From: an uncultured Spongiibacteraceae bacterium | GTDB taxonomy: Bacteria > Pseudomonadota > Gammaproteobacteria > Pseudomonadales > DT-91 | Assembly: GCA_965368985.1 (NCBI GenBank) | Contig: CBDUPD010000001.1 | Coordinates: 1-47,193, forward strand | Reading direction: 5' to 3' | Length of the DNA stretch: 47,193 bases | In this document: positions 1 to 47,193 of the stretch, piece after piece | Layout of the letters: each line of letters begins with the position of its first letter | Position numbering within the stretch: the stretch's first letter is position 1 | Made by a program: the position numbers and the translations under genes | The notes under the pieces: generated by a model | The model's database searches: none | Told to the model about the DNA's origin: nothing | The model's input: only the letters and a program-made list of their open reading frames with translations

Positions 1-146
1 CCCCGCAGTCCAGGCACCTGCCAGGAGTACCTTTTTGCAATACTGACAAGTCTGTCGCTAAACACAGAAATAATTGCCACTGGCGGTATGTCATTGCAAC
101 CTTTATCAACTTATTGACAGTGGTGGTATCTGGTATTAAAACCATG

Positions 147-659
147 TCACTTATCCCTCAACAGCTGAGTCTTAATCTGTGAGCCATAGCTTGAGCCAAA
201 GTAATAAGTGATCACTGATATCCAAGCAGTACCCAGTGACCCCAGCATGACTTCAATAACGCCCTGTGTGCCTTGTTGAATGGGATAGAGCATCATCATG
301 GCTAATACACCAAAGAAGCCGAATGTGAGCAACAAGGCCAGCACAGCGGGTATCTTGTCTTTGGTGACCATCTCACGCTGACGGGCACTGTCGCGGTCCA
401 TGGCAGCAATCTTCTGCTCATCTATCCCAAGTTCTGCCATCTTGGTTTTGTAGTCAGCATCCACTCGGCGTAATTCAACTAATTGCTCAGGTGTAGCGGA
501 GGCTAATGCTTTTTCGATTTCAGCTTCACTGGCGTTTTCATTGCCCAGTAATACCTCACCAACTAATTTGCCAGCAGCCGCACCAAAGGGGCCACCAATC
601 ATCGTGCCAAGGAAAGGAGCAACAGTGCCGAGGATTTTCTTTAAATTCATGCCACCCAT
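147..659 (-). CDS. Holin-like lysis membrane protein (resembles the GTA-type 3-TM holin family)
   Basis: 170 aa. It has an N-terminal glycine zipper (GTVAPFLGTMIGGPFGAAAG), a charged helical middle and a hydrophobic C-terminal third with about 3 TM segments. Met4 (650) forms an ATGA overlap with the endolysin stop. Confidence 0.6.
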   Translation of the reverse strand: MGGMNLKKILGTVAPFLGTMIGGPFGAAAGKLVGEVLLGNENASEAEIEKALASATPEQLVELRRVDADYKTKMAELGIDEQKIAAMDRDSARQREMVTKDKIPAVLALLLTFGFFGVLAMMMLYPIQQGTQGVIEVMLGSLGTAWISVITYYFGSSYGSQIKTQLLRDK

Positions 660-1126
660 TCCTCATAGTGTTTGATGAATTCTTTTACCTTACCTTTACC
701 CAGGTGGGTGTTGTAATGCTGCTTCCAGTAGTTGGCTAAGCCTATAATGTCATTGGCATCTGGTAGTGATTCTGGCACACGGTAATAAATCACGCGCGCA
801 ATCGCGGTGCTATAAGCAAGGTTGGTGATTAATTCACTTTCCTTGGCTTCCCAAGTGCAGCGATCGGATGTCAAATGGCTGATCGCATCGGATAGCTCAT
901 GTTGGTATTTGAGATAATTTTTCCAAACATCTTTGTGGGTGTTGGGCTCGATTTGATAAATACCCAATGCTGGGCCTTTCACTTGTGTTAAATAATGTCC
1001 TAATTGTGATTCTTGCGCTGTAGTGCCAAGTAATAGATTTTCAGCCGCTTCAGACCAAAGGTTAATAGCCTGTAGCGTCGGTCGGATCACATGCTGTCTT
1101 AGCTCACTGGCTTTGATGCCGCTCAT
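647..1126 (-). CDS. Endolysin, SLT-type lytic transglycosylase
   Basis: 159 aa. Motif TTAQESQLG...GPALGIYQIEP matches the catalytic E-S ... G-L/I-x-Q signature of soluble lytic transglycosylase domains. RBS AAGGA precedes the ATG, and the gene is adjacent to the holin. Confidence 0.75.
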   Translation of the reverse strand: MSGIKASELRQHVIRPTLQAINLWSEAAENLLLGTTAQESQLGHYLTQVKGPALGIYQIEPNTHKDVWKNYLKYQHELSDAISHLTSDRCTWEAKESELITNLAYSTAIARVIYYRVPESLPDANDIIGLANYWKQHYNTHLGKGKVKEFIKHYEEWVA

Positions 1127-1197
1127 GGCTGTAATTCCTTTAAAGTGATTCCAACACCTCAGTGGCGATGCTGTGTCGTTTTTAGGTATCTGAAACG

Positions 1198-1234
1198 AAA
1201 AAAGCCCGATCAGGGGTGCTGACCAGGCTTTTTT
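1198..1234 (-). terminator. Strong intrinsic terminator between the Q-like gene and the lysis genes
   Basis: On the minus strand: AGCCUGGUCAG-CACC-CUGAUCGGGCU (11-bp stem including 2 G.U pairs) followed by UUUUUU. An A-run lies on the other side, so it could work in both directions. Confidence 0.7.
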
Positions 1235-1241
1235 AGGACAT

Positions 1242-1264
1242 AAAAAAACCGCTCTAGGCGGCCG
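1242..1264 (-). terminator. Second, weaker intrinsic terminator candidate upstream of the first
   Basis: On the minus strand: short GC stem CCGC-CUAGA-GCGG followed by UUUUUUU. Confidence 0.4.
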
Positions 1265-1291
1265 TTTACAAAACTATCCAATAATAGAAGA

Positions 1292-1320
1292 TTTATAGCA
1301 AAATCGTCCGGCAGATGCAA
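1292..1320 (-). promoter_or_regulatory. Candidate late promoter (pR'-like) downstream of the Q-like gene
   Basis: On the minus strand: TTGCAT - 17 nt - TATAAA with a TGn extended -10. It lies between the Q-like stop (1348) and the tandem terminators. Confidence 0.35.
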
Positions 1321-1347
1321 GCAAAAACGGAATAAAACTTACAATTA

Positions 1348-1722
1348 TCATTTGACACTCAATCGTCCAGCCAACCATTGCTTACCCATATCGACATAAA
1401 CTTTGAATTGAGTGCGAGAAACACCGACTTTCTTGGCTTTGTGTGGCAATGTGCCTCTGTCAAAGTATTGGGAACGTAGAGCTTGGGCTAATTTTGGCGT
1501 TTGGCGAGCGATTTCGGCTACCAACGCCTCGATTTCTTCAGCTTGAATATTTTCTGGCGGATAGACGGGGCCTGTCGTTTTGATCAGATAACCGCCGGTT
1601 TCCATGAGGCGGGCTTCTAAGCTCTTCTTGGGATAGCCCAGCCCAAAGTCGTTATGGCGCAGGTACCAATCTGCCCACTCCTCAAGACGACGTTCAATGT
1701 ACTGCATTACATCATTTTGCAT
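1348..1722 (-). CDS. Late-gene antiterminator, Q-like
   Basis: 124 aa. Starts ...IERRLEEWADWY..., with a C-terminal HTH-like KKVGVSRTQFKVYVDMGKQWL. It follows rusA and precedes a promoter/terminator/lysis unit, as in lambdoid phages. Confidence 0.6.
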   Translation of the reverse strand: MQNDVMQYIERRLEEWADWYLRHNDFGLGYPKKSLEARLMETGGYLIKTTGPVYPPENIQAEEIEALVAEIARQTPKLAQALRSQYFDRGTLPHKAKKVGVSRTQFKVYVDMGKQWLAGRLSVK

Positions 1723-2077
1723 AGGCTACCTCCAGTGGGCTGATTTCAGCTTGGATTCGCCCTGGCTTTTCAACTTGGGCACGAACAATCCGCAAGTCAT
1801 CTATTTGACTGTCATCGTGATAAACACCACCAGCCTGCATCGCATCGAGTATGGCTTTGTTGAGATTATCTAAATCACGTCGGCGATGATCAGGAGGGAA
1901 GGCCATTAGATGGACCTTAAGTGGGCCTTCCAAGGGGGATTTTATTTTTAGGCAGACTAGCTTTACGGCTTCACGATATTGTCTGCCTCGGTGGCTTACT
2001 AACACTTTGCCGTTGGTATAACGCCAGTAGTGATTGACTGAGGGTGGAAACGGCAGGTTAAGTGTTATCATTTTCAC
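1712..2077 (-). CDS. rusA: RusA-family Holliday junction resolvase
   Basis: 121 aa. Contains LPFPPSVNHYW, RRRDLDNLNKAILDA and YHDDSQI, the characteristic RusA motifs including the catalytic Asp cluster. Confidence 0.9.
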   Translation of the reverse strand: MKMITLNLPFPPSVNHYWRYTNGKVLVSHRGRQYREAVKLVCLKIKSPLEGPLKVHLMAFPPDHRRRDLDNLNKAILDAMQAGGVYHDDSQIDDLRIVRAQVEKPGRIQAEISPLEVAYAK

Positions 2078-2750
2078 CTCGATATTCTGCAGGCAAGTGA
2101 TGTTGAAGGTTGTGCTGTGTTGCCCATTGGTTTAAAACATCAGGCGGGACTTCGCTCCAGCTGCTAAAGTCCAGCTGATTTTTAAGTGCTTCCCACGCCC
2201 ACCGGCTGATATAGTCAATGCGTTTTTTATCAAACCATTCCTTACCGCCTAGCGCTGATTCACCTTGTTGATGTTGCAAGGCATGATGTTGATGACACAG
2301 TGGTATGGCTGAATACTCAGGCTTAATGGCGACACCTGCACCATTGGCAACACGACGGACGTGTGCTGCTTCAGTCGGGTGGTGCTCATTGGGTGGTGAT
2401 TGGCAGTAAGCACATGGTTGTTGTCTTAACCACGATAAAAATGCTTGGTCGCTATCAATCACTTGCCAAATGTTAGGCGTACGAAAAAATGCAGAAAGGC
2501 GAAGAGCCTTAGCTTGTTCGCCGTAAGGTGTTTTCGCTTTTTCACCAGCGATAAATTCTTGTTGCATTAGTGCTTGGGCAGCTTCTAAATCCAGCTGTAC
2601 AACAGCGATTGGTGTTCCAGGCTCACCGAGTTGTCGCATCACACTTTCACGATATCGTGGCTCAAAATCAATTTTCAATCGCACAGTACCATCAACCAAT
2701 GTCGTCAGTGTGCGTGATACTGCAGGTATTGCAGCGTTTTCTTCAGTCAT
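2058..2750 (-). CDS. Nin-region protein with a C-terminal Cys/His (HNH-like, DUF968-like) module
   Basis: 230 aa. Contains CAYCQ...HHPTEAAHVRR...GVAIKPEYSAIPLCHQHHALQH. Its position between the replication genes and rusA is typical of lambdoid nin genes. Confidence 0.5.
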   Translation of the reverse strand: MTEENAAIPAVSRTLTTLVDGTVRLKIDFEPRYRESVMRQLGEPGTPIAVVQLDLEAAQALMQQEFIAGEKAKTPYGEQAKALRLSAFFRTPNIWQVIDSDQAFLSWLRQQPCAYCQSPPNEHHPTEAAHVRRVANGAGVAIKPEYSAIPLCHQHHALQHQQGESALGGKEWFDKKRIDYISRWAWEALKNQLDFSSWSEVPPDVLNQWATQHNLQHHLPAEYRGENDNT

Positions 2751-3397
2751 GCGGTTTTCTCCGTTGTGATGGGTAATTGATTAATTAACTTGTGAATGGG
2801 TTGGCCCAGTTGCTGTATTTGCAAAGTTGTATTGCCACCAGACAACATCACTTGTTCTGCTTTTTGTGGATCGCCGATGAGTAGTGGTGGTTTGATAGGG
2901 TAACCATCTTTGCCATTGTCACGTTCAGTAATGCCGCGTAAATATTTTGGATGGCGCTGCGGTGGTTTATTAACAAAACCCATGTAGCGCTTTTGAAATT
3001 CATTGGCACGAAATGGCATCTCAGTTACAGTTACCGAACACAACTTTACCCAGCCCCCCATATCATCAAGTACGGCATGGATGAGTGGATCATCAAAAGC
3101 AATGCTCTGGTAACTTCCGATTCTCGATATGGCTTTTTCAACTTTGGCCCAGGCTTGCAATGCTTTGGTTTCACCACAGCCCTCGATGAAACGCACGACA
3201 TCTGCGGGCTTTGGAAAAAACTGTCCGCAATCAGGATTGTTGATGTGTGATTGAAAAGCTTGTCGCACATCGCATAACTCAAAGCGTTTAAGTGACTGCC
3301 AGTAAATATCTGTTAGTGCCTCAGAGATTGCTTTGCCATACAGCTCTCCGATACCGGCAATCATGGCAGTGAATTTTGGAATATCACTCGGCAACAT
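2747..3397 (-). CDS. Replicative helicase loader-like protein (G39P-like N-terminal domain)
   Basis: 216 aa. Pattern F..MIAGIGELYGK...WQSLKRFELCDVRQAFQSHI...FFPKPADVVRFI resembles loader/inhibitor-of-G40P family proteins. It lies immediately downstream of the initiator gene. Confidence 0.5.
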   Translation of the reverse strand: MLPSDIPKFTAMIAGIGELYGKAISEALTDIYWQSLKRFELCDVRQAFQSHINNPDCGQFFPKPADVVRFIEGCGETKALQAWAKVEKAISRIGSYQSIAFDDPLIHAVLDDMGGWVKLCSVTVTEMPFRANEFQKRYMGFVNKPPQRHPKYLRGITERDNGKDGYPIKPPLLIGDPQKAEQVMLSGGNTTLQIQQLGQPIHKLINQLPITTEKTA

Positions 3398-4319
3398 TAG
3401 CTTCTTCCTCGGCGATTTTTTTATTCATCCAACGCTCTAGGGTTTGTACGTTGGCTTGTGTTTTCCGATCAGCCTCACTGATAGGCCGTGGGGGCTGATG
3501 GTAGTTATGCATGAAGCGGTCGATTTGATCGCCATCGCGTAAGATCACATGCAGGCCGTCATAGCGTTGCCCACGATCGTTATCGCCGATGTTGTGTGGG
3601 GTATAACTGCAACCGGTGATGGCATGACAAAGCTGCTCAACGTTGTAACCAGACTTGAGCGCTTTGCGGATAATGGCTTTGCGTTTGTCATCGAGTTTGG
3701 CGTTAGGGTGATTCATCACTGTTTTCCAATGATCAAAAATCTGACTGGTGGCATTGGTATCGGTTGACGGTCGCGTCACCGACGCGTCAATACTTCCTTT
3801 CCCTATTCCATACTCCATATTCCCTTCCATATTCCCTTCCATATTCCATATTCCCCCCGGGCATGCCCGTGACGCTTCAGCCACGGGTGATTCACGCGTG
3901 GAGCACGCGTCGGTCACGGATGAGTCATCTGCTGTTACATCCTTGTTTTTAGGGATCTTTGTTGTTTCAAAAGGAGTGGATTCTTCAGGCGAAGGAATAT
4001 CACTGGCCATTTCACGGTGATTAATTTGTTGATGACGAGACCAGGAAGGAATAGAGCCGTAAACCTCACCATTTTTTTCGTACTTCACGATAAAGCCACG
4101 CGTGACCAATGCGTCAAGCACGCATGAAATATCGATGTCATCATAGGGAAATACATCTAGTTTTAACCGCCGTGGTCGCCAACGAAATCTGCCGTCTCGA
4201 TCACAGCAAGTAAATAATGCGATAAATGCCAACCGTAGCGGCAATTGGGATGCTATTTCTGCTTCAAATAAATCTTCATGTTTAAATAATTCAGGTTTTA
4301 CCGTACGTATCCTGGCCAT
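3384..4319 (-). CDS. Replication initiator (lambda O analogue) with a conserved phage C-terminal domain
   Basis: Start moved to MARIRTVKPELF (ATG at 4319, RBS GAGG upstream, 8 nt after the upstream stop). The C-terminal FDHWKTVMNHPNAKLDDKRKAIIRKAL...ITGCSYTPHNIG resembles the phage replication-protein C-terminal domain. A repetitive linker (MEGNMEGNMEYG) is encoded by the iterons. Confidence 0.65.
   Translation of the reverse strand: MARIRTVKPELFKHEDLFEAEIASQLPLRLAFIALFTCCDRDGRFRWRPRRLKLDVFPYDDIDISCVLDALVTRGFIVKYEKNGEVYGSIPSWSRHQQINHREMASDIPSPEESTPFETTKIPKNKDVTADDSSVTDACSTRESPVAEASRACPGGIWNMEGNMEGNMEYGIGKGSIDASVTRPSTDTNATSQIFDHWKTVMNHPNAKLDDKRKAIIRKALKSGYNVEQLCHAITGCSYTPHNIGDNDRGQRYDGLHVILRDGDQIDRFMHNYHQPPRPISEADRKTQANVQTLERWMNKKIAEEEANVAE
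3802..3858. repeat. Iteron-like tandem repeats (CCATATTCC core, 12-bp register); candidate replication origin inside the initiator gene
   Basis: CCATATTCCCTT at 3815-3826 and 3827-3838. CCATATTCC at 3839-3847 and 3846-3854. Degenerate copies at 3802-3816. Flanked by the 12-bp palindrome CGGGCATGCCCG (3858-3869) and the inverted repeat GTCACCGACGCGT (3775-3787) / ACGCGTCGGTCAC (3905-3917). Confidence 0.55.
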
Positions 4320-4329
4320 TCTTACTACC

Positions 4330-4740
4330 TCATTCAGTATTGCCAAATGCGCGCATTGCATTGGCTTGTTGAAACCATTGATGAGATTCATCCCATACTA
4401 TTCGCCGACTCACTGGATTGACGATGCGCTCCTGCACACTGCCATTATCGTTTGCTGTCCAAATAATTAATTCCTTGGGCTGACGCTTGCCATGAAGAAT
4501 AAATACCGTCCAGACTTTTGTTTTGATAAGTGATTCCAATGTAATTAGCTGGCCCTTGGGCACAGGCACACCAATGTGCTTGGTTTCATACAATAGAAAT
4601 TGTCCGTGGCGCTCGACCACCGCATCAAAATCCATGGGCATAATGGCGGGGCCAAATGCACCTTTGAGCCAGTCCCAATCAAACAAGCCGTCAAACCCCG
4701 CAGGTTTGGCCCCATCAAATAATCGCTGGTTATTAATCAT
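4330..4740 (-). CDS. Hypothetical early protein, possible PD-(D/E)xK nuclease fold
   Basis: 136 aa. PMDFDAVVERHGQFLLYETKH gives a D...E-x-K arrangement. The gene is tightly packed between the ParB-like gene and the initiator. Confidence 0.45.
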   Translation of the reverse strand: MINNQRLFDGAKPAGFDGLFDWDWLKGAFGPAIMPMDFDAVVERHGQFLLYETKHIGVPVPKGQLITLESLIKTKVWTVFILHGKRQPKELIIWTANDNGSVQERIVNPVSRRIVWDESHQWFQQANAMRAFGNTE

Positions 4741-5539
4741 GTCGCTTACTCCTCTCCATTAAAAAATCGTGTTGCTGTTGGTGAGTCGATGTGGCAATCT
4801 TTGCTGCGAGTGATACTGAAATTGATTTCTTGTCCATTGCTGTTATTAGTGCAGGTATGCCTAGCTGGATAACCTTTTTAGCGCGCCGGTAAGCATCCCG
4901 ATTAGTAAATCCTGCAAGCTTTGCTGAAATATCATCGGATTTGCCTTGAAGATGGGAGCATTTGCGCCTACCTTTTCGGTTACCAAGCCGGTTTTCGTGG
5001 TTGATTGCGACAAAAACTCGGTCACTAATTGTGATAAGCTCATTGAGTTCAGTAATCAGCCGCACACCTAGCAGCAGCGCTTCAGTGTCTACAACAATGG
5101 CGGTGATAGTTGCATGGCCTAATGCTTTGTGCGCTTCAAGCCTTAAGTGACCAGTAATTAAGCTGAGATCAGCACCTACAATGATTGGTTTTGCTAACTC
5201 ATGTTTATCTTGGGATAGGGGAATTTGCTCCCGCTTTATGTTAGTTACCGCAATGTTACGGATCGGAATATTGATGGCTTTGGTGCCATCATTGTCGCGC
5301 AATCGCCGCATTACTTTGTTTGCCGCCACTTCATCAGGGGCTAATCTTTCAGTACTCACACCTGTTATTTCCTCGGTTAAAATTGCATATTGATAAGGAA
5401 TCGCGTCATCACGATTCAGCCAGTTATTCACTTGTGATCGCTTAGCACCAATTCTCTTCGCTAACCCAGCGACACTGCTGCAGAAGCGAATCGCCTCTAG
5501 TAGCGCTCGTCTTTTTGTTTCGTATTTGTCCACAAACAT
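4733..5539 (-). CDS. Cro/YdaS-like HTH fused to a ParB-like (ParB N-domain plus HTH) protein; first gene of the rightward early operon
   Basis: 268 aa. N-terminus: AGLAKRIGAKRSQVNNWL...ILTEEITGVSTERLAPDE (YdaS/Cro-type HTH). Middle: IPIRNIAV...LITGHLRLEAHKALG (ParB/sulfiredoxin-type G-H-x-R motif). C-terminus: KKVIQLGIPALITAMDKKSISVSLAAKIA (ParB/KorB-type HTH). Confidence 0.7.
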   Translation of the reverse strand: MFVDKYETKRRALLEAIRFCSSVAGLAKRIGAKRSQVNNWLNRDDAIPYQYAILTEEITGVSTERLAPDEVAANKVMRRLRDNDGTKAINIPIRNIAVTNIKREQIPLSQDKHELAKPIIVGADLSLITGHLRLEAHKALGHATITAIVVDTEALLLGVRLITELNELITISDRVFVAINHENRLGNRKGRRKCSHLQGKSDDISAKLAGFTNRDAYRRAKKVIQLGIPALITAMDKKSISVSLAAKIATSTHQQQHDFLMERSKRHD

Positions 5540-5716
5540 CCCTTTGCCCTCGTAAATTCCATAACGCTTAATGCGATTCCATTTGGAAACCTCCGTTTTC
5601 GTGGGTCATGGCAAGTTCTGCCACCCATCAATATTTTACTGAGGGCGATTGGCACATATGTGTCACTTTTCCTCGGTACAGTAAGGGCTGAATCAACAGA
5701 CCTTAGGAGTAAAAAT
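5540..5716. promoter_or_regulatory. Divergent early control region (switch region)
   Basis: Non-coding gap between the divergent early operons. Contains a perfect 10-bp palindrome CACATATGTG (5653-5662) and the hairpin TGGCA-agttc-TGCCA (5609-5623). I could not place the promoters with confidence. Confidence 0.4.
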
Positions 5717-5854
5717 ATGGTGATGATTGACCAGATAACCGCGAAGGAGCGCTTGGCTTCGTTGCAGATTAAGCGTGGAGGTTGGCGAAAATGGTTTGGT
5801 TTTTTGATCCCAAAACATCGAATCAAGGGGGTGGAAAATGAGCGCAAAATTTAA
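5717..5854 (+). CDS. Small basic hypothetical protein (45 aa), first ORF of the leftward early operon
   Basis: AGGAG lies 7 nt upstream of the ATG at 5717. Its 3' end overlaps the next gene's start. No recognisable family. Confidence 0.35.
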   Translation: MVMIDQITAKERLASLQIKRGGWRKWFGFLIPKHRIKGVENERKI

Positions 5855-6236
5855 GCAAATGGTGCGTGATTTGGTGGCTGACGGTATTTCACAAGTAGAT
5901 GAACTCCGTGATAGCGATAAGCGACGCTTAACGGCCATATATCTCAAAGAAGCCGAGAAAATTGAACAATGGGAATTTATAACTGAGCCACCGGCTTGTG
6001 AAAAATTGCCGGGGTTTTTAATTGATTTATTGGAGGGTCGTCGTAACGGGACATTAGGGTTTTATTCGCCTGAAATAACGCTTGCCATCACTATGGCAAC
6101 GGCAGCGATTAATTGGTGTATGGACAATATCGAGGAAGAGATCGAAGAAGCCGTTGCTGAACAAAAAGCTGAGCAACGATTTGATCATCGCAAGGGTTAC
6201 AGCAATTACAAAGAGGATTTAGATTATGGCTACTGA
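5838..6236 (+). CDS. Hypothetical early protein (acidic C-terminal half)
   Basis: 132 aa. A purine-rich RBS is present and the 3' end overlaps the ERF start. No recognisable motif. Confidence 0.6.
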   Translation: MSAKFKQMVRDLVADGISQVDELRDSDKRRLTAIYLKEAEKIEQWEFITEPPACEKLPGFLIDLLEGRRNGTLGFYSPEITLAITMATAAINWCMDNIEEEIEEAVAEQKAEQRFDHRKGYSNYKEDLDYGY

Positions 6237-6864
6237 TGCAGGACTAAAGAACTTAGCCACAAAAATGATCCATATCATGAGCGATGTGGAATACATCCAG
6301 AAAACAGGCTTTAACCAATTTCATAAATATAAATATGCAACCGAAGCTGATGTCGCGGCAGCGTTTGCTAAGGCTATGCAGCAGCATAATGTTTTTATGT
6401 TTTCATCGGTTGTAGAGCGACATTGCCAGTCCTATCAGACGCGTGGAAATAAAGAATCCTTTTTAATTACTGTGAAGCTACAAGTGACTTTTGTTGATGC
6501 AGATAGTGGAGAAAGTTTTACGGGTATTTTTTTCGGTGATGGCTCAGATCCAGATGACAAAGGAATTTACAAAGCCATCACTGGCGCACAGAAGTATGCA
6601 TTGATGAAAACATTTTTGGCCGAAACGGGTGATGATCCTGAGCGTGATGAAGCTTCACCCCCACAGCAAAAGACAAACATTGATAAATCCAAATTAATTA
6701 CTTCATTAGAGTCGAAGGCTCGTCAAGGTACAGAAGTATTTCGCGCCGAATGGCGCACGTTAACCGCAGAGCAACGTGATGTGGTGCGCGATAAAACCGG
6801 TGTTTTTCAACAGCTTGCTAGTCAAGCTGATCAATCATTATCACAGGAGGATATTCCACAATGA
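6226..6864 (+). CDS. ERF-family single-strand annealing recombinase
   Basis: 212 aa. Contains NQFHKYKYATEADV and KGIYKAITGAQKYALMKTFLAETGDDPERD, typical of the ERF superfamily. Followed by Gp157 and SSB, as in many siphoviruses. Confidence 0.85.
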   Translation: MATDAGLKNLATKMIHIMSDVEYIQKTGFNQFHKYKYATEADVAAAFAKAMQQHNVFMFSSVVERHCQSYQTRGNKESFLITVKLQVTFVDADSGESFTGIFFGDGSDPDDKGIYKAITGAQKYALMKTFLAETGDDPERDEASPPQQKTNIDKSKLITSLESKARQGTEVFRAEWRTLTAEQRDVVRDKTGVFQQLASQADQSLSQEDIPQ

Positions 6865-7358
6865 ATTTAAGTTTATATAAAGTTGCAGATGAATACTTGC
6901 AGGTGTGTGAAGCACTGCTCGATCAAAAGGATGAGTTGCCCGCTGAAGTTATCGCCAATACGATTGAAGCATTAGCCGGTGACGTTGAGAAAAAATCAAT
7001 TAACGTCGCAGCCTATTACAAAAATCTGCAAAAGGAAGTGGCGGCAATGAAAGAGTATGAAAAAGAAATGCGTGAACGTCGCCGTCGTATTGAAAATCAT
7101 GCTGAGCGATTACGTGAATATTTAAAGTCAAATATGCATCGTTGCGGGATTCAAAAAATTAAAGGCACTGAATTCACTATTAGTATTCGCAAATCACCAG
7201 ACTCGGTTGTAATAGATGATGCGTATAGCTTGCCGCAAGATTATATCGATCACATCGATATCCACCCTGACAAAGCAAAAATTAAATCAGCCATTCAAGG
7301 CGGTGAAAAAGTGGTGGGCGCACATTTGGAAACGGGCAGCAGTTTAATTATTCGGTAG
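6861..7358 (+). CDS. Siphovirus Gp157-like protein
   Basis: 165 aa. Coiled-coil N-terminus (YKNLQKEVAAMKEYEKEMRERRRRIENHAERLREYL) followed by GTEFTISIRKSP. The position between erf and ssb is characteristic. Confidence 0.65.
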   Translation: MNLSLYKVADEYLQVCEALLDQKDELPAEVIANTIEALAGDVEKKSINVAAYYKNLQKEVAAMKEYEKEMRERRRRIENHAERLREYLKSNMHRCGIQKIKGTEFTISIRKSPDSVVIDDAYSLPQDYIDHIDIHPDKAKIKSAIQGGEKVVGAHLETGSSLIIR

Positions 7359-7368
7359 GAGATAAGTG

Positions 7369-7755
7369 ATGAGTAATGGCGTTAATAAAGTAATTTTGGT
7401 TGGCAATTTAGGTGCTGATCCTGAAGTGCGTTATTTCCCAAACGGTGGTGCCACTACCAAGCTCCGTGTCGCCACCAGTGAATCGTGGAAGGACAAGGAA
7501 ACCGGGCAAAAACAAGAGCGCACTGAGTGGCATCAAGTTTGTTTCTTTAATCGATTGGCTGAAATTGCTGGGGAGTATTTGCAAAAAGGCAGCAAGGTCT
7601 ATGTCGAAGGAAGTTTACGAACACGTAAGTGGGCGGATAAGAATGGCAATGACCACTACACCACGGAAGTTATTGGCAAACAAATGCAAATTCTTGATAG
7701 CCATAAAGCATCAACTGATGGTGATGCTATGGCAAACGAAGATATTCCATTTTAA
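7369..7755 (+). CDS. ssb: Single-stranded DNA-binding protein
   Basis: OB-fold N-terminus [23 protein letters not shown]...ERTEWH and an acidic C-terminal tip NEDIPF. The ATG at 7369 lies 8 nt after AGGAG; the ORF track starts at a GTG at 7366. Confidence 0.95.
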
Positions 7756-7772
7756 GGACGGAGGAGCAAATC

Positions 7773-7973
7773 ATGTTGGTATTACAACGATATCCAGGGC
7801 AATCAATTTGGGTTGGCGACAATATTCAAATCACCATTTTAGGCAATTCCAATGGTGTTACACGGGTTGGGATTGAAGCCCCCAGGGAAGTCAGAATTAC
7901 CCGCGACGAGATTAAAGACACGGAGCCACGCCATGAGCAGCGTTCAGTTATTACCCAGACTCATTCGGCTTAG
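7773..7973 (+). CDS. csrA: CsrA/RsmA-family RNA-binding translational regulator
   Basis: 66 aa. MLVLQRYPGQSIWVGDNIQITILG...VTRVGIEAPREVRITRDEI is collinear with the canonical CsrA [24 protein letters not shown]...VRIGVNAPKEVSVHREEI. A strong RBS GGAGGAG is present. Confidence 0.85.
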   Translation: MLVLQRYPGQSIWVGDNIQITILGNSNGVTRVGIEAPREVRITRDEIKDTEPRHEQRSVITQTHSA

Positions 7974-8289
7974 GGATGCTCCAGCCTATTTGGGCATGGA
8001 TCGGCATCGCTTTAATGGCGAGGTACGGCCCAATTTGACCGAAATTCCGGTCGGATTGCAGGGAATTGCCTTCGATAGACTTGATTTAGACGCCTGGGTA
8101 GACGATTATAAGCATCGTAGTGGTCGTCCCGCGGCATCCAACCGTAGGAGTTTGGAAATATGGGACGAAAACGAACGCCGGGGCTCTACAAGCGTGGGGA
8201 TTCCTGGCACATTGACAAGAAAGTCTTCGGACGCCGACTTTGCGAAAGCACTGGCGCTAACGAACTCGAAGAAGCCGAGAAGTACTTAG
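7933..8289 (+). CDS. xis: Excisionase/AlpA-like small HTH protein
   Basis: Start taken at MSSVQLLPRLIRLRDAPAYLGMDRHRF... (GGAG 7 nt upstream). AlpA/Xis-like pattern ending in ...DLDAWVDDY. Lies immediately upstream of, and overlapping, int. Confidence 0.6.
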   Translation: MSSVQLLPRLIRLRDAPAYLGMDRHRFNGEVRPNLTEIPVGLQGIAFDRLDLDAWVDDYKHRSGRPAASNRRSLEIWDENERRGSTSVGIPGTLTRKSSDADFAKALALTNSKKPRST

Positions 8290-9287
8290 CGAGGCGTCTT
8301 GAAGAAGTGAGACAGGCTGCCGTCTATGGCGTGCGGCCTAAGCGGACTTTCAAGGAAGCGGCCACTAAATTTCTGATGGAAAATCAGCATAAGCGTAGCC
8401 TACGCTCAGACGCAGGTAGGCTCAAAGTGCTGGTGGAATATATCGGGAATATGTCGCTAGAGTCCATCCATATGGGATCACTGCAACCCTTTGTTGAGGG
8501 TAGGCGGCAAGATAAGGTTAAGACGCGGACGATTAATCACGGATTACAAGTCGTGCGTCGGATTTTGAATCTTGCAGCCAGTGAGTGGATGGATGAATAC
8601 GGATTAACTTGGTTGGCAAACGCGCCCAAGATCAAGCTCTTACCAGAGCATGATTTGCGCAAGCCCTATCCGCTGAATTGGGATGAGCAACACAAGCTCT
8701 TTAATGAGTTGCCGACACATTTGGAAAAAATGGCATTGTTTGCCGTGAATACTGGGTGTCGGGACCAAGAGGTTTGTCAGTTACGCTGGGATTGGGAAAT
8801 TAAAATCCCAGAGTTAACATGCCTCATGGTGTTTATTATTCCAAGTGAGTTAGTTAAAAATGGAGAAGAGCGCTTAGTTGTTTGTAATGGTACAGCGCGT
8901 TCTGTTATCGATGGTGAACGTGGTAAACATCCCACACATGTGTTCAGTTTTCGAGGCAGACCGTTAGCCCGGATGTTATCAACGGGTTGGCGGCAGGCTA
9001 GAGCTAAAGCTGGTTTAGATCATGTCCGAGTACATGATTTGAAGCATACATTTGGCCGAAGGCTACGTGCAGTGGGTGTGAGTTTTGAGGATCGGCAAGA
9101 TCTTTTGGGTCACCGATCAGGACGGATCACCACGCATTACTCATCGGCTGAGTTGCAGAATCTCTATGAGGCGGCCAATAAAGTTTGTGAAAAGCAACAA
9201 AGTGGGGTGGTACTTACCTTGTTGCGTAATCCAAACTGCAGGCCAGTAACTGACATTAAGCAAGGTGCGCAACTGGTTGCGCTTTAG
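8160..9287 (+). CDS. int: Tyrosine integrase
   Basis: 375 aa. N-terminal arm-binding-type GLYKRGDSWHIDK. Catalytic signature R (CRDQEVCQLRW), HDLKHTFGRRL (H-x-x-R) and LLGHRSGRITTHYS (H, Y). RBS AGGAG. Confidence 0.95.
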   Translation: MGRKRTPGLYKRGDSWHIDKKVFGRRLCESTGANELEEAEKYLARRLEEVRQAAVYGVRPKRTFKEAATKFLMENQHKRSLRSDAGRLKVLVEYIGNMSLESIHMGSLQPFVEGRRQDKVKTRTINHGLQVVRRILNLAASEWMDEYGLTWLANAPKIKLLPEHDLRKPYPLNWDEQHKLFNELPTHLEKMALFAVNTGCRDQEVCQLRWDWEIKIPELTCLMVFIIPSELVKNGEERLVVCNGTARSVIDGERGKHPTHVFSFRGRPLARMLSTGWRQARAKAGLDHVRVHDLKHTFGRRLRAVGVSFEDRQDLLGHRSGRITTHYSSAELQNLYEAANKVCEKQQSGVVLTLLRNPNCRPVTDIKQGAQLVAL

Positions 9288-9358
9288 CCTTGCGGGAGCT
9301 AGGTCCCGCAAAAGTCCCGCAAGGGGTTTTACGGGATTCGGGATATCAAGTGTAAGTC

Positions 9359-9448
9359 CTTGATTTAATTGGTGGGCCCACCAGGATTCGAACCTGGGAC
9401 CAAAGGATTATGAGCCCGCAACGTGAATCATAACCACTTGATTTAATT
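9359..9448. repeat. 12-bp direct repeat CTTGATTTAATT (9359-9370 and 9437-9448) bracketing the tRNA-like core
   Basis: Exact repeat read directly from the sequence. Each copy overlaps an IHF-consensus-like match on the minus strand. Confidence 0.6.
9370..9414 (-). other. 3' half of a tRNA with CAU anticodon (Met or Ile2 type); core of the attachment site, not a complete gene
   Basis: The minus strand reads CTCATAA-TCCTT-TGGTC-CCAGG-TTCGAAT-CCTGG-TGGGCCC-A-CCA, i.e. anticodon loop, stem 3' arm, variable loop, T-arm, acceptor 3' arm and CCA. Upstream sequence cannot form the acceptor 5' arm, D-arm or anticodon 5' arm. Confidence 0.75.
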
Positions 9449-9902
9449 AAACTTTATGCCGCGGGAAACCACTACAATTGGCGTATAATGTCTAACGATG
9501 TCGTACCCAAATACGCAAATCTCCCGCAAGCACCAGTGAGCATTCTAAGCTACTTTTGGGGTGAAGAACAACTACAACTATTAGCTAAGCGAAGAGCCAT
9601 TATTATATAGTCAGTCCTAACGAATATCATCTATATAACTAGTGATGATGTTGTCTATTGCCCTGCCAGATTGGCTTAAGTACCTGTCAAATTTATTCAT
9701 ATTCTTTACCCATTTAGCCGCGTCTGTCGGACGTGATAGTCCCTAGTCCTTTTGTTTAATGAGACTAATTATTCATCTATGGAGCCTATTATAAATCCAT
9801 AAAAATTCTTGACTTACATGCTGACTTTTGCCAGTGGAAATTCGTTATTCGTAGGGATACAATGATATTTGGACTTTAGGATGAACTTATGGGAGCTTTA
9901 AA

Positions 9903-10742
9903 ATGAAAAAGCGTGAGGAATTGGAGGGGTTGCGGCACAGGCGTGTTACTTCTGTTGGGGCTAATATTGAAGATGAAGAAATTTTAACCGATGAAGAATC
10001 TTCCGAAGAGGAAGACGCTCACGGTCCATGCGAACGAATTAGCAGATGGATGCAGGATAGTTGCTATCAAATGATGGCGTATACATTTTGGGATAGTACG
10101 GTTAGTGGTTTTAAGCCAGGACGTGTTAGAGCCTTTGCTTTATTGGATATACAGGATGATGACAGATTGTTGTTGGTGGGAGAAGGAAGTGGCTTAGATT
10201 TCGAATGCCTACCAAGAAATGTTGACAAGAAAGCATTAAGAGCATTTGATTTTTCTTCTGAGATGGTACGTCAAAGTAAGGTAAAGGCTAGAAAATATGG
10301 TATTCCTGAAGAAAATTGTTTTGAGGGTGATGCTCAGAAGTTGCCTTTTACTAATGAAAAATTCGATAAAATTTATTTCCCGCTTTCTCTAGCTTCTATA
10401 CCGAATCCAAAGTTGGCGCTTAGGGAAGCAGAAAGAGTGTTGGCACCCGGTGGTAAAATAGTTGTTTTTGAAAAACTAATGGATGAAGGTGCTAATGTTA
10501 CTTGGGGGCGACAGTGTTTGAATGTTGTAACAAGCAGTATCTTTGCTGATATTAATAGAAACTTACCTGGTATGTTTGGCAAACATTCTCCTCTAAAAAT
10601 CACCCATTATGAGTCTTTGGAAAATAAGCTAGATGGGTATTTTGCTGGTTATGTGGGGGGGCATTATCGCTTGGCGGTGGTTGTAAGAGCCGCAGATTAT
10701 GCCGAACAGCCCGCAGTAAAGGCTGTGATTATGCATAACTAA
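9903..10742 (+). CDS. Class I SAM-dependent methyltransferase (UbiE/PmtA-like) with an acidic N-terminal extension
   Basis: 279 aa. Motif I LLLVGEGSGLD, then GDAQKLPFTNEKFDKIY and VLAPGGKIVVFE. The N-terminal ~45 aa are rich in E/D/S (TDEESSEEEDA). Confidence 0.8.
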   Translation: MKKREELEGLRHRRVTSVGANIEDEEILTDEESSEEEDAHGPCERISRWMQDSCYQMMAYTFWDSTVSGFKPGRVRAFALLDIQDDDRLLLVGEGSGLDFECLPRNVDKKALRAFDFSSEMVRQSKVKARKYGIPEENCFEGDAQKLPFTNEKFDKIYFPLSLASIPNPKLALREAERVLAPGGKIVVFEKLMDEGANVTWGRQCLNVVTSSIFADINRNLPGMFGKHSPLKITHYESLENKLDGYFAGYVGGHYRLAVVVRAADYAEQPAVKAVIMHN

Positions 10743-10746
10743 ATAT

Positions 10747-11970
10747 TTATTCTACAGGAACACCAAAAAAGATTACTAATAGCATTAATATTAATAATGA
10801 ACTGAATAAACTTATTTTGGTAAGTTTATTGATGGCCTCTTCAGTTTTACTTGATAAAATTATGGCAATTAAACATTGGATGGCATAATAAATCGCAAAT
10901 GCTTTAGACGCTAATGTAATTATTTGATATATATTGGTTGCCCAAGTTAAAATGATTGCAACAAGACAAACGCCTACAATTCCCTTTTTAATTGTTACCC
11001 TATTATTTGTTGCTTCTGAAACTAAACCTGCACTCCCTAGGGTATCAGCTATTGCAGCACTAAACTGACTCATCATTGCGGCTATGATAAGGAAGAAAGG
11101 AAGTATGGGGGCAACCATACGACACAGTTCAATTGCGGCTACTTCAGTCACGCTATGAATATTATTAAACAACACCATCGCAGAACTCACAAATAAAATA
11201 TAAATCGTGCCTGAAATGATTTGAGCATAACGCATGGTTTTAATACGCATATCAGCTGAATATACTTGACCAAGGTAACGAGATGTCTCAAATCCTTGAA
11301 CGATAATTAATATGCCTAAGAGTCTTTGAAAAGATTCCTGAATAGAATAATGAGCATGTGTTGCCAAGTGCCATTGATCATTCAACCAAAGATCAGTGTT
11401 AAAAACGAAGTGGCCAAGGATCATTGAAAATATAATGATTAATTTTACATTCACAGAATATTCTTCAAAGACTTCAAGCATATTTAAGCCACGCAGCCAA
11501 CCCACAATGCCTATAAAACCTAAGATAGAAGTAGTAATGATATTTTCTAGCAAAGGATCACTAAAGCCAAGCCCACGGAGTAAAAATGCACTCAGTAACT
11601 TTAAATAAAATGCAACAGAAATAATATAGGCGCCACCAAGTACAGGTCGTGATATGGTCTCTAATTTCGTAACAACAAAAGCACCACTCTGTTTTTCCAG
11701 CAAGGGCTCTAAATGTAGGATGTTAAATCGTATAGCGCTGCCAAGAAAAAAAGCGATCACCGTAATTAAACTTATAACTGCAAATGCCCATTTTCCTGTG
11801 GTAAGGATAAGCAAAGGCGCGGATACTAAAAATCCACTGCCAATAATTGAGGCGAGCGGAGTAACAGTTGCCTGCCAAATTTGAGAAGAACGCATTTTTT
11901 TGGAAAAAAACACCAATGAAAGTGAGGCGATCGCTATAATTATAAGGCCGTTTTCATATCCAGCTGCCAC
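10747..11970 (-). CDS. Polytopic inner-membrane permease of unknown family, last gene of the copA operon
   Basis: 407 aa, about 11-12 hydrophobic segments. Only 11 nt downstream of the cupredoxin gene on the same strand. No NRAMP, CDF or ZIP signature that I recognise. Confidence 0.55.
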   Translation of the reverse strand: MAAGYENGLIIIAIASLSLVFFSKKMRSSQIWQATVTPLASIIGSGFLVSAPLLILTTGKWAFAVISLITVIAFFLGSAIRFNILHLEPLLEKQSGAFVVTKLETISRPVLGGAYIISVAFYLKLLSAFLLRGLGFSDPLLENIITTSILGFIGIVGWLRGLNMLEVFEEYSVNVKLIIIFSMILGHFVFNTDLWLNDQWHLATHAHYSIQESFQRLLGILIIVQGFETSRYLGQVYSADMRIKTMRYAQIISGTIYILFVSSAMVLFNNIHSVTEVAAIELCRMVAPILPFFLIIAAMMSQFSAAIADTLGSAGLVSEATNNRVTIKKGIVGVCLVAIILTWATNIYQIITLASKAFAIYYAIQCLIAIILSSKTEEAINKLTKISLFSSLLILMLLVIFFGVPVE

Positions 11971-11981
11971 ACCAATATCCT

Positions 11982-12344
11982 TTATTCAACGATTAATTTT
12001 CCGCGATACATGCCCATCTGACAGGTAAACTCAAATTCACCCTGTTCTTCATTACTCAAAGTTAGTGTTATTGCTTGGTCAATTGGTAACTCTTGACTGA
12101 TATTGAGTTTGTCAAAAATCACCCATTCAGCGCAAGGGCTGGGATCTTTGCGTAGAAATTTAAGATGAGCAGGTTTGTTGTGTTTAGCGCGAATTATATT
12201 TGGACTATAGGTACCACCATCGACAATGATGTCAATGATGCTACTTTCAGCGTATGAAATCGCTTTTGATTTAAAAAGCCAAAACCAGTATATGATTCCT
12301 GTAATAAATAGTATGCCAATAACATTCACCACGATAAAACTCAT
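11982..12344 (-). CDS. Membrane-anchored cupredoxin-like protein
   Basis: 120 aa. N-terminal TM segment, then a C-terminal ...PCAEWVIF...EFEFTCQMGMYRGKLIVE typical of the cupredoxin_1 domains encoded next to copA. Confidence 0.7.
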   Translation of the reverse strand: MSFIVVNVIGILFITGIIYWFWLFKSKAISYAESSIIDIIVDGGTYSPNIIRAKHNKPAHLKFLRKDPSPCAEWVIFDKLNISQELPIDQAITLTLSNEEQGEFEFTCQMGMYRGKLIVE

Positions 12345-12345
12345 A

Positions 12346-14592
12346 TTAGGACTCCTTTACTCGTAGCCAGCGTAATCGATTAGCATTGCTGACAACCGTT
12401 AACGACGACATTGCCATTGCTGCCCCAGCTATCATTGGATTAAGTAATAGCCCTATAAATGGATATAAAATACCAGCAGCTACGGGGATCCCTAACCCAT
12501 TATAAATAAATGCACCGAACAAATTTTGCTTAATATTATTTAATGTAGCTTTGGAGATCGCTATTGCATCGACAACCCCTTGTAACGATCCACGCATCAA
12601 AGTGATATCGGCACTTTCAATCGCGACATCCGTCCCTGTTCCAATGGCAAAGCCAACGTTAGCTTTCGCTAATGCAGGTGCGTCGTTGATTCCATCACCC
12701 ACCATGCCAACAACTTCTCCATTTCTCTGCAATTCTGCAATTTTTTCAGACTTATCTTGAGGTAACACTTCAGCAAAAAAATGATCAATCCCTGCTTGTT
12801 TTGCAATAGCTTGTGCTGTCAGTTGATTATCACCCGTGATCATAACGACCTTTAAGCCAAGCTGTTGCATAGAAGAAATTGCAGCTTGTGAATCCGTTTT
12901 GATTGGATCAGCTACAGAAACAATACCTGCAATTTGTCCATCAGTAGCAAGATACATTGGAGTTTGCCCTTTTGAAGCTAACTGATCAGCAATTTTAGGT
13001 AATTGGAGTAAGTCAATGTCATTATCTTCCATGAGCTTTCGATTACCAAATAACATAGATTTTCCAGATAATTGGGCGCGGATACCGTGGCCTGCTACGG
13101 CTTCGAATGTTTCATGTGACAGTAACGATAAATTTTTATCAGCCGCCGCTTTTACAATGGCTGCTGCTAGTGGATGTTCTGATCCTTTTTCAATGCTTGC
13201 CGCCCATTGAAGTAATGTTGTTTCATCCCATCCATTCACTGGATGCAATGCAGTAACACTCGGTTGTCCTTCTGTAATTGTGCCCGTTTTATCTAAGACA
13301 ACCGTTGTTAAATTTCCTGACTCTTGCAATGCATCCCCGTTACGGATTAATATCCCTGATTCTGCAGCCTTGCCTACACCAACCATGACAGATATAGGAG
13401 AAGCCAATCCTAAAGCACAAGGACACGCTATAATGAGCACTGTCATTGCCGAAACTAACATGTAAGCAATTTTTGGATCTGGGCCTAAATCAAACCATAC
13501 AAGTGCAGCGATCACAGCAATAATCAATACTGAGGGTACAAAAAAAGCAGAGATTAAGTCAGCTAAACGTGCTATCGGGGGCTTAGAATTTTGGGCTTGT
13601 TTTACTAAGCTAACAATTTGTGCCAGTGCGGTATCTTTGCCAATTCGAGTTGCCTTAAAAATAAAGCTACCCGTTTTATTAAGTGTGCCGCCAACGACCT
13701 CATCACCAACATTTTTTTCAACGGGCAGCGGCTCGCCAGTTAACATTGATTCGTCAACAGCAGAATGCCCTTCAGTGATAAGACCATCGATAGGAATTTT
13801 TTCACCAGGTCTGACACGTATAACATCTTCCACGGCAACTTGTTCAATAGGTATATCTAGTTCTTTTTCATCTCGAATGATTCTTGCAGTTTTAGGTTGC
13901 AAGCCAATAAGTCGTTTGATGGCTTCAGAGGTTTTTCCTCGAGCACGCATTTCTAATGCTGCGCCTAAATTCACTAAAGCAATAATAATTGCTGATGCTT
14001 CAAAGTAAGCATGTTGAGCAAGGCTGGGTACACTATTGGGAAATAACACGACAATCATGGAAAATAGCCAGGCCGCCCCCGTTCCCAAACCTATAAGTGT
14101 ATCCATTGTTGCTGTATGAGCCCAAAAAGATCGCCAAGCACCACGATAGAAATGACCACCTGAATAAAACATGACGGCTAATGTTGCTAGCCCAATGAAA
14201 ATCCAAGCAATCTGTCCTGTTGTCGTGGATAAATTAGGGAGGCTATTAGCAAGGCCAAATAAGAATAAAGGAATGCCCAGTATTCCTGCAACAAAAGTTT
14301 TTAATAGTAAACGGCGGTAATGTTGTAATTCCTGATTTTCTTCATTTGTATTGTTTAGTAGTGAAGCTTGATAGCCTATGTCGCTGATTGTGGCAATAAG
14401 TGCCTCATGCTGAGCCCTACCTTTCACAGTAGCTGTTTGATCGGCAAAATTAACAGTTGCGTCTATTACTCCCGCAACTTTTTTTAGCGCTTGCTCAATT
14501 GTGCGTACGCAGCTAGCACAGCTCATACCCATAATGCGTAGATGCACTACTTGTTCTTTATTGTGGTGAATATTTTGTTTGGCTTCTTTCAT
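12346..14592 (-). CDS. copA: Cu(I)-translocating P1B-type ATPase
   Basis: 748 aa. HMA domain GMSCASCV, transmembrane CPC motif ([11 protein letters not shown]), DKTGTIT phosphorylation site, and [10 protein letters not shown]. Confidence 0.95.
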
Positions 14593-15014
14593 GACTGCTT
14601 ACCCTTTTTATTAGCTTCACTATACAAAGTTTCTAAGATAGGACATTGACTAAGCGGGACTTTGCCATCACATGAATTAGCCAAACACTCAAGTGCTTCA
14701 GCAATTTCTTCAAGGATTTTTATTTTTTTTCGCACAGCGCGTGACTTTTCAAGTACGCATTGTTTTATATTTTTGCTGGACGCTTTAGCGTTCTCTTGAA
14801 TATTAAGCAATTCAAGGATCTCTTTTAAGCTGAATCCAGCTTCTTTAGCGTTGGTTATAAAGCGTACACGTTTTAAAGTTTCTTTAGTATAAAGTCGATA
14901 GCCATGTTCACTACGAGCAGGCTTTGGCAGCAGCCCTGAACGTTCATAATGGCGTATAGCAACAGCGCTAACCCCAGCCTGCTTAGCTAATTGGCCTACT
15001 GTCAGCTTATTCAT
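14589..15014 (-). CDS. MerR-family metal-responsive regulator (CueR/HmrR-like)
   Basis: Start moved to [29 protein letters not shown] (ATG at 15014, GGAG upstream). C-terminal Cys pair ([10 protein letters not shown]). ATGA overlap with the copA start. Confidence 0.85.
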
Positions 15015-15044
15015 GGCATTCTCCACAAAATCGTCTACAATGTT

Positions 15045-15085
15045 ATTATATACCTTTACCTTAACATAAAGGTATATGCTATAAT
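15045..15085. promoter_or_regulatory. Divergent MerR-type operator/promoter
   Basis: Perfect 10-bp inverted repeat TATACCTTTA (15049-15058) / TAAAGGTATA (15067-15076). Plus-strand TTTACC - 19 nt - TATAAT (15080-15085) has the long spacer typical of MerR-activated promoters. Minus-strand TATAAT at 15045-15050. Confidence 0.6.
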
Positions 15086-15122
15086 ACCAATTATAGCTGG
15101 TTATTGCCAAAATGGTGAGAAT

Positions 15123-16394
15123 ATGATGATGAAAACACAATTAGCCAAATGTGGGCTACTAATAAGCGTTATTTTGTTACCTTACCAAGGTGCATCCGCC
15201 CATACCTTAACCTTGAAAAAGGTAGAGCAAGTTGCACTGAATACTGCTCCAGAGATATCGCAGTTGCGCAATAAAGAGGAAGCTTTGCGTGAAGCAGCAG
15301 TTGCTGCAGGTCAATTGCCTGATCCTAAATTGCAGGCAGGAATCATTAATGTTCCCACGGACACTTTCAACCTAACCCAAGAAAATATGACCCAAATTAA
15401 AGTTGGTATTGCACAAACTTTCCCTAAAGGTCATTCTTTGTCCATTAAGTCAGAGCAGAAACAGTTACTTGCTCAAGCAGAACAATTCAAGGGGTTAAAT
15501 ACAAAAGCTGAGATTTTGCGTACAGTGCGTAATGAGTGGCTCAATTTGTATTACTGGATCCAGGCTAAGAAAATTATTGAGGAAAATCGAGTCATTTTTC
15601 AGCATCTTGTTAAAGTCACTGAGTCAATGTTAGGCGCTGGAAAAAGTAATCAACATGATGTTTTACGCGCACAATTAGAATTATCTCAGATTGAAAACCG
15701 ACAAATTCAAATTACTGAGCAGATCGATACTGCACGTGCACGATTGGCACGCTGGGTTGGAAAAGCAATGGCGCGTGAAGCGAAGCCTAACCGCTTACCT
15801 CATTGGCCAAAGCCGCCGAGTCAACAGATATTAGAGCATCAAATTAATCAACATCCTCATTTGAGGACCGACGCTACTCTAGTTGCAGCAAGCCATCAAG
15901 GTGTTCAGCTAGCTAAGCAGCAGTACAAGCCTGCTTGGACAGTAGGGCTGAATTATAGCTTTCGCCAAGGTAACAACCCCATGATGGGGGGTAGGCGTGC
16001 CGATTTTATTGGTGCTCAAGTTAGTGTGGATTTACCCATCTTCACAGCCAAGCGACAAGACAAAGAGCTGGCAGCAAGTTTAGCTGAGCTTAATGCAACA
16101 CGGGATTCCGAACTTTCAGATTACCGCAAAATGGTCAGTGAACTCTCTCAATTTTGGGTTGTGTGGCAAAAACTAACCAAGCAAGCTGCGCTTTATCAAA
16201 AGCGGTTGAATCCTGAAGCGAAACAGTACGCTGAGGCAACATTAACGGCTTATCAAAATGATCAGTCAGATTTTCCAACAGTAGCACGAGCGCATGTTAC
16301 CGAATTAAATACACAGTTGGATGGATTAAAAATCGAAGTGGAGCGTGACAAAGCTAGAGTTGCCTTATTGTACTTAGAAGGGGATGACAAATGA
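15123..16394 (+). CDS. cusC: Outer-membrane efflux factor (TolC/CusC family)
   Basis: Start moved to MMMKTQLAKCGLLISVILLPYQGASA (signal peptide, RBS GGTGAGA). Two OEP-type repeats. 3' overlap with the adaptor gene. Confidence 0.8.
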   Translation: MMMKTQLAKCGLLISVILLPYQGASAHTLTLKKVEQVALNTAPEISQLRNKEEALREAAVAAGQLPDPKLQAGIINVPTDTFNLTQENMTQIKVGIAQTFPKGHSLSIKSEQKQLLAQAEQFKGLNTKAEILRTVRNEWLNLYYWIQAKKIIEENRVIFQHLVKVTESMLGAGKSNQHDVLRAQLELSQIENRQIQITEQIDTARARLARWVGKAMAREAKPNRLPHWPKPPSQQILEHQINQHPHLRTDATLVAASHQGVQLAKQQYKPAWTVGLNYSFRQGNNPMMGGRRADFIGAQVSVDLPIFTAKRQDKELAASLAELNATRDSELSDYRKMVSELSQFWVVWQKLTKQAALYQKRLNPEAKQYAEATLTAYQNDQSDFPTVARAHVTELNTQLDGLKIEVERDKARVALLYLEGDDK

Positions 16395-17632
16395 AAAAAT
16401 ATGTAATAGGTATTGTCGTAGTCATCGGAATATTTTTATCGGGTATGCTGGTACAGTATGTGGGGATGAATTCAACTGATTCAGTTAACGACCAAAAAAT
16501 AAAAAATGCAACTTCGAAAAAACCGCTTTATTGGGTTGCGCCAATGGATCCTACTTATCGTCGGGATAAACCAGGGAAATCTCCAATGGGTATGGATTTG
16601 GTCCCTGTTTATGCTGAAACTGATAGTGAGGGGGCTGTAAAAATCTCTCCAACCGTAGAACAAAATCTGGGTGTTCGGACTGAAAAGGTTACTCGACAGA
16701 CCTTGTCAAGGCAGATTGATACCGTAGGTTATGTGATGGTCGATGAAAATAGAATTGAACATGTTCATACCTATACAGATGGGTGGGTCAAACGTTTGTT
16801 GGTGAAAACAACTGGGGAGCATGTTAATAAAGGTCAGTTATTATTTGAGTTATATGCACCGATACTCATCAATGCGCAAGAAGAATATTTGCTTGCAATG
16901 AGAAGTGGGAATAAAGCATTAACCAATGCTTCTCACAAAAAACTCTTGGCATTAGGCGTTGCAGAAAGCCAAATACAAGAGTTAAAGAAAACAAAGAAAT
17001 CAATGCAGCTTGTGAAATTTTTCGCAGGACAAGCAGGTATTGTATCCGAATTAAAAATTAGAGAAGGTATGTTCGTCAAGCCAGAAAAAGACCTTATCAC
17101 GTTAGAAGACCTATCTCATATATGGGTTATTGGTGAAGTCTTTGAGAGACAATCTGGATGGGTTAAAGAAGGCCAACCTGCTGAAGCGAGTTTACCGTAT
17201 CTTCCAGGTAAAAAATGGGTTGGGGTAGTTGACTATGTCTACCCCAGACTTGATCCCACCACGCATACGCTAAAAATTAGACTCCGCTTTGACAATCCAA
17301 AAGAAGTATTAAAACCTAATATGTATGCTGACATTACTATTTTTGCTGTACCTGAGAAAGATGTACTTGCTATACCGCGTGAAGCAGTTATTTACACCGG
17401 AAAAGGCGCACGGGTGATAGTAAGTTTAGGCGATGGGCGCTATGTCGCAAAACCAATCAAGCTAGGCATCGAGTCAGGCAATAAGATTGTTGTACTCTCA
17501 GGATTAAAAGAGGATGAGAAAATTGTTACATCATCACAATTTTTAATTGATTCCGAATCAAGTTTGAAAGCAAGTTTTGGTCGAATTAATTCAGAGAATA
17601 CAAAACCAAAAGACCAACATCAGCATCATTGA
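16391..17632 (+). CDS. cusB: RND periplasmic adaptor (CusB-like)
   Basis: 413 aa. N-terminal TM/signal sequence, YWVAPMDPTYRRDKPGKSPMGMDLVPVY (degenerate heavy-metal-binding domain), HlyD-type barrel-sandwich region, His-rich tail DQHQHH. Confidence 0.85.
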   Translation: MKKYVIGIVVVIGIFLSGMLVQYVGMNSTDSVNDQKIKNATSKKPLYWVAPMDPTYRRDKPGKSPMGMDLVPVYAETDSEGAVKISPTVEQNLGVRTEKVTRQTLSRQIDTVGYVMVDENRIEHVHTYTDGWVKRLLVKTTGEHVNKGQLLFELYAPILINAQEEYLLAMRSGNKALTNASHKKLLALGVAESQIQELKKTKKSMQLVKFFAGQAGIVSELKIREGMFVKPEKDLITLEDLSHIWVIGEVFERQSGWVKEGQPAEASLPYLPGKKWVGVVDYVYPRLDPTTHTLKIRLRFDNPKEVLKPNMYADITIFAVPEKDVLAIPREAVIYTGKGARVIVSLGDGRYVAKPIKLGIESGNKIVVLSGLKEDEKIVTSSQFLIDSESSLKASFGRINSENTKPKDQHQHH

Positions 17633-17645
17633 ATGAGGAGTTTGT

Positions 17646-20600
17646 ATGATTAATTGGATAATCAAATGGTCGATAAAAAATCGTTTCTTAGTACTTGTGG
17701 CAACTTTCTTTCTGATTGCCGCTGGGTTTTATGCGCTTAAAAACACACCTATTGATGCCATTCCTGATTTATCTGATGTACAGGTTATTGTAAAAACACC
17801 TTTTCCAGGCCAAGCACCACAAGTTGTTGAAGATCAAGTGACCTACCCCATGGCTACGGCCATGCTAGCTGTACCAGGTGCGGTGACTGTGCGCGCGTAT
17901 TCCTTTTTTGGCGATTCCTATGTTTATGTGATTTTTAAAGATGGCACCGATCCTTATTGGGCACGATCTCGTGTGCTTGAATATCTCAACCAAGTTTCCA
18001 GTAAACTACCACCTAATGCACGTCCTGAGTTAGGCCCAGATGCTACAGGTGTTGGCTGGGTATATGAATATGCGCTGGTCGACAAGACGGGAAAGCATGA
18101 TTTATCTCAACTACGTAGTATTCAGGACTGGTTTTTGAAATATGAATTGCAAACAGTGCCAGGCGTGTCGGAAGTTGCAACCATGGGTGGTATGGTACGT
18201 CAATATCAAATTACGTTAGAGCCAAATCGCTTACGTGCCTATGGACTGTCTCTTGCAAAAGTGAAAAAAGCCATACAGCGCGCGAATCAAGAAGTAGGAG
18301 GCTCGGTTGTTGAATTAGGTGAAGCTGAGTATATGGTACGTACCAACGGGTACTTGCAAAAAATCAAAGATATTGAAGCGATACCACTTGGAGTTAATAA
18401 AAATGGCACCCCTATCTTATTAACTGATATTGCTAAAGTTAGCTTAGGCCCTCAGATGCGTCGTGGAATAGCCGAACTTGATGGCAAAGGCGAGGTGGTC
18501 GGTGGGATCATCGTTATGCGACAAGGAGAAAATGCGCTTAAAACTATTGATGCTGTTAAAGCGAAACTTGCACAGTTACAAAAAAGTTTGCCTGCTGGTG
18601 TGAAAGTTGTTGAAACTTATAATCGCTCAAGCTTGATTCAGCGTGCTATTGATAACTTGAAATCAAAATTATTTGAAGAATTTATTGTTGTCGCTTTAGT
18701 TTGCTTATTGTTCCTTTTTCATTTTCGTTCTTCTCTCATCATTATTATCAGTCTCCCAATAGGTATTCTATCCGCATTTATTATTATGTATTGGCAAGGG
18801 ATCAATGCCAACATAATGTCACTTGGCGGCATTGCGATTGCTATCGGTGCTATGGTTGATGGCGCGATTGTTATGATCGAAAATGTTCACAAACATATGG
18901 AAAAAACTGAGTTGACGGATGAAAACCGTTGGCAAGTTATTCAAAAAGCAACCCTTGAAGTAGGTCCGCCGCTGTTTTTTTCGCTGCTAATTATTACGTT
19001 AAGTTTTTTACCTGTATTTGCTTTACAAGCACAGGAAGGTCGTTTATTTGCGCCTCTAGCATTCACCAAAACCTATGCAATGGCAGCAGCAGCAGGGTTG
19101 TCTATTACGTTAGTGCCCGTACTAATGGGTTATTTTATACGTGGAAAAATCGTTCCTGAGCATAAAAATCCAATCAACCGATTTCTAATTGCCGTCTACA
19201 AACCCTTTATTCATATGGTGTTAAAAGCACCAAAAGCTATTTTAGCAGCCACGTTAGTGATAGTGCTAGTGAGCTATTGGCCTTTGTCTCACTTAGGGTC
19301 AGAATTTATGCCAGACTTGGACGAAGGTGATTGGATGTACATGCCAACAACGTTGCCTGGCGTGTCTATTGGTAAGGCGCGACAAATTTTACAACAAACA
19401 GATAAATTAATTAAAACGTTTCCAGAAGTTAAAAGTGTCTTTGGTAAGATTGGACGTGCTGAAACAGCAACTGATCCTGCGCCGTTAACAATGATTGAAA
19501 CAGTGATCCAGTTGAAACCCCGCGATGAGTGGCGCAAAGGAATGACTCCAGCTAAATTGAAACAGGAAATGAATCAACGTGTTAAAATTCCAGGTGTTAC
19601 TAATGCATGGGTAATGCCGATTAAAACGCGAATTGATATGTTGGCGACAGGGATCAAAACCCCGGTGGGCATTAAAATATCAGGTCCAAATTTAAAAGAA
19701 ATTCAGAAGATTGGAGAACAGTTAGAGCCAGTATTGAAGAGAATCCCAGGAACAGCTTCTGTATATAGTGAACGTGTGGCTGGTGGTCGTTACATTAACG
19801 TACATATTGATAGGCACAAAGCAGCGCGTTTTGCTTTGAATATTGCCGATATTCAAGAAGTTGTTAGTACTGCTATTGGTGGCATGAATGTAACTCAAAC
19901 TATTGAGGGCTTAGAGCGATACCCTGTTAATTTACGTTATCCGCAAACTTATCGAGATTCGGTGAGCAAATTAAAATTATTACCGATTGTAACTCCAAGC
20001 GGTGCTCATATTCCTTTAGCGGACGTAGCTCATGTTACGATTGTCGATGGTCCACCAGCAATTAAAAGCGAAAATGCACGATTAACAGGCTGGGTATTAG
20101 TCGATATCAATAATCGTGATCTTGGATCCTATGTTAAAGAAGCACAACAAATTGTTAATGAACAGATTAAATTACCGCCTGGTTATGCTCTTTCATGGTC
20201 GGGGCAGTATGAGTACATGGAGCGAGCTAAACAACGGTTAATGACCGTTGTTCCTGTTACGCTAGCGATTATCATGTTGTTACTATATCTTAACTTTAGG
20301 CGTTTTTTAGAAGTGGCAGTAATTATGGGAACATTACCGTTAGCTTTAATTGGCGGGGTTTGGTTACTGTATGCTTTAAACTACAATCTTTCCGTCGCTG
20401 TTGGTGTTGGCTTTATTGCTTTAGCTGGTGTTGCTGTTGAAATCGGGGTGCTTATGTTAGTTTATCTTAATCAGGCACTTGCTCACCGCAAAGAAGCGGC
20501 TGATGCAGAAAATCGTAATCTAACAAAAAATGATATTAAGGAAGCTATTATTGGTGGTGCACTGCTGCGTGTGCGCCCTATTATGATGACTGTCTCTGCG

Positions 20601-20780
20601 ATTATTGCAGGCTTACTACCCATCATGCTGGGATCAGGAACAGGATCGGAGGTTATGAGACGAATTGCAGCGCCTATGGTTGGGGGCATGTTAAGTGCAA
20701 CATTGCTCACATTAGTGGTGATACCTGCTGTATTTTTAGTGTGGAAAAGCGCTCGATTAAAAGGAGAAAGCAATGATTGA
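17646..20780 (+). CDS. cusA: Heavy-metal efflux RND permease, CusA-like (Cu/Ag type)
   Basis: 1044 aa. Methionines are present in the three contexts WMYMP, TMIET and RIDMLATG, which correspond by motif to the CusA Met-triad positions. Confidence 0.85.
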   Translation: MINWIIKWSIKNRFLVLVATFFLIAAGFYALKNTPIDAIPDLSDVQVIVKTPFPGQAPQVVEDQVTYPMATAMLAVPGAVTVRAYSFFGDSYVYVIFKDGTDPYWARSRVLEYLNQVSSKLPPNARPELGPDATGVGWVYEYALVDKTGKHDLSQLRSIQDWFLKYELQTVPGVSEVATMGGMVRQYQITLEPNRLRAYGLSLAKVKKAIQRANQEVGGSVVELGEAEYMVRTNGYLQKIKDIEAIPLGVNKNGTPILLTDIAKVSLGPQMRRGIAELDGKGEVVGGIIVMRQGENALKTIDAVKAKLAQLQKSLPAGVKVVETYNRSSLIQRAIDNLKSKLFEEFIVVALVCLLFLFHFRSSLIIIISLPIGILSAFIIMYWQGINANIMSLGGIAIAIGAMVDGAIVMIENVHKHMEKTELTDENRWQVIQKATLEVGPPLFFSLLIITLSFLPVFALQAQEGRLFAPLAFTKTYAMAAAAGLSITLVPVLMGYFIRGKIVPEHKNPINRFLIAVYKPFIHMVLKAPKAILAATLVIVLVSYWPLSHLGSEFMPDLDEGDWMYMPTTLPGVSIGKARQILQQTDKLIKTFPEVKSVFGKIGRAETATDPAPLTMIETVIQLKPRDEWRKGMTPAKLKQEMNQRVKIPGVTNAWVMPIKTRIDMLATGIKTPVGIKISGPNLKEIQKIGEQLEPVLKRIPGTASVYSERVAGGRYINVHIDRHKAARFALNIADIQEVVSTAIGGMNVTQTIEGLERYPVNLRYPQTYRDSVSKLKLLPIVTPSGAHIPLADVAHVTIVDGPPAIKSENARLTGWVLVDINNRDLGSYVKEAQQIVNEQIKLPPGYALSWSGQYEYMERAKQRLMTVVPVTLAIIMLLLYLNFRRFLEVAVIMGTLPLALIGGVWLLYALNYNLSVAVGVGFIALAGVAVEIGVLMLVYLNQALAHRKEAADAENRNLTKNDIKEAIIGGALLRVRPIMMTVSAIIAGLLPIMLGSGTGSEVMRRIAAPMVGGMLSATLLTLVVIPAVFLVWKSARLKGESND

Positions 20781-21336
20781 AATTATTCCAAATTGGCATC
20801 CGTTATTTGTTCACTTTACAGTGGCACTAGTCACTATGTCAGGTGTATTTTTTATTGGAGCTAAGTTACTTTCCAATAGAAAATTTGGTGATGAAATGCT
20901 TATCGCAGCACGCTGGTTTCTTTGGACAGGGGGGTTATTTACTATAGCAACGGTGATAGCAGGATTTTTTGCATACTATTCCGTTGCGCACGATACTCCT
21001 TCACATATTGCAATGACAGCACATCGTAATTGGGCGCTGGTTACATTGGTTGGTATTTTATTTTGTGTTGGATGGTCAATTGTTCAATACAAGAAAAAAA
21101 TACAACCAACAATATCTTTTATATTAGCGATGCTGATTGTTCTACTTCTACTTTCGTCTACAGCGTGGCGTGGCGGGGAACTAGTTTACCGTTATGGTAT
21201 AGGAGTGATGTCACTTCCACAAAGCTCAGGAGTTGGGCACCAACATGAACACGGTGGAAATACTGAGGAAAACGGTCATCATTTAAAAAAGAAAACTTCG
21301 AATGCAAGTGAGCAACACGGTAATCATAAACACTAA
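20773..21336 (+). CDS. DUF2231-like membrane protein with a His-rich tail
   Basis: 187 aa, 4 TM segments. C-terminus GVGHQHEHGGNTEENGHH...EQHGNHKH. Overlaps the cusA stop. Confidence 0.6.
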   Translation: MIEIIPNWHPLFVHFTVALVTMSGVFFIGAKLLSNRKFGDEMLIAARWFLWTGGLFTIATVIAGFFAYYSVAHDTPSHIAMTAHRNWALVTLVGILFCVGWSIVQYKKKIQPTISFILAMLIVLLLLSSTAWRGGELVYRYGIGVMSLPQSSGVGHQHEHGGNTEENGHHLKKKTSNASEQHGNHKH

Positions 21337-21374
21337 ACTAATAAAATTAGTTTTTAATGTGATGGTAATTTAGA

Positions 21375-21398
21375 GGCACCTGACTTTTTCCAGGTGCT
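21375..21398. terminator. Weak hairpin between convergent operons
   Basis: GCACCTG-actttttc-CAGGTGC. There is no clear U-tract on either strand. Confidence 0.3.
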
Positions 21399-21521
21399 AA
21401 TATCTCGTAGCATTTAATGCTTTGTTATTTTTTTACGGTAAAAGCTTTTATAGGGTTAATGACATGCTGAGTTCACTTAATAGTTTGCCATTATGTACGT
21501 TTGAGCTCCTATCGAATTGTG

Positions 21522-24500
21522 TCAACTATCTTCCCCAGCTTTTTTTGCAAAAAACAATCGATATAATACCGGCAACAGGAAGAGTGTTAATAAGGTTGAT
21601 GAAAACAAGCCACCAACAACAACAGTCGCTAGTGGTCGCTGAACTTCTGAGCCAATACCACGAGCTAATAGCATAGGAATTAAACCTAATGCTGCAATAG
21701 ATGCAGTCATCAGCACGGGGCGTAATCTGGATAATGCGCCCTCAAAAATTCCTTGATATCTTTCCATTCCACCTTTGATATTTTGGTTGATGGCATTGAC
21801 CATCACTACACCATTTAATACAGCTATACCAAAGAGCGCAATAAATCCAATTGAGCCAGGCACTGATAAATATTGTCCTGAAATAAAAAGTGCGATGATA
21901 CCACCGATAAGCGCTAGGGGAACATTGACCATAATTAAAAGCGCTTGCCCTAACGAATTAAAAGCGAAATAAAGTAATAAGAAGATCAGCGCGAGTGACA
22001 GTGGCACGACGATCATGAGGCGTGCTTGAGCGCGTTCTTGATTTTTAAATTGTCCTCCATACACAACGGTATAGCCGCTCGGCAAGTCTGCTTTAGCATT
22101 AATTTTTTCTTTTATTTCAGCAACAAGACTGCCCATATCACGTCCTTCAACATTGGTTTGAATGACAACACGTCGCTGGACATCATCACGACGAATTTGT
22201 GGAGGTCCTGCTTCAATCTGAACGCTAGCAACATCTCCTAGCTTAACCCAAGCCCCATTGGGTGCACGCAATAATAAATCTCGGATGGCTTGCACGCTAT
22301 CTCGATATTCTTTTGCTAAACGCACATAAATGTCATAACGCTCATTACCATTGATAACTTGTCCTGCTGATTTGCCGCCGATTTGATTGGAAATAATCGA
22401 CATGACCTGACCAACAGAGATACCATAGCGCATCAGTTCTTCCCGATTGGGTTTGATCACGAGCTGCGCCTCACCGGTAATGGACTCCATAGCCACGTCG
22501 CGAGTGCCTTTTACATTTTTTACGATGCCTTCAATTTCTTTGCCCTTATCCGCAAGGACTTTCAAGTCTGGGCCAAATAATTTAATGGCAAGTTGTGCTT
22601 TGACACCGGACAGCAATTCATCAACGCGTGTGGCAATAGGTTGTGAAAAAGAAAATAACAAGCCAGGGTAAGTTGACATTTTCGTTTCCATAAGGCGTTG
22701 CAGTTGTTGCCTGTTGTGTGCTGACGTCCACTCAGTAACAGGTTTTACACCTACTAAAAATTCGATATTGGAGACAGGCTCAGGGTCTCCGCCTAATTCT
22801 GCGCGTCCAACGCGAGCAGAAACATTAGTCACTTCAGGGAAGGACATGATTTTTTTCTCAAGCTTCTGCGCTACCTTTAATGAAGCATCTAAGCTAACCG
22901 AAGGCGCTAACGTAACACGAATATTTAGTGTGCCTTCTTCTAATTCAGGAACAAATTCAGTACCTAAGAAAGGAACAAGCGCTAAAGCAAGTATGAGCAG
23001 TGCAAGAGAGGCTGCTATGATGGTCTTTGGTTGTTGTAGGGCCTTAGTTAAGGTTTTTCGGTAAAAGGATTGGATAGGACGTAAAACAAAGCTCTCTTTT
23101 TCTTTGACGCCACGTCGATAAAGATAGGTGGCTAAAGCAGGGATCACGATCATGGCAACCAATAGTGAAGCAATCATGGCAAAGACGATGCTTTGTGCCA
23201 TTGGGTGAAATAATTTACCTTCAACACCTTGTAAACTAAATAGTGGTGCAAATACAACAATAATAATTAACACAGCAAAAAAAACAGGGCGAGCAACTTC
23301 TCGTGCAGCTTCCTGGATACGTAAGGCCATGCCGTGGTGGTCGTGACTGGCGTCGTAGGGATCGGGAGCACCTGGTGGCACCTCTTCTTGGATAGCAGCA
23401 CTATGGTTGGGATTAGGATGACTTAGATGCTTAAAAATATTTTCCATCATTACAACAGAGCCATCGACAAGCATACCAATAGCAATTGCTAGTCCACCTA
23501 ATGACATCAAATTTGCAGATATTCCCCATTGGGCCATGACCATTAATGCTAAACCAATGCAAATAGGAACGGAGATTAAGACCAACAACGTGGCGCGCAA
23601 ATTCATTAAGCATAATAATAAAACGATAAAGATAAGCACAAACGCTTCAATAAGAGCTTTAACGACGGTATGAACAGCTTGGTTAACCAAATCAGATTGA
23701 TCGTAAACAGGATCGAGAGTAACGCCTTTAGGTAAGGCTTGCTGGATAAGAGGGATACGTTCTTTGATGCTGTCAATGGTGGCTTTGGTATTGGCACCCA
23801 TACGCTTAAGTACAATACCGGTTACTACTTCGCCTAATGCTTTGGGATTACCTTGTTGGTCGCGTGTCGTCATGGTAACAGCCCCTTGACGAATTTCACT
23901 ACCGTAATTAATTTTTGCTACATTACGGACTCGCACAACTGTGCCATGCTCTTCTTTAATTGGCGTATTAGCAATTTCTTCTATGCCTTTTTTGCCGGAT
24001 TGGATCCAACCAACACCACGAATAATCAGTTGCTCATCGCCGCGATCGAGATACCAACCGCCTGCATTTCGGTTATTGTCCTCGATGGCATCAACCACAT
24101 CTTTAGCCGTTAGCTTATACGCAAGGAGTTGAGAGGGATCGAGTTGAACTTGGTATTGACGGACTTTACCGCCAAAGGAAAGGACATCTGTTATCCCATC
24201 AACGGGTAATAACATCAGTTTTACCAGCCAGTCATTGTAGCTGCGTAACGTCATAGCGTCGTATTTTTCAGGGTTATCTGTGCGTAAGATATATTGAAAT
24301 ATTTGACCTAAGCCCGATGTGTTGGGGCCAATTTCAGGCGTGCCTATTCCTTCGGGAATATTTTCACGTGCAGCTTGTAATTGCTGGAAAACAAGTTGAC
24401 GAGCGAAATATATATTCACGCCTTCTTTAAATGCAACGGTAATAACAGATAAGCCGGTTTTTGATATAGAGCGGACTTCTTCAACATCAGGTAAAGAGTA

Positions 24501-24719
24501 CATAACGGCTTCAATAGGGAATGTAATTAATTGTTCCACTTCTTCAGAAGCTAAACCTGGGGCCTCAGTATTCACAGTAACTTGGACGTTCGTAACGTCA
24601 GGAAAGGCATCAAGGTTTAGTTTTGGAAGAACGAGTACTCCTCCAATGACAATGCCTATCAGCGCTAAGATCACTAGTAGACGGTTTCTAACAGCAAAAT
24701 CAATTATCCAATTTAACAT
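21522..24719 (-). CDS. Heavy-metal efflux RND permease, CzcA/HelA-like (divalent-cation type)
   Basis: 1065 aa, HME-RND architecture. Lacks Met at the three CusA-triad contexts (LNIRVT, NIEFLV, RVDELLSG). Carries a His-rich insertion HPNPNHS...DASHDHHG. Confidence 0.85.
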   Translation of the reverse strand: MLNWIIDFAVRNRLLVILALIGIVIGGVLVLPKLNLDAFPDVTNVQVTVNTEAPGLASEEVEQLITFPIEAVMYSLPDVEEVRSISKTGLSVITVAFKEGVNIYFARQLVFQQLQAARENIPEGIGTPEIGPNTSGLGQIFQYILRTDNPEKYDAMTLRSYNDWLVKLMLLPVDGITDVLSFGGKVRQYQVQLDPSQLLAYKLTAKDVVDAIEDNNRNAGGWYLDRGDEQLIIRGVGWIQSGKKGIEEIANTPIKEEHGTVVRVRNVAKINYGSEIRQGAVTMTTRDQQGNPKALGEVVTGIVLKRMGANTKATIDSIKERIPLIQQALPKGVTLDPVYDQSDLVNQAVHTVVKALIEAFVLIFIVLLLCLMNLRATLLVLISVPICIGLALMVMAQWGISANLMSLGGLAIAIGMLVDGSVVMMENIFKHLSHPNPNHSAAIQEEVPPGAPDPYDASHDHHGMALRIQEAAREVARPVFFAVLIIIVVFAPLFSLQGVEGKLFHPMAQSIVFAMIASLLVAMIVIPALATYLYRRGVKEKESFVLRPIQSFYRKTLTKALQQPKTIIAASLALLILALALVPFLGTEFVPELEEGTLNIRVTLAPSVSLDASLKVAQKLEKKIMSFPEVTNVSARVGRAELGGDPEPVSNIEFLVGVKPVTEWTSAHNRQQLQRLMETKMSTYPGLLFSFSQPIATRVDELLSGVKAQLAIKLFGPDLKVLADKGKEIEGIVKNVKGTRDVAMESITGEAQLVIKPNREELMRYGISVGQVMSIISNQIGGKSAGQVINGNERYDIYVRLAKEYRDSVQAIRDLLLRAPNGAWVKLGDVASVQIEAGPPQIRRDDVQRRVVIQTNVEGRDMGSLVAEIKEKINAKADLPSGYTVVYGGQFKNQERAQARLMIVVPLSLALIFLLLYFAFNSLGQALLIMVNVPLALIGGIIALFISGQYLSVPGSIGFIALFGIAVLNGVVMVNAINQNIKGGMERYQGIFEGALSRLRPVLMTASIAALGLIPMLLARGIGSEVQRPLATVVVGGLFSSTLLTLFLLPVLYRLFFAKKAGEDS

Positions 24720-24739
24720 CTCTTATGAATCCCTTCTGT

Positions 24740-25909
24740 CTAGTGATTATGTGTTTGAAACCCAGCCTTTAATAATTCTGAATGCACAGCGAAGGCATTT
24801 TCAGTAACAACCCGAATGCCTGGTTTTACCCCTTCAATAATCGCTTGCTTGTTAACGGTTTCAATGAGTTTAACTTCAATTTGCTTAAAATGATTCGGTT
24901 TCACTTCAACGTAGATTGCCCAATCACCATCAGCCGTGCGCAAAACCGCAGACTCAGGAACAACCAGTACAGGTTTACCATCTCCTATAGCAATACGACA
25001 ATTAACAAATTGACCAGGATGAAAAGCATCGTCTTTATTGGGAATGTTGATTCTAACAATTTGTGTGCGGGTGGTTTCTTCTAGCTTGTGATGAATTTGT
25101 ATGACCTCTCCTTGAATCCAATGCTTGGATTTACCAACTAATGCAATGGCTCCCCTTTTTATGAGCAGAACGTTTCCATTGGATAGGCGAGCATCCACCC
25201 ATAAGGAAGATTCATCAAGAATATGATAGAGGACGTGACCCGGCTCAACTCTTTCGCCTTCGGTGACATTCGCATCATAAACTGTGCCATTTTGTGGTGC
25301 GAGCAAAGTAAATTGACCGGTCGCTTCTGCGGAATCTTTTCCTTCTAGGAAACTTTTAACCTGCGAGCGACTCATCCCGTAGGCAATGAGCTTCGCGGAG
25401 GCATGGCGATAGTTGATTTGTGCCGTTTGATAGCGTTTAGCCCCGACGGCTTGTTGACCAAGTCCTTCTACACGTTGCCACTCATGGTAAGCCAGCAGTA
25501 AATCGCTTTGTGCTTTCGCCATCTCAACACTCGATAAATTCACCAGAGGTTGCCCCGTTTTAACATGATCGCCTATATTGACTTGGCGCTTTACAACTTG
25601 CGCTGCAATACGAGGAACGACTTTACTAGATTGATTGGTGTTAGGAACCACTTCCCCTGGGGCATGAATATATTTTGGTAAACTTTGTAATTGTAAAACT
25701 GTCGTTTTGATCTCTGCTTCTTTTTGTGCCGTACCATTAATTTCAATAGTACCAGCATCATCGTCATGATCTGCTTTACTAGCAGTTATCTGCTGCTCTG
25801 TTTTTTTTTCATTATGAGCGCCTTCTTTATGATTTTGATCCGCACTTGCGAAAGCAGATGCGCCTATTAATAAAGATATAATAAAGACGCTATATTTTAA
25901 TCCCTTCAT
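24740..25909 (-). CDS. RND periplasmic adaptor (CzcB-like)
   Basis: 389 aa. Signal peptide, His/Asp-rich N-terminus (ADQNHKEGAHNEKK...ADHDDD), HlyD-type core, C-terminal QTHNH. Confidence 0.85.
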   Translation of the reverse strand: MKGLKYSVFIISLLIGASAFASADQNHKEGAHNEKKTEQQITASKADHDDDAGTIEINGTAQKEAEIKTTVLQLQSLPKYIHAPGEVVPNTNQSSKVVPRIAAQVVKRQVNIGDHVKTGQPLVNLSSVEMAKAQSDLLLAYHEWQRVEGLGQQAVGAKRYQTAQINYRHASAKLIAYGMSRSQVKSFLEGKDSAEATGQFTLLAPQNGTVYDANVTEGERVEPGHVLYHILDESSLWVDARLSNGNVLLIKRGAIALVGKSKHWIQGEVIQIHHKLEETTRTQIVRINIPNKDDAFHPGQFVNCRIAIGDGKPVLVVPESAVLRTADGDWAIYVEVKPNHFKQIEVKLIETVNKQAIIEGVKPGIRVVTENAFAVHSELLKAGFQTHNH

Positions 25910-25912
25910 TTG

Positions 25913-27184
25913 CTAATACCCTCTATTGTGAGGTTGCGCGCTGAGGCCCAACCAATGATCCAAGTTGCCAGATGCATCAAGCCACTGAAACCAAGCTTGC
26001 CATGTTTGACCTTGTAGCTCAGTGCCTGCAATTTGGCTATCAATGCGCTGTCTAAGTTGTATTAAGTAATCGGTTGTATTAATTTCTCCGGCATCCCAGA
26101 GTTTATCAAGCAATTTTATGCCGCCATTTAAACTGCCAGCTGAAACATTGCTCCACTGATTGTAAGAACTGTAAAGAATGCCATAGCGAGATGCTGTACC
26201 CAGTAGGCGTGCTTTTGCTTCCCAGTAAGCATTTAACCTCGCTTTATCAATGGCAATGGATTCTTGACTCGCACTTGTGACTTGGTCGTGAAAATTATTT
26301 CGTACAAAGAGAGGAACACTTAAGCTTAGACCAATAAGGGCTTTTTTATCTTCTTGGCCACCTCTCAAGCTAATTGTTGGATCAGGTCGAGTGTTTGTTT
26401 TGGCAACTCTAATACGTGCGTTGGCTGTATTTGCGCGGTAATTAAGTATTTGTATGGAAGGCAATTGTTGGAGCAGTCTAGTTGGATCGCTAGGCAATTG
26501 AGGAAGGCGAGGTAATTGACTGGGTAAAGCTGGCCATGCATTGGCTGTACGGTTTGTAATGGCAGCTAAAGCTTCTTTAGCTTGACTTAGGGCAAATTCA
26601 GTGTTCGCTTGTTGTGCAATGGCTTCTGAGAGGGCTAGTCTTGATTGATCAAGCGCAGCTTGGCCTAAATCACCTGCTGCATGTTTTTTTTCAGTGAGTT
26701 CTACAAATTTTTTCAGTAGCTGTGTGCGTTTTTTTGCCAGGCTGGCTATTTGTTGTGTTGTGTTGAATTCTCTCAGCGCTGTGAGTGCTGCAATACCAAC
26801 AGTAAGCTTTTGAGCGGCTAAAGAAGCTTGTGCTTCGGCAAGCGTAAATTGACCGACTTGACGATTGGCTCCACGCTTATTAAATAAGTCAATGGTTTGA
26901 CTTATGCCAACTGTATAAGTATCTTCCTGGGAATCTTTTCGTACGCGCTCACCATCAAGCTCTAGTTCGGGGTTATAGATGGGACGTCCCGATGCTGATG
27001 CATTTGCAGTTGCAGCGCTAACTTCAGCTTCTGCAGACTGAATACTCGGATTGGTTTGCCAAACTTGATCAAGGAGTGAACGGATTGCTGAAGGTGGGGA
27101 TGAGGGGCTTGAAGCGTACCCCCAGATAGGGGATAATAAGGCTAAGATTGTTAGCCCAAGTATTAGAAAATGGCGTCGACTCAT
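25913..27184 (-). CDS. Outer-membrane efflux factor (CzcC-like)
   Basis: Start placed at MSRRHFLILGLTILALLSPIWGYASS (signal peptide). The ORF track's upstream extension to 27337 has no RBS. OEP repeats are present. Confidence 0.75.
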   Translation of the reverse strand: MSRRHFLILGLTILALLSPIWGYASSPSSPPSAIRSLLDQVWQTNPSIQSAEAEVSAATANASASGRPIYNPELELDGERVRKDSQEDTYTVGISQTIDLFNKRGANRQVGQFTLAEAQASLAAQKLTVGIAALTALREFNTTQQIASLAKKRTQLLKKFVELTEKKHAAGDLGQAALDQSRLALSEAIAQQANTEFALSQAKEALAAITNRTANAWPALPSQLPRLPQLPSDPTRLLQQLPSIQILNYRANTANARIRVAKTNTRPDPTISLRGGQEDKKALIGLSLSVPLFVRNNFHDQVTSASQESIAIDKARLNAYWEAKARLLGTASRYGILYSSYNQWSNVSAGSLNGGIKLLDKLWDAGEINTTDYLIQLRQRIDSQIAGTELQGQTWQAWFQWLDASGNLDHWLGLSAQPHNRGY

Positions 27185-27350
27185 GTATAATACGTCCCTA
27201 TAGTCCATTTTTGGGTCATTTTGAGAGTTTCTCAATAGACCATCCAAATCGTCCAGTGGTGGCCGTTGCCACCTTGTTAGTGTATGGTACCAGTTTTTGT
27301 CGGGATAGTTAAAGGCTAAAACTGCCTGGTTGGGCATTTTGTGAGAATTA

Positions 27351-27674
27351 CTATGGTGCCGGCAAATTTCTCAGATAGACCATTAGCTCTCCAAGTCCCA
27401 GCATAATTGGAATTATGATCATTAAAATTTTCCACCAGTTCGCGGTTAACATTTCTGTCCAGCCTTTGTGGTACTTCTCATATTCATCCATTTTTAAAAA
27501 ACGCTCACTAAACTTGTCCTGAGTATTAGCCACTTTGTTAACATTTTCAGTGAGTAATTGAAGCTCAGATTTAACAATCTTAAATTCATATTCATTTTGA
27601 GTTTGCATCACACGAACGTCAGCAGAAAGTTGATCGATAAGCTCTTTTAAAACTGGATTATTGGGCTTATCCAT
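27351..27674 (-). CDS. Hypothetical coiled-coil protein with a C-terminal TM anchor
   Basis: 107 aa. Heptad-like middle and a C-terminal WWKILMIIIPIMLGLGELMVYL. AT-rich. Last gene before the cargo. Confidence 0.55.
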   Translation of the reverse strand: MDKPNNPVLKELIDQLSADVRVMQTQNEYEFKIVKSELQLLTENVNKVANTQDKFSERFLKMDEYEKYHKGWTEMLTANWWKILMIIIPIMLGLGELMVYLRNLPAP

Positions 27675-27683
27675 AACTCGTCC

Positions 27684-27986
27684 TTATGGAAGTGCTGTGG
27701 GAGTTACCCGATCAAATATCAAACCGTTAAAATTTGAATCTTGAATGTTTTGGGAAAATATCGTGTATTTTCGACTTAGCGATATGCCACTAAAATCAAA
27801 AGTCGATCCGATCGCCACATCAATGATCAAACGTGCTTGCTCATCGTAAAGCATCACTCTTCCAAGTGTATCAGTGCCGTTTTCTTTAACTGTTCCGCTG
27901 ATTTTACCTACGCCGGATGAAGGGACGTAATATGATCCTTTTTGTTGGATCACATCGCCCAACCCAATTGCGCCTAAATCTGCCAT
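27684..27986 (-). CDS. Hypothetical small beta-rich protein, fibre region
   Basis: 100 aa ORF tightly packed with its neighbours. No recognisable motif. Confidence 0.55.
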   Translation of the reverse strand: MADLGAIGLGDVIQQKGSYYVPSSGVGKISGTVKENGTDTLGRVMLYDEQARLIIDVAIGSTFDFSGISLSRKYTIFSQNIQDSNFNGLIFDRVTPTALP

Positions 27987-27987
27987 G

Positions 27988-28887
27988 TTATGATCTCCAT
28001 GTGTCTGAGGTTTCGATGATTGAGCGGCCTTGGTAGGTATCCAAAATTAAAAATGTTTTGCCAGCTAATGCACCGGTGCCAGAGAAGGTATCATTATGAT
28101 TACCGGGATTTTGATGTAATGGATTCCAAAGTCCTGGGTAATAGCCGCGATAATTTTTAATAGTGGAGCTGTCAGCTAAAATCACTCTATCCATCACTAA
28201 GTTGTTATCCGCTAAGTTGGGGTAATCAAAACCGCTGCTACCAAGGTAACTGCCATGCAGTTTTCCAATGGGTGCGGAGTTTACCGATTTCACCGTGCCA
28301 TCATAATTTCTTGAAATATAGTGGCCAGTAGTCGATGAAATGCTTGTCGTTAGATTGGCAAGTGCTTCAAAAGCACCACTAAAAGTTCCATTGTATCTAC
28401 CTGCAATCGCACATCTAAAAGCATCAGCAGCTACGTTTGAAACAATATCACCGAAAAAATTACCCGCAGCGTTCAAAGCCAAACTTGGATTGTGATGAAA
28501 GAAGTAAAAGGCGCGATCGTCTGCAATTAATACCCATTCACTGGATGCTGCAATTTTTAATGTATACATGCCGCCGGTGACCTGCGCATCCAATGGGAAA
28601 GGATCAACACCAGTGTCGACATCCGTCATGGATTCATAACCGATCCAACGTGATTCTGTTGTTGAGGTATCATCAATTCGTAAATAAAACCCACTGGCAG
28701 GTGCCGTAGTACTCATACGATAAGCGGCTTTGTTAGTGCCAGTAAAAGCTTTTGTCCAACCAGCGGCTGGTTGTGATCCATATCCGTTAACAAGACAAGC
28801 ATCCAAAATTGTGATTAAACTGCCTGCGATATCTGTATATAATGCGGGTGCACTGGCATCAGTGCTGCGGTAAACCGTCACTGCCAT
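27988..28887 (-). CDS. Fibre-region structural protein (unknown family)
   Basis: 299 aa. N-terminus VYRSTDASAPALYTDIAGSLITILDACLVNGYG. Position and packing suggest a tail-fibre or receptor-binding accessory. Confidence 0.55.
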   Translation of the reverse strand: MAVTVYRSTDASAPALYTDIAGSLITILDACLVNGYGSQPAAGWTKAFTGTNKAAYRMSTTAPASGFYLRIDDTSTTESRWIGYESMTDVDTGVDPFPLDAQVTGGMYTLKIAASSEWVLIADDRAFYFFHHNPSLALNAAGNFFGDIVSNVAADAFRCAIAGRYNGTFSGAFEALANLTTSISSTTGHYISRNYDGTVKSVNSAPIGKLHGSYLGSSGFDYPNLADNNLVMDRVILADSSTIKNYRGYYPGLWNPLHQNPGNHNDTFSGTGALAGKTFLILDTYQGRSIIETSDTWRS

Positions 28888-28898
28888 GATTGTTTCTC

Positions 28899-29315
28899 CT
28901 AGTTGAAATTAAAGTTAATTGTCCCACCCAGTGGTGGCGTGTAGTTGCTTTCAGTGAAATTAAACGCATCAATTTCTGAGTTTGTTTCACATGGGCTTTC
29001 AGTAAAGTTAAAGGCCATCGCACTCCCGATAGGTGGGATGTAAGTGTTGTCGACAAAGTTAAATTCACCAACAACGGGCGGCACACAAGGTGTCTCACCA
29101 ATAAAATCAAACGCAATCAAGTTACCCGCAGGCGGGATATAGGTATTGTCTATAAAATTAAATTGGCCTGGCACAGGTGGTGGTGTTGGCGCTGAAATAA
29201 ATTCAATGCCAACGATCCCAATGGGCGCAACATAAGTATTATCCGTGAAATTAAATAAAAATAGTTGCGTCCCTGAGCGACCACTTGCAATTTGTAAGCA
29301 CTTAAATCCAATCAT
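28899..29315 (-). CDS. Repeat protein with four ~33-aa FNFxDNTYxPPxG units
   Basis: 138 aa. Contains FNFTDNTYVAPIG, FNFIDNTYIPPAG, FNFVDNTYIPPIG and FNFTESNYTPPLG. ATGA-coupled to the upstream gene. Confidence 0.6.
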   Translation of the reverse strand: MIGFKCLQIASGRSGTQLFLFNFTDNTYVAPIGIVGIEFISAPTPPPVPGQFNFIDNTYIPPAGNLIAFDFIGETPCVPPVVGEFNFVDNTYIPPIGSAMAFNFTESPCETNSEIDAFNFTESNYTPPLGGTINFNFN

Positions 29316-30151
29316 GAGAAATCTAATCCAACCACACCCAGACGATAGCTTGTACCACCATCGCGCGTATACAATACGAAGACATCTAATTCATTGGCTC
29401 CTGCTGACAGTGTGGGCGCTGTGCCACCTGCAAATTGCACCGAAGCTGGCCATGTGACAGTACGACTGCCTGTAACATCTTGTTGCAATTCCAGTGTGAG
29501 CGATCCTACCTTGCCAGATGTAGGCGGATTACTAATCGTGAAGGTCACGTTATCTGCCAAAACACCATACTGGAAATTCCCATTTTCATAATCAATATCT
29601 ACAGTGGCCGTCATGTTGCCAAGATTGTTGGTTTCTTCGGCATAGTCTTTGATGGCTGGCTTGGTGAGGGTGTTGTCATCCATGTCCAAGTTACCACCGG
29701 CTATGACATTGCCTGAATCGTCTTCTGCCCATGTCCCATTTTGTAATTGCTTACCCGTGGTCCCGTCAAAACGTACCCAAGCGTTATCGGTTGATGTGCC
29801 GGGGCCTGTGACATCACCGGCGGCATCTAAATCCCAGGTGCTACCATTGAATCGATAGAGTGCAGTTTCATCACGAACATACACGTTCCAATCGGTCTTC
29901 GGTGTAATAAATTCCCACGCGCTACTAACTGCATAAGCTAGCTTATTATCCTGGCCCAACCAATCACCTGTAGCGCTTGTTGCTACGATGTAGAGTTTTC
30001 CATCGACAAGTGCAGGTGGCGTGGTGAGATCTTTATCTTCGACAATGGCTTGCAGCAAGACATCGATATCACGTAACGCGGCATTGTGCGTTAAGTATTT
30101 CGATGCCTGATTTTCAGCAATTTCATCGAGGCCGACATTGGGTGTCGTCAT
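29312..30151 (-). CDS. DUF2793-like tail fibre/spike protein
   Basis: 279 aa. The N-terminal ENQASKYLTHNAALRDIDVLLQ matches the Q..K.vTHNEAL..LD motif of DUF2793 proteins that follow GTA-type host-specificity genes. Confidence 0.6.
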   Translation of the reverse strand: MTTPNVGLDEIAENQASKYLTHNAALRDIDVLLQAIVEDKDLTTPPALVDGKLYIVATSATGDWLGQDNKLAYAVSSAWEFITPKTDWNVYVRDETALYRFNGSTWDLDAAGDVTGPGTSTDNAWVRFDGTTGKQLQNGTWAEDDSGNVIAGGNLDMDDNTLTKPAIKDYAEETNNLGNMTATVDIDYENGNFQYGVLADNVTFTISNPPTSGKVGSLTLELQQDVTGSRTVTWPASVQFAGGTAPTLSAGANELDVFVLYTRDGGTSYRLGVVGLDFS

Positions 30152-30163
30152 AAGATTGCCCCA

Positions 30164-30517
30164 TTACAATGATTTATGCTGAGTCGCTGCGACGGTGACA
30201 CTGGTAACATCACTGTAAGTGACTTGAACTTGACCGCCACCACCTAAAAATGCGCGTGAACGCGTATCTAAAATAGCGGTGCCGCCTGCCGCAACAGAAT
30301 GTTGTATGCTAGCTTTACTGAGTTCACCGATACCTTGTTGCGTATAATTCGAGATAGCCGGTGCAATCGTTACATCAATGGAACTTGCGCCACTATTGAC
30401 GACATGAAATAAACTATTGCCAGACCAAGCGAAGGTATCGCCTCCCGCTGCTGCGGCAGTGTAGACAATATCTGTGCCGTTGCCTTCGTTGAGTGCTATG
30501 ACTGTTAATTGTGCCAT
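30164..30517 (-). CDS. Hypothetical small structural protein
   Basis: 117 aa, Ala/Gly/Ser/Thr-rich, with an RBS. Lies between the host-specificity and DUF2793 genes. Confidence 0.55.
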   Translation of the reverse strand: MAQLTVIALNEGNGTDIVYTAAAAGGDTFAWSGNSLFHVVNSGASSIDVTIAPAISNYTQQGIGELSKASIQHSVAAGGTAILDTRSRAFLGGGGQVQVTYSDVTSVTVAATQHKSL

Positions 30518-30529
30518 GAGTATTTCTCC

Positions 30530-33500
30530 TTATAGAGTTGCTGTTGCTTTAAGTCCCCGTCCGACAGTTGCGGACAGTTGGTAAACTTCGACATCAACCG
30601 GATCGCCAGGGGTTAATCCATCACTGGTTTGTTCAGCAGCCGTATAACTGGCTGTTTGACTGGTGATGCTGATTGTCCTAACGACGGTTGCGCCATTTAA
30701 AATATCGACTTCGTAACTTTCAGTGTCTTCTGAAACAGGGACACCCACGCTATCGCGCCATTCGCCGCCGAGTCGATTACGTCGAATCCAAATAATGGTG
30801 AGATTGTTTGCTCCATCTCGTCTGCCTTTGGTGTGAACAGGTGAATAAGGCTTTAATCCCACCGCTGTATTAGTGAAATTCTTTGGCCTGGTTGATTCAG
30901 GGGTTGCACCAAGCGTCACTGCTTTATAAACTCGTGGCACACCGATGGCATCCACGTCTTGAATCACACGCTGAATCGTTTCTTCTGTAATGAGTGTAAA
31001 TTCTTCAATAGCAATATGTGTTGCAATATGTTGCTCCGTGCCTCTCCTACCACGCACTAAATACGATAAAGTGTAGGTGCCATCAGCTTCTAAAACCGCA
31101 TCGCGGAATTGAAATATTTCTTTACCCAGCAAAGCTAAATTACCACCGCTGAGCAATTGATCGTCGGTGATACTCGATAACTGTCCTTGGAAAATTTGCA
31201 CATTCACTGAGTTACCACGATCAATGACTGTAGATAATCCATCTCCTAGTGAATTCGAGCTCACGCCAATAATAGACGCAAGCGAAAACACTTTGATTTG
31301 ATTAAATGCCGCACCATCGGCAGACTGTAAAACGCTACTGCCTGGCCAACTATCGTAATAACCACTGGCGGCGACGTAATAACCTGCTTCATTATCCACC
31401 CCCCGTAATATGGGAATGTCCATTAAACGCAGTGCTGTTGGCCCAGTAGGACCGACATTCTGACCTTCAATATCTATGGCACCACCAATGGCATCTGAAG
31501 CATAGACAGCCGCATCTTCTGATACACTGGTTAATTGCAGTACGCCAGGGCCACCAAATTCAACAGAGGTGAGGCGTGTAATGAATTGTGCGCCTCCCTT
31601 ATCCAGGGTGATCACATCTCCAGGCTCTAAGTAGAGGTATTCTAATCCAACATTCGACGAGTGTGTTTCTCGCCCTTGCCAGGTACCAAATAACCACGCG
31701 TCAGCGATCTTTGCTGCTTCATCATCAGTTAAGACGATCGGCAATTCGACAGAGGTTTCGCTGACTGAATCCGTGTTAATTTTCGCCGCATATTGCAAAC
31801 CAATTTGGTAGTCCGCATTCACATTAATGTAGGAAATATTAACGCGCTTTGGTAATTCTAATTCTTGTTGCCGACTAATCGTTACGATGTCAGGCAAGTT
31901 ATCTTCACCTTCGCCATGTACTGCTAAATTATCTTTATCGACTGTAAGCAGTGGGGTATTGCCTCGTGGCATAAACTTAATTTGGTTTGCCGATTCCACC
32001 GCATCGAAAAAGTAAGCGCTCATTAATTGCTGCAATGCAGCGCGTATCGTAGACTGGCTGCTAACGGTATACCCTTTAATGGTACCGGTTAGCAGAGAAA
32101 CATTAATGTCACTTGCGGTCAAATTACTTAATACACACAGCTCGGAAACCACCTGTGCTAACGGTGGCTCGTCCGATGCCGGTATTGGATGGCGAGTAAA
32201 CACTTCGATATTGAATCGATTAGTTACCCACATCACACCGCTATCGGCTAAAAGCGTTGGTTTTGAAAAACCATTTAATTCTGTATTACTGGAAAAAATG
32301 TTTGTAACACCACCAGTTTCTACGCGATAGCAATCAATAGGTTTATTACCAGCCCCATAGGCAACCCAAACATGTTTATAATCATTTTCTAAGGTACCAG
32401 CATAAAAACCATTAGATCCAATGCCGGCGCGACTGCCAACACCCAAGCCATTAACATATCCGTCTTTGAAACCGGCTGCATTACCACTGGCTTCAATAAC
32501 CACACCTTCACCGCTGATATAAATTAAATACCAATCTTCAGGGTAGGTAGTTGCACCAAAAGGATTGTTACCACTGCCGGTGACAATCATCGCACGACGT
32601 TGATCTTCTGAAATCAACAAGCCATATAAAAAATGGTTGGGGTTTAAGCCTATATCCAGAAGATTAACCACTTTAATCGACTGATAGGATGTGGCGAAAT
32701 TAAACCCATCAGGGTATGCCCAAATTTCCGGCGGTGGTCCATCTCCATGGAGTGGATGTGTGCCGCCAAAAGGGTAAAAGCCACTGCCTTCAAAATTTAA
32801 TAAATAGCCGTTTAATCTGCCACACGATGAGGATTTGTTATCACCATACGCATCAATCGTCCCATCACGGGTGTCATTACCCATGAAATAACCATCAGTG
32901 TTTATTAATCGTATTTGCCCGGTGTTAATATTTAAAATTCGTGAGACACCTTGCTCATTGACTGTTATCAGGTGTGCATCATCACCGCTGGATGAGCCAC
33001 CATAGAAATAACCCTCATTAATTACCGGGAATTTTTTGCCGTTTTGTAATGATCCTGATTTTAAAACTTCTACAGTGACATTCGGTATACGGTTACCAAA
33101 GTCATCCAGCTGTAAATCTTCAAATACGATGTAGGCAAGTCCGCGATAAGCAGGGACGTTGCCAATACCTTTGTTAGCTTCAAGAGCTGGATCAGCACCT
33201 TGGGTTTCATCCCCTAAATAAAAGCGTATCGCTTGTGCGCGCGCATTGCTGGCAAATACCCCACTGGGTGCAGCAGTTGGTGAGGCATCATAAAATAATT
33301 TGCCATTCATCCAAATGCGGCCAATGCCGCTGATGGGGCCTCGACAAATGGCAATGGCAACGCTTGCCGTATAAGTATACGTCGTTTGCGTTTGGGTGCT
33401 ACCACCACCACCTTTACCTCCTCCACCGCTGGAAACTTCTTCGCGGTGCACATGCTCTTTAATTGGTGGTGCCCAAATGATATTCCCGGCTAAGCGATTA

Positions 33501-33712
33501 CGCCCAAACTGCAAAGGGATGTATTCACCATAGGCGGACGACTGGACCTCTAAATCACCGAGCCGTGGACCTTCAACATCGGGTAGTTGTTGTGATTTGT
33601 TTGGCTCAAAGGCCGCGCCAACGGCCGAGCCAATGGTAAACCCTAATCCTGGAAATCCAAACGCGGCCCCGACGACGCCACCTGCGACGCCCAGTAATAA
33701 TCGCGTTGACAT
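30530..33712 (-). CDS. Host-specificity/central tail protein (GTA gp15-like, lambda J analogue)
   Basis: 1060 aa. N-terminal glycine-zipper segment, then GPRLGDLEVQSSAYGEYIPLQFGRNRLAGNIIWAPP and GGGGKGGGGSTQTQTTYTY, characteristic of GTA ORFG15-type tail proteins. Confidence 0.8.
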   Translation of the reverse strand: MSTRLLLGVAGGVVGAAFGFPGLGFTIGSAVGAAFEPNKSQQLPDVEGPRLGDLEVQSSAYGEYIPLQFGRNRLAGNIIWAPPIKEHVHREEVSSGGGGKGGGGSTQTQTTYTYTASVAIAICRGPISGIGRIWMNGKLFYDASPTAAPSGVFASNARAQAIRFYLGDETQGADPALEANKGIGNVPAYRGLAYIVFEDLQLDDFGNRIPNVTVEVLKSGSLQNGKKFPVINEGYFYGGSSSGDDAHLITVNEQGVSRILNINTGQIRLINTDGYFMGNDTRDGTIDAYGDNKSSSCGRLNGYLLNFEGSGFYPFGGTHPLHGDGPPPEIWAYPDGFNFATSYQSIKVVNLLDIGLNPNHFLYGLLISEDQRRAMIVTGSGNNPFGATTYPEDWYLIYISGEGVVIEASGNAAGFKDGYVNGLGVGSRAGIGSNGFYAGTLENDYKHVWVAYGAGNKPIDCYRVETGGVTNIFSSNTELNGFSKPTLLADSGVMWVTNRFNIEVFTRHPIPASDEPPLAQVVSELCVLSNLTASDINVSLLTGTIKGYTVSSQSTIRAALQQLMSAYFFDAVESANQIKFMPRGNTPLLTVDKDNLAVHGEGEDNLPDIVTISRQQELELPKRVNISYINVNADYQIGLQYAAKINTDSVSETSVELPIVLTDDEAAKIADAWLFGTWQGRETHSSNVGLEYLYLEPGDVITLDKGGAQFITRLTSVEFGGPGVLQLTSVSEDAAVYASDAIGGAIDIEGQNVGPTGPTALRLMDIPILRGVDNEAGYYVAASGYYDSWPGSSVLQSADGAAFNQIKVFSLASIIGVSSNSLGDGLSTVIDRGNSVNVQIFQGQLSSITDDQLLSGGNLALLGKEIFQFRDAVLEADGTYTLSYLVRGRRGTEQHIATHIAIEEFTLITEETIQRVIQDVDAIGVPRVYKAVTLGATPESTRPKNFTNTAVGLKPYSPVHTKGRRDGANNLTIIWIRRNRLGGEWRDSVGVPVSEDTESYEVDILNGATVVRTISITSQTASYTAAEQTSDGLTPGDPVDVEVYQLSATVGRGLKATATL

Positions 33713-33715
33713 GTT

Positions 33716-34168
33716 TTATACTCCAGGATATCGATAAGCTGCTCTTACTAAGTCCCATAATCGGGGTGATAATCGTGTTTCAAGCACGCTTTCTGCTTTT
33801 GCACAAGCATGAACAATCGTGTGATCAAAGGTCATGATGGCGGCATGTTGTGGATCTTTGGCAATCCGCATCACAACAATATCGCCTGGCATGGCCTCTT
33901 GAATGGGAATTTTGATCGTGTATTTACCAAACTCATTCAGCAGATCATCTTCACGCGGTGAACGATTATAATTTTTGTAATCAAATTTACTCTCGCCTAA
34001 AAATTTAAAGGCGTTGCCGACTTCAATGATCAAGCCCAGACAATCGACACCTCCTTTAAATTTCTCATTCTTTTTAACACGGCCTTGGTGTTGCCACGGC
34101 GTGCCGATCCATGACTTAGCTTCACAAACAATCGCTTGTCGTTTTTTATGAATATCCATGCCGTTCAT
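33716..34168 (-). CDS. NlpC/P60-family phage cell-wall peptidase (lambda K analogue)
   Basis: 150 aa. WIGTPWQHQGR...GGVDCLGLI (catalytic Cys) and DPQHAAIM...IVHA (His). Confidence 0.85.
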   Translation of the reverse strand: MNGMDIHKKRQAIVCEAKSWIGTPWQHQGRVKKNEKFKGGVDCLGLIIEVGNAFKFLGESKFDYKNYNRSPREDDLLNEFGKYTIKIPIQEAMPGDIVVMRIAKDPQHAAIMTFDHTIVHACAKAESVLETRLSPRLWDLVRAAYRYPGV

Positions 34169-35019
34169 CGTTGCCCACCAAATTGTAGTATCTGATCGCG
34201 GCCAGGCACATGTGGCTCGCCACGAAAATTGACGACGTTATTAAAAATATTTTTACAGGTTGCTAAGGTTTTATCGCAACCACGATAGACACTATAAGTA
34301 TCACCGACTTGTATCGGTTTAGGCATTGCCTGATACAAGGTGAATTCACCGTTTGCACCATTAAAATCTTTGACTTCCATTTTTAATTGATTGTTATTGC
34401 CGCTTGTCCATGTCAGCAATCCGCCATTAAAATGATCATTGGCCTCAGTGCGGCTACTATCGGCAAATTGTTTATTGCTGGTTAGTGATGTTAATGATCC
34501 TGTTACGGTGAATGCGGCAAGATTGACTTTACATTCGCTATCACCTAAATCAGCACGGCAAGTAGGTGAGTATTGCTCTAATACACCTTGTTGCAGTGCT
34601 TGTGCTAATCCTCTAATTTCAGCGTTGGCTTGTCCGCGATTAATCGTAATTTCACCAATCGTGCCACGTATCATGGGAATGCTCCCCATCGTTAAATCAT
34701 TATAATTCACGAGGAAAACTTCAATATCTGCAAAATCATACAAGCCACCGATTAAGTCTGCTTCTTCGGTGCCATCAAAATCTAATAAAAAATCTACATC
34801 GAAATTATCAACGGCTAAATCACTGGACTGGCGGATAGCTGTTGGACTAAATCCACTACGGGCTTTATAAGTGAGACCAGCAAAATCAATATCTGTTAAG
34901 TGCTCAGTAAACCCTGTGACTGTCCCCGGTGCGCGAGGCGTTATCTTCCAACACATGACCAGCGTCATCGCACCACTGTCTAAGTGTGCTTGCATATTGG
35001 GATCAAGTGATTTAGCCAT
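34165..35019 (-). CDS. Distal tail protein, DUF2163 with BR0599-type C-terminus (GTA gp13-like)
   Basis: 284 aa. The C-terminal CDKTLATCKNIFNNVVNFRGEPHVPG matches the conserved BR0599 motif. Confidence 0.75.
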   Translation of the reverse strand: MAKSLDPNMQAHLDSGAMTLVMCWKITPRAPGTVTGFTEHLTDIDFAGLTYKARSGFSPTAIRQSSDLAVDNFDVDFLLDFDGTEEADLIGGLYDFADIEVFLVNYNDLTMGSIPMIRGTIGEITINRGQANAEIRGLAQALQQGVLEQYSPTCRADLGDSECKVNLAAFTVTGSLTSLTSNKQFADSSRTEANDHFNGGLLTWTSGNNNQLKMEVKDFNGANGEFTLYQAMPKPIQVGDTYSVYRGCDKTLATCKNIFNNVVNFRGEPHVPGRDQILQFGGQR

Positions 35020-35879
35020 TAAACCCGCACCTCAATTAACGGAAGCGATTGCACTGTGCGAGTGTTGGGACTATCAATAGAAATCGGTAATTTGTCATCA
35101 ACAAATCGCACTGGCACATCAAATTCATAACCTGCAGTAACGTTCTCACCTGTTTCAGGGAGACTATTAAATTGCCCTCCTGAAATATAGGCCCCAAAAC
35201 TTGTGCTATCAACATCAATGGTGATTGTCGTTGATGTGCGCGAGAGAATGTTATATCGATTGCCATTAAGTTGGGTCATGCCCACAATTCCTGAAATATG
35301 AATGCTGGTTGCCGTTGATAAGGTATTATTGGCGGTTAATACACACGGGTTAGCATTGGTTGCCCCTGTGATCACGTCACTGTCTCCTGTATTAAAGGTG
35401 AGTGCGCCCGTCGTGGTATTCACTGAAAACTGTGTTGGTACGATTTGCACGCCGCTGATAGCAACAATCACTGTCCCAGCAACTGGTTTTCGAATGGACC
35501 TAATTGTGGTAAATGTCCCTTGGTTATATTGCTTGAGCAATTGATATGTCGCATTAACACCATCCACATCACCTTGCATCGGCTGATCTAGCGCTGAAAT
35601 GCTGCTGTCTATCGGCACCGATTTAAAATCTGAAAAATCTTTAAATCGAAATTGATGAAAGCGGCCCTTCATTGCATGATAAAAATCTAACAGCGATTCA
35701 ATGGTTGCTTGATCCTTCACTGCATAAACAACATCGTATTCATGTCGACCCTCAGGCCAAACAGAGTTGGCATTTTCAAAGCCGGAATTTTTCACAACAA
35801 TATGTGTTTTATACATTGGCCCACCCACGACAGAATAATTGATATCTGTTGGAAAGCGGGGCGATTCCATAAAGGACAT
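35019..35879 (-). CDS. Distal tail protein, DUF2460 (GTA gp12-like) with an inserted small beta domain
   Basis: 286 aa. N-terminus ESPRFPTDINYSVVGGPMYKTHIV...SGFE. The inserted segment ATNANPCVLTA...ISGIVGMTQLNGNRYNI...YISGGQF resembles an SH3/FCCH-like phage module. Confidence 0.7.
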   Translation of the reverse strand: MSFMESPRFPTDINYSVVGGPMYKTHIVVKNSGFENANSVWPEGRHEYDVVYAVKDQATIESLLDFYHAMKGRFHQFRFKDFSDFKSVPIDSSISALDQPMQGDVDGVNATYQLLKQYNQGTFTTIRSIRKPVAGTVIVAISGVQIVPTQFSVNTTTGALTFNTGDSDVITGATNANPCVLTANNTLSTATSIHISGIVGMTQLNGNRYNILSRTSTTITIDVDSTSFGAYISGGQFNSLPETGENVTAGYEFDVPVRFVDDKLPISIDSPNTRTVQSLPLIEVRV

Positions 35880-38366
35880 TTATAAATTCCTCTTAGCGCG
35901 ATTCATACGAGTTGCCAGTTGGGCTGCAATATTCCCTTCACTGCGTCTAAATGAGTTGGCATCGGGTGTTGAGACATTCATATTAATTACAACATCTCCG
36001 CCCGATCCACGTAATTGACCATTAGGGACAATATTGCCAGATTGTCTGGGCATAAAAAGCTCAGGCCCTTGTTCACCCACTAATATAGGGCGACCTGGGG
36101 CAACGGGCCCGCCTGCCGCAAAGAAACCGCCGAATAGACTACTAAATAGCCCACCGCCACCTCCGCCGCCGCCAAAGAGTGAGCTGAATAAACCTCCACC
36201 TCCAGCACTACCACCACCGCCACCAAACAAACTATTGAGTTCAGAGCCAGCTGCTTGTCGTGCCATTTGGAATAAAGCATTTTGAAATGAATCCACCATG
36301 CCCTTGAAACCATTATCAATGAAGGAGAAGAAGCCGTTTGAGAATATACCTGCTAGTTGTTGTTGATGCCCTTGCGCCAATTGTTGTTGTGATGAAAATG
36401 ATTGATTGGCCGCATCACTGGTATTAGTTAATTCTGTTTTATACTGCCCCAACGATTGATTCACAGACTCTTGCGCTTGAACGGTCTGGGCCAATACAGC
36501 ATTGCGATTAGCCTCACTGTCTGCTAAGTTTTTGACTTGATCGGCAGCTGTTTGTAAATCCTTGGGTGGTTTTACTTCGGGCACTTTTTTAATTTCTTGT
36601 TTTAAACTTTGCGTTGCTTGTTTAGCTTTTTCATTTTGTAATTCAAAACGTACAAGGGCAGTAATATTCTCATCAATTTTAGTGATTTCAGCATTACGTG
36701 CTTGACGCAATTTATCGATGTTTTCGCCGAGTTGTTGAGTGGCAGTTTTACTGGATTTGATTTCTGCCGTGTAGGCGCGTAACGATTCGCTCACCTTGCC
36801 AAGCCCGGGTATTTTGCTTAACGCGCTAGCCACACCACTTAAGAATGAGGCAAACAATCGTTTCATATTATCAATGGCAATACTCCACGAGGCTGTAATG
36901 GCCTCCCAAGCAGCCTGTGCGCCAAATTTAAGGTGCTCCCAGCCTTTTAACATGGCTCCGATGAAGGCAAGCCCTGCAATGCGTGCGACAGCAAATTTCT
37001 CTCGTAAAATCGTGCCAATTTGCCAGCCTGCAAATGCAGCGAATAGCACACCGGCTGCAATTTTCAATTTGCCTAAAGCACCCGTGGCAGCAACCGCTGC
37101 AACCGATGTCCCACCAAGCGAGGTATTAAATAACTGCATGGCAGGGACACCTGCTAATAGCGCAAGTCGAAAAGTGGCAATGGCTTTGGTTGCGCTTTGT
37201 ATAGCGGTCGTCGTTAATGCAATGGCAACGGGCAATGCTTTAAAACCGACATGTAATGCTGCACCAACAGCAACAATTTTAGCGAGAGCTGTCAGGACAT
37301 TAATATTTTCGCCAACCCAGCGAGCCGTAACGATTAGGGCATTGACAACCGCAGTCAACGCAGGTTTTAGTGCATCAAATAAATTCAGTGCAGCCCCTTC
37401 AATGGCGCTGCTTAATGATTTTAATTGACCGTCAAACGAGCCAGCTTTTATTTTAGCTTGCTCATAGGCGACATTTGTGCCTTGTAGGGCTGTGCTTAAT
37501 TGCACAACCGTATCACGGTTTTTAATCAGCGAGTTGGCAACGACTAGTGTTTCACGACCAAATAGTTTTACTTTTTCTGTTGCCGTTAAATTCTTCTTGG
37601 CTAAATTCTCTAGCGCTTTGTTTAATCCAACAATTGCAGGATTAATGCTGTTGTCCGTTTGGGTTTGTAGTATGGTTAATATATTCCGCAAACCCACACC
37701 GGCTTTTTGACCCTTGATAGCATCCTTTGCTAACGCTTGTATCGCTGCATTAGTTTGCTCAAACGACAAACCTGCTTGTGAGGCAACAATACCGGCATCT
37801 TTTAATGCTTGCGCGGTATCCTGGACCTCTGATGCCCCCAATTTTGCACCAGCGGCAAGGACATTAATAAATCGTCCTGCTTGATCGGCTTCAACACCAA
37901 ACTGGTTAAGCGAAGCGCCCAGTGTTTTTGCTGCTTCTGGTAAACTCGACCCGGTTGCTTCAGCTAAGACAATCGCCTCTTTAGTGACGGCCTTAAGTGC
38001 TTTGACGTTACTTAATAAATCCGGTTTTGCCGATGCCACTAACTTAAAGGCTTCAGCCGCTTGTGTGGCCGATAACGTTGTTGTGCGACCAAACTCTTTA
38101 CTGGCATTCGTTAGAAATTCTAAATCTTTGCCAACTGCACCGGTGATCGCACTCAAGTCAGCAATCGATGCTGAAAATTCTCTTCCCTTTTGGATGAGCT
38201 GCGTAAATCCGGCACCGGCAGCTAGACCCGCTGTAAGACCAACAAAGGCCGTCTTTAACGAAAGCGCTGATTTTTTTACACCGGATAAGTTTTTCTTAAC
38301 GGATGCCAATGCAACTTTTGTTTTATCGACTGCGACAATGTTATAGCGTGCTTCAGGTCTTGCCAT
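35880..38366 (-). CDS. Tail tape measure protein
   Basis: 828 aa, Ala-rich and helical. Conserved core (ATQAAEAFKLVASAKPD). C-terminal Gly-run repeats. Lies directly downstream of the G/GT chaperone. Confidence 0.9.
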   Translation of the reverse strand: MARPEARYNIVAVDKTKVALASVKKNLSGVKKSALSLKTAFVGLTAGLAAGAGFTQLIQKGREFSASIADLSAITGAVGKDLEFLTNASKEFGRTTTLSATQAAEAFKLVASAKPDLLSNVKALKAVTKEAIVLAEATGSSLPEAAKTLGASLNQFGVEADQAGRFINVLAAGAKLGASEVQDTAQALKDAGIVASQAGLSFEQTNAAIQALAKDAIKGQKAGVGLRNILTILQTQTDNSINPAIVGLNKALENLAKKNLTATEKVKLFGRETLVVANSLIKNRDTVVQLSTALQGTNVAYEQAKIKAGSFDGQLKSLSSAIEGAALNLFDALKPALTAVVNALIVTARWVGENINVLTALAKIVAVGAALHVGFKALPVAIALTTTAIQSATKAIATFRLALLAGVPAMQLFNTSLGGTSVAAVAATGALGKLKIAAGVLFAAFAGWQIGTILREKFAVARIAGLAFIGAMLKGWEHLKFGAQAAWEAITASWSIAIDNMKRLFASFLSGVASALSKIPGLGKVSESLRAYTAEIKSSKTATQQLGENIDKLRQARNAEITKIDENITALVRFELQNEKAKQATQSLKQEIKKVPEVKPPKDLQTAADQVKNLADSEANRNAVLAQTVQAQESVNQSLGQYKTELTNTSDAANQSFSSQQQLAQGHQQQLAGIFSNGFFSFIDNGFKGMVDSFQNALFQMARQAAGSELNSLFGGGGGSAGGGGLFSSLFGGGGGGGGLFSSLFGGFFAAGGPVAPGRPILVGEQGPELFMPRQSGNIVPNGQLRGSGGDVVINMNVSTPDANSFRRSEGNIAAQLATRMNRAKRNL

Positions 38367-38873
38367 TGTTTGACTCGTCTTTTAAATAGTTAAAATAAGC
38401 GGACCATCCAAAGAATTCTGCGGCTGGCATTGCTAAAATTTCCCCAACCGTTTTATGTAAGCGAGATGCCAATCCGTAAATACATAGGAGATCGGCATCT
38501 AATCGGATTTTTTTTCGAGTTCACCGATTTGTTCCAGTGAATTGTCGATCTCGCCCATTTGAGTAATGACACTACAAACTACTTGTGGTGACACATGGCG
38601 CAGTAATTCTAAACGGTTTGCTTTTTTAAAAAGCGGCGCACCATTTTCATCTAAGCAGCGAATAATGAGAATATCGATAAAAGCTTCAACAGACTCTTGT
38701 GTTGCCAATTTAGCAACTTCGCTAAATTGCTGTACGGGTAAAGCCGCTAAGGGTTTGAAATATACTTTGGCGGGGGCGTTTTTATCGCCCCATTCGGCAA
38801 CTTCAACGCATTTAATGCCATTGCCTGCAATTAAATCTTTAAAATGTGACTTTGCATTATCTAAAATAGACAT
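38353..38873 (-). CDS. Frameshifted tail assembly chaperone (gpGT analogue, -1 PRF product)
   Basis: After a -1 slip on A_AAA_AAA (38508-38514), the -1 frame stays open for 51 codons (IRLDADLL...EFFGWSAYFNYLKDESNNGKT). It stops at 38353-38355, just inside the tape measure start. Confidence 0.6.
38499..38873 (-). CDS. Tail assembly chaperone (gpG analogue)
   Basis: 124 aa, acidic. Lies between the tail tube and tape measure genes. Ends in ...GELEKKSD, just after an A8 slippery run. Confidence 0.75.
   Translation of the reverse strand: MSILDNAKSHFKDLIAGNGIKCVEVAEWGDKNAPAKVYFKPLAALPVQQFSEVAKLATQESVEAFIDILIIRCLDENGAPLFKKANRLELLRHVSPQVVCSVITQMGEIDNSLEQIGELEKKSD
38508..38514 (-). promoter_or_regulatory. 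Programmed -1 ribosomal frameshift slippery heptamer A_AAA_AAA
   Basis: The zero-frame reading is GAA AAA AAA TCC GAT TAG. The heptamer sits 2 codons before the gpG-like stop. Confidence 0.6.
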
Positions 38874-38890
38874 AAGAGTCTCCCATAATA

Positions 38891-39283
38891 TTAAGGTACA
38901 GTATCAATTGTCAGCGGGCCGGTGCCTTGAAACGTGAAGTTCGCTTCAACCACATTATCGTGTGCCCCAGTTACTGAGAGTCCGGTGACAAGTGCCGTAC
39001 CTGAGAAAAAGGTATCACCCATACCATCACCTTCTGGGTAGAGATTTAAAACGAAGCTTGAGCCAATAGTGAGTGCTGCTTGTCCGTTGGTATCGGTTTC
39101 ATCCCACCATGCACTGGCTGATCCACTCCAGCTTCTCATCGTGATTTGATGGTTTTTCCATTCATCGCCAATAATCGCTGTATCCACAGTGTCAGCTGTC
39201 ATATCAATAGTCCAAGAACGGACCTCAGCTACTGTGTTATTGCCATTTTTGACGATGCCTTCACTGCCTGCGTGTGTTGCCAT
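38891..39283 (-). CDS. Major tail (tube) protein, Phage_tail_2/TP901-like
   Basis: 130 aa. Pattern VAEVRSWTIDMTADTVDTA...WKNHQITMRSWSGSASAWWD is typical of short tail-tube proteins. The position is correct for this role. Confidence 0.7.
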   Translation of the reverse strand: MATHAGSEGIVKNGNNTVAEVRSWTIDMTADTVDTAIIGDEWKNHQITMRSWSGSASAWWDETDTNGQAALTIGSSFVLNLYPEGDGMGDTFFSGTALVTGLSVTGAHDNVVEANFTFQGTGPLTIDTVP

Positions 39284-39296
39284 AGTCGTTTCTCCT

Positions 39297-39755
39297 TTAT
39301 ATTAAAACAGTGCTAGGGTCGCTGGCTGCCACCCTGTAACTGACGTTAAATAAGATTTCTGCTAAGCCAATGGGCTTTGCATTTTCGCCTTCCAAAGTAA
39401 TGTCGGAACTGATCCACCAAATATCTTTAGCAAGTCCACCTAATGTGATATCACTCAATAAAGCCTGCCTGACTTCCACTTCAATTTGATCAAGCGTGTC
39501 ATCTAGGCTTGATGCTGATTCTTGTACATGCGCTTTGATAATTAATCCCAGGTTGGCCCACACAATTCGATTACCGTTTGTAGCAGAGGTATTATCAATT
39601 TCAGCTACATCATTATCTGTCATGATGCTAATGCCTGGTAGCGATGCGTTTTCCAACGGATAAACACGAGATACAAAGACATTGCTGCCTGTAGTTGCTA
39701 AGCCTGTGAGCGTTGTTGCCACAGCATCCCGAATTTGTTGTCTTGCATGCGGCAT
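39297..39755 (-). CDS. Tail terminator, lambda gpU-like
   Basis: 152 aa, collinear in pattern with gpU (R..I.DAV...L...NVF..R......LPGISI...). Lies between the gpZ-like and tube genes. Confidence 0.6.
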   Translation of the reverse strand: MPHARQQIRDAVATTLTGLATTGSNVFVSRVYPLENASLPGISIMTDNDVAEIDNTSATNGNRIVWANLGLIIKAHVQESASSLDDTLDQIEVEVRQALLSDITLGGLAKDIWWISSDITLEGENAKPIGLAEILFNVSYRVAASDPSTVLI

Positions 39756-40318
39756 TACGTATATCCTCGTCGCATGAGTTCAAAATTAACTTCATGATTA
39801 AAGTTTTTTAGCCAGCGCACATTAGCTGTGTTATCCATTGCTTTAATAATTACGGTTTCTAAAAACACTTTCGGAATACTAGGCCCACGTAATTCACTGA
39901 TCGGCAAGCGTGGTTTACCCACACGCTTAAAGACTCCTTCATGTCCGCTTTTAGTGCGTACTAAAAAGGCATGTGGGATTTGTTTACGCTGACCTTGCGA
40001 TTTATAACTCACACCAGAAGCATTTTGTTTGGCTCTGGCATCGATCTGAATAATCGGTAGCCGTTTACCTGTGGCTTCAACAAAACCATTCAGGTTACTA
40101 AAGTTAGCCCGCTTGACTCGTGTTGCCTTACGGACAAATTTCTGTTTTACACCGAGATCTTTAGCAATCGCTTTTACCGCAGTCGATTGCACTGGACGAA
40201 GTGTTTTATTCACTGCACGTGTGGCTGCTTTAGGTAAAACCTCTCGCGCAAGACTGCCTAGCATACGTTCGATCCCGCGTATATCTGAACGAATATCCAT
40301 ATTTAATCCACTAGCCAT
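39755..40318 (-). CDS. Tail completion protein, lambda gpZ-like
   Basis: 187 aa. AVNKTLRPVQSTAVKAIAKDLGVKQKFVRKATRVKRAN...LPIIQI parallels lambda gpZ AINRVASSAISQSASQVARETKVRRKLVKERARLKRAT...LPVIKL. Confidence 0.7.
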   Translation of the reverse strand: MASGLNMDIRSDIRGIERMLGSLAREVLPKAATRAVNKTLRPVQSTAVKAIAKDLGVKQKFVRKATRVKRANFSNLNGFVEATGKRLPIIQIDARAKQNASGVSYKSQGQRKQIPHAFLVRTKSGHEGVFKRVGKPRLPISELRGPSIPKVFLETVIIKAMDNTANVRWLKNFNHEVNFELMRRGYT

Positions 40319-40623
40319 TATTGTTCCTCAAGCATAAGCGTTGTAATGCTTAAACCGTCAGGTTGTACACCCACGACGTTATAAGCCACGCCTGAAATCG
40401 TTAAGGCATGACCGTGAATCACATTAGGAACATCATCGGTTTTTGCAGTAAATTGTGGGTTAGAGCCTTCAACTTCCGCGGTTTCCTCAAAGCCTGTATC
40501 AAAAACACCGCTAATCGTTATGGTGTTTGCACCATCAAAATAATCAGCGCTATCAGTCCCCAATCGTTTCATGACTTTAGTCGTAACCTTTTTATCAATA
40601 TTACGAAATTTAGGTGTTGCCAT
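40318..40623 (-). CDS. Head-tail joining protein, lambda gpFII-like
   Basis: 101 aa. ISGVFDTGFEETAEVEGSNPQFTAKTDDVP...LTISGVAYNVVGVQPDG parallels gpFII IRGVFDDPE...VEGSSPSLFVRTDEV...LTIGEENFWVDRVSPDDG. Confidence 0.65.
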   Translation of the reverse strand: MATPKFRNIDKKVTTKVMKRLGTDSADYFDGANTITISGVFDTGFEETAEVEGSNPQFTAKTDDVPNVIHGHALTISGVAYNVVGVQPDGLSITTLMLEEQ

Positions 40624-40640
40624 AGCATATTCCTCTTATG

Positions 40641-40666
40641 AAAAAGGCGACCCGAAAGCCGCCTTT
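40641..40666 (-). terminator. Intrinsic terminator after the capsid/cement genes
   Basis: On the minus strand: GGCGGC(U)-UUCG-(G)GUCGCC stem with a UUCG tetraloop, followed by UUUUU. Confidence 0.7.
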
Positions 40667-40670
40667 GCGA

Positions 40671-41000
40671 TTAGCCATTTAGTTTGACCGGAATAGTTGG
40701 ATCAGCCGCTATCTTCGATTCAAAGGCATAGCCTGCCAAGGTATTACCTGCAGAAGTGAGGGTAATATTGCCAGCAGTAGCATCCCAATAAACTGCCTGT
40801 CCTTGGTTAATCGCCTCAGATGCTTTTGCTAATGAAAAAACACCCTCGACATGAGCTGCCCCTGTACTACCATCAGCAATATCGACGACAGCTACAGCAA
40901 TACGGTCGTTAACGACGACCGCATCGCTGCTATTAATGGTTGATCCGGTGCTGTTGCTGTAAACCAGTACATCACCCCGTTGTGTGTAATTCGTTGCCAT
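40671..41000 (-). CDS. DUF2190-type capsid cement/decoration protein
   Basis: 109 aa. GVFSLAKASEAINQGQAVYWDATAGNITL...AGYAFE matches the DUF2190 pattern. Lies directly after the capsid gene. Confidence 0.6.
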   Translation of the reverse strand: MATNYTQRGDVLVYSNSTGSTINSSDAVVVNDRIAVAVVDIADGSTGAAHVEGVFSLAKASEAINQGQAVYWDATAGNITLTSAGNTLAGYAFESKIAADPTIPVKLNG

Positions 41001-41024
41001 GTTAATAACTCCTTAGGTTAAAAT

Positions 41025-42983
41025 TTATACGCCTGCATTTTTATAGAAGGTACGGTAATCCAGTGCTTTAACACCGGCATCAAGTCTGACCTTGTATTCA
41101 ATACCATCCACATTCCAACCGCTTTGCTGCTCTAATGTTGGTGTGCTGCGGCCATCAAGATAAGCTACTTCTAGCACATCAAATTGACTACCGTTAGCGG
41201 TGAGATACCAAGCGGTGGTTGATGCCGCATCTAATCGCGCATCAGGAATAACTTGGGCTAAACCACGTACCGAGTTAGGTTTGCGGCTATTGTTTTGACT
41301 TGGATCGGTTTCAGATGCCATTAATACCTTGGCTGTTCCCTCCAATGCTACTGGCACTAAAAAGTAGGTTGGGCGAATATTTAATGTCGCTTCACCAATT
41401 TTTTGTGTTGCCATTGCTACGCGACCTGCATCAAGGGTTGCTACAGTGGGAGCGCCACCCGATGCAGCAAGATTGTTGTGAGCCGCGTCAAACAACGGTA
41501 ATCCATCACTGGCCAAGGGGTTATCGGTTAATACTGCGTAGACCAGATTGCCAATGGTGCGAATGGCGGCTCGACCCATCTTGCGAGGAATACGCGTAAA
41601 TACCGATAAATCATCGTTGATGATTGCTTGTCTCGTGATGGAAAACATAGAGCCATAAGTAGCGAGCTGAATGGTTTCGGCACGCTCACCCATAGTGGCT
41701 GATTTGTATTCCGCACCTTCTAACACCTCCTGAAGCGAGGGAAATTCATTCAAATCAACCCGAGAGTTGATTTTGAAATCTGATAATGTCCCGCTGCTTG
41801 TCCATAGTGGGAAGGTTTCTTCCGTTTCGGTATAACCTTTTAACATGGATTTTTCAGCGGTATTGGATAGAATGGCTGCGAAATCACTCGTTGAATGAGT
41901 AAAGGCGCGGCCAATCATATCCATGCGCTCCATATTGCGCGTGGATACGCCGGATACTTCCAGCGCACGGCGGGCTATTTCTACCAGGGTGAGTCCTCGG
42001 AACTCATTATTGGCATCATCTTCACCTAAACCACTGCGGGCTTGAATAGCTAACGATGCGCCATCTCTGAATTTATCGCGAGCATCTTCAAGTACTTCGA
42101 CTCTAGCATCACCGCCGAGCGATCCTTCTTGCTGACTGGTTTTTCCGATCGCATCCAACAGTAGGGTGCGAGCTTGCTCAGCTGTAATGTCAGGATCATC
42201 TAAACATTGATCGCATAAATCACGATGCTCATCACCAAACGGTGAAAAAACTTGGCGTAATTCCATGCGCCTGGTTTTTTCTGATTTCAACGCTTTGGTG
42301 GTTGCCTGTGCGCGAATAATTTTTTCATCCACCGCCTGAGACTCTTGACTGGCGGTGGCGCTATCTATTTGAGTTGCCATAGATGCATCTCCTTTTCTAA
42401 AATCGCCAGAAGCCTCTGGCTGTGGTTGAATATCCACGACGCGATACGTCATGGGCTCTGTTTCGCTTCGTCCAATCCCTACAGAGCTATCTGCAGGAAT
42501 ATCAACGAGGCTAATTTCCATTGGTATCCATTGATTCACGCGATACTCATCTGGCTCATTTTTATGTTGAGCGGCAAGTGTGCGTTCATTAATGCGATAA
42601 CCCACAGAAACATTCCGTAAAATACCGTTTTCAATATCATCCCAAATGCCACTGACATCATCGCGCTTACTGATGCGCAATTCAGCGTGACCTCTGCCAT
42701 TGTCTACCCAGGCGCGCTCAACCACACCGATGCGATTATCGCGTTGACTACGATCGTGGTTGTAAAGCACAGGGGCTCCGGCATTTAAACGTGATAAATC
42801 GACTTCATCATTACGATGGCCAAGGACTTCGATCCAAGGGTCTTCAAAAAATGAAGCACGTTTAACTTTCGCTTCAGATGAAAAGGAAACTTTGATCCGT
42901 CTTTCATCTTTATCCATAACGGCATCATCCTTTAAGGTAATGTTACGCGTAACAATTCCTTCAATACGTTGTTTTTTACTCAT
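41025..42983 (-). CDS. Prohead protease (S78/HK97-type) fused to major capsid protein
   Basis: Start moved to MSKKQRIEG (ATG at 42983, GGAG 7 nt upstream). N-terminus: VLGHRNDEVDL...PVLYNHD...IGVV...NVSVGYR (S78 protease). C-terminal ~300 aa: FPSLQEVLEGAEYKSATMGERAETIQLATYGSMFSITRQAIINDDL (capsid fold family). Confidence 0.8.
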   Translation of the reverse strand: MSKKQRIEGIVTRNITLKDDAVMDKDERRIKVSFSSEAKVKRASFFEDPWIEVLGHRNDEVDLSRLNAGAPVLYNHDRSQRDNRIGVVERAWVDNGRGHAELRISKRDDVSGIWDDIENGILRNVSVGYRINERTLAAQHKNEPDEYRVNQWIPMEISLVDIPADSSVGIGRSETEPMTYRVVDIQPQPEASGDFRKGDASMATQIDSATASQESQAVDEKIIRAQATTKALKSEKTRRMELRQVFSPFGDEHRDLCDQCLDDPDITAEQARTLLLDAIGKTSQQEGSLGGDARVEVLEDARDKFRDGASLAIQARSGLGEDDANNEFRGLTLVEIARRALEVSGVSTRNMERMDMIGRAFTHSTSDFAAILSNTAEKSMLKGYTETEETFPLWTSSGTLSDFKINSRVDLNEFPSLQEVLEGAEYKSATMGERAETIQLATYGSMFSITRQAIINDDLSVFTRIPRKMGRAAIRTIGNLVYAVLTDNPLASDGLPLFDAAHNNLAASGGAPTVATLDAGRVAMATQKIGEATLNIRPTYFLVPVALEGTAKVLMASETDPSQNNSRKPNSVRGLAQVIPDARLDAASTTAWYLTANGSQFDVLEVAYLDGRSTPTLEQQSGWNVDGIEYKVRLDAGVKALDYRTFYKNAGV

Positions 42984-43046
42984 GCATTTCTCCAGGTATA
43001 AAAAAACCTGCACGTGGCAGGCTCAATCAAATCATGTGATACAAGG

Positions 43047-44564
43047 TTATGAGGGTGTATCTTCTTCATTGACGTCACTATCATCGCCATCGTTTACTGT
43101 TTCACTTGGATCCGGCATGCCTTGTTGTGTACTGCTGAATGTCAAATCCAATTCCGAATCTTTTTGTCGCTCTGCGGCTATTTGCCCCGTCACGTCGCTG
43201 GGATTGCCACCACGCTCGCGGATCACTTGAGAGCGTGATTTAAATCCTGCTAAGACAGCTTCAGTATCCGCTCGGGTTTCTTTTTGTGGATCAATCCAGG
43301 GGATTGCAGGGCCACGAAAATCAGCATGGTCAATCGTGTTAATATCAACTGACCGCGGTAATGTTACCAGTCCGCTAGCGACAACCATGCGGACAAAGCG
43401 TCGCCACAGAGGTCTTGAAAATTGCTCGATAAATTCATCTCGCAAGACCGCATAATGTACTGACTGCTCAACGAGTTCTTGGCGTTGTGCGCTGTAAGTG
43501 CCGTTATAATCTTTGGATATGCTACTAAAGCTACTGCTGGTGCCAGAGGCCACTGCGCGTAACATCGCGTTGCGAAAATCATTTAATAAGGCACTGGGCC
43601 GATTGCTCTGTACCACGCCCAATTCTTCACCGGGGCGTAAGTTATCGAAAAACATCCCTGGCTTCATTTCAAACTGGCGCTCCATGACTTCACTAGTGGT
43701 GGGATCAATCCCAGCCAGGCTTTCCAGCGGCTTTTTAATAAAGCCTGTCATGGCAGCAGCAACTCTGGCAGCGGTACGCTCGGATTCTTCATACTGCTTA
43801 ATATCATCCAGTCGCGTAAGCACACTAGCAAACACAGAAACGCCACGAGTTTGGCGAATACGCTTGGTCACTTTTAAGTGGATCACATTTTTGGCATTAA
43901 TTCGTCGAGTATCATGGTTAATTAAAATAATGTCGTTGCCTGGGTGCTCACGAAACACATGATAAAAGCGTGGCTTACCCCAGCGATCTTTTTCAACACC
44001 TTGTACTAAACGTTTTTTTTCATCGTTTAAATCAAAGGGTAAATAATCCGACTCAAATAATTCGACTGATAGCGGCACAGGTGTGCCGTGACGTAATCCT
44101 CTGACATTACCTTCTAATATATGCAGCAGTACTTCGCCATCACGTAACCAAGCGCGGCAGGCTAGACGGCAGACTTTGTTCCAGTGATATTCACCGGTTA
44201 CATCAGGGCTTAACATCCACTCTCTAAATAAATTCAGCAGTTGGGTGTTGGCTTGTGGATCTAAATTGCCTTGACGGTTTTTTACTTGAGGCTCAACTGC
44301 GATGTTGACGCCAACAATATTATTAACCAACACATCCAAAACACCATTTGCTAAATCGTGATTTTCTTCTAAATGACGCGCTTGTACACGAAGCTGATCA
44401 CCCGCGCGTGCAACGACTGAATCACCACTGCCACGATCTTGAGTTAAGCGATGTAAGCGGGTTGGTTTAGCCGCTTCATAAGCGCGCATCATTAGCCGAG
44501 CCTGCACACGCTTCATTGCCCATGAAGGGAATGTCGCGGAAATTAATTTATCGATCACATTCAT
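43047..44564 (-). CDS. Portal protein, lambda family
   Basis: 505 aa. The N-terminal ...RAYEAAKPTRLHR... and overall pattern fit lambda gpB-type portals. Acidic C-terminus. Position is between the gpW-like and protease genes. Confidence 0.85.
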   Translation of the reverse strand: MNVIDKLISATFPSWAMKRVQARLMMRAYEAAKPTRLHRLTQDRGSGDSVVARAGDQLRVQARHLEENHDLANGVLDVLVNNIVGVNIAVEPQVKNRQGNLDPQANTQLLNLFREWMLSPDVTGEYHWNKVCRLACRAWLRDGEVLLHILEGNVRGLRHGTPVPLSVELFESDYLPFDLNDEKKRLVQGVEKDRWGKPRFYHVFREHPGNDIILINHDTRRINAKNVIHLKVTKRIRQTRGVSVFASVLTRLDDIKQYEESERTAARVAAAMTGFIKKPLESLAGIDPTTSEVMERQFEMKPGMFFDNLRPGEELGVVQSNRPSALLNDFRNAMLRAVASGTSSSFSSISKDYNGTYSAQRQELVEQSVHYAVLRDEFIEQFSRPLWRRFVRMVVASGLVTLPRSVDINTIDHADFRGPAIPWIDPQKETRADTEAVLAGFKSRSQVIRERGGNPSDVTGQIAAERQKDSELDLTFSSTQQGMPDPSETVNDGDDSDVNEEDTPS

Positions 44565-44797
44565 TCGCTAAAACTCACTATGGAATGTCTTGGCACAGGA
44601 TTGGTGTTACTCAAACGATTAATTTGGTCTTGCCAGAAAATAATTTGCTTGCGTATTTCATCTGCATTTTCATACGTCAGTGTGCGCAGGCCGGATGAGG
44701 AAGAAATGCTGACGGTTTTTCCTTCTGCCACATCAAGACTAGCTTGCAGCCATCTGGATAGCTGTTGTTTTGACTGACCTAATGTTAACTGCGCCAT
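44561..44797 (-). CDS. Head-tail joining protein, gpW-like
   Basis: 78 aa. Its size, its position between terL and the portal, and the pattern L...L..VAEGKTV......LRTLTYENADEIRKQI resemble lambda gpW. Confidence 0.6.
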   Translation of the reverse strand: MAQLTLGQSKQQLSRWLQASLDVAEGKTVSISSSSGLRTLTYENADEIRKQIIFWQDQINRLSNTNPVPRHSIVSFSE

Positions 44798-44802
44798 AAC
44801 GT

Positions 44803-46659
44803 TTACCTTTCAAACCAACTGCCGCCACTGGAATTGATCCAGCTCGGACCGTTGGAGGTTGTTTGTTGCTTTACACCCGTTTTTTCAATCGCCGCTTGTG
44901 GTTTTTCTGGCAACGCTTGCATTTGTGGATTTAAAATATAAAGAGCAGCGGTTGCGTAGACTCTAACGTCTAATGCTTCATTTCGTGCGCCTGATGGTTT
45001 CTCAAATGCAATATAGGATTTACCTAAGCGATGTCGTGTCACCATTTTCTCAGATGTTAATTGCCGAAAGTAATCCAAGTCCGCGTTATACACGCCTAAG
45101 GTGTCACTCACCGGGAAATGACAATACCCAGGCCCTGGCTCTTGTATCTTCAGGCGGCTGTAAATCAGCGCTTTCGCGGTATCCGTGCCTACGGCATATA
45201 AATTGACTTTGCCCATGTTTGTTTTCGTTGGACGACTGACAATGGGTTTTCCCATTTGCGAGCTGCCTTTAATCGCCAACACGCGAAAGGGGTAACGCTT
45301 GCAGTAGCGATATACTTGCATCGTATGATGGCCACCGGTATCAATGCAGGTGGCTCTAATCTCAAGTGGTATTCCCGACTCATGCTCGAATTTTCTAAAT
45401 AACACTTCATCAAGCTTGCGCCAGAGTTCTTCCTCAGCCGGGTTGCCACGAATAATGTCATAGCGTATGGACCAGCATTCTTCACCGGGTCCCCACGCAA
45501 TGGTTTCAATTTCAAGTCGATCGTTCTGCACGTCAACACCGGCTGTGAGCAATACCGCCTTTTGCGGCACCAAGGGCCCGTAATATTCGCGACGTTGATA
45601 GAGTGCATCTTCTGAAATGCTTTCACCGGCTTCTTCCCAAGTTTCACCGAGCGATGTATTTACCCAGGTTTTTAAAGTCTCAGGTAATTTTTTAGCTTCC
45701 AGAAAATTAATCACAATTTCAGACCACTTTACCCAGGGGCTGTAAATTTCATTTAAATGAAATCCTGCAATGCCACGTGACGTATCGGTTGCACGCCATT
45801 TACCTTGTGACAACATCCCTAGTTTTTGCTGATTAGTGATAACCATATGGCAGTGTTCACATTCATAATGTGCCGTTTCAGGTTGATCTTTTTCCCATTT
45901 CACATTAGCCCAACTCAGCGCTTGGTATTCATTACAGTGTGGGCACGGCACAAAGTAGCGTCGTTGATCGGATCCATCAAAAGCATATTCAATGCGTGAG
46001 ATCCCTTTAATCGTTGGTGTGCTGGTTAAGAGCAGTTTGCGATTCCAAAATGTCGTACTTCTTTTTCGTGCCAAGTTAACCGGATCACCTTCAGCACCGG
46101 CTGAGGCCGGATAACGATCCACTTCATCACATAACACAATCCTAATCGGACGGCTTGCCAATGATGCGGGACTGTTACCCCCGGCCATCGTTATGTGACC
46201 ACCAGGGAATTGCTTATGTAGCATAGTATTGCCACTGTCCCTGGCACGGGGATCTTTTACTTTGCCTTTCAGCGATGGCGTATCCCGTAACATGGGTGCT
46301 AGGCGATCTTTCGACCAGGCTTGAGCCATCTCTAGTGTGGGTTGTAGTACCAGCATCGGTGCTGGATCTTGATCGATGTAATAACCCACAATGTTATTTA
46401 AAATTTCAGTTTTGCCCACTTGGGCACTGCACATCACTACCACGGTGTGGATAGCCGGATCATTAAACGCATCCATAATGCCTTGCTGGTAAGGTGCACG
46501 ATCAGTGCGCCATTGCCCTGGCTCAGCACTACTTTCAGGACTCAGTCGTCGGTATGCATCGGCCCACTGACTCACTGTTAGATCCGGTGGTGGCCGCCAC
46601 GCCTGGCTGGTCTCCTGTTGTAAACTCTGTATCGTTGTGATCAGCACCATCAACCTCAT
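44803..46659 (-). CDS. Terminase large subunit, lambda gpA family
   Basis: 618 aa. WRPPPDLTVSQWADAYRRL, Walker A CSAQVGKTE, Walker B IVLCDEVDRY. The start overlaps terS by 125 nt. Confidence 0.95.
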   Translation of the reverse strand: MRLMVLITTIQSLQQETSQAWRPPPDLTVSQWADAYRRLSPESSAEPGQWRTDRAPYQQGIMDAFNDPAIHTVVVMCSAQVGKTEILNNIVGYYIDQDPAPMLVLQPTLEMAQAWSKDRLAPMLRDTPSLKGKVKDPRARDSGNTMLHKQFPGGHITMAGGNSPASLASRPIRIVLCDEVDRYPASAGAEGDPVNLARKRSTTFWNRKLLLTSTPTIKGISRIEYAFDGSDQRRYFVPCPHCNEYQALSWANVKWEKDQPETAHYECEHCHMVITNQQKLGMLSQGKWRATDTSRGIAGFHLNEIYSPWVKWSEIVINFLEAKKLPETLKTWVNTSLGETWEEAGESISEDALYQRREYYGPLVPQKAVLLTAGVDVQNDRLEIETIAWGPGEECWSIRYDIIRGNPAEEELWRKLDEVLFRKFEHESGIPLEIRATCIDTGGHHTMQVYRYCKRYPFRVLAIKGSSQMGKPIVSRPTKTNMGKVNLYAVGTDTAKALIYSRLKIQEPGPGYCHFPVSDTLGVYNADLDYFRQLTSEKMVTRHRLGKSYIAFEKPSGARNEALDVRVYATAALYILNPQMQALPEKPQAAIEKTGVKQQTTSNGPSWINSSGGSWFER

Positions 46660-47116
46660 TGTAGGGATCGGCTAGCTCGGTGAGCGCTTCATAAATTGTT
46701 GTCTTTAGCAGTGCTTCGACTTCAGCCATTTCTTGTAAGCCCGTCACTTGACCTGCCATTTTGTTTGGCAGGCTCAGTAGCTTTGCACGGGCATTGGTGA
46801 TCATTTCAACCCAGGTTTCAGAAACATCTTCCACCGTTAACAGTTTGCCTCGCAGCTGCTCCAGCAACAATGATTTTTCATCGGCTTGCAGCTTGGTTAA
46901 GCGCGCGCGTTCTTTGTGGTAATCCACGCTTTCCAGCGATTGGCCAGAGGCGCGGTCTTGCAGGTATTGCACGTACCCACGTATCGAATTTTCTAAGTCG
47001 TATCGACCCCGCTCATTTTTGGGGATCACGCCTTCTTGTGATAATTGTTGGATGCGGCGTTCCGTCAAATTAAGTATTTTGGCTATGGTTGTCACTGGGT
47101 ATGTAGGGAGATCCAT
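46535..47116 (-). CDS. Terminase small subunit, Nu1-like
   Basis: Start moved to MDLPTYPVTTIAKILNLTERRIQQLSQEGVIP (winged HTH; GAGG 5 nt upstream). DYHKERARLTKLQADEKSLL parallels Nu1 EYERHRLTRAQADAQELK. Confidence 0.75.
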   Translation of the reverse strand: MDLPTYPVTTIAKILNLTERRIQQLSQEGVIPKNERGRYDLENSIRGYVQYLQDRASGQSLESVDYHKERARLTKLQADEKSLLLEQLRGKLLTVEDVSETWVEMITNARAKLLSLPNKMAGQVTGLQEMAEVEALLKTTIYEALTELADPYNEVDGADHNDTEFTTGDQPGVAATTGSNSESVGRCIPTTES

Positions 47117-47193
47117 AATTGCCTCTAAATTAATGCTCTGAAACGAAGCACCCATTTCGGTTTTGTGCCTAGCTAAAAATCGCGCGTCTTGCC

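Follow-up and report, generated by a model that had tools for sequence, protein, structure and literature searches.

How lysogeny is maintained in a temperate phage without a recognisable repressor is the question raised by this marine phage. The window (the whole stretch of 47,193 nucleotides analysed here, from an uncultured Spongiibacteraceae bacterium) was described in an earlier sequence-only reading as holding int, xis and attP, and we found an integrase gene (8160-9287, + strand), an excisionase-like gene and an attP core (9373..9417, − strand). The core is the 3′ 45 nt of a tRNA and gave a partial tRNA match in Rfam; a complete tRNA was not found, and one metagenome contig runs through the attP region uninterrupted. 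A candidate prophage junction at about 9367 in an isolate run was rejected, as it was in fact a pile-up from host tRNA genes (depth of up to 488, 2 to 4 mismatches).

We scanned the non-overlapping ORFs of at least 50 aa against Pfam and/or PHROGs, with the exception of a 78-aa ORF at 44561-44797 in the head gene block. Among the scanned ORFs of the window (the 78-aa ORF left out), there was no S24/CI-type repressor, which upholds for these ORFs the earlier statement that the window has no S24 peptidase or CI-like repressor, and there was no ParA-type ATPase. The only two other HTH regulators in the window were a MerR protein (14589-15140), part of the metal-resistance cargo, and the excisionase-like protein, and the PADLOC defence models returned only a marginal match to a methyltransferase (MTase)-type ParB. 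A CI gene between the divergent operons was also absent in the close relatives L001, L020 and L022. One metatranscriptome contained a few reads, about 90% alike, which came from related elements and say nothing on the lysogenic state.

We then turned to the protein in the cro position. The rightward early operon is headed by a gene for a 268-aa protein (4733..5539, − strand), which is coupled to the following gene and directed toward the replication genes, as expected for the cro position that it had been assigned. Its N-terminal part is a Cro/YdaS-type HTH (residues ~9 to 70; 5330..5515, − strand), identified by a profile and fold match to Cro (PDB 3bd1), with a recognition helix that begins at KRSQVNNW (residues 33 to 40). 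It is followed by a ParB/Srx-fold N-domain (residues ~86 to 157; 5069..5284, − strand), matched to ParB 4umk and containing the P-motif GHLR (residues 130 to 133; bases 5141-5152, − strand), and by a GNRKGRR linker and then a ParB-type HTH domain (residues ~168 to 267; 4736..5038, − strand), recognised by Foldseek and a family motif. The protein is thus not a small single-domain Cro, since it has 268 aa and residues 86 to 268 form a ParB-like unit.

Profile searches with the single protein matched Pfam YdaS_toxin at residues 15 to 69 (E value = 2.8e-6; 27.5 bits, slightly below the gathering cut-off of 30) and the PHROG named "ParB-like partition nuclease" at residues 115 to 243 (E value = 3.5e-9). 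We also built a family profile from 58 full-length homologues and compared it with solved PDB structures. The profile matched Cro-type structures (Cro 3bd1, 6.6e-8; YdaS 8c7k, 3.9e-4; P22 Cro 1rzs, 3.6e-3) as well as ParB-type structures (ParB 4umk, 2.8e-7; Noc 7ol9, 3.1e-6; Myxococcus ParB, 1e-4). When the 58 homologues were searched individually against Pfam, where the Cro/YdaS-type HTH families are PF15943 and PF14549, YdaS_toxin was matched by 51 of the 58, P22_Cro by 30 of the 58 and ParB_N (PF02195) by 9 of the 58. The AlphaFold2 model of the 268-aa protein (pLDDT 92.5, pTM 0.88) superposed on the all-alpha fold of Cro 3bd1 with an rmsd of 1.2 to 1.3 Å, a target-normalised TM score of 0.80 to 0.82 and 33% identity in Foldseek. 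In addition, about 200 columns of the model aligned to chains consisting of N-domain plus HTH (pNOB8 ParB, with an E value of 3.4e-4, Noc, ParB and KorB). Profiles, model and fold comparison therefore bear out the joining of a YdaS/Cro HTH to a ParB-like region.

The family shares the motif ISERxAIG...GxRQGxRxDL...GFxSxxxYxxAKxV...ISIS, and most of its members score below the Pfam ParB_N threshold, so surveys of the ParB fold would miss most of them. In the text and the available supplementary files of one recent survey of ParB-fold fusions, a Cro/XRE-type fusion is not listed (PMC12704722). The fusion family is an undescribed family of mobile-element regulators with a Cro/YdaS-type HTH, a ParB N-domain and a ParB-type HTH.

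The sequence-only reading had spoken of a full ParB-like unit, and this holds for the N-domain and the ParB-type HTH but not for the C-terminal dimerisation domain of ParB. In the AlphaFold2 model, the HTH domain closes with a helix at residues 253 to 267, and since the chain ends there too, the dimerisation domain is missing. The same reading had considered a possible nucleotide switch. GERRLRA of Helicobacter pylori ParB (4umk) aligns with GHLRLEA of the fusion (residues 130 to 136), where the middle Arg alone is kept, and with G-x-x-R-L-x-A in the family consensus. Among the 58 full-length homologues, G130 is found in 43 and R133 in 29. No ENxxR corresponding to the Box III sequence ENLQR follows the P-motif of the fusion, and the corresponding region is variable across the family. 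Only the single Arg of GxxR remains in the fusion, and the other two Arg of GERRxR and Box III are absent. Half of the family has lost GxxR, so the case for a nucleotide switch is weak and unproven. The ParB-fold survey reports that nucleotide use is not reliably predictable from sequence or AlphaFold (PMC12704722).

We looked into how the early promoters might be controlled by examining the region between the divergent operons. The single perfect palindrome that had been noted there as operator-like, CACATATGTG (10 bp, 5653-5662), is indeed present in one copy and is the core of a conserved 16-bp predicted operator, TGGCACATATGTGTCA (5650..5665), of the type TGAC-N8-GTCA. Of its 16 positions, 14 fit an ideal palindrome of that length, and the perfect palindrome TGACACATATGTGTCA is found in relatives. 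With up to 3 mismatches allowed, the operator occurs only once in the window; half-site clusters and a second operator type were not found there either. The TGAC-N8-GTCA sequence recurs upstream of the homologues in L001, L020, L019 (two copies), L007, L012 and L016. This operator type is common to five lineages whose proteins are about 30 to 50% identical (32% in L012), and since neutral intergenic DNA would be scrambled at such identities, we counted it as conserved.

The operator has a fixed position relative to predicted −10 elements. In the window, a predicted −10 hexamer of the rightward promoter, TAAAAT (5633..5638, − strand; predicted start ~5626), lies 11 nt from the operator on one side, and a predicted −10 hexamer of the leftward promoter, TACAGT (5677..5682, + strand; predicted start ~5689), lies 11 nt from it on the other. 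An 11-nt gap followed by a gene-facing TAnnnT hexamer was found at all seven gene-proximal operators (TAAAAT, TAACCT, TAATCT, TAAGAT, TAATAT, TAAGAT and TACGAT); by chance, TAnnnT at one fixed offset is expected at about 0.03 per site. The mirrored hexamer at 11 nt (TACAGT or TAGAGT) was present at all loci with a divergent gene (the window, L001, L020, L016 and operator O2 of L019), and where the upstream gene is co-directional, the mirrored side carries GTGCTT (L007) or a weaker TGTAAT (L012). In L019, one operator is located at the promoter of the fusion gene and the other at that of a divergent excisionase-like gene.

Because the predicted hexamers flank the operator at mirrored 11-nt gaps, the region shows a 27-nt imperfect symmetry, I1 (5632-5683), and because these gaps occur on both sides, the operator covers the −35 regions of both back-to-back early promoters, which is, as predicted from sequence, the geometry of a repressor. 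A generic sigma-70 scan of 5540-5716 found no promoter because the −35 regions are poor. The operator and its 11-nt spacing to predicted promoters in five lineages support the proposal that the fusion acts as an early regulator.

Two HTH domains of the fusion could in principle read this operator. In the five lineages, TGAC-N8-GTCA operators go with proteins whose N-terminal recognition helix reads [KTN]RS[QN]xxxW, whereas five proteins with other recognition-helix residues have different palindromes, which are tied to no common rule. The C-terminal ParB-type HTH sorts without relation to operator type. DNA specificity thus seems, from these comparisons, to reside in the Cro-type HTH rather than in the ParB-type HTH. 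The gene and its operators may have descended together, in which case the lineages are not fully independent samples. Conservation across the fusion family is highest in the ParB-type HTH, which must therefore have an important role of its own, outside the model in which the Cro-type HTH reads the operator.

Taken together, we consider that the fusion is probably a Cro-like negative autoregulator of both early operons, acting via their shared operator; DNA binding by the fusion, and repression rather than activation, are what we infer from the sequence. A dimer of the fusion would read the operator at 5650-5665 through its N-terminal Cro-type HTH. The operator would lie 11 bp upstream of both −10 hexamers, with its centre at about −31.5 for each promoter, so that one bound dimer would block RNA polymerase at both. 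The rightward promoter would drive the fusion gene, the gene of a 136-aa protein, the replication genes and a Q-like gene, and the leftward promoter would drive the genes of a 45-aa and a 132-aa protein, the recombination genes, CsrA, xis and int. The ParB-like unit would most likely contribute an interface for dimer or oligomer formation, which a Cro HTH on its own is missing; in the clade that keeps GxxR, it may add a nucleotide-gated closed state, like a cis-fused KorA-KorB pair. A shared operator with the regulator inside the repressed operon is Cro-like negative feedback and not by itself a bistable immunity circuit.

Several points go against this model; among them, the promoters and starts on which it builds are predicted only, and a poor −35 would also fit an activator that recruits polymerase, as BisD and VirB activate. 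We also weighed whether the fusion, like these two, could activate the early promoters and, by binding the operator, make up for missing −35 elements. Neither promoter has a recognisable −35, and a consensus scan found none; furthermore, promoters of an integrative and conjugative element (ICE) are activated by the ParB-like BisD (PMC12409273), and the fusion gene heads ICE transfer operons. The operator centre at about −31.5, however, overlaps the site of sigma region 4, whereas class II activators are placed around −41.5. An activator encoded behind its own promoter would also have to be triggered separately, and Cro/YdaS-type domains are known as repressors. On balance, an activator role appears quite improbable.

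We next asked what the genes around the fusion contribute. As had been described, a 45-aa basic ORF and then an acidic 132-aa protein without an HTH stand opposite the fusion, and ORFs, isoelectric points and profile searches agree with this. The 45-aa gene (5717..5854, + strand; pI 11.0) heads the leftward operon, with a Shine-Dalgarno sequence, AGGAG, 7 nt before its ATG. Its length and frame are the same in L001, L020 and L022, the protein is 74% identical to the L001 copy, and it had no match in Pfam, PHROGs, NCBIfam, PADLOC or PDB sequences. A likeness to lambda CIII (RDGWKRLIDIL versus RGGWRKWFGFL) was dropped when BLASTP to lambda cIII gave no alignment. The 132-aa gene (5838..6236, + strand; pI 4.6) is restricted to this phage clade: only four proteins were found among 5.8 billion, all at least 82% identical, and the gene differs from its L001 counterpart at 44 synonymous and 21 non-synonymous codons. 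The protein had no match in Pfam, PHROGs, NCBIfam or PADLOC. The profile searches proposed as a check on these small flanking ORFs thus turned up no conventional repressor in either. The rest of the leftward operon (6226..9287, + strand) encodes Erf, a Gp157/Gam-like protein, SSB, CsrA (7773-7973, + strand), the excisionase-like protein and the integrase.

On the other side, the gene of the 136-aa protein (4330..4740, − strand) is translationally coupled to the fusion gene via the overlap ATGATTAA; the protein is 89% identical to its L001 copy and has no family match, and a D...ETK motif in its sequence hints at a nuclease fold. A replication initiator gene (3384-4391, − strand; phrog_16167, 6.6e-77) with 12-bp iterons inside it (3794-3847) follows, and then a gene for a DUF6475 protein (2747-3397, − strand; DUF6475 match 1.7e-30). 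The predicted leader of the fusion gene (about 87 nt; 5540..5626, − strand) is highly conserved in alignments of four relatives and contains four GGA motifs (5592-5594, 5578-5580, 5558-5560 and 5539-5541), the last of which overlaps the Shine-Dalgarno sequence and the ATG. RNAalifold found no covarying pairs in the leader across the four aligned relatives. A known regulatory RNA at the switch was also considered and dropped, as Rfam finds only the partial tRNA at attP.

These neighbours bear on the idea that the fusion is a Cro analogue only, and that the lysogeny repressor is an unrecognised small protein or RNA: the 45-aa protein, the 132-aa protein, an unannotated ORF, or CsrA acting on the GGA-rich leader. 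The 45-aa ORF, conserved, strongly basic, with a strong Shine-Dalgarno sequence and first opposite the fusion, would fit such a role, and several ORFs in the window have no family assignment. For CsrA, its occurrence close to the fusion gene in 5 of the 15 gene contexts compared and the four conserved leader GGA motifs, one over the Shine-Dalgarno sequence, point the same way. The GGA motifs were, however, not evident by eye in the leaders of L007 and L005, and Rfam detected no regulatory RNA. Moreover, no HTH, RHH or other DNA-binding signature was seen in the 45-, 132- and 136-aa proteins, neither a second operator type nor another operator copy occurs in the window, and the 45-aa gene would itself be repressed from the same operator. 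We regard a separate, unrecognised repressor as a tentative possibility, somewhat on the unlikely side.

To place the fusion in its wider setting, we compared 15 gene contexts, the window included, from a family that clusters at 50% into about 60 full-length representatives. In most members, the gene stands at the head of the main operon of a conjugative element with an F-type T4SS, usually together with DUF6475, and in most of the 15 contexts the fusion gene comes first in a co-directional block; the exceptions are L005, L006 and L007, where it is preceded by a small gene in the same direction (CsrA or a response regulator). DUF6475 is a recurrent downstream partner, 1 to 4 genes away, in L001, L006, L007, L009, L015 and L016, and CsrA is found nearby in the window, L001, L005, L007 and L016. 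In L007, a HTH-S24 repressor (209 aa, HTH_3 plus Peptidase_S24) adjoins the fusion gene upstream, and in some other relatives GerE/LuxR or response-regulator genes adjoin it. No relatives were found in IMG/VR, and a phage collection gave only a partial ParB-like match, in phiAH14a. An alignment-based word search for more homologues added almost nothing new. LvrA of the Legionella lvrRABC module was considered as a relative and rejected: the literature offers no fitting domain description, two family members searched by tblastn in 72,556 plasmids gave no match, and no link was shown.

The suggested switch design is thus not specific to phages: the arrangement belongs to a family found mostly in conjugative elements, with an S24 repressor in L007. 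For the same two reasons, the fusion is not a general substitute for CI.

Whether the fusion is itself the immunity (maintenance) repressor that replaces CI in this phage is a related question. Autorepression through the shared operator would then hold the early operons at a trickle, and induction would need the fusion to be inactivated, for example if its ParB-like unit changed in response to a nucleotide or a partner. No other repressor candidate was found among the scanned ORFs of the window, both early promoters lie under one predicted operator, the three close relatives also have no CI between their divergent operons, and in conjugative elements the entire transfer operon begins with a homologue, and the opposite side often carries just an integrase. 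Negative feedback by itself, however, is not bistable, and the fusion gene is coupled to genes that lead into replication; no terminator was found between the fusion gene and the replication genes. The upstream HTH-S24 repressor of L007 and the GerE/LuxR or response-regulator genes that adjoin other homologues also argue against it. An immunity role for the fusion is accordingly doubtful. The preferred model of Cro-like autoregulation has a gap here too, as negative autoregulation alone cannot explain stable lysogeny while the replication genes are co-transcribed.

The gene neighbourhood likewise bears on whether the fusion serves chiefly in DNA handling for the replication and maintenance module, as a ParB-like partition, origin-marking or nuclease protein, with the palindrome as a parS-like loading site and any effect on transcription secondary. 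The ParB N-domain and HTH folds are present, the PHROG matched is named for a partition nuclease, the DUF6475 linkage is constant and accompanied here by a replication initiator with iterons, and the palindrome, at 16 bp, has the length of parS. Against this, a ParA gene and the C-terminal dimerisation domain are both absent, the element integrates (integrase plus attP), and the window has a single site only. The loss of GxxR in half of the family goes against conserved catalysis or NTP use. Furthermore, the distance to the −10 hexamers is fixed on both sides, and specificity follows the Cro-type HTH. We consider a mainly DNA-handling function very unlikely.

Nucleotide-gated regulation of transcription by ParB-fold proteins is now recognised in plasmids, ICEs and virulence loci (KorB, BisD and VirB). 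The fusion family is directly testable because its operator code can be read and its promoter geometry is fixed. In addition, a lambdoid phage clade and F-type conjugative elements are connected by the shared module of fusion gene and DUF6475 (often with CsrA). The fusion might go further and be a self-contained KorA-KorB clamp-and-latch, the sole immunity and early regulator of a family of temperate phages and F-type conjugative elements, in which the Cro-type HTH would anchor the protein and the ParB-like unit would close on a nucleotide or a partner, possibly the 45-aa protein. We judge this to be unlikely; if true, lysogeny and ICE quiescence would be held by a ParB-fold switch and not by a CI/LexA-type repressor.

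Among known systems, canonical ParB and Noc resemble the fusion in their N-domain and HTH folds and in a 16-bp palindromic site, but the fusion has no ParA, ParA-binding motif, full GERRxR, Box III or C-terminal domain and only a single site. Closest to residues 115 to 256, at 33% identity, are phage ParB-methyltransferase fusions and the ParBc-like nuclease of the Pseudomonas phage phiAH14a. The GxRxGxRxDL linker and the HTH region of the fusion recur in ParB-only and ParB-MTase proteins, but the ParB-MTase fusions and the phiAH14a nuclease have no Cro domain and are not located at a switch.

The ParB-like transcription regulators BisD of the conjugative element ICEclc (PMC12409273) and VirB of Shigella (PMC10770331) are, like the fusion, regulators of horizontally acquired DNA, and conjugative elements are the main habitat of the fusion family. 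Unlike the fusion, BisD and VirB are CTP-dependent clamps with parS-like loading that act at a distance as activators or anti-silencers, and they have no N-terminal Cro domain. BisD also needs R95 of GxxR, an Arg that is often missing in the fusion family.

The Cro of a Xylella prophage (3bd1), P22 Cro and the YdaS of CP-933P (8c7k) match residues ~9 to 70 of the fusion in profile and fold. The placement is Cro-like as well, with the fusion gene first in the rightward operon, divergent from the leftward one, and a palindromic operator over predicted promoters. Cro proteins, however, are single-domain proteins of 60 to 110 aa, opposed by CI or a RacR-type repressor at three-part operators, whereas the fusion has about 200 extra residues, one operator and no CI partner.

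The precedent for a repressor with a ParB-like N-domain and an HTH is KorB, which acts with KorA in plasmid RK2 (PMC11790492), and KorB chains (8qa8 and 8qa9) are among the Foldseek matches of the fusion. A sequence-level relation of the fusion family to KorA was not detected in the family profile search. KorB has full CTP motifs and a C-terminal dimerisation domain and slides over kilobases, whereas the fusion has GxxR only and no C-terminal domain; KorA and KorB are two proteins, each with its own operator (OA and OB), and the fusion is one chain with one operator. What the two systems have in common is a ParB-like repressor together with a small HTH protein of the lambda-repressor type, docked onto it in KorA-KorB and united with it in a single chain in the fusion.

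The 268-aa protein encoded at 4733-5539 (minus strand) joins a Cro/YdaS-type HTH to a ParB-like region, an architecture proposed from sequence alone, on which profile and structure-prediction checks agree and which is well supported. Residues 15-69 match the Pfam family YdaS_toxin (2.8e-6, slightly below cut-off) and residues 115-243 match PHROG ParB-like families (3.5e-9). From 58 full-length homologues we built a structure-database profile and an AlphaFold2 alignment; the profile matched 3bd1 (6.6e-8), XPH1, YdaS 8c7k, and P22 Cro on the Cro side and 4umk (2.8e-7), Noc, and Myxococcus ParB on the ParB side. In Foldseek, the AlphaFold2 model (pLDDT 92.5, pTM 0.88) aligned over about 200 columns to the N-domain and HTH chains of ParB, Noc, KorB, and pNOB8-ParB, and its N terminus superposed on Cro with an rmsd of 1.2 to 1.3 Å. 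Profiles, AlphaFold2, and Foldseek thus recovered the N-domain and HTH of the ParB-like unit, but the unit is not the full one that had been claimed: the chain ends with the HTH domain and lacks the C-terminal dimerization domain. The 136-aa protein, whose gene (4330-4740) is coupled to that of the fusion, is the best conserved of the region (89% with its counterpart at L001, a homologous locus); family searches gave no match for it, and by eye its D-x12-ETK pattern recalls PD-(D/E)xK or VRR-NUC nucleases.

The 268-aa ORF, the 177-bp divergent region, the facing 45-aa (5717-5854) and 132-aa (5838-6236) ORFs, and the palindrome at 5653-5662 all lie where the sequence-only reading had placed them. 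The palindrome extends to 16 bp (TGGCACATATGTGTCA, 5650-5665), has a perfect form (TGACACATATGTGTCA) in L001 and L020, and has no further copies in the window. The same TGAC-N8-GTCA type also stands upstream of far more distant homologues: TGACAACCTGTTGTCA in L007 (protein 36% identical to the window's), TGACACAATTGTGTTA in L012 (32%), TGACTCAATTGAGTCA in L016 (about 30%), and two copies of xGACTCAATTGAGTCA in L019 (about 50%). The L016 operator lies within a 32-bp perfect palindrome (CAAAAAATTGACTCAATTGAGTCAATTTTTTG, 6869-6900; positions -132 to -100 relative to the gene at 7001); this element is an F-type ICE, and the palindrome stands between its CsrA-int genes and its fusion gene.

Exactly 11 nt past the operator, constant across loci, is a TAnnnT hexamer facing the fusion gene (TAAAAT, TAACCT, TAATCT, TAAGAT, TAATAT, TAAGAT, and TACGAT). 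The mirrored 11-nt gap leads to TACAGT or TAGAGT wherever a divergent gene exists, be it the 45-aa operon (window, L001, and L020), an excisionase-like gene (second L019 operator), or CsrA-int (L016); in L007 and L012, with a co-directional gene upstream, that place is taken by GTGCTT and the weaker TGTAAT, respectively. The window's two putative -10 hexamers (minus strand, 5633-5638; plus strand, 5677-5682) account for an imperfect 27-nt symmetry that the repeat finder had flagged. If the hexamers are -10 elements, the operator would cover each promoter from about -39 to -24, and a protein bound there blocks sigma region 4. With this geometry, we consider the fusion protein probably a Cro-like negative autoregulator and less likely an activator. 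A dimer on the single operator would shut down two operons, the one that encodes it and the divergent one for recombination, CsrA, xis, and int, with the ParB-like unit supplying the dimer or oligomer interface.

All proteins whose N-terminal recognition helix starts [K/T/N]-R-S-[Q/N] (the window's, P0002, P0003, P0004, P0010, P0044, and that of L012) have TGAC-N8-GTCA operators, whereas SRGR, HRTT, DHST, WQSR, or SGQR at that position goes with other palindromes upstream. The C-terminal ParB-type HTH, the family's most conserved part, does not sort with operator type: the P0006 homologue has a C-terminal helix near-identical to the window's yet a different palindrome, and the L012 protein has a divergent one yet the same operator. 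Operator specificity therefore most likely sits, on these comparisons, in the Cro-type domain.

The window reads as the whole genome of a temperate siphophage, with the cut falling between lysis genes and terminase. From 5539 down to 147, the minus strand carries the 268-aa and 136-aa genes, a replication initiator (phrog_16167, 6.6e-77), DUF6475, a DUF968/HNH-like gene, RusA, a Q-like gene (phrog_79), and two lysis-region genes. That the fusion protein is mainly a replication or partition factor is less likely than autoregulation. A 12-bp repeat within the initiator gene (TTCCCTTCCATA, 4.3 copies, 3794-3847) is a likely iteron origin. The divergent operon (plus strand, from 5717) carries the 45-aa and 132-aa ORFs, Erf, a Gp157/Gam-like gene, SSB, CsrA (7773-7973, 3.2e-18), an excisionase-like gene, and a tyrosine integrase, followed by the attP core, a 45-nt 3' tRNA fragment (9373-9417). 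Metagenome depth at 9348-9421 leaps from about 4 to 100-490, as the attP core resembles host tRNA genes; such pile-ups can pass for prophage junctions. Between attP and the tail genes, a heavy-metal efflux cargo occupies about 17 kb (9903-27337), which is unusually large for a phage of 47 kb; it comprises a SAM-methyltransferase, a membrane protein, a cupredoxin, an HMA-domain P-type ATPase, a MerR regulator, DUF2231, and two CusCBA/CzcCBA-type RND systems. Metagenome contigs span the int-attP-cargo and cargo-tail junctions unbroken, so the arrangement is real. The structural genes (27351-47155) encode a gpA-type terminase, lambda-type portal, capsid, tape measure, and RcGTA-like tail; the tail module, at 30530-35879, comprises DUF2460, a phiJL001 Gp84/BR0599 hub, NlpC/P60, and Phage-tail_3 whose C-terminal domain is Rcc01698, and it occurs here together with terminase, portal, and gpZ of the lambda type.

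The fusion protein has few close homologues: among 5.8 billion proteins they form five clusters. In an exhaustive profile search, 2,235 representatives passed E<=1e-3 and 64 passed E<=1e-30; the full three-part architecture is present in about 60. The 58 aligned members matched YdaS_toxin (51/58), P22_Cro (30/58), HTH_3 (21/58), and ParB_N (only 9/58). We examined 15 genomic contexts, in most of which the fusion gene heads a co-directional block. The phage-type contexts (window, L001, L020, and L021/L022) all have the 45-aa and 132-aa genes facing it, and none has a CI. Five others (L006, L009, L016, L017, and L018) are conjugative elements with an F-type T4SS, having TraL, TraE, TraK, TrbI, TraV, and TraC alongside or downstream. 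DUF6475 follows 1 to 4 genes downstream in L001, L006, L007, L009, L015, and L016, and GerE/LuxR or response-regulator genes are neighbors in some other contexts. In L007, a classical HTH_3 plus Peptidase_S24 repressor lies directly upstream. These contexts make the fusion a module of mobile elements, common to the window's phage clade and ICEs, and no phage-specific stand-in for CI. The L001 element (1-20798 of a 197-kb contig, Gammaproteobacteria MAG; fusion protein 81% identical) has inserted at the tmRNA gene's 3' end and uses a different integrase (442 aa, Arm-DNA-bind). Its Q-like gene is followed directly by genes for cupredoxin, ATPase, and RND proteins; the 6.6 kb seen after it contains neither lysis nor structural genes, and the element may be a remnant or have been rearranged.

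That the window lacks an S24/CI-type repressor was borne out: a Pfam and/or PHROGs scan of every non-overlapping ORF of 50 aa or more except one (78 aa, 44561-44797, head gene block) found none, the only other HTH regulators being the cargo MerR and the excisionase-like protein. Silencing of the prophage by the fusion protein itself is unlikely; it could occupy the operator of both operons, but the circuit as seen gives feedback rather than bistability, because the regulator is encoded in an operon that it would repress. An unrecognized small factor is a tentative candidate, only slightly likelier; it could be, for example, the basic 45-aa protein, or CsrA could act on the fusion-gene leader (5540-5626). 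Conservation is higher in the leader than in the coding region, and four GGA motifs in it are conserved, one of them overlying the Shine-Dalgarno; CsrA genes lie near the fusion gene in 5 of the 15 contexts (window, L001, L005, L007, and L016), and no RNA covariation was found in the leader. Post-transcriptional control by CsrA through it is possible. What probability remains belongs to something else, beyond the reach of these tools.

In alignment, the counterpart of GERRLRA in the fusion protein is GHLRLEA, which keeps the minimal GxxR P-motif as GHLR; the other two GERRxR arginines and Box III are missing. Of the 58 homologues, 43 retain the Gly and 29 the Arg. The GxxR Arg is needed for NTP binding in BisD and 11 tested ParB-fold proteins, Box III is often missing from orphan ParB-like proteins, and sequence does not allow prediction of nucleotide use (PMC12409273, PMC12704722). 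Nucleotide binding in the window's clade is possible but doubtful and, judged from the motif counts, cannot be a family-wide requirement.

The searchable literature yielded no account of a Cro/XRE-ParB fusion or of DUF6475; transcription regulators of the ParB fold and Cro proteins, taken singly, are well known. The interest lies in a clean, testable operator-promoter code, in the phage-ICE link through the fusion module, and in the question that its circuit poses of how lysogeny is maintained in this phage. No sequence relation of the fusion protein to KorA was found, so the comparison with KorA-KorB is one of analogy, not membership. As a mechanism, the nearest analogy is RK2 KorB, which the small HTH protein KorA latches (PMC11790492), the fusion joining both kinds of domain in one chain.

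Follow-up and report, generated by a model that had tools for sequence, protein, structure and literature searches.

The DNA analyzed here is a stretch of 47,193 nucleotides, to which we refer as the window. On its plus strand it carries a unit in which orf5838, ERF, Gp157, SSB, csrA, a xis-like ORF and a tyrosine integrase follow one another, packed tightly or overlapping. The upstream part (5838–7755) comprises orf5838, the ERF recombinase (6226–6864), Gp157 (6861–7358) and SSB (7366–7755), as assigned with the Pfam families ERF, Sipho_Gp157 and SSB. Downstream lie a csrA paralogue of 66 amino acids (7773–7973), an excisionase-like gene of 118 amino acids (7933–8289) and the integrase gene int of 375 amino acids (8160–9287), all on the plus strand. 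No promoter-like sites were found on the plus strand inside the unit from orf5838 to int. csrA closes a lambdoid ERF-Gp157-SSB recombination operon, ahead of xis and int. An earlier note on this DNA had placed csrA directly before xis, and this was borne out: csrA overlaps the excisionase-like gene, which is followed by int.

The csrA gene was assigned by Pfam and PHROG profiles, structure alignment and codon comparison. According to the ORF list and its translation, the ORF at 7773–7973 starts with ATG and encodes the 66-residue product MLVLQRYPGQSIWVGDNIQITILGNSNGVTRVGIEAPREVRITRDEIKDTEPRHEQRSVITQTHSA. The Pfam CsrA profile PF02599 matched this protein over model positions 1–49 of 53 with 65.9 bits (E = 3e-18), compared with a gathering cutoff of 27, and PHROG 9500, a 'CsrA-like regulator', matched with E = 1e-14. 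Profile searches, which the earlier note had named as a check, thus place the protein in the CsrA family. Residues 1–48 align without gaps with the crystal or NMR structures of RsmE (2JPP) and the CsrA chains 1Y00 and 1VPZ. The phage protein contains the stretch T43-R44-D45-E46-I47, and the RNA-binding residues L2, L4, R6, V40, I42, R44, E46 and I47 in β1 and β5 are kept. M1, L2, L4, R6, G9, G15, G33, A36, P37, R44 and E46 are invariant in its clade and in canonical CsrA. The proposed collinearity with CsrA, including the conserved arginine, is hence confirmed by the PF02599 score, the ungapped alignment and the presence of R44. From the alignment to 2JPP, 1Y00 and 1VPZ, the phage CsrA would be expected to form a domain-swapped homodimer. 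The 66-residue product is a bona fide CsrA-family protein.

Scores against the NCBIfam equivalog models TIGR00202 and NF002469 stayed below the respective cutoffs (52.6 versus 70.1 and 51.7 versus 73). We therefore conclude that the phage CsrA is a divergent paralogue and not the housekeeping csrA. A chromosomal-type context, i.e., lysC-csrA, was only found in an unrelated locus (L011). Moreover, the phage CsrA has Q, Y and T in place of the canonical residues T5, R/K7 and H43. Given these replacements and the sub-equivalog scores, its binding specificity may deviate from that of canonical CsrA. For codon comparison we used two close metagenomic relatives, L012 and L034. Compared with L012, 12 codons differed, 11 synonymously and 1 non-synonymously; compared with L034, 14 codons differed, 12 synonymously and 2 non-synonymously. 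The dominance of synonymous changes means that csrA is under purifying selection. It is highly improbable that the ORF is a decaying, non-functional remnant or spurious. The sub-equivalog NCBIfam score is the single observation in favor of such a remnant, and it stands against a strong Pfam score, invariant key residues, synonymous to non-synonymous ratios of 11:1 and 12:2, and occurrence in at least eight contexts. This conservation pattern effectively refutes the remnant.

The excisionase-like ORF shares 41 nt with csrA and 130 nt with int, and its Shine-Dalgarno sequence (SD; GGAG, 7922–7925) lies inside the csrA coding sequence. Its product matched PHROG 13517 (E = 9e-28), and most of its 925 homologues belong to species of Legionella, while Pfam and NCBIfam searches with the 118-residue protein gave no match. 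In an AF2 model of mediocre overall confidence (62.8), residues ~10–62 reached pLDDT values of 84–89. This N-terminal domain is modeled with an excisionase-type winged-helix fold, for which the best PDB matches were Pukovnik Xis (4J2N), RdfS and the GIsul2 excisionase. The match to Pukovnik Xis had a probability of 0.99, a TM score of 0.68 on the target and E = 0.035, with the query model as a whole being mediocre. On the basis of this modeled fold, the label 'xis' for 7933–8289 appears reasonable though unproven.

The integrase matched PF00589 (Phage_integrase, 57 bits) and PHROG 1. Its catalytic domain and an adjoining att core that corresponds to the 3' end of a tRNA gene mark it as a tRNA-targeting tyrosine integrase. 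xis and int overlap in different frames by ~130–150 nt, an arrangement kept in L007, L008, L009, L045, L053, L054 and L057 and present in every member examined, from low- and high-GC hosts alike. At Int residues ~30–40, the other frame codes for a C-terminal helix of Xis, 'DFAKAL', which is conserved. This dual-coding stretch is unusually long and conserved. In phage lambda, the xis/int overlap amounts to ~20 nt, int has the pI promoter and is subject to sib retroregulation, and the Int/Xis ratio is set partly post-transcriptionally. As in lambda, the leftward early operon ends with xis and int, which overlap each other and lie beside attP. In contrast to lambda, they overlap by ~130 nt here and an extra gene for an RNA-binding protein extends over the xis start.

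Beside int, on the minus strand at 9373–9417, we found an attP-type core, i.e., the 3' 45 nt of a tRNA-Met from the anticodon loop to the CCA end (Rfam tRNA, 29.9 bits). ARAGORN reported no full tRNA for these positions, and they align with L. anisa tRNA-Met. At gathering thresholds, this partial tRNA was the only Rfam match in the window, with no sponge RNA of the RsmY, RsmZ or CsrB type. In the integrated relatives L034, L053 and L057, int adjoins a complete tRNA-Met gene; the window departs from that sequence at the anticodon loop. The window holds no second copy of the tRNA-Met core and no direct repeat of at least 18 nt. From the lone core and the divergence at the anticodon loop we conclude that the window carries an attP-type junction. 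A 12-nt direct repeat, CTTGATTTAATT, is found at 9361–9372 and 9439–9450, on either side of the tRNA-like attP core; possibly, these copies are arm-type or core-flanking sites of the integrase.

In circularly permuted order, the window contains a complete temperate genome of the lambdoid siphovirus type in its excised (attP) form. On the minus strand, genes from terS to the tail genes lie at 47155–27684, and early, replication and Q-like genes at 5539–147. Between the tail genes and attP, where lambda has its b region, a heavy-metal resistance cargo of 18 kb was observed (9903–27337). Its genes encode a methyltransferase, a cupredoxin, a P1B-type ATPase (12346–14592), a MerR regulator (14589–15140) and two CusCBA/Czc-type RND efflux sets (14991–20780 and 21522–27337). 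Such a metabolic cargo is unusually large for a phage of 47 kb. Close DNA relatives of the window were found neither among GenBank phages nor among PLSDB plasmids, and a lookup of proteins identical to the window integrase returned none. The Legionella-dominated xis family, the L. anisa-like att core and relatives located at tRNA-Met/rpoD as in L. anisa suggest that the phage host most likely belongs to the Legionellales. The only isolated tailed phage of this order is LME-1, a podovirus (PMC12407071). Tailed phages of Legionellales are nearly undescribed, and siphovirus types essentially so, which lends the present genome with its metal cargo practical interest.

We reached the closest CsrA proteins with pattern scans of loci and an exhaustive HMMER search; a word-indexed homologue search with CsrA had returned only three matches. 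In all eight contexts reached via CsrA similarity (8/8), csrA lies directly before a xis-int pair and usually overlaps xis, and this holds for two unrelated xis/int types. In the lineage of the window (L012, L034, L035), csrA is directly upstream of xis-int. In phage relatives (L013–15, L036, L016), one of which is integrated at the tmRNA gene, xis and int are of a lambda type and not homologous to those of the window; in L016 and L036, csrA belongs to the same clade as that of the window, with 66–70% identity. Further contexts were an island with NB-ARC/TPR genes (L047/48), an element in a MAG with R-M genes (L053), an ICE with TraK/TraE beside sucABCD (L054–56), an island at tRNA-Met/rpoD (L057/58) and an island with NUDIX and acetyltransferase cargo (L059/60). 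The position of csrA thus stayed constant while the upstream neighbor and the xis/int type varied. When elements were instead sampled via xis similarity, csrA was present in one of seven. We conclude that this CsrA clade is tied to xis-int modules, whereas the modules are independent of csrA.

The IMG/VR matches L004–L006 and most of the genome matches L017–L033 were set aside as distant or chromosomal CsrA outside the clade. In L004 (IMGVR_UViG_3300037067_015836, 3290–8450), a distant CsrA homologue is found among dozens of copies of a short repeat located between genes. Translation of the repeat gives GRVELKIRGGCR or LQPPLIFNSTLP, depending on the strand, and its layout is reminiscent of CRISPR arrays or a family of dispersed repeats. 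Among the best CsrA-family matches in a library of 1.84 billion proteins, many were multi-domain proteins of 110–310 amino acids with two to four tandem CsrA stretches; these could possibly be covalently linked 'pseudo-dimers'.

The earlier note had pointed to three GGA motifs within 19 nt at the int start as the arrangement typically bound by CsrA dimers. A sequence scan located them on the plus strand exactly where claimed, within the translation-initiation region (TIR) at 8147–8165: one in the SD AGGAG (8147–8149), one in TTGGAA (8154–8156) and one directly after the start codon, ATG-GGA (8163–8165). Clusters of three GGA within 19 nt occur seven times on the plus strand of the 47-kb window, and 3 of its 48 TIRs contain three GGA. 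As background we used the TIRs of 100 non-module genes from the window and seven related loci, where at least three GGA were present in 2/100 and at least two in 16%. Compared with these, the int GGA cluster is statistically unusual.

The three motifs have different origins. The first is part of the SD, the last stems from the Met-Gly codon pair, and the middle one from Leu/Met-Glu codons of the overlapping xis frame. A chromosomal island of L. anisa without csrA (L045) has AAGGAGTTTGGATAAATGGGAC at int, with all three GGA, and L007, L009 and L049, which also lack csrA, have two. In contrast, L016 and L036, in which the csrA clade stands before a different integrase, have zero to one GGA at int. 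These cases rule out a co-occurrence of the int GGA triplet with csrA. Since the triplet is found in a csrA-less island and is absent before the other integrase, int is not a clade-wide target. GGA counts in the int TIRs of csrA-carrying elements were 3, 3, 3, 3, 3 and 2. Within the int family, 5/6 csrA-carrying versus 1/4 csrA-less lineages have three GGA, for which a one-sided Fisher estimate without phylogenetic correction gives ~0.12; we take the difference as a trend and not as a result. A single int motif fits A(N)GGA, compared with 3/3 in the csrA leader. When the int, csrA and xis leaders were folded as RNA, none did better than shuffled sequences (z from −0.04 to +1.3), and a weak hairpin of −4.7 kcal/mol that sets the int SD in a loop was not significant. 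As a sign of CsrA control the int cluster is unsupported, given the triplet in csrA-less L045, its absence in L016 and L036, the single A(N)GGA and the lack of a significant hairpin presenting the motifs. The int GGA triplet is a trait of this integrase family, partly forced by the SD, the Met-Gly pair and the dual coding with xis. The proposed functional link of csrA to the integration module is strengthened by the csrA-xis-int synteny in 8/8 contexts, but the argument from the int motifs is undercut.

Two other sites appear to be better candidates for cis targets than the int TIR, namely the csrA leader and the start of a divergent regulator. The GGA-rich csrA leader with its SD, AAGGACGGAGGAG (7756–7765, plus strand), is a candidate autoregulatory CsrA site. 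In the leader, TTTTAAGGACGGAGGAG...ATG, there are three GGA, each of which fits A(N)GGA, and this is the sole such TIR among the 48 of the window. Two to three GGA are kept in the csrA leaders of L012, L034, L013, L036 and L016, i.e., in both phage lineages.

The regulator (4733–5539, minus strand, 268 amino acids) has an N-terminal YdaS/Cro-like HTH and a ParB-like domain, as assigned with Pfam and PHROG. Its score against Pfam YdaS_toxin was 27.5 bits (E = 2.8e-6), i.e., under the 30-bit cutoff, and its PHROG matches were ParB-like. The gene lies opposite the csrA operon, with the replication and late genes following it. In five contexts (window, L016, L053, L054 and L057), a homologue of this HTH/ParB-like regulator is transcribed divergently from csrA. 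In these five csrA-carrying elements the regulator TIR contains 3, 3, 3, 2 and 3 GGA, with sequences otherwise unalignable, whereas the csrA-less relative L009 has one. The consensus for CsrA binding from SELEX is RUACARGGAUGU, with GGAUGU as its core. In the window, the regulator start codon lies inside GCAAAGGGAUGU (5536–5547), which matches this consensus at 10 of 12 positions. GGATGT is found at the regulator start in four of the five csrA-carrying elements (window, L016, L053 and L054) and at none of 177 other genes. In other words, 4 of 181 predicted gene starts have GGATGT, all of them regulators, while the shorter GGATG occurs in 5/177 others. The pattern was found post hoc in four to five related lineages, and we hence regard it as a lead and not as a demonstration.

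The best match of the window to the SELEX consensus, 11 of 12 positions, is AAACAAGGATGT at 3937–3948 on the minus strand. It is located on one mRNA with, and ~90 nt upstream of, a tandem repeat of TATGGAA (8.6 copies, or 4.3 copies of a 12-mer; 3794–3854), which is in sense on the minus strand and inside the gene for an O-like replication initiator. The repeat probably represents origin iterons. On the mRNA strand it is also the densest GGA cluster of the window.

E. coli CsrA autorepresses csrA. At E. coli csrA and at L. pneumophila csrR, GGA motifs lie over the SD or in the first codons as they do here, where binding is only predicted. L. pneumophila CsrA represses csrR via a GGA in the two initial codons (PMC4471563). 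In int, codon 2 is GGA, similar to the csrR site BS3 (PMC4471563), again with predicted binding.

CsrA proteins encoded by phages and ICEs are already known. csrA homologues were present in 30 of 2517 phage genomes (PMC7366521), surveys of GenBank and IMG/VR described phage csrA and proposed an anti-CRISPR role (PMC8450108), and Bci, a CsrA paralogue of a P. aeruginosa prophage, alters host traits (PMC7546807). In GenBank, our CsrA query matched 44 phage records, whose annotations read carbon storage regulator or CsrA-like regulator. The earlier note had called a CsrA paralogue in a lambdoid recombination module notable; with phage CsrA already catalogued, this novelty is overstated. Phage CsrA/RsmA proteins (PHROG 9500; RsmM/Bci of P. 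aeruginosa phi297-like phages; Vibrio, Providencia and Burkholderia phages) are, like the present one, products of small CsrA-domain genes in temperate early regions. They differ in sequence, with 43–51% identity over residues 1–49. In phi297 and PSTCR8lys the csrA-like gene is found near cI and not beside xis/int, and Bci has 123 amino acids including a C-terminal extension, compared with 66 here.

The earlier note had mentioned CsrA paralogues on ICEs; CsrT, LvrC and Lpp0168 of Legionella are described cases. Legionella strains have four to seven csrA-like genes, of which the accessory ones adjoin type IV secretion genes in ICEs (PMC4471563, PMC3864950), and ICE paralogues act on host traits (PMC4471563; bioRxiv 10.64898/2026.02.27.708469). 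LvrC, CsrT and Lpp0168 of pP36 share with the present protein the mobile-element origin, the probable host order, the essential arginine and the RNA-binding pockets, and one relative found in our comparison, L054, is itself an ICE. In contrast to the present gene, however, they are found in lvrRABC-type modules beside type IV secretion genes (PMC3864950, PMC4471563) and not with xis-int. By gene context the present csrA falls outside the lvrC/csrT class, since its neighbors are ssb and xis/int and its carrier is a tailed phage. In L054, TraK and TraE are located ~4 kb off, yet csrA abuts xis-int. A literature search on csrA together with excisionase and integrase genes yielded no account of a csrA-xis-int operon. 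The new element is hence the csrA-xis-int synteny in phages, an ICE and islands of Legionella-like bacteria.

How could CsrA act in this unit? We lean, with moderate confidence, towards a mobile-element CsrA paralogue that would both feed back on the switch of its own element and act on host mRNAs. This reading builds on what was observed, namely a CsrA-family protein under purifying selection, the layout of the operon, the recurring synteny and the GGA-enriched TIRs of the module. RNA binding, target identity and the direction of regulation we infer for the phage CsrA. As a small dimeric RNA-binding protein, it would recognize GGA in mRNA leaders and block ribosome binding. csrA is the first cistron of a compact csrA-xis-int unit, with csrA overlapping xis and xis overlapping int, and in this phage the early leftward recombination operon ends with this unit. 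Judging from this layout, CsrA would be made along with Xis and Int upon derepression or infection, and the three are probably translationally coupled. CsrA may feed back on its own GGA-rich leader, i.e., autorepress as in E. coli, and may act on the start of the divergent HTH/ParB-like regulator (GGAUGU); the int TIR would be a possible third cis target. It would probably also act on Csr-regulated mRNAs of the host, as do the Legionella ICE paralogues and Bci of the Pseudomonas prophage (PMC4471563, PMC7546807, bioRxiv 10.64898/2026.02.27.708469). A stricter version, which we consider unlikely, is that the CsrA clade has been recruited as a dedicated post-transcriptional part of the excision/integration switch of Legionellales elements, coupled to Xis and Int and repressing the regulator, itself and Int. 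If true, recombination directionality would be subject to a feedback timer acting on RNA; no CsrA protein is known to have such a role.

A purely host-directed cargo regulator is possible as well, although we rate it as rather unlikely. Such a protein would mimic or compete with host CsrA or titrate sRNAs of the RsmY/Z type; it would reprogram motility, growth arrest, defence or CRISPR expression, its position at xis-int would only provide co-expression with excision, and the GGA motifs of the module would be incidental. All experimental precedents are of this kind, namely Bci (PMC7546807) and Lpp0168 of the ICE pP36 (bioRxiv 10.64898/2026.02.27.708469), and the proposed anti-CRISPR use of phage RsmA (PMC8450108) agrees with it, as do the int GGA triplet found also without csrA and the xis-int modules, which mostly lack csrA (one of seven carries it). 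However, the csrA/xis overlap and the 8/8 synteny over two unrelated xis/int types are tighter than free cargo would show, and GGA-rich regulator and csrA TIRs recur in sequence-divergent elements.

It is also conceivable, but improbable, that the chromosomal CsrA of the host reads the GGA-rich int and regulator leaders as candidate targets and so ties excision and integration to the growth phase, with the paralogue modulating or antagonizing it. The three-GGA int TIR is indeed kept both in the csrA-less L. anisa island and in csrA-carrying elements, and csrR is a known case of Legionella CsrA binding to a GGA within the two initial codons (PMC4471563). These int motifs are, on the other hand, largely forced by the SD, the Met-Gly pair and dual coding, and A(N)GGA fits only one of the three.

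We thus retain, with the reserve stated above, a phage CsrA acting on its own element and on the host. CsrA paralogues of mobile elements are known to rewire host physiology, and the present locus raises the question of whether they also control the life cycle of the element itself. The overlapping csrA-xis-int operon with its GGA-rich leaders provides a testable system in which to ask whether an RNA-binding protein sets excision and integration.

Follow-up and report, generated by a model that had tools for sequence, protein, structure and literature searches.

A heavy-metal efflux block in a lambda-type phage genome, a rare cargo with a predicted role in lysogenic conversion

In phage lambda, lysogenic conversion genes at b-region and moron positions include lom and bor, with stx as a further example in Stx phages, and classic morons comprise one or two genes. 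Efflux genes have been described from predicted viral regions of Paracoccus prophages, which contain AcrABCR or a Cu-ATPase (PMC6536676), and HME-RND genes from the chromium-soil viral contig VC-2 (PMC8240259). The LGIs of Legionella are bordered by 45-48-bp direct repeats of a tRNA 3' end (PMC3864950).

The DNA analysed here (the window) is one whole contig of 47,193 bp, and all coordinates are window positions. The reading that we favour, and hold to be quite probable together with the working and history proposed below, is that it represents the whole genome of a lambda-type temperate siphovirus in virion order, from cos to cos, whose b-region has expanded to hold a modular metal-export cargo of 17.4 kb and whose host is probably a marine, Legionellales-like gammaproteobacterium. 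Relatives were available as contigs from five further marine metagenome datasets, including at least two Tara Oceans samples (L181-L185); a 197-kb contig holds the complete-looking related prophage L181 together with L186, which is decayed and has IS66, IS110 and IS4 insertions. The backbone features of the window are as follows.

1-146, no strand: putative cos region, left part, non-coding, joining 47156-47193 (cos placed by where the contig stops)
147-1126, minus strand: lysis-module genes for a 170-aa coiled-coil protein (possibly spanin-like) and a 159-aa protein weakly matching SLT transglycosylase (phrog_1544, phrog_3108)
1348-5539, minus strand: early-right genes for a Q-like antiterminator, RusA, an HNH protein, an O-like replication initiator and a 268-aa HTH/ParB-like protein (PHROG, Pfam)
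6226-7755, plus strand: early-left recombination operon with Erf, Gam-like protein and SSB (PHROG)
7852-8289, plus strand: candidate excisionase, a 145-aa ORF overlapping the integrase start (phrog_13517; function suggested by position)
8160-9287, plus strand: tyrosine integrase (Pfam PF00589; homologues; genomic contexts)
9288-9530, no strand: attP, with a P' arm bearing (G/C)TCCCGCAA repeats, the core, and a P arm with one more repeat (comparison with L187 and L190)
9373-9419, minus strand: attP core, the 3' 47 nt of tRNA-Met(CAU) from anticodon loop to CCA end (Rfam tRNA match)
27351-27986, minus strand: p107 (27351-27674, C-terminal transmembrane helix) and p100 (27684-27986), the last late/fibre-region genes (homologues in L181 and L186)
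27988-40623, minus strand: tail module with head-tail connectors, major tail protein, chaperone, tape measure, minor tail proteins, J-like protein (33712-30530), DUF2793 fibre and p299 (PHROG; 86-95% amino acid identity to L181)
40671-47155, minus strand: head and packaging genes for a gpD-like decoration protein, protease-major capsid fusion, portal, GpA-type terL, and terS (PHROG)

The structural, lysis, early and integration modules were all found using PHROG and Pfam, the left flank also holds the repressor region, and the gene order from the lysis genes across the contig to terS is that of the lambda virion. The contig begins 146 nt away from the final gene of the lysis module and stops 38 nt past terS, both ends thereby falling within the single 184-nt lysis-terS gap, which makes up 0.4% of the length. 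Both termini are G+C-rich, the contig ends carry no terminal repeat, and no other contigs spanning these ends or stopping at them were found; it is this cos-to-cos shape alone that points to packaging into virions. IS elements and pseudogenes are absent from the window. At the edge of the tail module, the p100 homologues are 92% (L181) and 79% (L186) identical at the amino acid level, and p107 belongs to the phage backbone, since a homologue with 67% amino acid identity follows the p100 homologue in the decayed prophage L186.

Regarding integration, the integrase is 78-87% identical in amino acid sequence to those of Legionella tRNA-Met islands, and the integrase-attL regions of Legionella maceachernii (L187) and of a MAG (L190) were compared with the window. 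In both, the order is integrase, P' arm, full tRNA-Met(CAT) and rpoD, with the P' arm kept; nucleotide identity of 74-80% to the window extends through the integrase, the P' arm and the 3' 47 nt of the tRNA and ends at 9419, beyond which L187 and L190 go on with the tRNA 5' half and then rpoD, whereas the window diverges. Thus, the attP that a first-pass annotation had placed at 9288-9530 is verified, the homology stopping inside the tRNA, and at the level of sequence the comparison with integrated relatives proves it. In agreement, the Rfam match at the core is missing the D and anticodon arms, ARAGORN detected no full tRNA there and the 5' half is absent, and four (G/C)TCCCGCAA motifs within 9290-9529, candidate arm-type sites, flank the core on both sides. 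The host is probably a Legionellales-like marine bacterium because integrase and attP match the Legionella tRNA-Met island integrases, base composition being the other basis of this assignment; the tRNA fragment of the window differs from the Legionella tRNA at several positions.

Between attP and the fibre genes lies the cargo (9903-27337; 17,435 nt, 36.9% of the window), listed here.

9903-10742, plus strand: class I SAM-dependent methyltransferase, UbiE/ArsM-like fold, acidic N-terminus (Pfam Methyltransf_11)
10747-15014, minus strand: merR(CueR-like)-copA-cupredoxin-permease operon (Pfam, NCBIfam, motifs), made up of the next four genes
15014-14589, minus strand: merR, MerR/CueR-like regulator (likely true start 15014)
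14592-12346, minus strand: copA, CopA P1B-ATPase (TIGR01511, 622.8 bits)
12344-11982, minus strand: cupredoxin (Pfam/NCBIfam)
11970-10747, minus strand: permease, 407 aa (Pfam/NCBIfam)
15050-15075, no strand: perfect dyad ATACCTTTA-N8-TAAAGGTAT between the divergent merR and cusC genes, a candidate operator of the MerR family
15123-16394, plus strand: cusC, outer-membrane factor (likely true start 15123)
16391-17632, plus strand: cusB, CusB-like adaptor with N-terminal metal-binding domain (Pfam, NCBIfam)
17646-20780, plus strand: cusA, RND permease (TIGR00914; E. coli CusA structures)
20773-21336, plus strand: DUF2231 membrane protein with a His-rich tail (Pfam)
21522-24719, minus strand: second HME-RND permease (passes TIGR00914)
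24740-25909, minus strand: second pump adaptor (Pfam, NCBIfam)
25913-27184 (or 27337), minus strand: second pump outer-membrane factor (27184 being the likely true start, with signal peptide)

Most of what the first-pass annotation had said of this block held. It had described a run of twelve non-phage genes covering about 37% of the window, and Pfam and NCBIfam confirm twelve intact non-phage genes at the same coordinates; their position between fibre genes and attP supports its comparison with the lambda b-region. With the likely start at 27184, the right edge of the cargo is indeed near the last phage gene, leaving a 166-nt intergenic gap to p107. The search of the cargo block and its junctions likewise found no transposase, IS element, extra recombinase or flanking direct repeat, as had been reported. 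Judged by size alone, the cargo could plausibly take up all spare room in the capsid.

The cargo genes are of full length with all catalytic motifs present and, judged by these lengths and motifs and by the conserved dyad, look functional. The methyltransferase assignment is borne out by Pfam, all NCBIfam matches being below cut-off, and the MerR-regulated copA operon by Pfam and NCBIfam together with the CPC, DKTGT, TGE, GDGIND and CxxC motifs of CopA, which scores well above the TIGR01511 cut-off of 397; merR and copA overlap by 4 nt, and the regulator, at 117.9 bits, is below the CueR equivalog cut-off of 147.4. L181 has the same dyad, with conserved ACCTTTA/TAAAGGT arms and symmetrically changed flanking positions (AGACCTTTA-N8-TAAAGGTCT), and we take the ACCTT...AAGGT dyad to resemble a CueR box. 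The two RND permeases, at 1291.7 and 1058.8 bits, are above the TIGR00914 cut-off of 701.45 bits, and domains, the score of CusA against the E. coli CusA structures (1377 bits) and its conserved methionine triad uphold the proposed cusCBA-like operon with its DUF2231 gene. The operon originally called czcCBA-like proved to be a complete heavy-metal RND tripartite pump, but the "czc" label is not established, the scores against ZneA and CusA being about equal; the permease has no CusA methionine triad and a TM4 motif of AIG...D...EN, the best plasmid relatives of the pump (64-66% amino acid identity) come from marine Alteromonadales and Oceanospirillales, and no regulator for it is visible.

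Cargo and backbone differ in composition, as a GC and tetranucleotide profile suggested in the first-pass annotation showed: the step is modest, with a GC content of 41.2% in the cargo against 45.0-45.6% in the backbone, and tetranucleotide correlations of 0.83-0.85 between cargo and backbone against 0.92 between backbone parts. This difference, and the low coverage of the sister assemblies (2-4x), are what favours an assembly chimera made of a 30-kb phage and a metal-resistance island from a bacterium, but that explanation is already nearly refuted and we regard it as extremely improbable. Both junctions, which lie free of repeats, are found again, with 99.8-100% identity, in three contigs of two other assemblies (L001, window 27976-18286 at 100% identity; L002, window 8452-15120; L003, window 8913-10832 at 99.8%), and relatives from other oceans and projects join the cus module to the same tail genes. 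The junctions are therefore no assembly artefacts and are independent of this assembly, which supports the metal-efflux block as a physical part of a lambda-type phage genome. More phage fragments occur in two further assemblies; the junction-confirming assemblies all belong to one numerically close series (ERZ250434xx) and so probably sample one population.

L181-L185 have the same tail module (86-95% amino acid identity) as far as the p100 stop and continue from there with DUF2231-cusA-cusB-cusC/merR in the order, orientation and position of the window, amino acid identities to the window being 92% for CusA, 80% for CusB, 78% for CusC and 74% for MerR, and no CusA closer than 76% was found in the representative genomes of 185,579 species. 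Since these relatives share tail module and merR/cusCBA/DUF2231 at the same position, the cus module is, as far as sequence comparison goes, a long-standing cargo of the phage lineage, so that the cargo appears not to be a one-off acquisition, and what appears specific to this phage is confined to the copA operon and the second pump. Because synonymous sites of the cus genes are saturated between window and L181 (pS 0.74-0.80), their common descent with the phage rests on synteny and not on a clock.

Such conservation bears on two further explanations. In lambda dgal, gal DNA lies between the late genes and att-int, exactly the position of the present cargo, and no transposase explains the acquisition, as would suit a one-off specialised transducing genome of this type formed when aberrant excision took host DNA beside a prophage. 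The att site is, however, of the form P-O-P' and not a hybrid B-O-P', the tRNA 5' half and rpoD that flank the integrase in integrated relatives are absent from the window, apparently no phage function has been lost, and the cus module is not recent, being common to diverged relatives; we give this origin hardly any credence. It is also very improbable that the block is real phage cargo with a selective value other than metal resistance, either as stuffer DNA bringing the genome to packageable length or through pumps exporting something else. Lambda-type cos packaging tolerates only about 78-105% of unit length, the backbone without cargo measures 29.8 kb, and neither the ZneA and CusA scores nor motifs fix the substrate of the second pump; dN/dS values of 0.02 for CusA and 0.04 for CusB, similar to those of tail genes, nevertheless point to selection on the proteins and not on length alone, and conservation extends to the methionine triad of CusA, the CPC motif of CopA and the CueR-like candidate operator.

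Were the element a prophage that is defective or domesticated, or part of a tandem array, the cargo would lie in an integrated element or between two related prophages, no longer packaged, and the contig would end near cos by accident or through collapse of repeat units. The 197-kb contig with L181 and the IS-laden L186 shows that arrays and decay occur in the lineage, and there the cus module stands at the very end of L181, directly before another integrase, so that this contig taken alone could be read as an island between prophages; tandem arrays, moreover, also contain int-attP-cargo junctions, and the virion status of the window is deduced from sequence. Against this, every expected module is intact in the window, the contig is exactly one genome unit with both ends in the lysis-terS gap, the attP form is crossed unbroken in three assemblies, and no attL or attR junction of this phage was found, so that we consider a prophage array or remnant unlikely.

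For the phage genome that we favour, integration at the 47-nt tRNA core would place the whole element with its cargo between attL and attR, where the cargo would be expressed from its own signals, apart from phage development. The CueR-like MerR may bind the conserved dyad between the two divergent operons and turn on at least the copA operon as Cu(I) or Ag(I) rises; CopA would then move Cu(I) from cytoplasm to periplasm and CusCBA would expel it from the cell, taking it up in the periplasm or carrying it across the envelope, while the second pump, transcribed from the 166-nt upstream region or by late-operon read-through, would export a further metal cation. After induction, a cos-type terminase would package one 47.2-kb unit, and the full toolkit would reach a new host as lysogenic conversion to metal tolerance. 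Regarding its history, merR, cusCBA and DUF2231 may already have been present in an ancestor common with the Tara-type relatives and kept by strong purifying selection; illegitimate recombination would then have added or exchanged the second pump and the copA operon on either side. A phage devoting 37% of its DNA to export of copper, silver and other heavy metals is real and rare, its role in lysogenic conversion being predicted; such a virus may carry a complete set of metal-resistance tools from one bacterium to another, since a complete-looking phage bears the cargo and part of it is conserved in related marine phages.

Compared with lambda by gene content and map, the window likewise represents a cos-type siphovirus with GpA terminase, gpD-like decoration protein and tRNA-linked tyrosine integrase, and its cargo resembles b-region genes and morons in lying between tail-fibre genes and attP-int, or otherwise outside essential operons, and in being dispensable for the phage and, as predicted here, expressed in the lysogen from its own signals. 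Unlike lambda morons, it comprises 12 genes and 17.4 kb, with three export systems, two of them complete envelope-spanning tripartite pumps, and a predicted metal-sensing regulator of its own. E. coli cusCFBA and copA/cueR are matched in the CusA score and three-methionine site, the CusB-like adaptor with its metal-binding domain, the outer-membrane factor, the CPC, DKTGT and CxxC motifs of CopA and the MerR-family regulator with its dyad, whereas the window has neither cusF nor the cusRS two-component system, and its merR is co-transcribed with copA, cupredoxin and permease. In the window, cusA also has a DUF2231 gene behind it, the regulator does not reach the CueR equivalog cut-off, and the system is phage-borne. 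With LGI-2 type ICEs at tRNA-Met and with the metal efflux island of L. pneumophila, the window shares the closely similar integrase, the attL arrangement of integrase, conserved arm and tRNA-Met beside rpoD, and fitness cargo, and the 45-48-bp LGI repeats (PMC3864950) agree with the 47-nt core; the islands, however, move by a type IV secretion system and have no virion genes (lvrRABC/CsrA regulation was seen in L187), whereas the window holds complete sets of genes for a phage particle and for lysis but none for conjugation.

Efflux genes within regions called viral are shared with the Paracoccus prophages, VC-2, the IMG/VR contigs L178 and L180, in which cusBA is present, and Burkholderia phage vB_E427 (PQ789820). 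The RND block of vB_E427 is probably host flank, because its last gene, for an outer-membrane factor, is cut down to 174 aa and abuts the Mu-type phage end; L084 has a 5'-truncated cusA at a prophage edge, and tail-shaft genes are not visible in L180. The Paracoccus prophages, VC-2, L178 and L180 are predicted prophages or contigs with unverified borders, whereas the cargo described here has a verified attP on one side and the fibre genes on the other, sits inside a unit that appears from its ends to run from cos to cos, and recurs in relatives.

Investigation of the gene content of the window, using six-frame ORFs and PHROG, Pfam and NCBIfam scans, supported the overall interpretation of the first-pass annotation, that is, efflux cargo within a lambda-type phage genome. 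According to the PHROG matches, the late genes follow the lambda-type order of terS, terL, portal, protease/capsid, decoration, connectors, tail, tape measure, J-like tip and fibres, and attP and the tyrosine integrase lie between the fibre/b-region and the early-left Erf, Gam-like and SSB genes, as lambda-type architecture demands. The features are as follows.

Gene content of the window
147-1126, minus strand: two lysis-module genes, one with a weak SLT transglycosylase match
Early region, within 1-9287, minus strand: Q-like antiterminator, RusA, HNH protein, O-like replication initiator, HTH/ParB-like protein
Early region, within 1-9287, plus strand: Erf, Gam-like protein, SSB, candidate excisionase
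8160-9287, plus strand: tyrosine integrase
9903-27337, cargo: class I SAM methyltransferase, 407-aa permease, cupredoxin, CopA, MerR-family regulator, and the two pumps that follow
15123-21336, plus strand, cargo, pump 1: outer-membrane factor, CusB-like adaptor, CusA, DUF2231 membrane protein with a His-rich tail
21522-27337, minus strand, cargo, pump 2: second RND permease, its adaptor, its outer-membrane factor
47155 down to 27351, minus strand: late operon, PHROG matches in lambda-type order
Late operon, head end, minus strand: terS, GpA-type terL, portal, protease-major-capsid fusion, gpD-like decoration protein
Late operon, tail part, minus strand: connectors, major tail protein, chaperone, tape measure, minor tail proteins
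Late operon, distal end, minus strand: 1060-aa J-like protein, DUF2793 fibre protein, p299, p100, p107

Within the backbone, the 138-aa protein p138 (28899-29315) consists of approximately four repeats of a motif like FNF(T/I)DNTY(I/V)PP(I/A)G, and its counterpart in a relative of 56% identity has 67 aa only, so that repeat number differs among phages. The 268-aa protein encoded at 4733-5539 joins an N-terminal YdaS/CI-type helix-turn-helix to a ParB-like nuclease region, an unusual fusion for an immunity region.

Regarding the cargo, which had been described as twelve non-phage genes and makes up 36.9% of the window, none of the twelve has a phage family match in PHROG, Pfam or NCBIfam; ten have an identified family, which each of them matches over its full length. 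CopA scores above the TIGR01511 cut-off (622.8 bits, cut-off 397), carries the CPC, DKTGT, TGE and GDGIND motifs and an N-terminal CxxC, and is by family score and motifs a P1B-type copper ATPase. Refined starts are 15014 for merR, 15123 for cusC and, most likely, 27184 for the outer-membrane factor of pump 2, just ahead of its signal peptide, leaving 166 nt of non-coding DNA after the phage gene p107 (27351-27674). As noted at first pass, no transposase, IS end, second recombinase or flanking direct repeat accompanies the cargo, and a search for terminal or flanking repeats of window and cargo found none. The composition profile proposed there as a check does reveal a step, with a GC content of 41.2% in the cargo versus 45.0-45.6% in the two phage parts, a lower GC3 in the cargo, and a tetranucleotide correlation of 0.92 between the phage parts versus 0.83-0.85 between cargo and phage.

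Exact-protein look-ups recovered three sister contigs of the window phage from two other assemblies, and fragments of the phage occur in a further two. The right cargo junction is spanned by L001, which equals window 27976-18286 at 100% identity, and the left junction by both L002 (window 8452-15120) and L003 (window 8913-10832, 99.8% identity). The accession numbers of these assemblies are close together, and they probably come from one study and one population. No repeat able to yield a systematic misjoin was found at either junction. An assembly chimera, in which cargo and phage DNA were joined by the assembler, is nearly excluded, as the junctions are reproduced in other assemblies and the cus module is joined to the same tail genes in related phages; judged from these contigs, the cargo junctions appear not to be artefacts. 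In L002 (2451-2482), an unrelated 32-nt stretch that brings in a stop codon takes the place of 74 nt of the permease gene (window 10902-10975), and the product shrinks from 407 to 335 aa; this is either a variant in the population whose permease is broken or an assembly error at low coverage.

Regarding the attachment site, no tRNA gene was detected in the window by ARAGORN, and an Rfam tRNA match at 9373-9417 on the minus strand comprises the acceptor and T arms only. The integrase has hundreds of homologues in Legionella species at 78-87% aa identity. In Legionella maceachernii (locus L187) and in the metagenome-assembled genome GCA_947474165.1 (locus L190), the integrase is followed by the conserved arm, a complete tRNA-Met(CAT) and then rpoD-dnaG-rpsU. 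The window matches these loci at 74-80% nucleotide identity from 7929/7948 to 9419, in the anticodon loop, and is divergent beyond; there the bacterial loci run on into the 5' half of the tRNA, which, like the rpoD flank, is missing from the window. The window thus carries P-O-P', a true attP, with a core at 9373-9419 consisting of the 3' 47 nt of tRNA-Met(CAU), and the two bacterial loci represent the B-O-P' (attL) form of related elements. The core length agrees with the 45-48-bp repeats of the tRNA 3' end in Legionella tRNA-Met islands (PMC3864950). Four copies of the motif (G/C)TCCCGCAA occur within 9290-9529 on both sides of the core, with seven others in the remaining 47 kb; they fit candidate arm-type integrase sites, and their spread agrees with the attP span of 9288-9530 claimed initially. 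This structure also bears on whether the window is a specialised transducing genome of the lambda-dgal type. Such an origin was rejected on att-site structure and is excluded: the site is P-O-P' rather than a hybrid B-O-P', the tRNA contributes 47 nt of its 3' end without its 5' half or the rpoD flank, and the cus module is old.

Judged from the homology of its integrase and att site to those of Legionellaceae, the phage has a Legionellales-like host, with which the low GC content of the cargo is consistent. Among the best CusA matches are Candidatus Berkiella, a Legionellales genus, Francisellaceae and other uncultured Gammaproteobacteria. Several positions of the tRNA fragment differ between the window and Legionella, those in the T stem as paired changes, and the host is probably not Legionella itself; relatives in Tara Oceans data point to a marine environment. 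A 2025 paper describes the T7-like LME-1 as the first Legionella phage to be stably isolated (PMC12407071).

The description of the first pump as cusCBA-like was borne out. Its RND permease exceeds the CusA/CzcA family cut-off (TIGR00914, 1291.7 bits, cut-off 701.45), scores 1377 bits against E. coli CusA versus 577 bits against ZneA, and has Met at all three aligned positions of the binding site known from the CusA structures and literature. The cognate adaptor contains HlyD_D23, the heavy-metal-binding N-terminal domain HMBD and the CusB hairpin domain, the cognate outer-membrane factor has two OEP repeats, and the genes overlap or abut in one operon. Pump 1 is thus most likely a Cus-type exporter of Cu(I)/Ag(I), as predicted from its sequence. 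For the MerR-family regulator, which has a C-X8-C loop, CueR is the best model, with a score of 117.9 bits that is below the equivalog cut-off of 147.4. The 108-nt divergent merR/cusC region contains a perfect dyad with 9-bp arms, ATACCTTTA-N8-TAAAGGTAT, at 15050-15075, with TATAAT adjoining its merR side, a layout like that of MerR-type long-spacer promoters and the ACCTT...AAGGT CueR box. The dyad of the related prophage L181, AGACCTTTA-N8-TAAAGGTCT, conserves the ACCTTTA/TAAAGGT arms, and its flanking positions are altered symmetrically, so that the longer palindrome is kept. Expression of copA would accordingly be metal-responsive and not dependent on the phage's own regulators, and that of cusCBA probably likewise.

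The second operon, labelled czcCBA-like, does encode a tripartite HME-RND pump with an HlyD_D23 adaptor and an OEP outer-membrane factor, and its permease exceeds the TIGR00914 cut-off of 701.45 with 1058.8 bits, but the specific affinity to the divalent-cation CzcA/ZneA clade that the label implies was not found. The permease reaches similar scores with ZneA (657 bits) and CusA (627 bits), does not have the methionine triad of Cus pumps, and has the TM4 sequence AIGMLVDGSVVMMEN (AIG..D..EN), with A, not D, at the first position; the TM4 motif that Nies reportedly described in 2003 for the CzcA/ZneA clade is DFG..DGA..VEN (DFG..D..EN in Czc-type pumps). The nearest plasmid relatives of pump 2, at 64-66% aa identity, are on marine Pseudoalteromonas, Alteromonas, Marinobacter and Halomonas replicons. 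No dedicated regulator gene accompanies pump 2, and a search upstream of it for a second MerR dyad was negative. The 166-nt upstream region contains a weak promoter-like site, and in the absence of a terminator after p107, read-through into pump 2 from the late operon would be possible.

A homologue of the fibre-region protein p299, at 95% aa identity, was detected on five further contigs.

Relative contigs carrying the cus module
L181: 197-kb contig, also deposited at NCBI (ERZ25074695 ctg339854_52x_l, 138982-159881)
L182: 31.7-kb contig (ERZ17100669 NODE_481321)
L183 and L185: Tara Oceans scaffolds
L184: contig assembled from run ERR599211

These five have the tail module in common with the window (approximately 80% nucleotide, 86-95% aa identity) as far as the end of p100 at window 27693. 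A short differing segment follows in the relatives (a 71-aa ORF, an HMA protein and MerT), and then DUF2231-cusA-cusB-cusC with divergent merR, in the window's order and orientation, at 76% nucleotide identity (CusA 92%, CusB 80%, CusC 78%, MerR 74% and DUF2231 63% aa identity). On the far side of merR the contents differ: a SocA-like gene, a 144-aa ORF and a different integrase in L181, a GFA-family gene and a 628-aa methyltransferase/ATP-grasp protein in L182, and copA-cupredoxin-permease and the methyltransferase in the window. On this comparison the b-region is modular, with the cus/merR block as its common core, and pump 2 (between p107 and DUF2231) and the copA operon are specific to the window's phage. 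The closest CusA among species-representative genomes is 76% identical to that of the window, so that the phage-borne copies are one another's nearest known relatives. A comparison of the window with L181 gives dN/dS values of 0.02 for CusA, 0.04 for CusB and 0.02-0.11 for tail genes, which indicate strong purifying selection on the pump proteins while phage-borne. Synonymous sites of the cus genes are saturated (pS 0.74-0.80 vs 0.56-0.70 for tail genes), so the age of the cus-phage association rests on synteny, with no clock readable.

No cargo homologue was found within 10 kb of distant p299 homologues (30-61% identity) on any of 62 IMG/VR contigs, and the metal cargo would mark only the window's sub-lineage. 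When the cargo and the structural half were searched at nucleotide level, none of 50,697 GenBank phage records matched, and plasmids gave short matches only, at 74-78%. The terL relatives in IMG/VR, at most 64% identical, are uninformative. The nearest tail relative in IMG/VR/JGI (56%) ends approximately 2.5 kb past the J gene in three assemblies, which makes its b-region invisible. The contigs of this relative, whose J protein is 56% identical (L088, L085, L086, L176), come from three independent assemblies that end within approximately 250 nt, just past the p100 homologue, which suggests a repeat or strain-variable region at the start of the b-region; its head module is Mu-gpT-like, not lambda-like, and the tail module alone is common with the window. 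In marine Gammaproteobacteria, the species-representative genome scan revealed that cusCBA is commonly linked to copA and a cupredoxin, at no more than 76% aa identity; pump 2 was not detected near cusCBA in those genomes, and the donor island suggested as a search target was not identified in that scan.

A further relative, L186, lies on the same 197-kb contig as L181 (175599-196501) and is decayed: its terL (85%) and portal (84%) are present, an IS66 lies inside the capsid gene, and homologues of p299, p100 and p107 follow the interrupted capsid gene, which identifies p107 as phage backbone. Its b-region contains IS110 and IS4 copies, and a 101-aa integrase remnant is present. The two prophages are approximately 15 kb apart, L181 being complete-looking and cus-bearing, and the pair resembles a tandem array that occupies one att site. 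Arrays and decay thus do occur in this lineage, and a defective prophage or tandem array is the main rival to a packaged genome as the source of the window. We consider it unlikely, as neither IS elements nor pseudogenes occur in the window and the positions of its ends speak against a collapsed array.

These ends are informative in themselves. The window covers one genome unit in a single 47,193-bp contig, whose ends lie 146 nt past the last gene of the lysis module and 38 nt past terS, both within one 184-nt lysis-terS gap that makes up 0.4% of the length; the termini are G+C-rich and do not overlap. Ends in one small gap without overlap are the pattern of linear cos-cut DNA, whereas a circular, integrated or tandem form would break randomly. 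We infer that the window is probably a packaged phage genome, read from cos to cos. No second contig crossing or ending at the putative cos ends was found, terL, the integrase and the 170-aa end gene being absent from the exact-protein records. A genome of this total size would fit a lambda-type T=7 head; by lambda rules, the 29.8-kb backbone alone would be short for cos packaging.

Regarding precedents, efflux and metal genes occur in predicted Paracoccus prophages (PMC6536676), and a viral contig from chromium soil has HME-RND genes (PMC8240259). A protein-level search with CusA, CopA and pump 2 against the 50,697 GenBank phage records returned many mislabelled bacterial contigs, together with unannotated faecal contigs, LE1-like Leptospira phage records and one "complete" genome, that of Burkholderia phage vB_E427. 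The latter is a Mu-like phage whose record (PQ789820.1) is deposited as complete; an unannotated block at 24440-31815 adjoins its Mor/Mu-type early end and encodes a CusS-like sensor kinase, a response regulator, an HME-RND permease, an adaptor and an outer-membrane factor cut to 174 aa. This case was downgraded as a precedent, the truncated gene at a Mu-type end indicating that the RND block probably stems from the host DNA into which the phage inserted. A pattern scan of IMG/VR gave four contigs with CusA relatives, one with a truncated cusA at a prophage edge, one with a gene at the contig end, and two with cusBA within phage-like DNA. The truncated copy (IMGVR_UViG_2627853925_000002, 9950-12889) lacks approximately the first 80 codons and lies just past the tail-tip genes of a predicted prophage in an isolate genome; it was likewise downgraded, as the prophage may have inserted in or beside cusA, or the provirus border may have been called too wide. 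Both cusB-cusA pairs are 56% identical at the aa level to the window's CusA: one (IMGVR_UViG_3300015615_001216, 8484-13174) lies between P2-type baseplate/fibre genes and head genes, in the place of the tail shaft, no tail-shaft genes being visible, and the other (IMGVR_UViG_3300050821_008403, 8562-13174) is 3 kb from an integrase and a ParB gene. Phage-linked RND genes are thus rare, not unheard of; what appears to be new is a case in which the borders are verified, a P-type ATPase accompanies two full tripartite pumps, and relatives show conservation.

Phage carriage and spread of resistance determinants are disputed, most reported cases being single genes on contigs or prophage calls with uncertain borders. 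The present case has checkable borders, with the cargo between a verified attP and the last tail genes on a genome-length, putatively cos-to-cos contig, and part of the cargo is found again in the same place in relatives from other oceans, where strong purifying selection acts on it. Should it be carried in virions, a single infection could bring two complete envelope-spanning pumps, a P-type ATPase and their sensor, a functional unit far bigger than classic morons, and the case would show that one third of a lambda-size genome can be given to host-benefit genes. Metal resistance conferred by way of a packaged phage is the predicted conversion role, and the block would be best filed as lysogenic-conversion cargo, unusual in size and kind and a conserved trait of its phage lineage; the element itself is a candidate siphovirus of Legionellales-like hosts. 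More tentatively, as a possibility that we put somewhat short of probable, a marine temperate phage lineage infecting Legionellales-like bacteria may have kept a complete Cu/Ag tripartite pump as quasi-core cargo while its nucleotide sequences diverged by more than 20%. The b-region would then be a place where whole metal-export modules are exchanged, the lineage would be a true viral vehicle for multi-gene envelope machines, and a backbone of approximately 30 kb might need cargo for a packageable length.

Compared with known systems, the window differs from Legionella LGI-type ICEs in that a type IV secretion/conjugation module and the lvrRABC regulators were not found among its ORFs, and resembles them in its tRNA-Met-specific integrase/att module, with 78-87% aa identity in the integrase and the P' arm and core in common. 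The L. maceachernii element beside the homologous integrase (LNYL01000051, 36206-57330) has two HTH-peptidase S24 repressors and a CsrA paralogue, which are LGI/ICE marks, plus transposase fragments. One integration module therefore serves both conjugative islands and the window phage, linking phage and ICE gene pools. In its remaining layout the window follows lambda, its reverse complement corresponding to the lambda virion map from terminase, head, tail, fibres and b-region through att, integrase, recombination and immunity to replication, Q and lysis.
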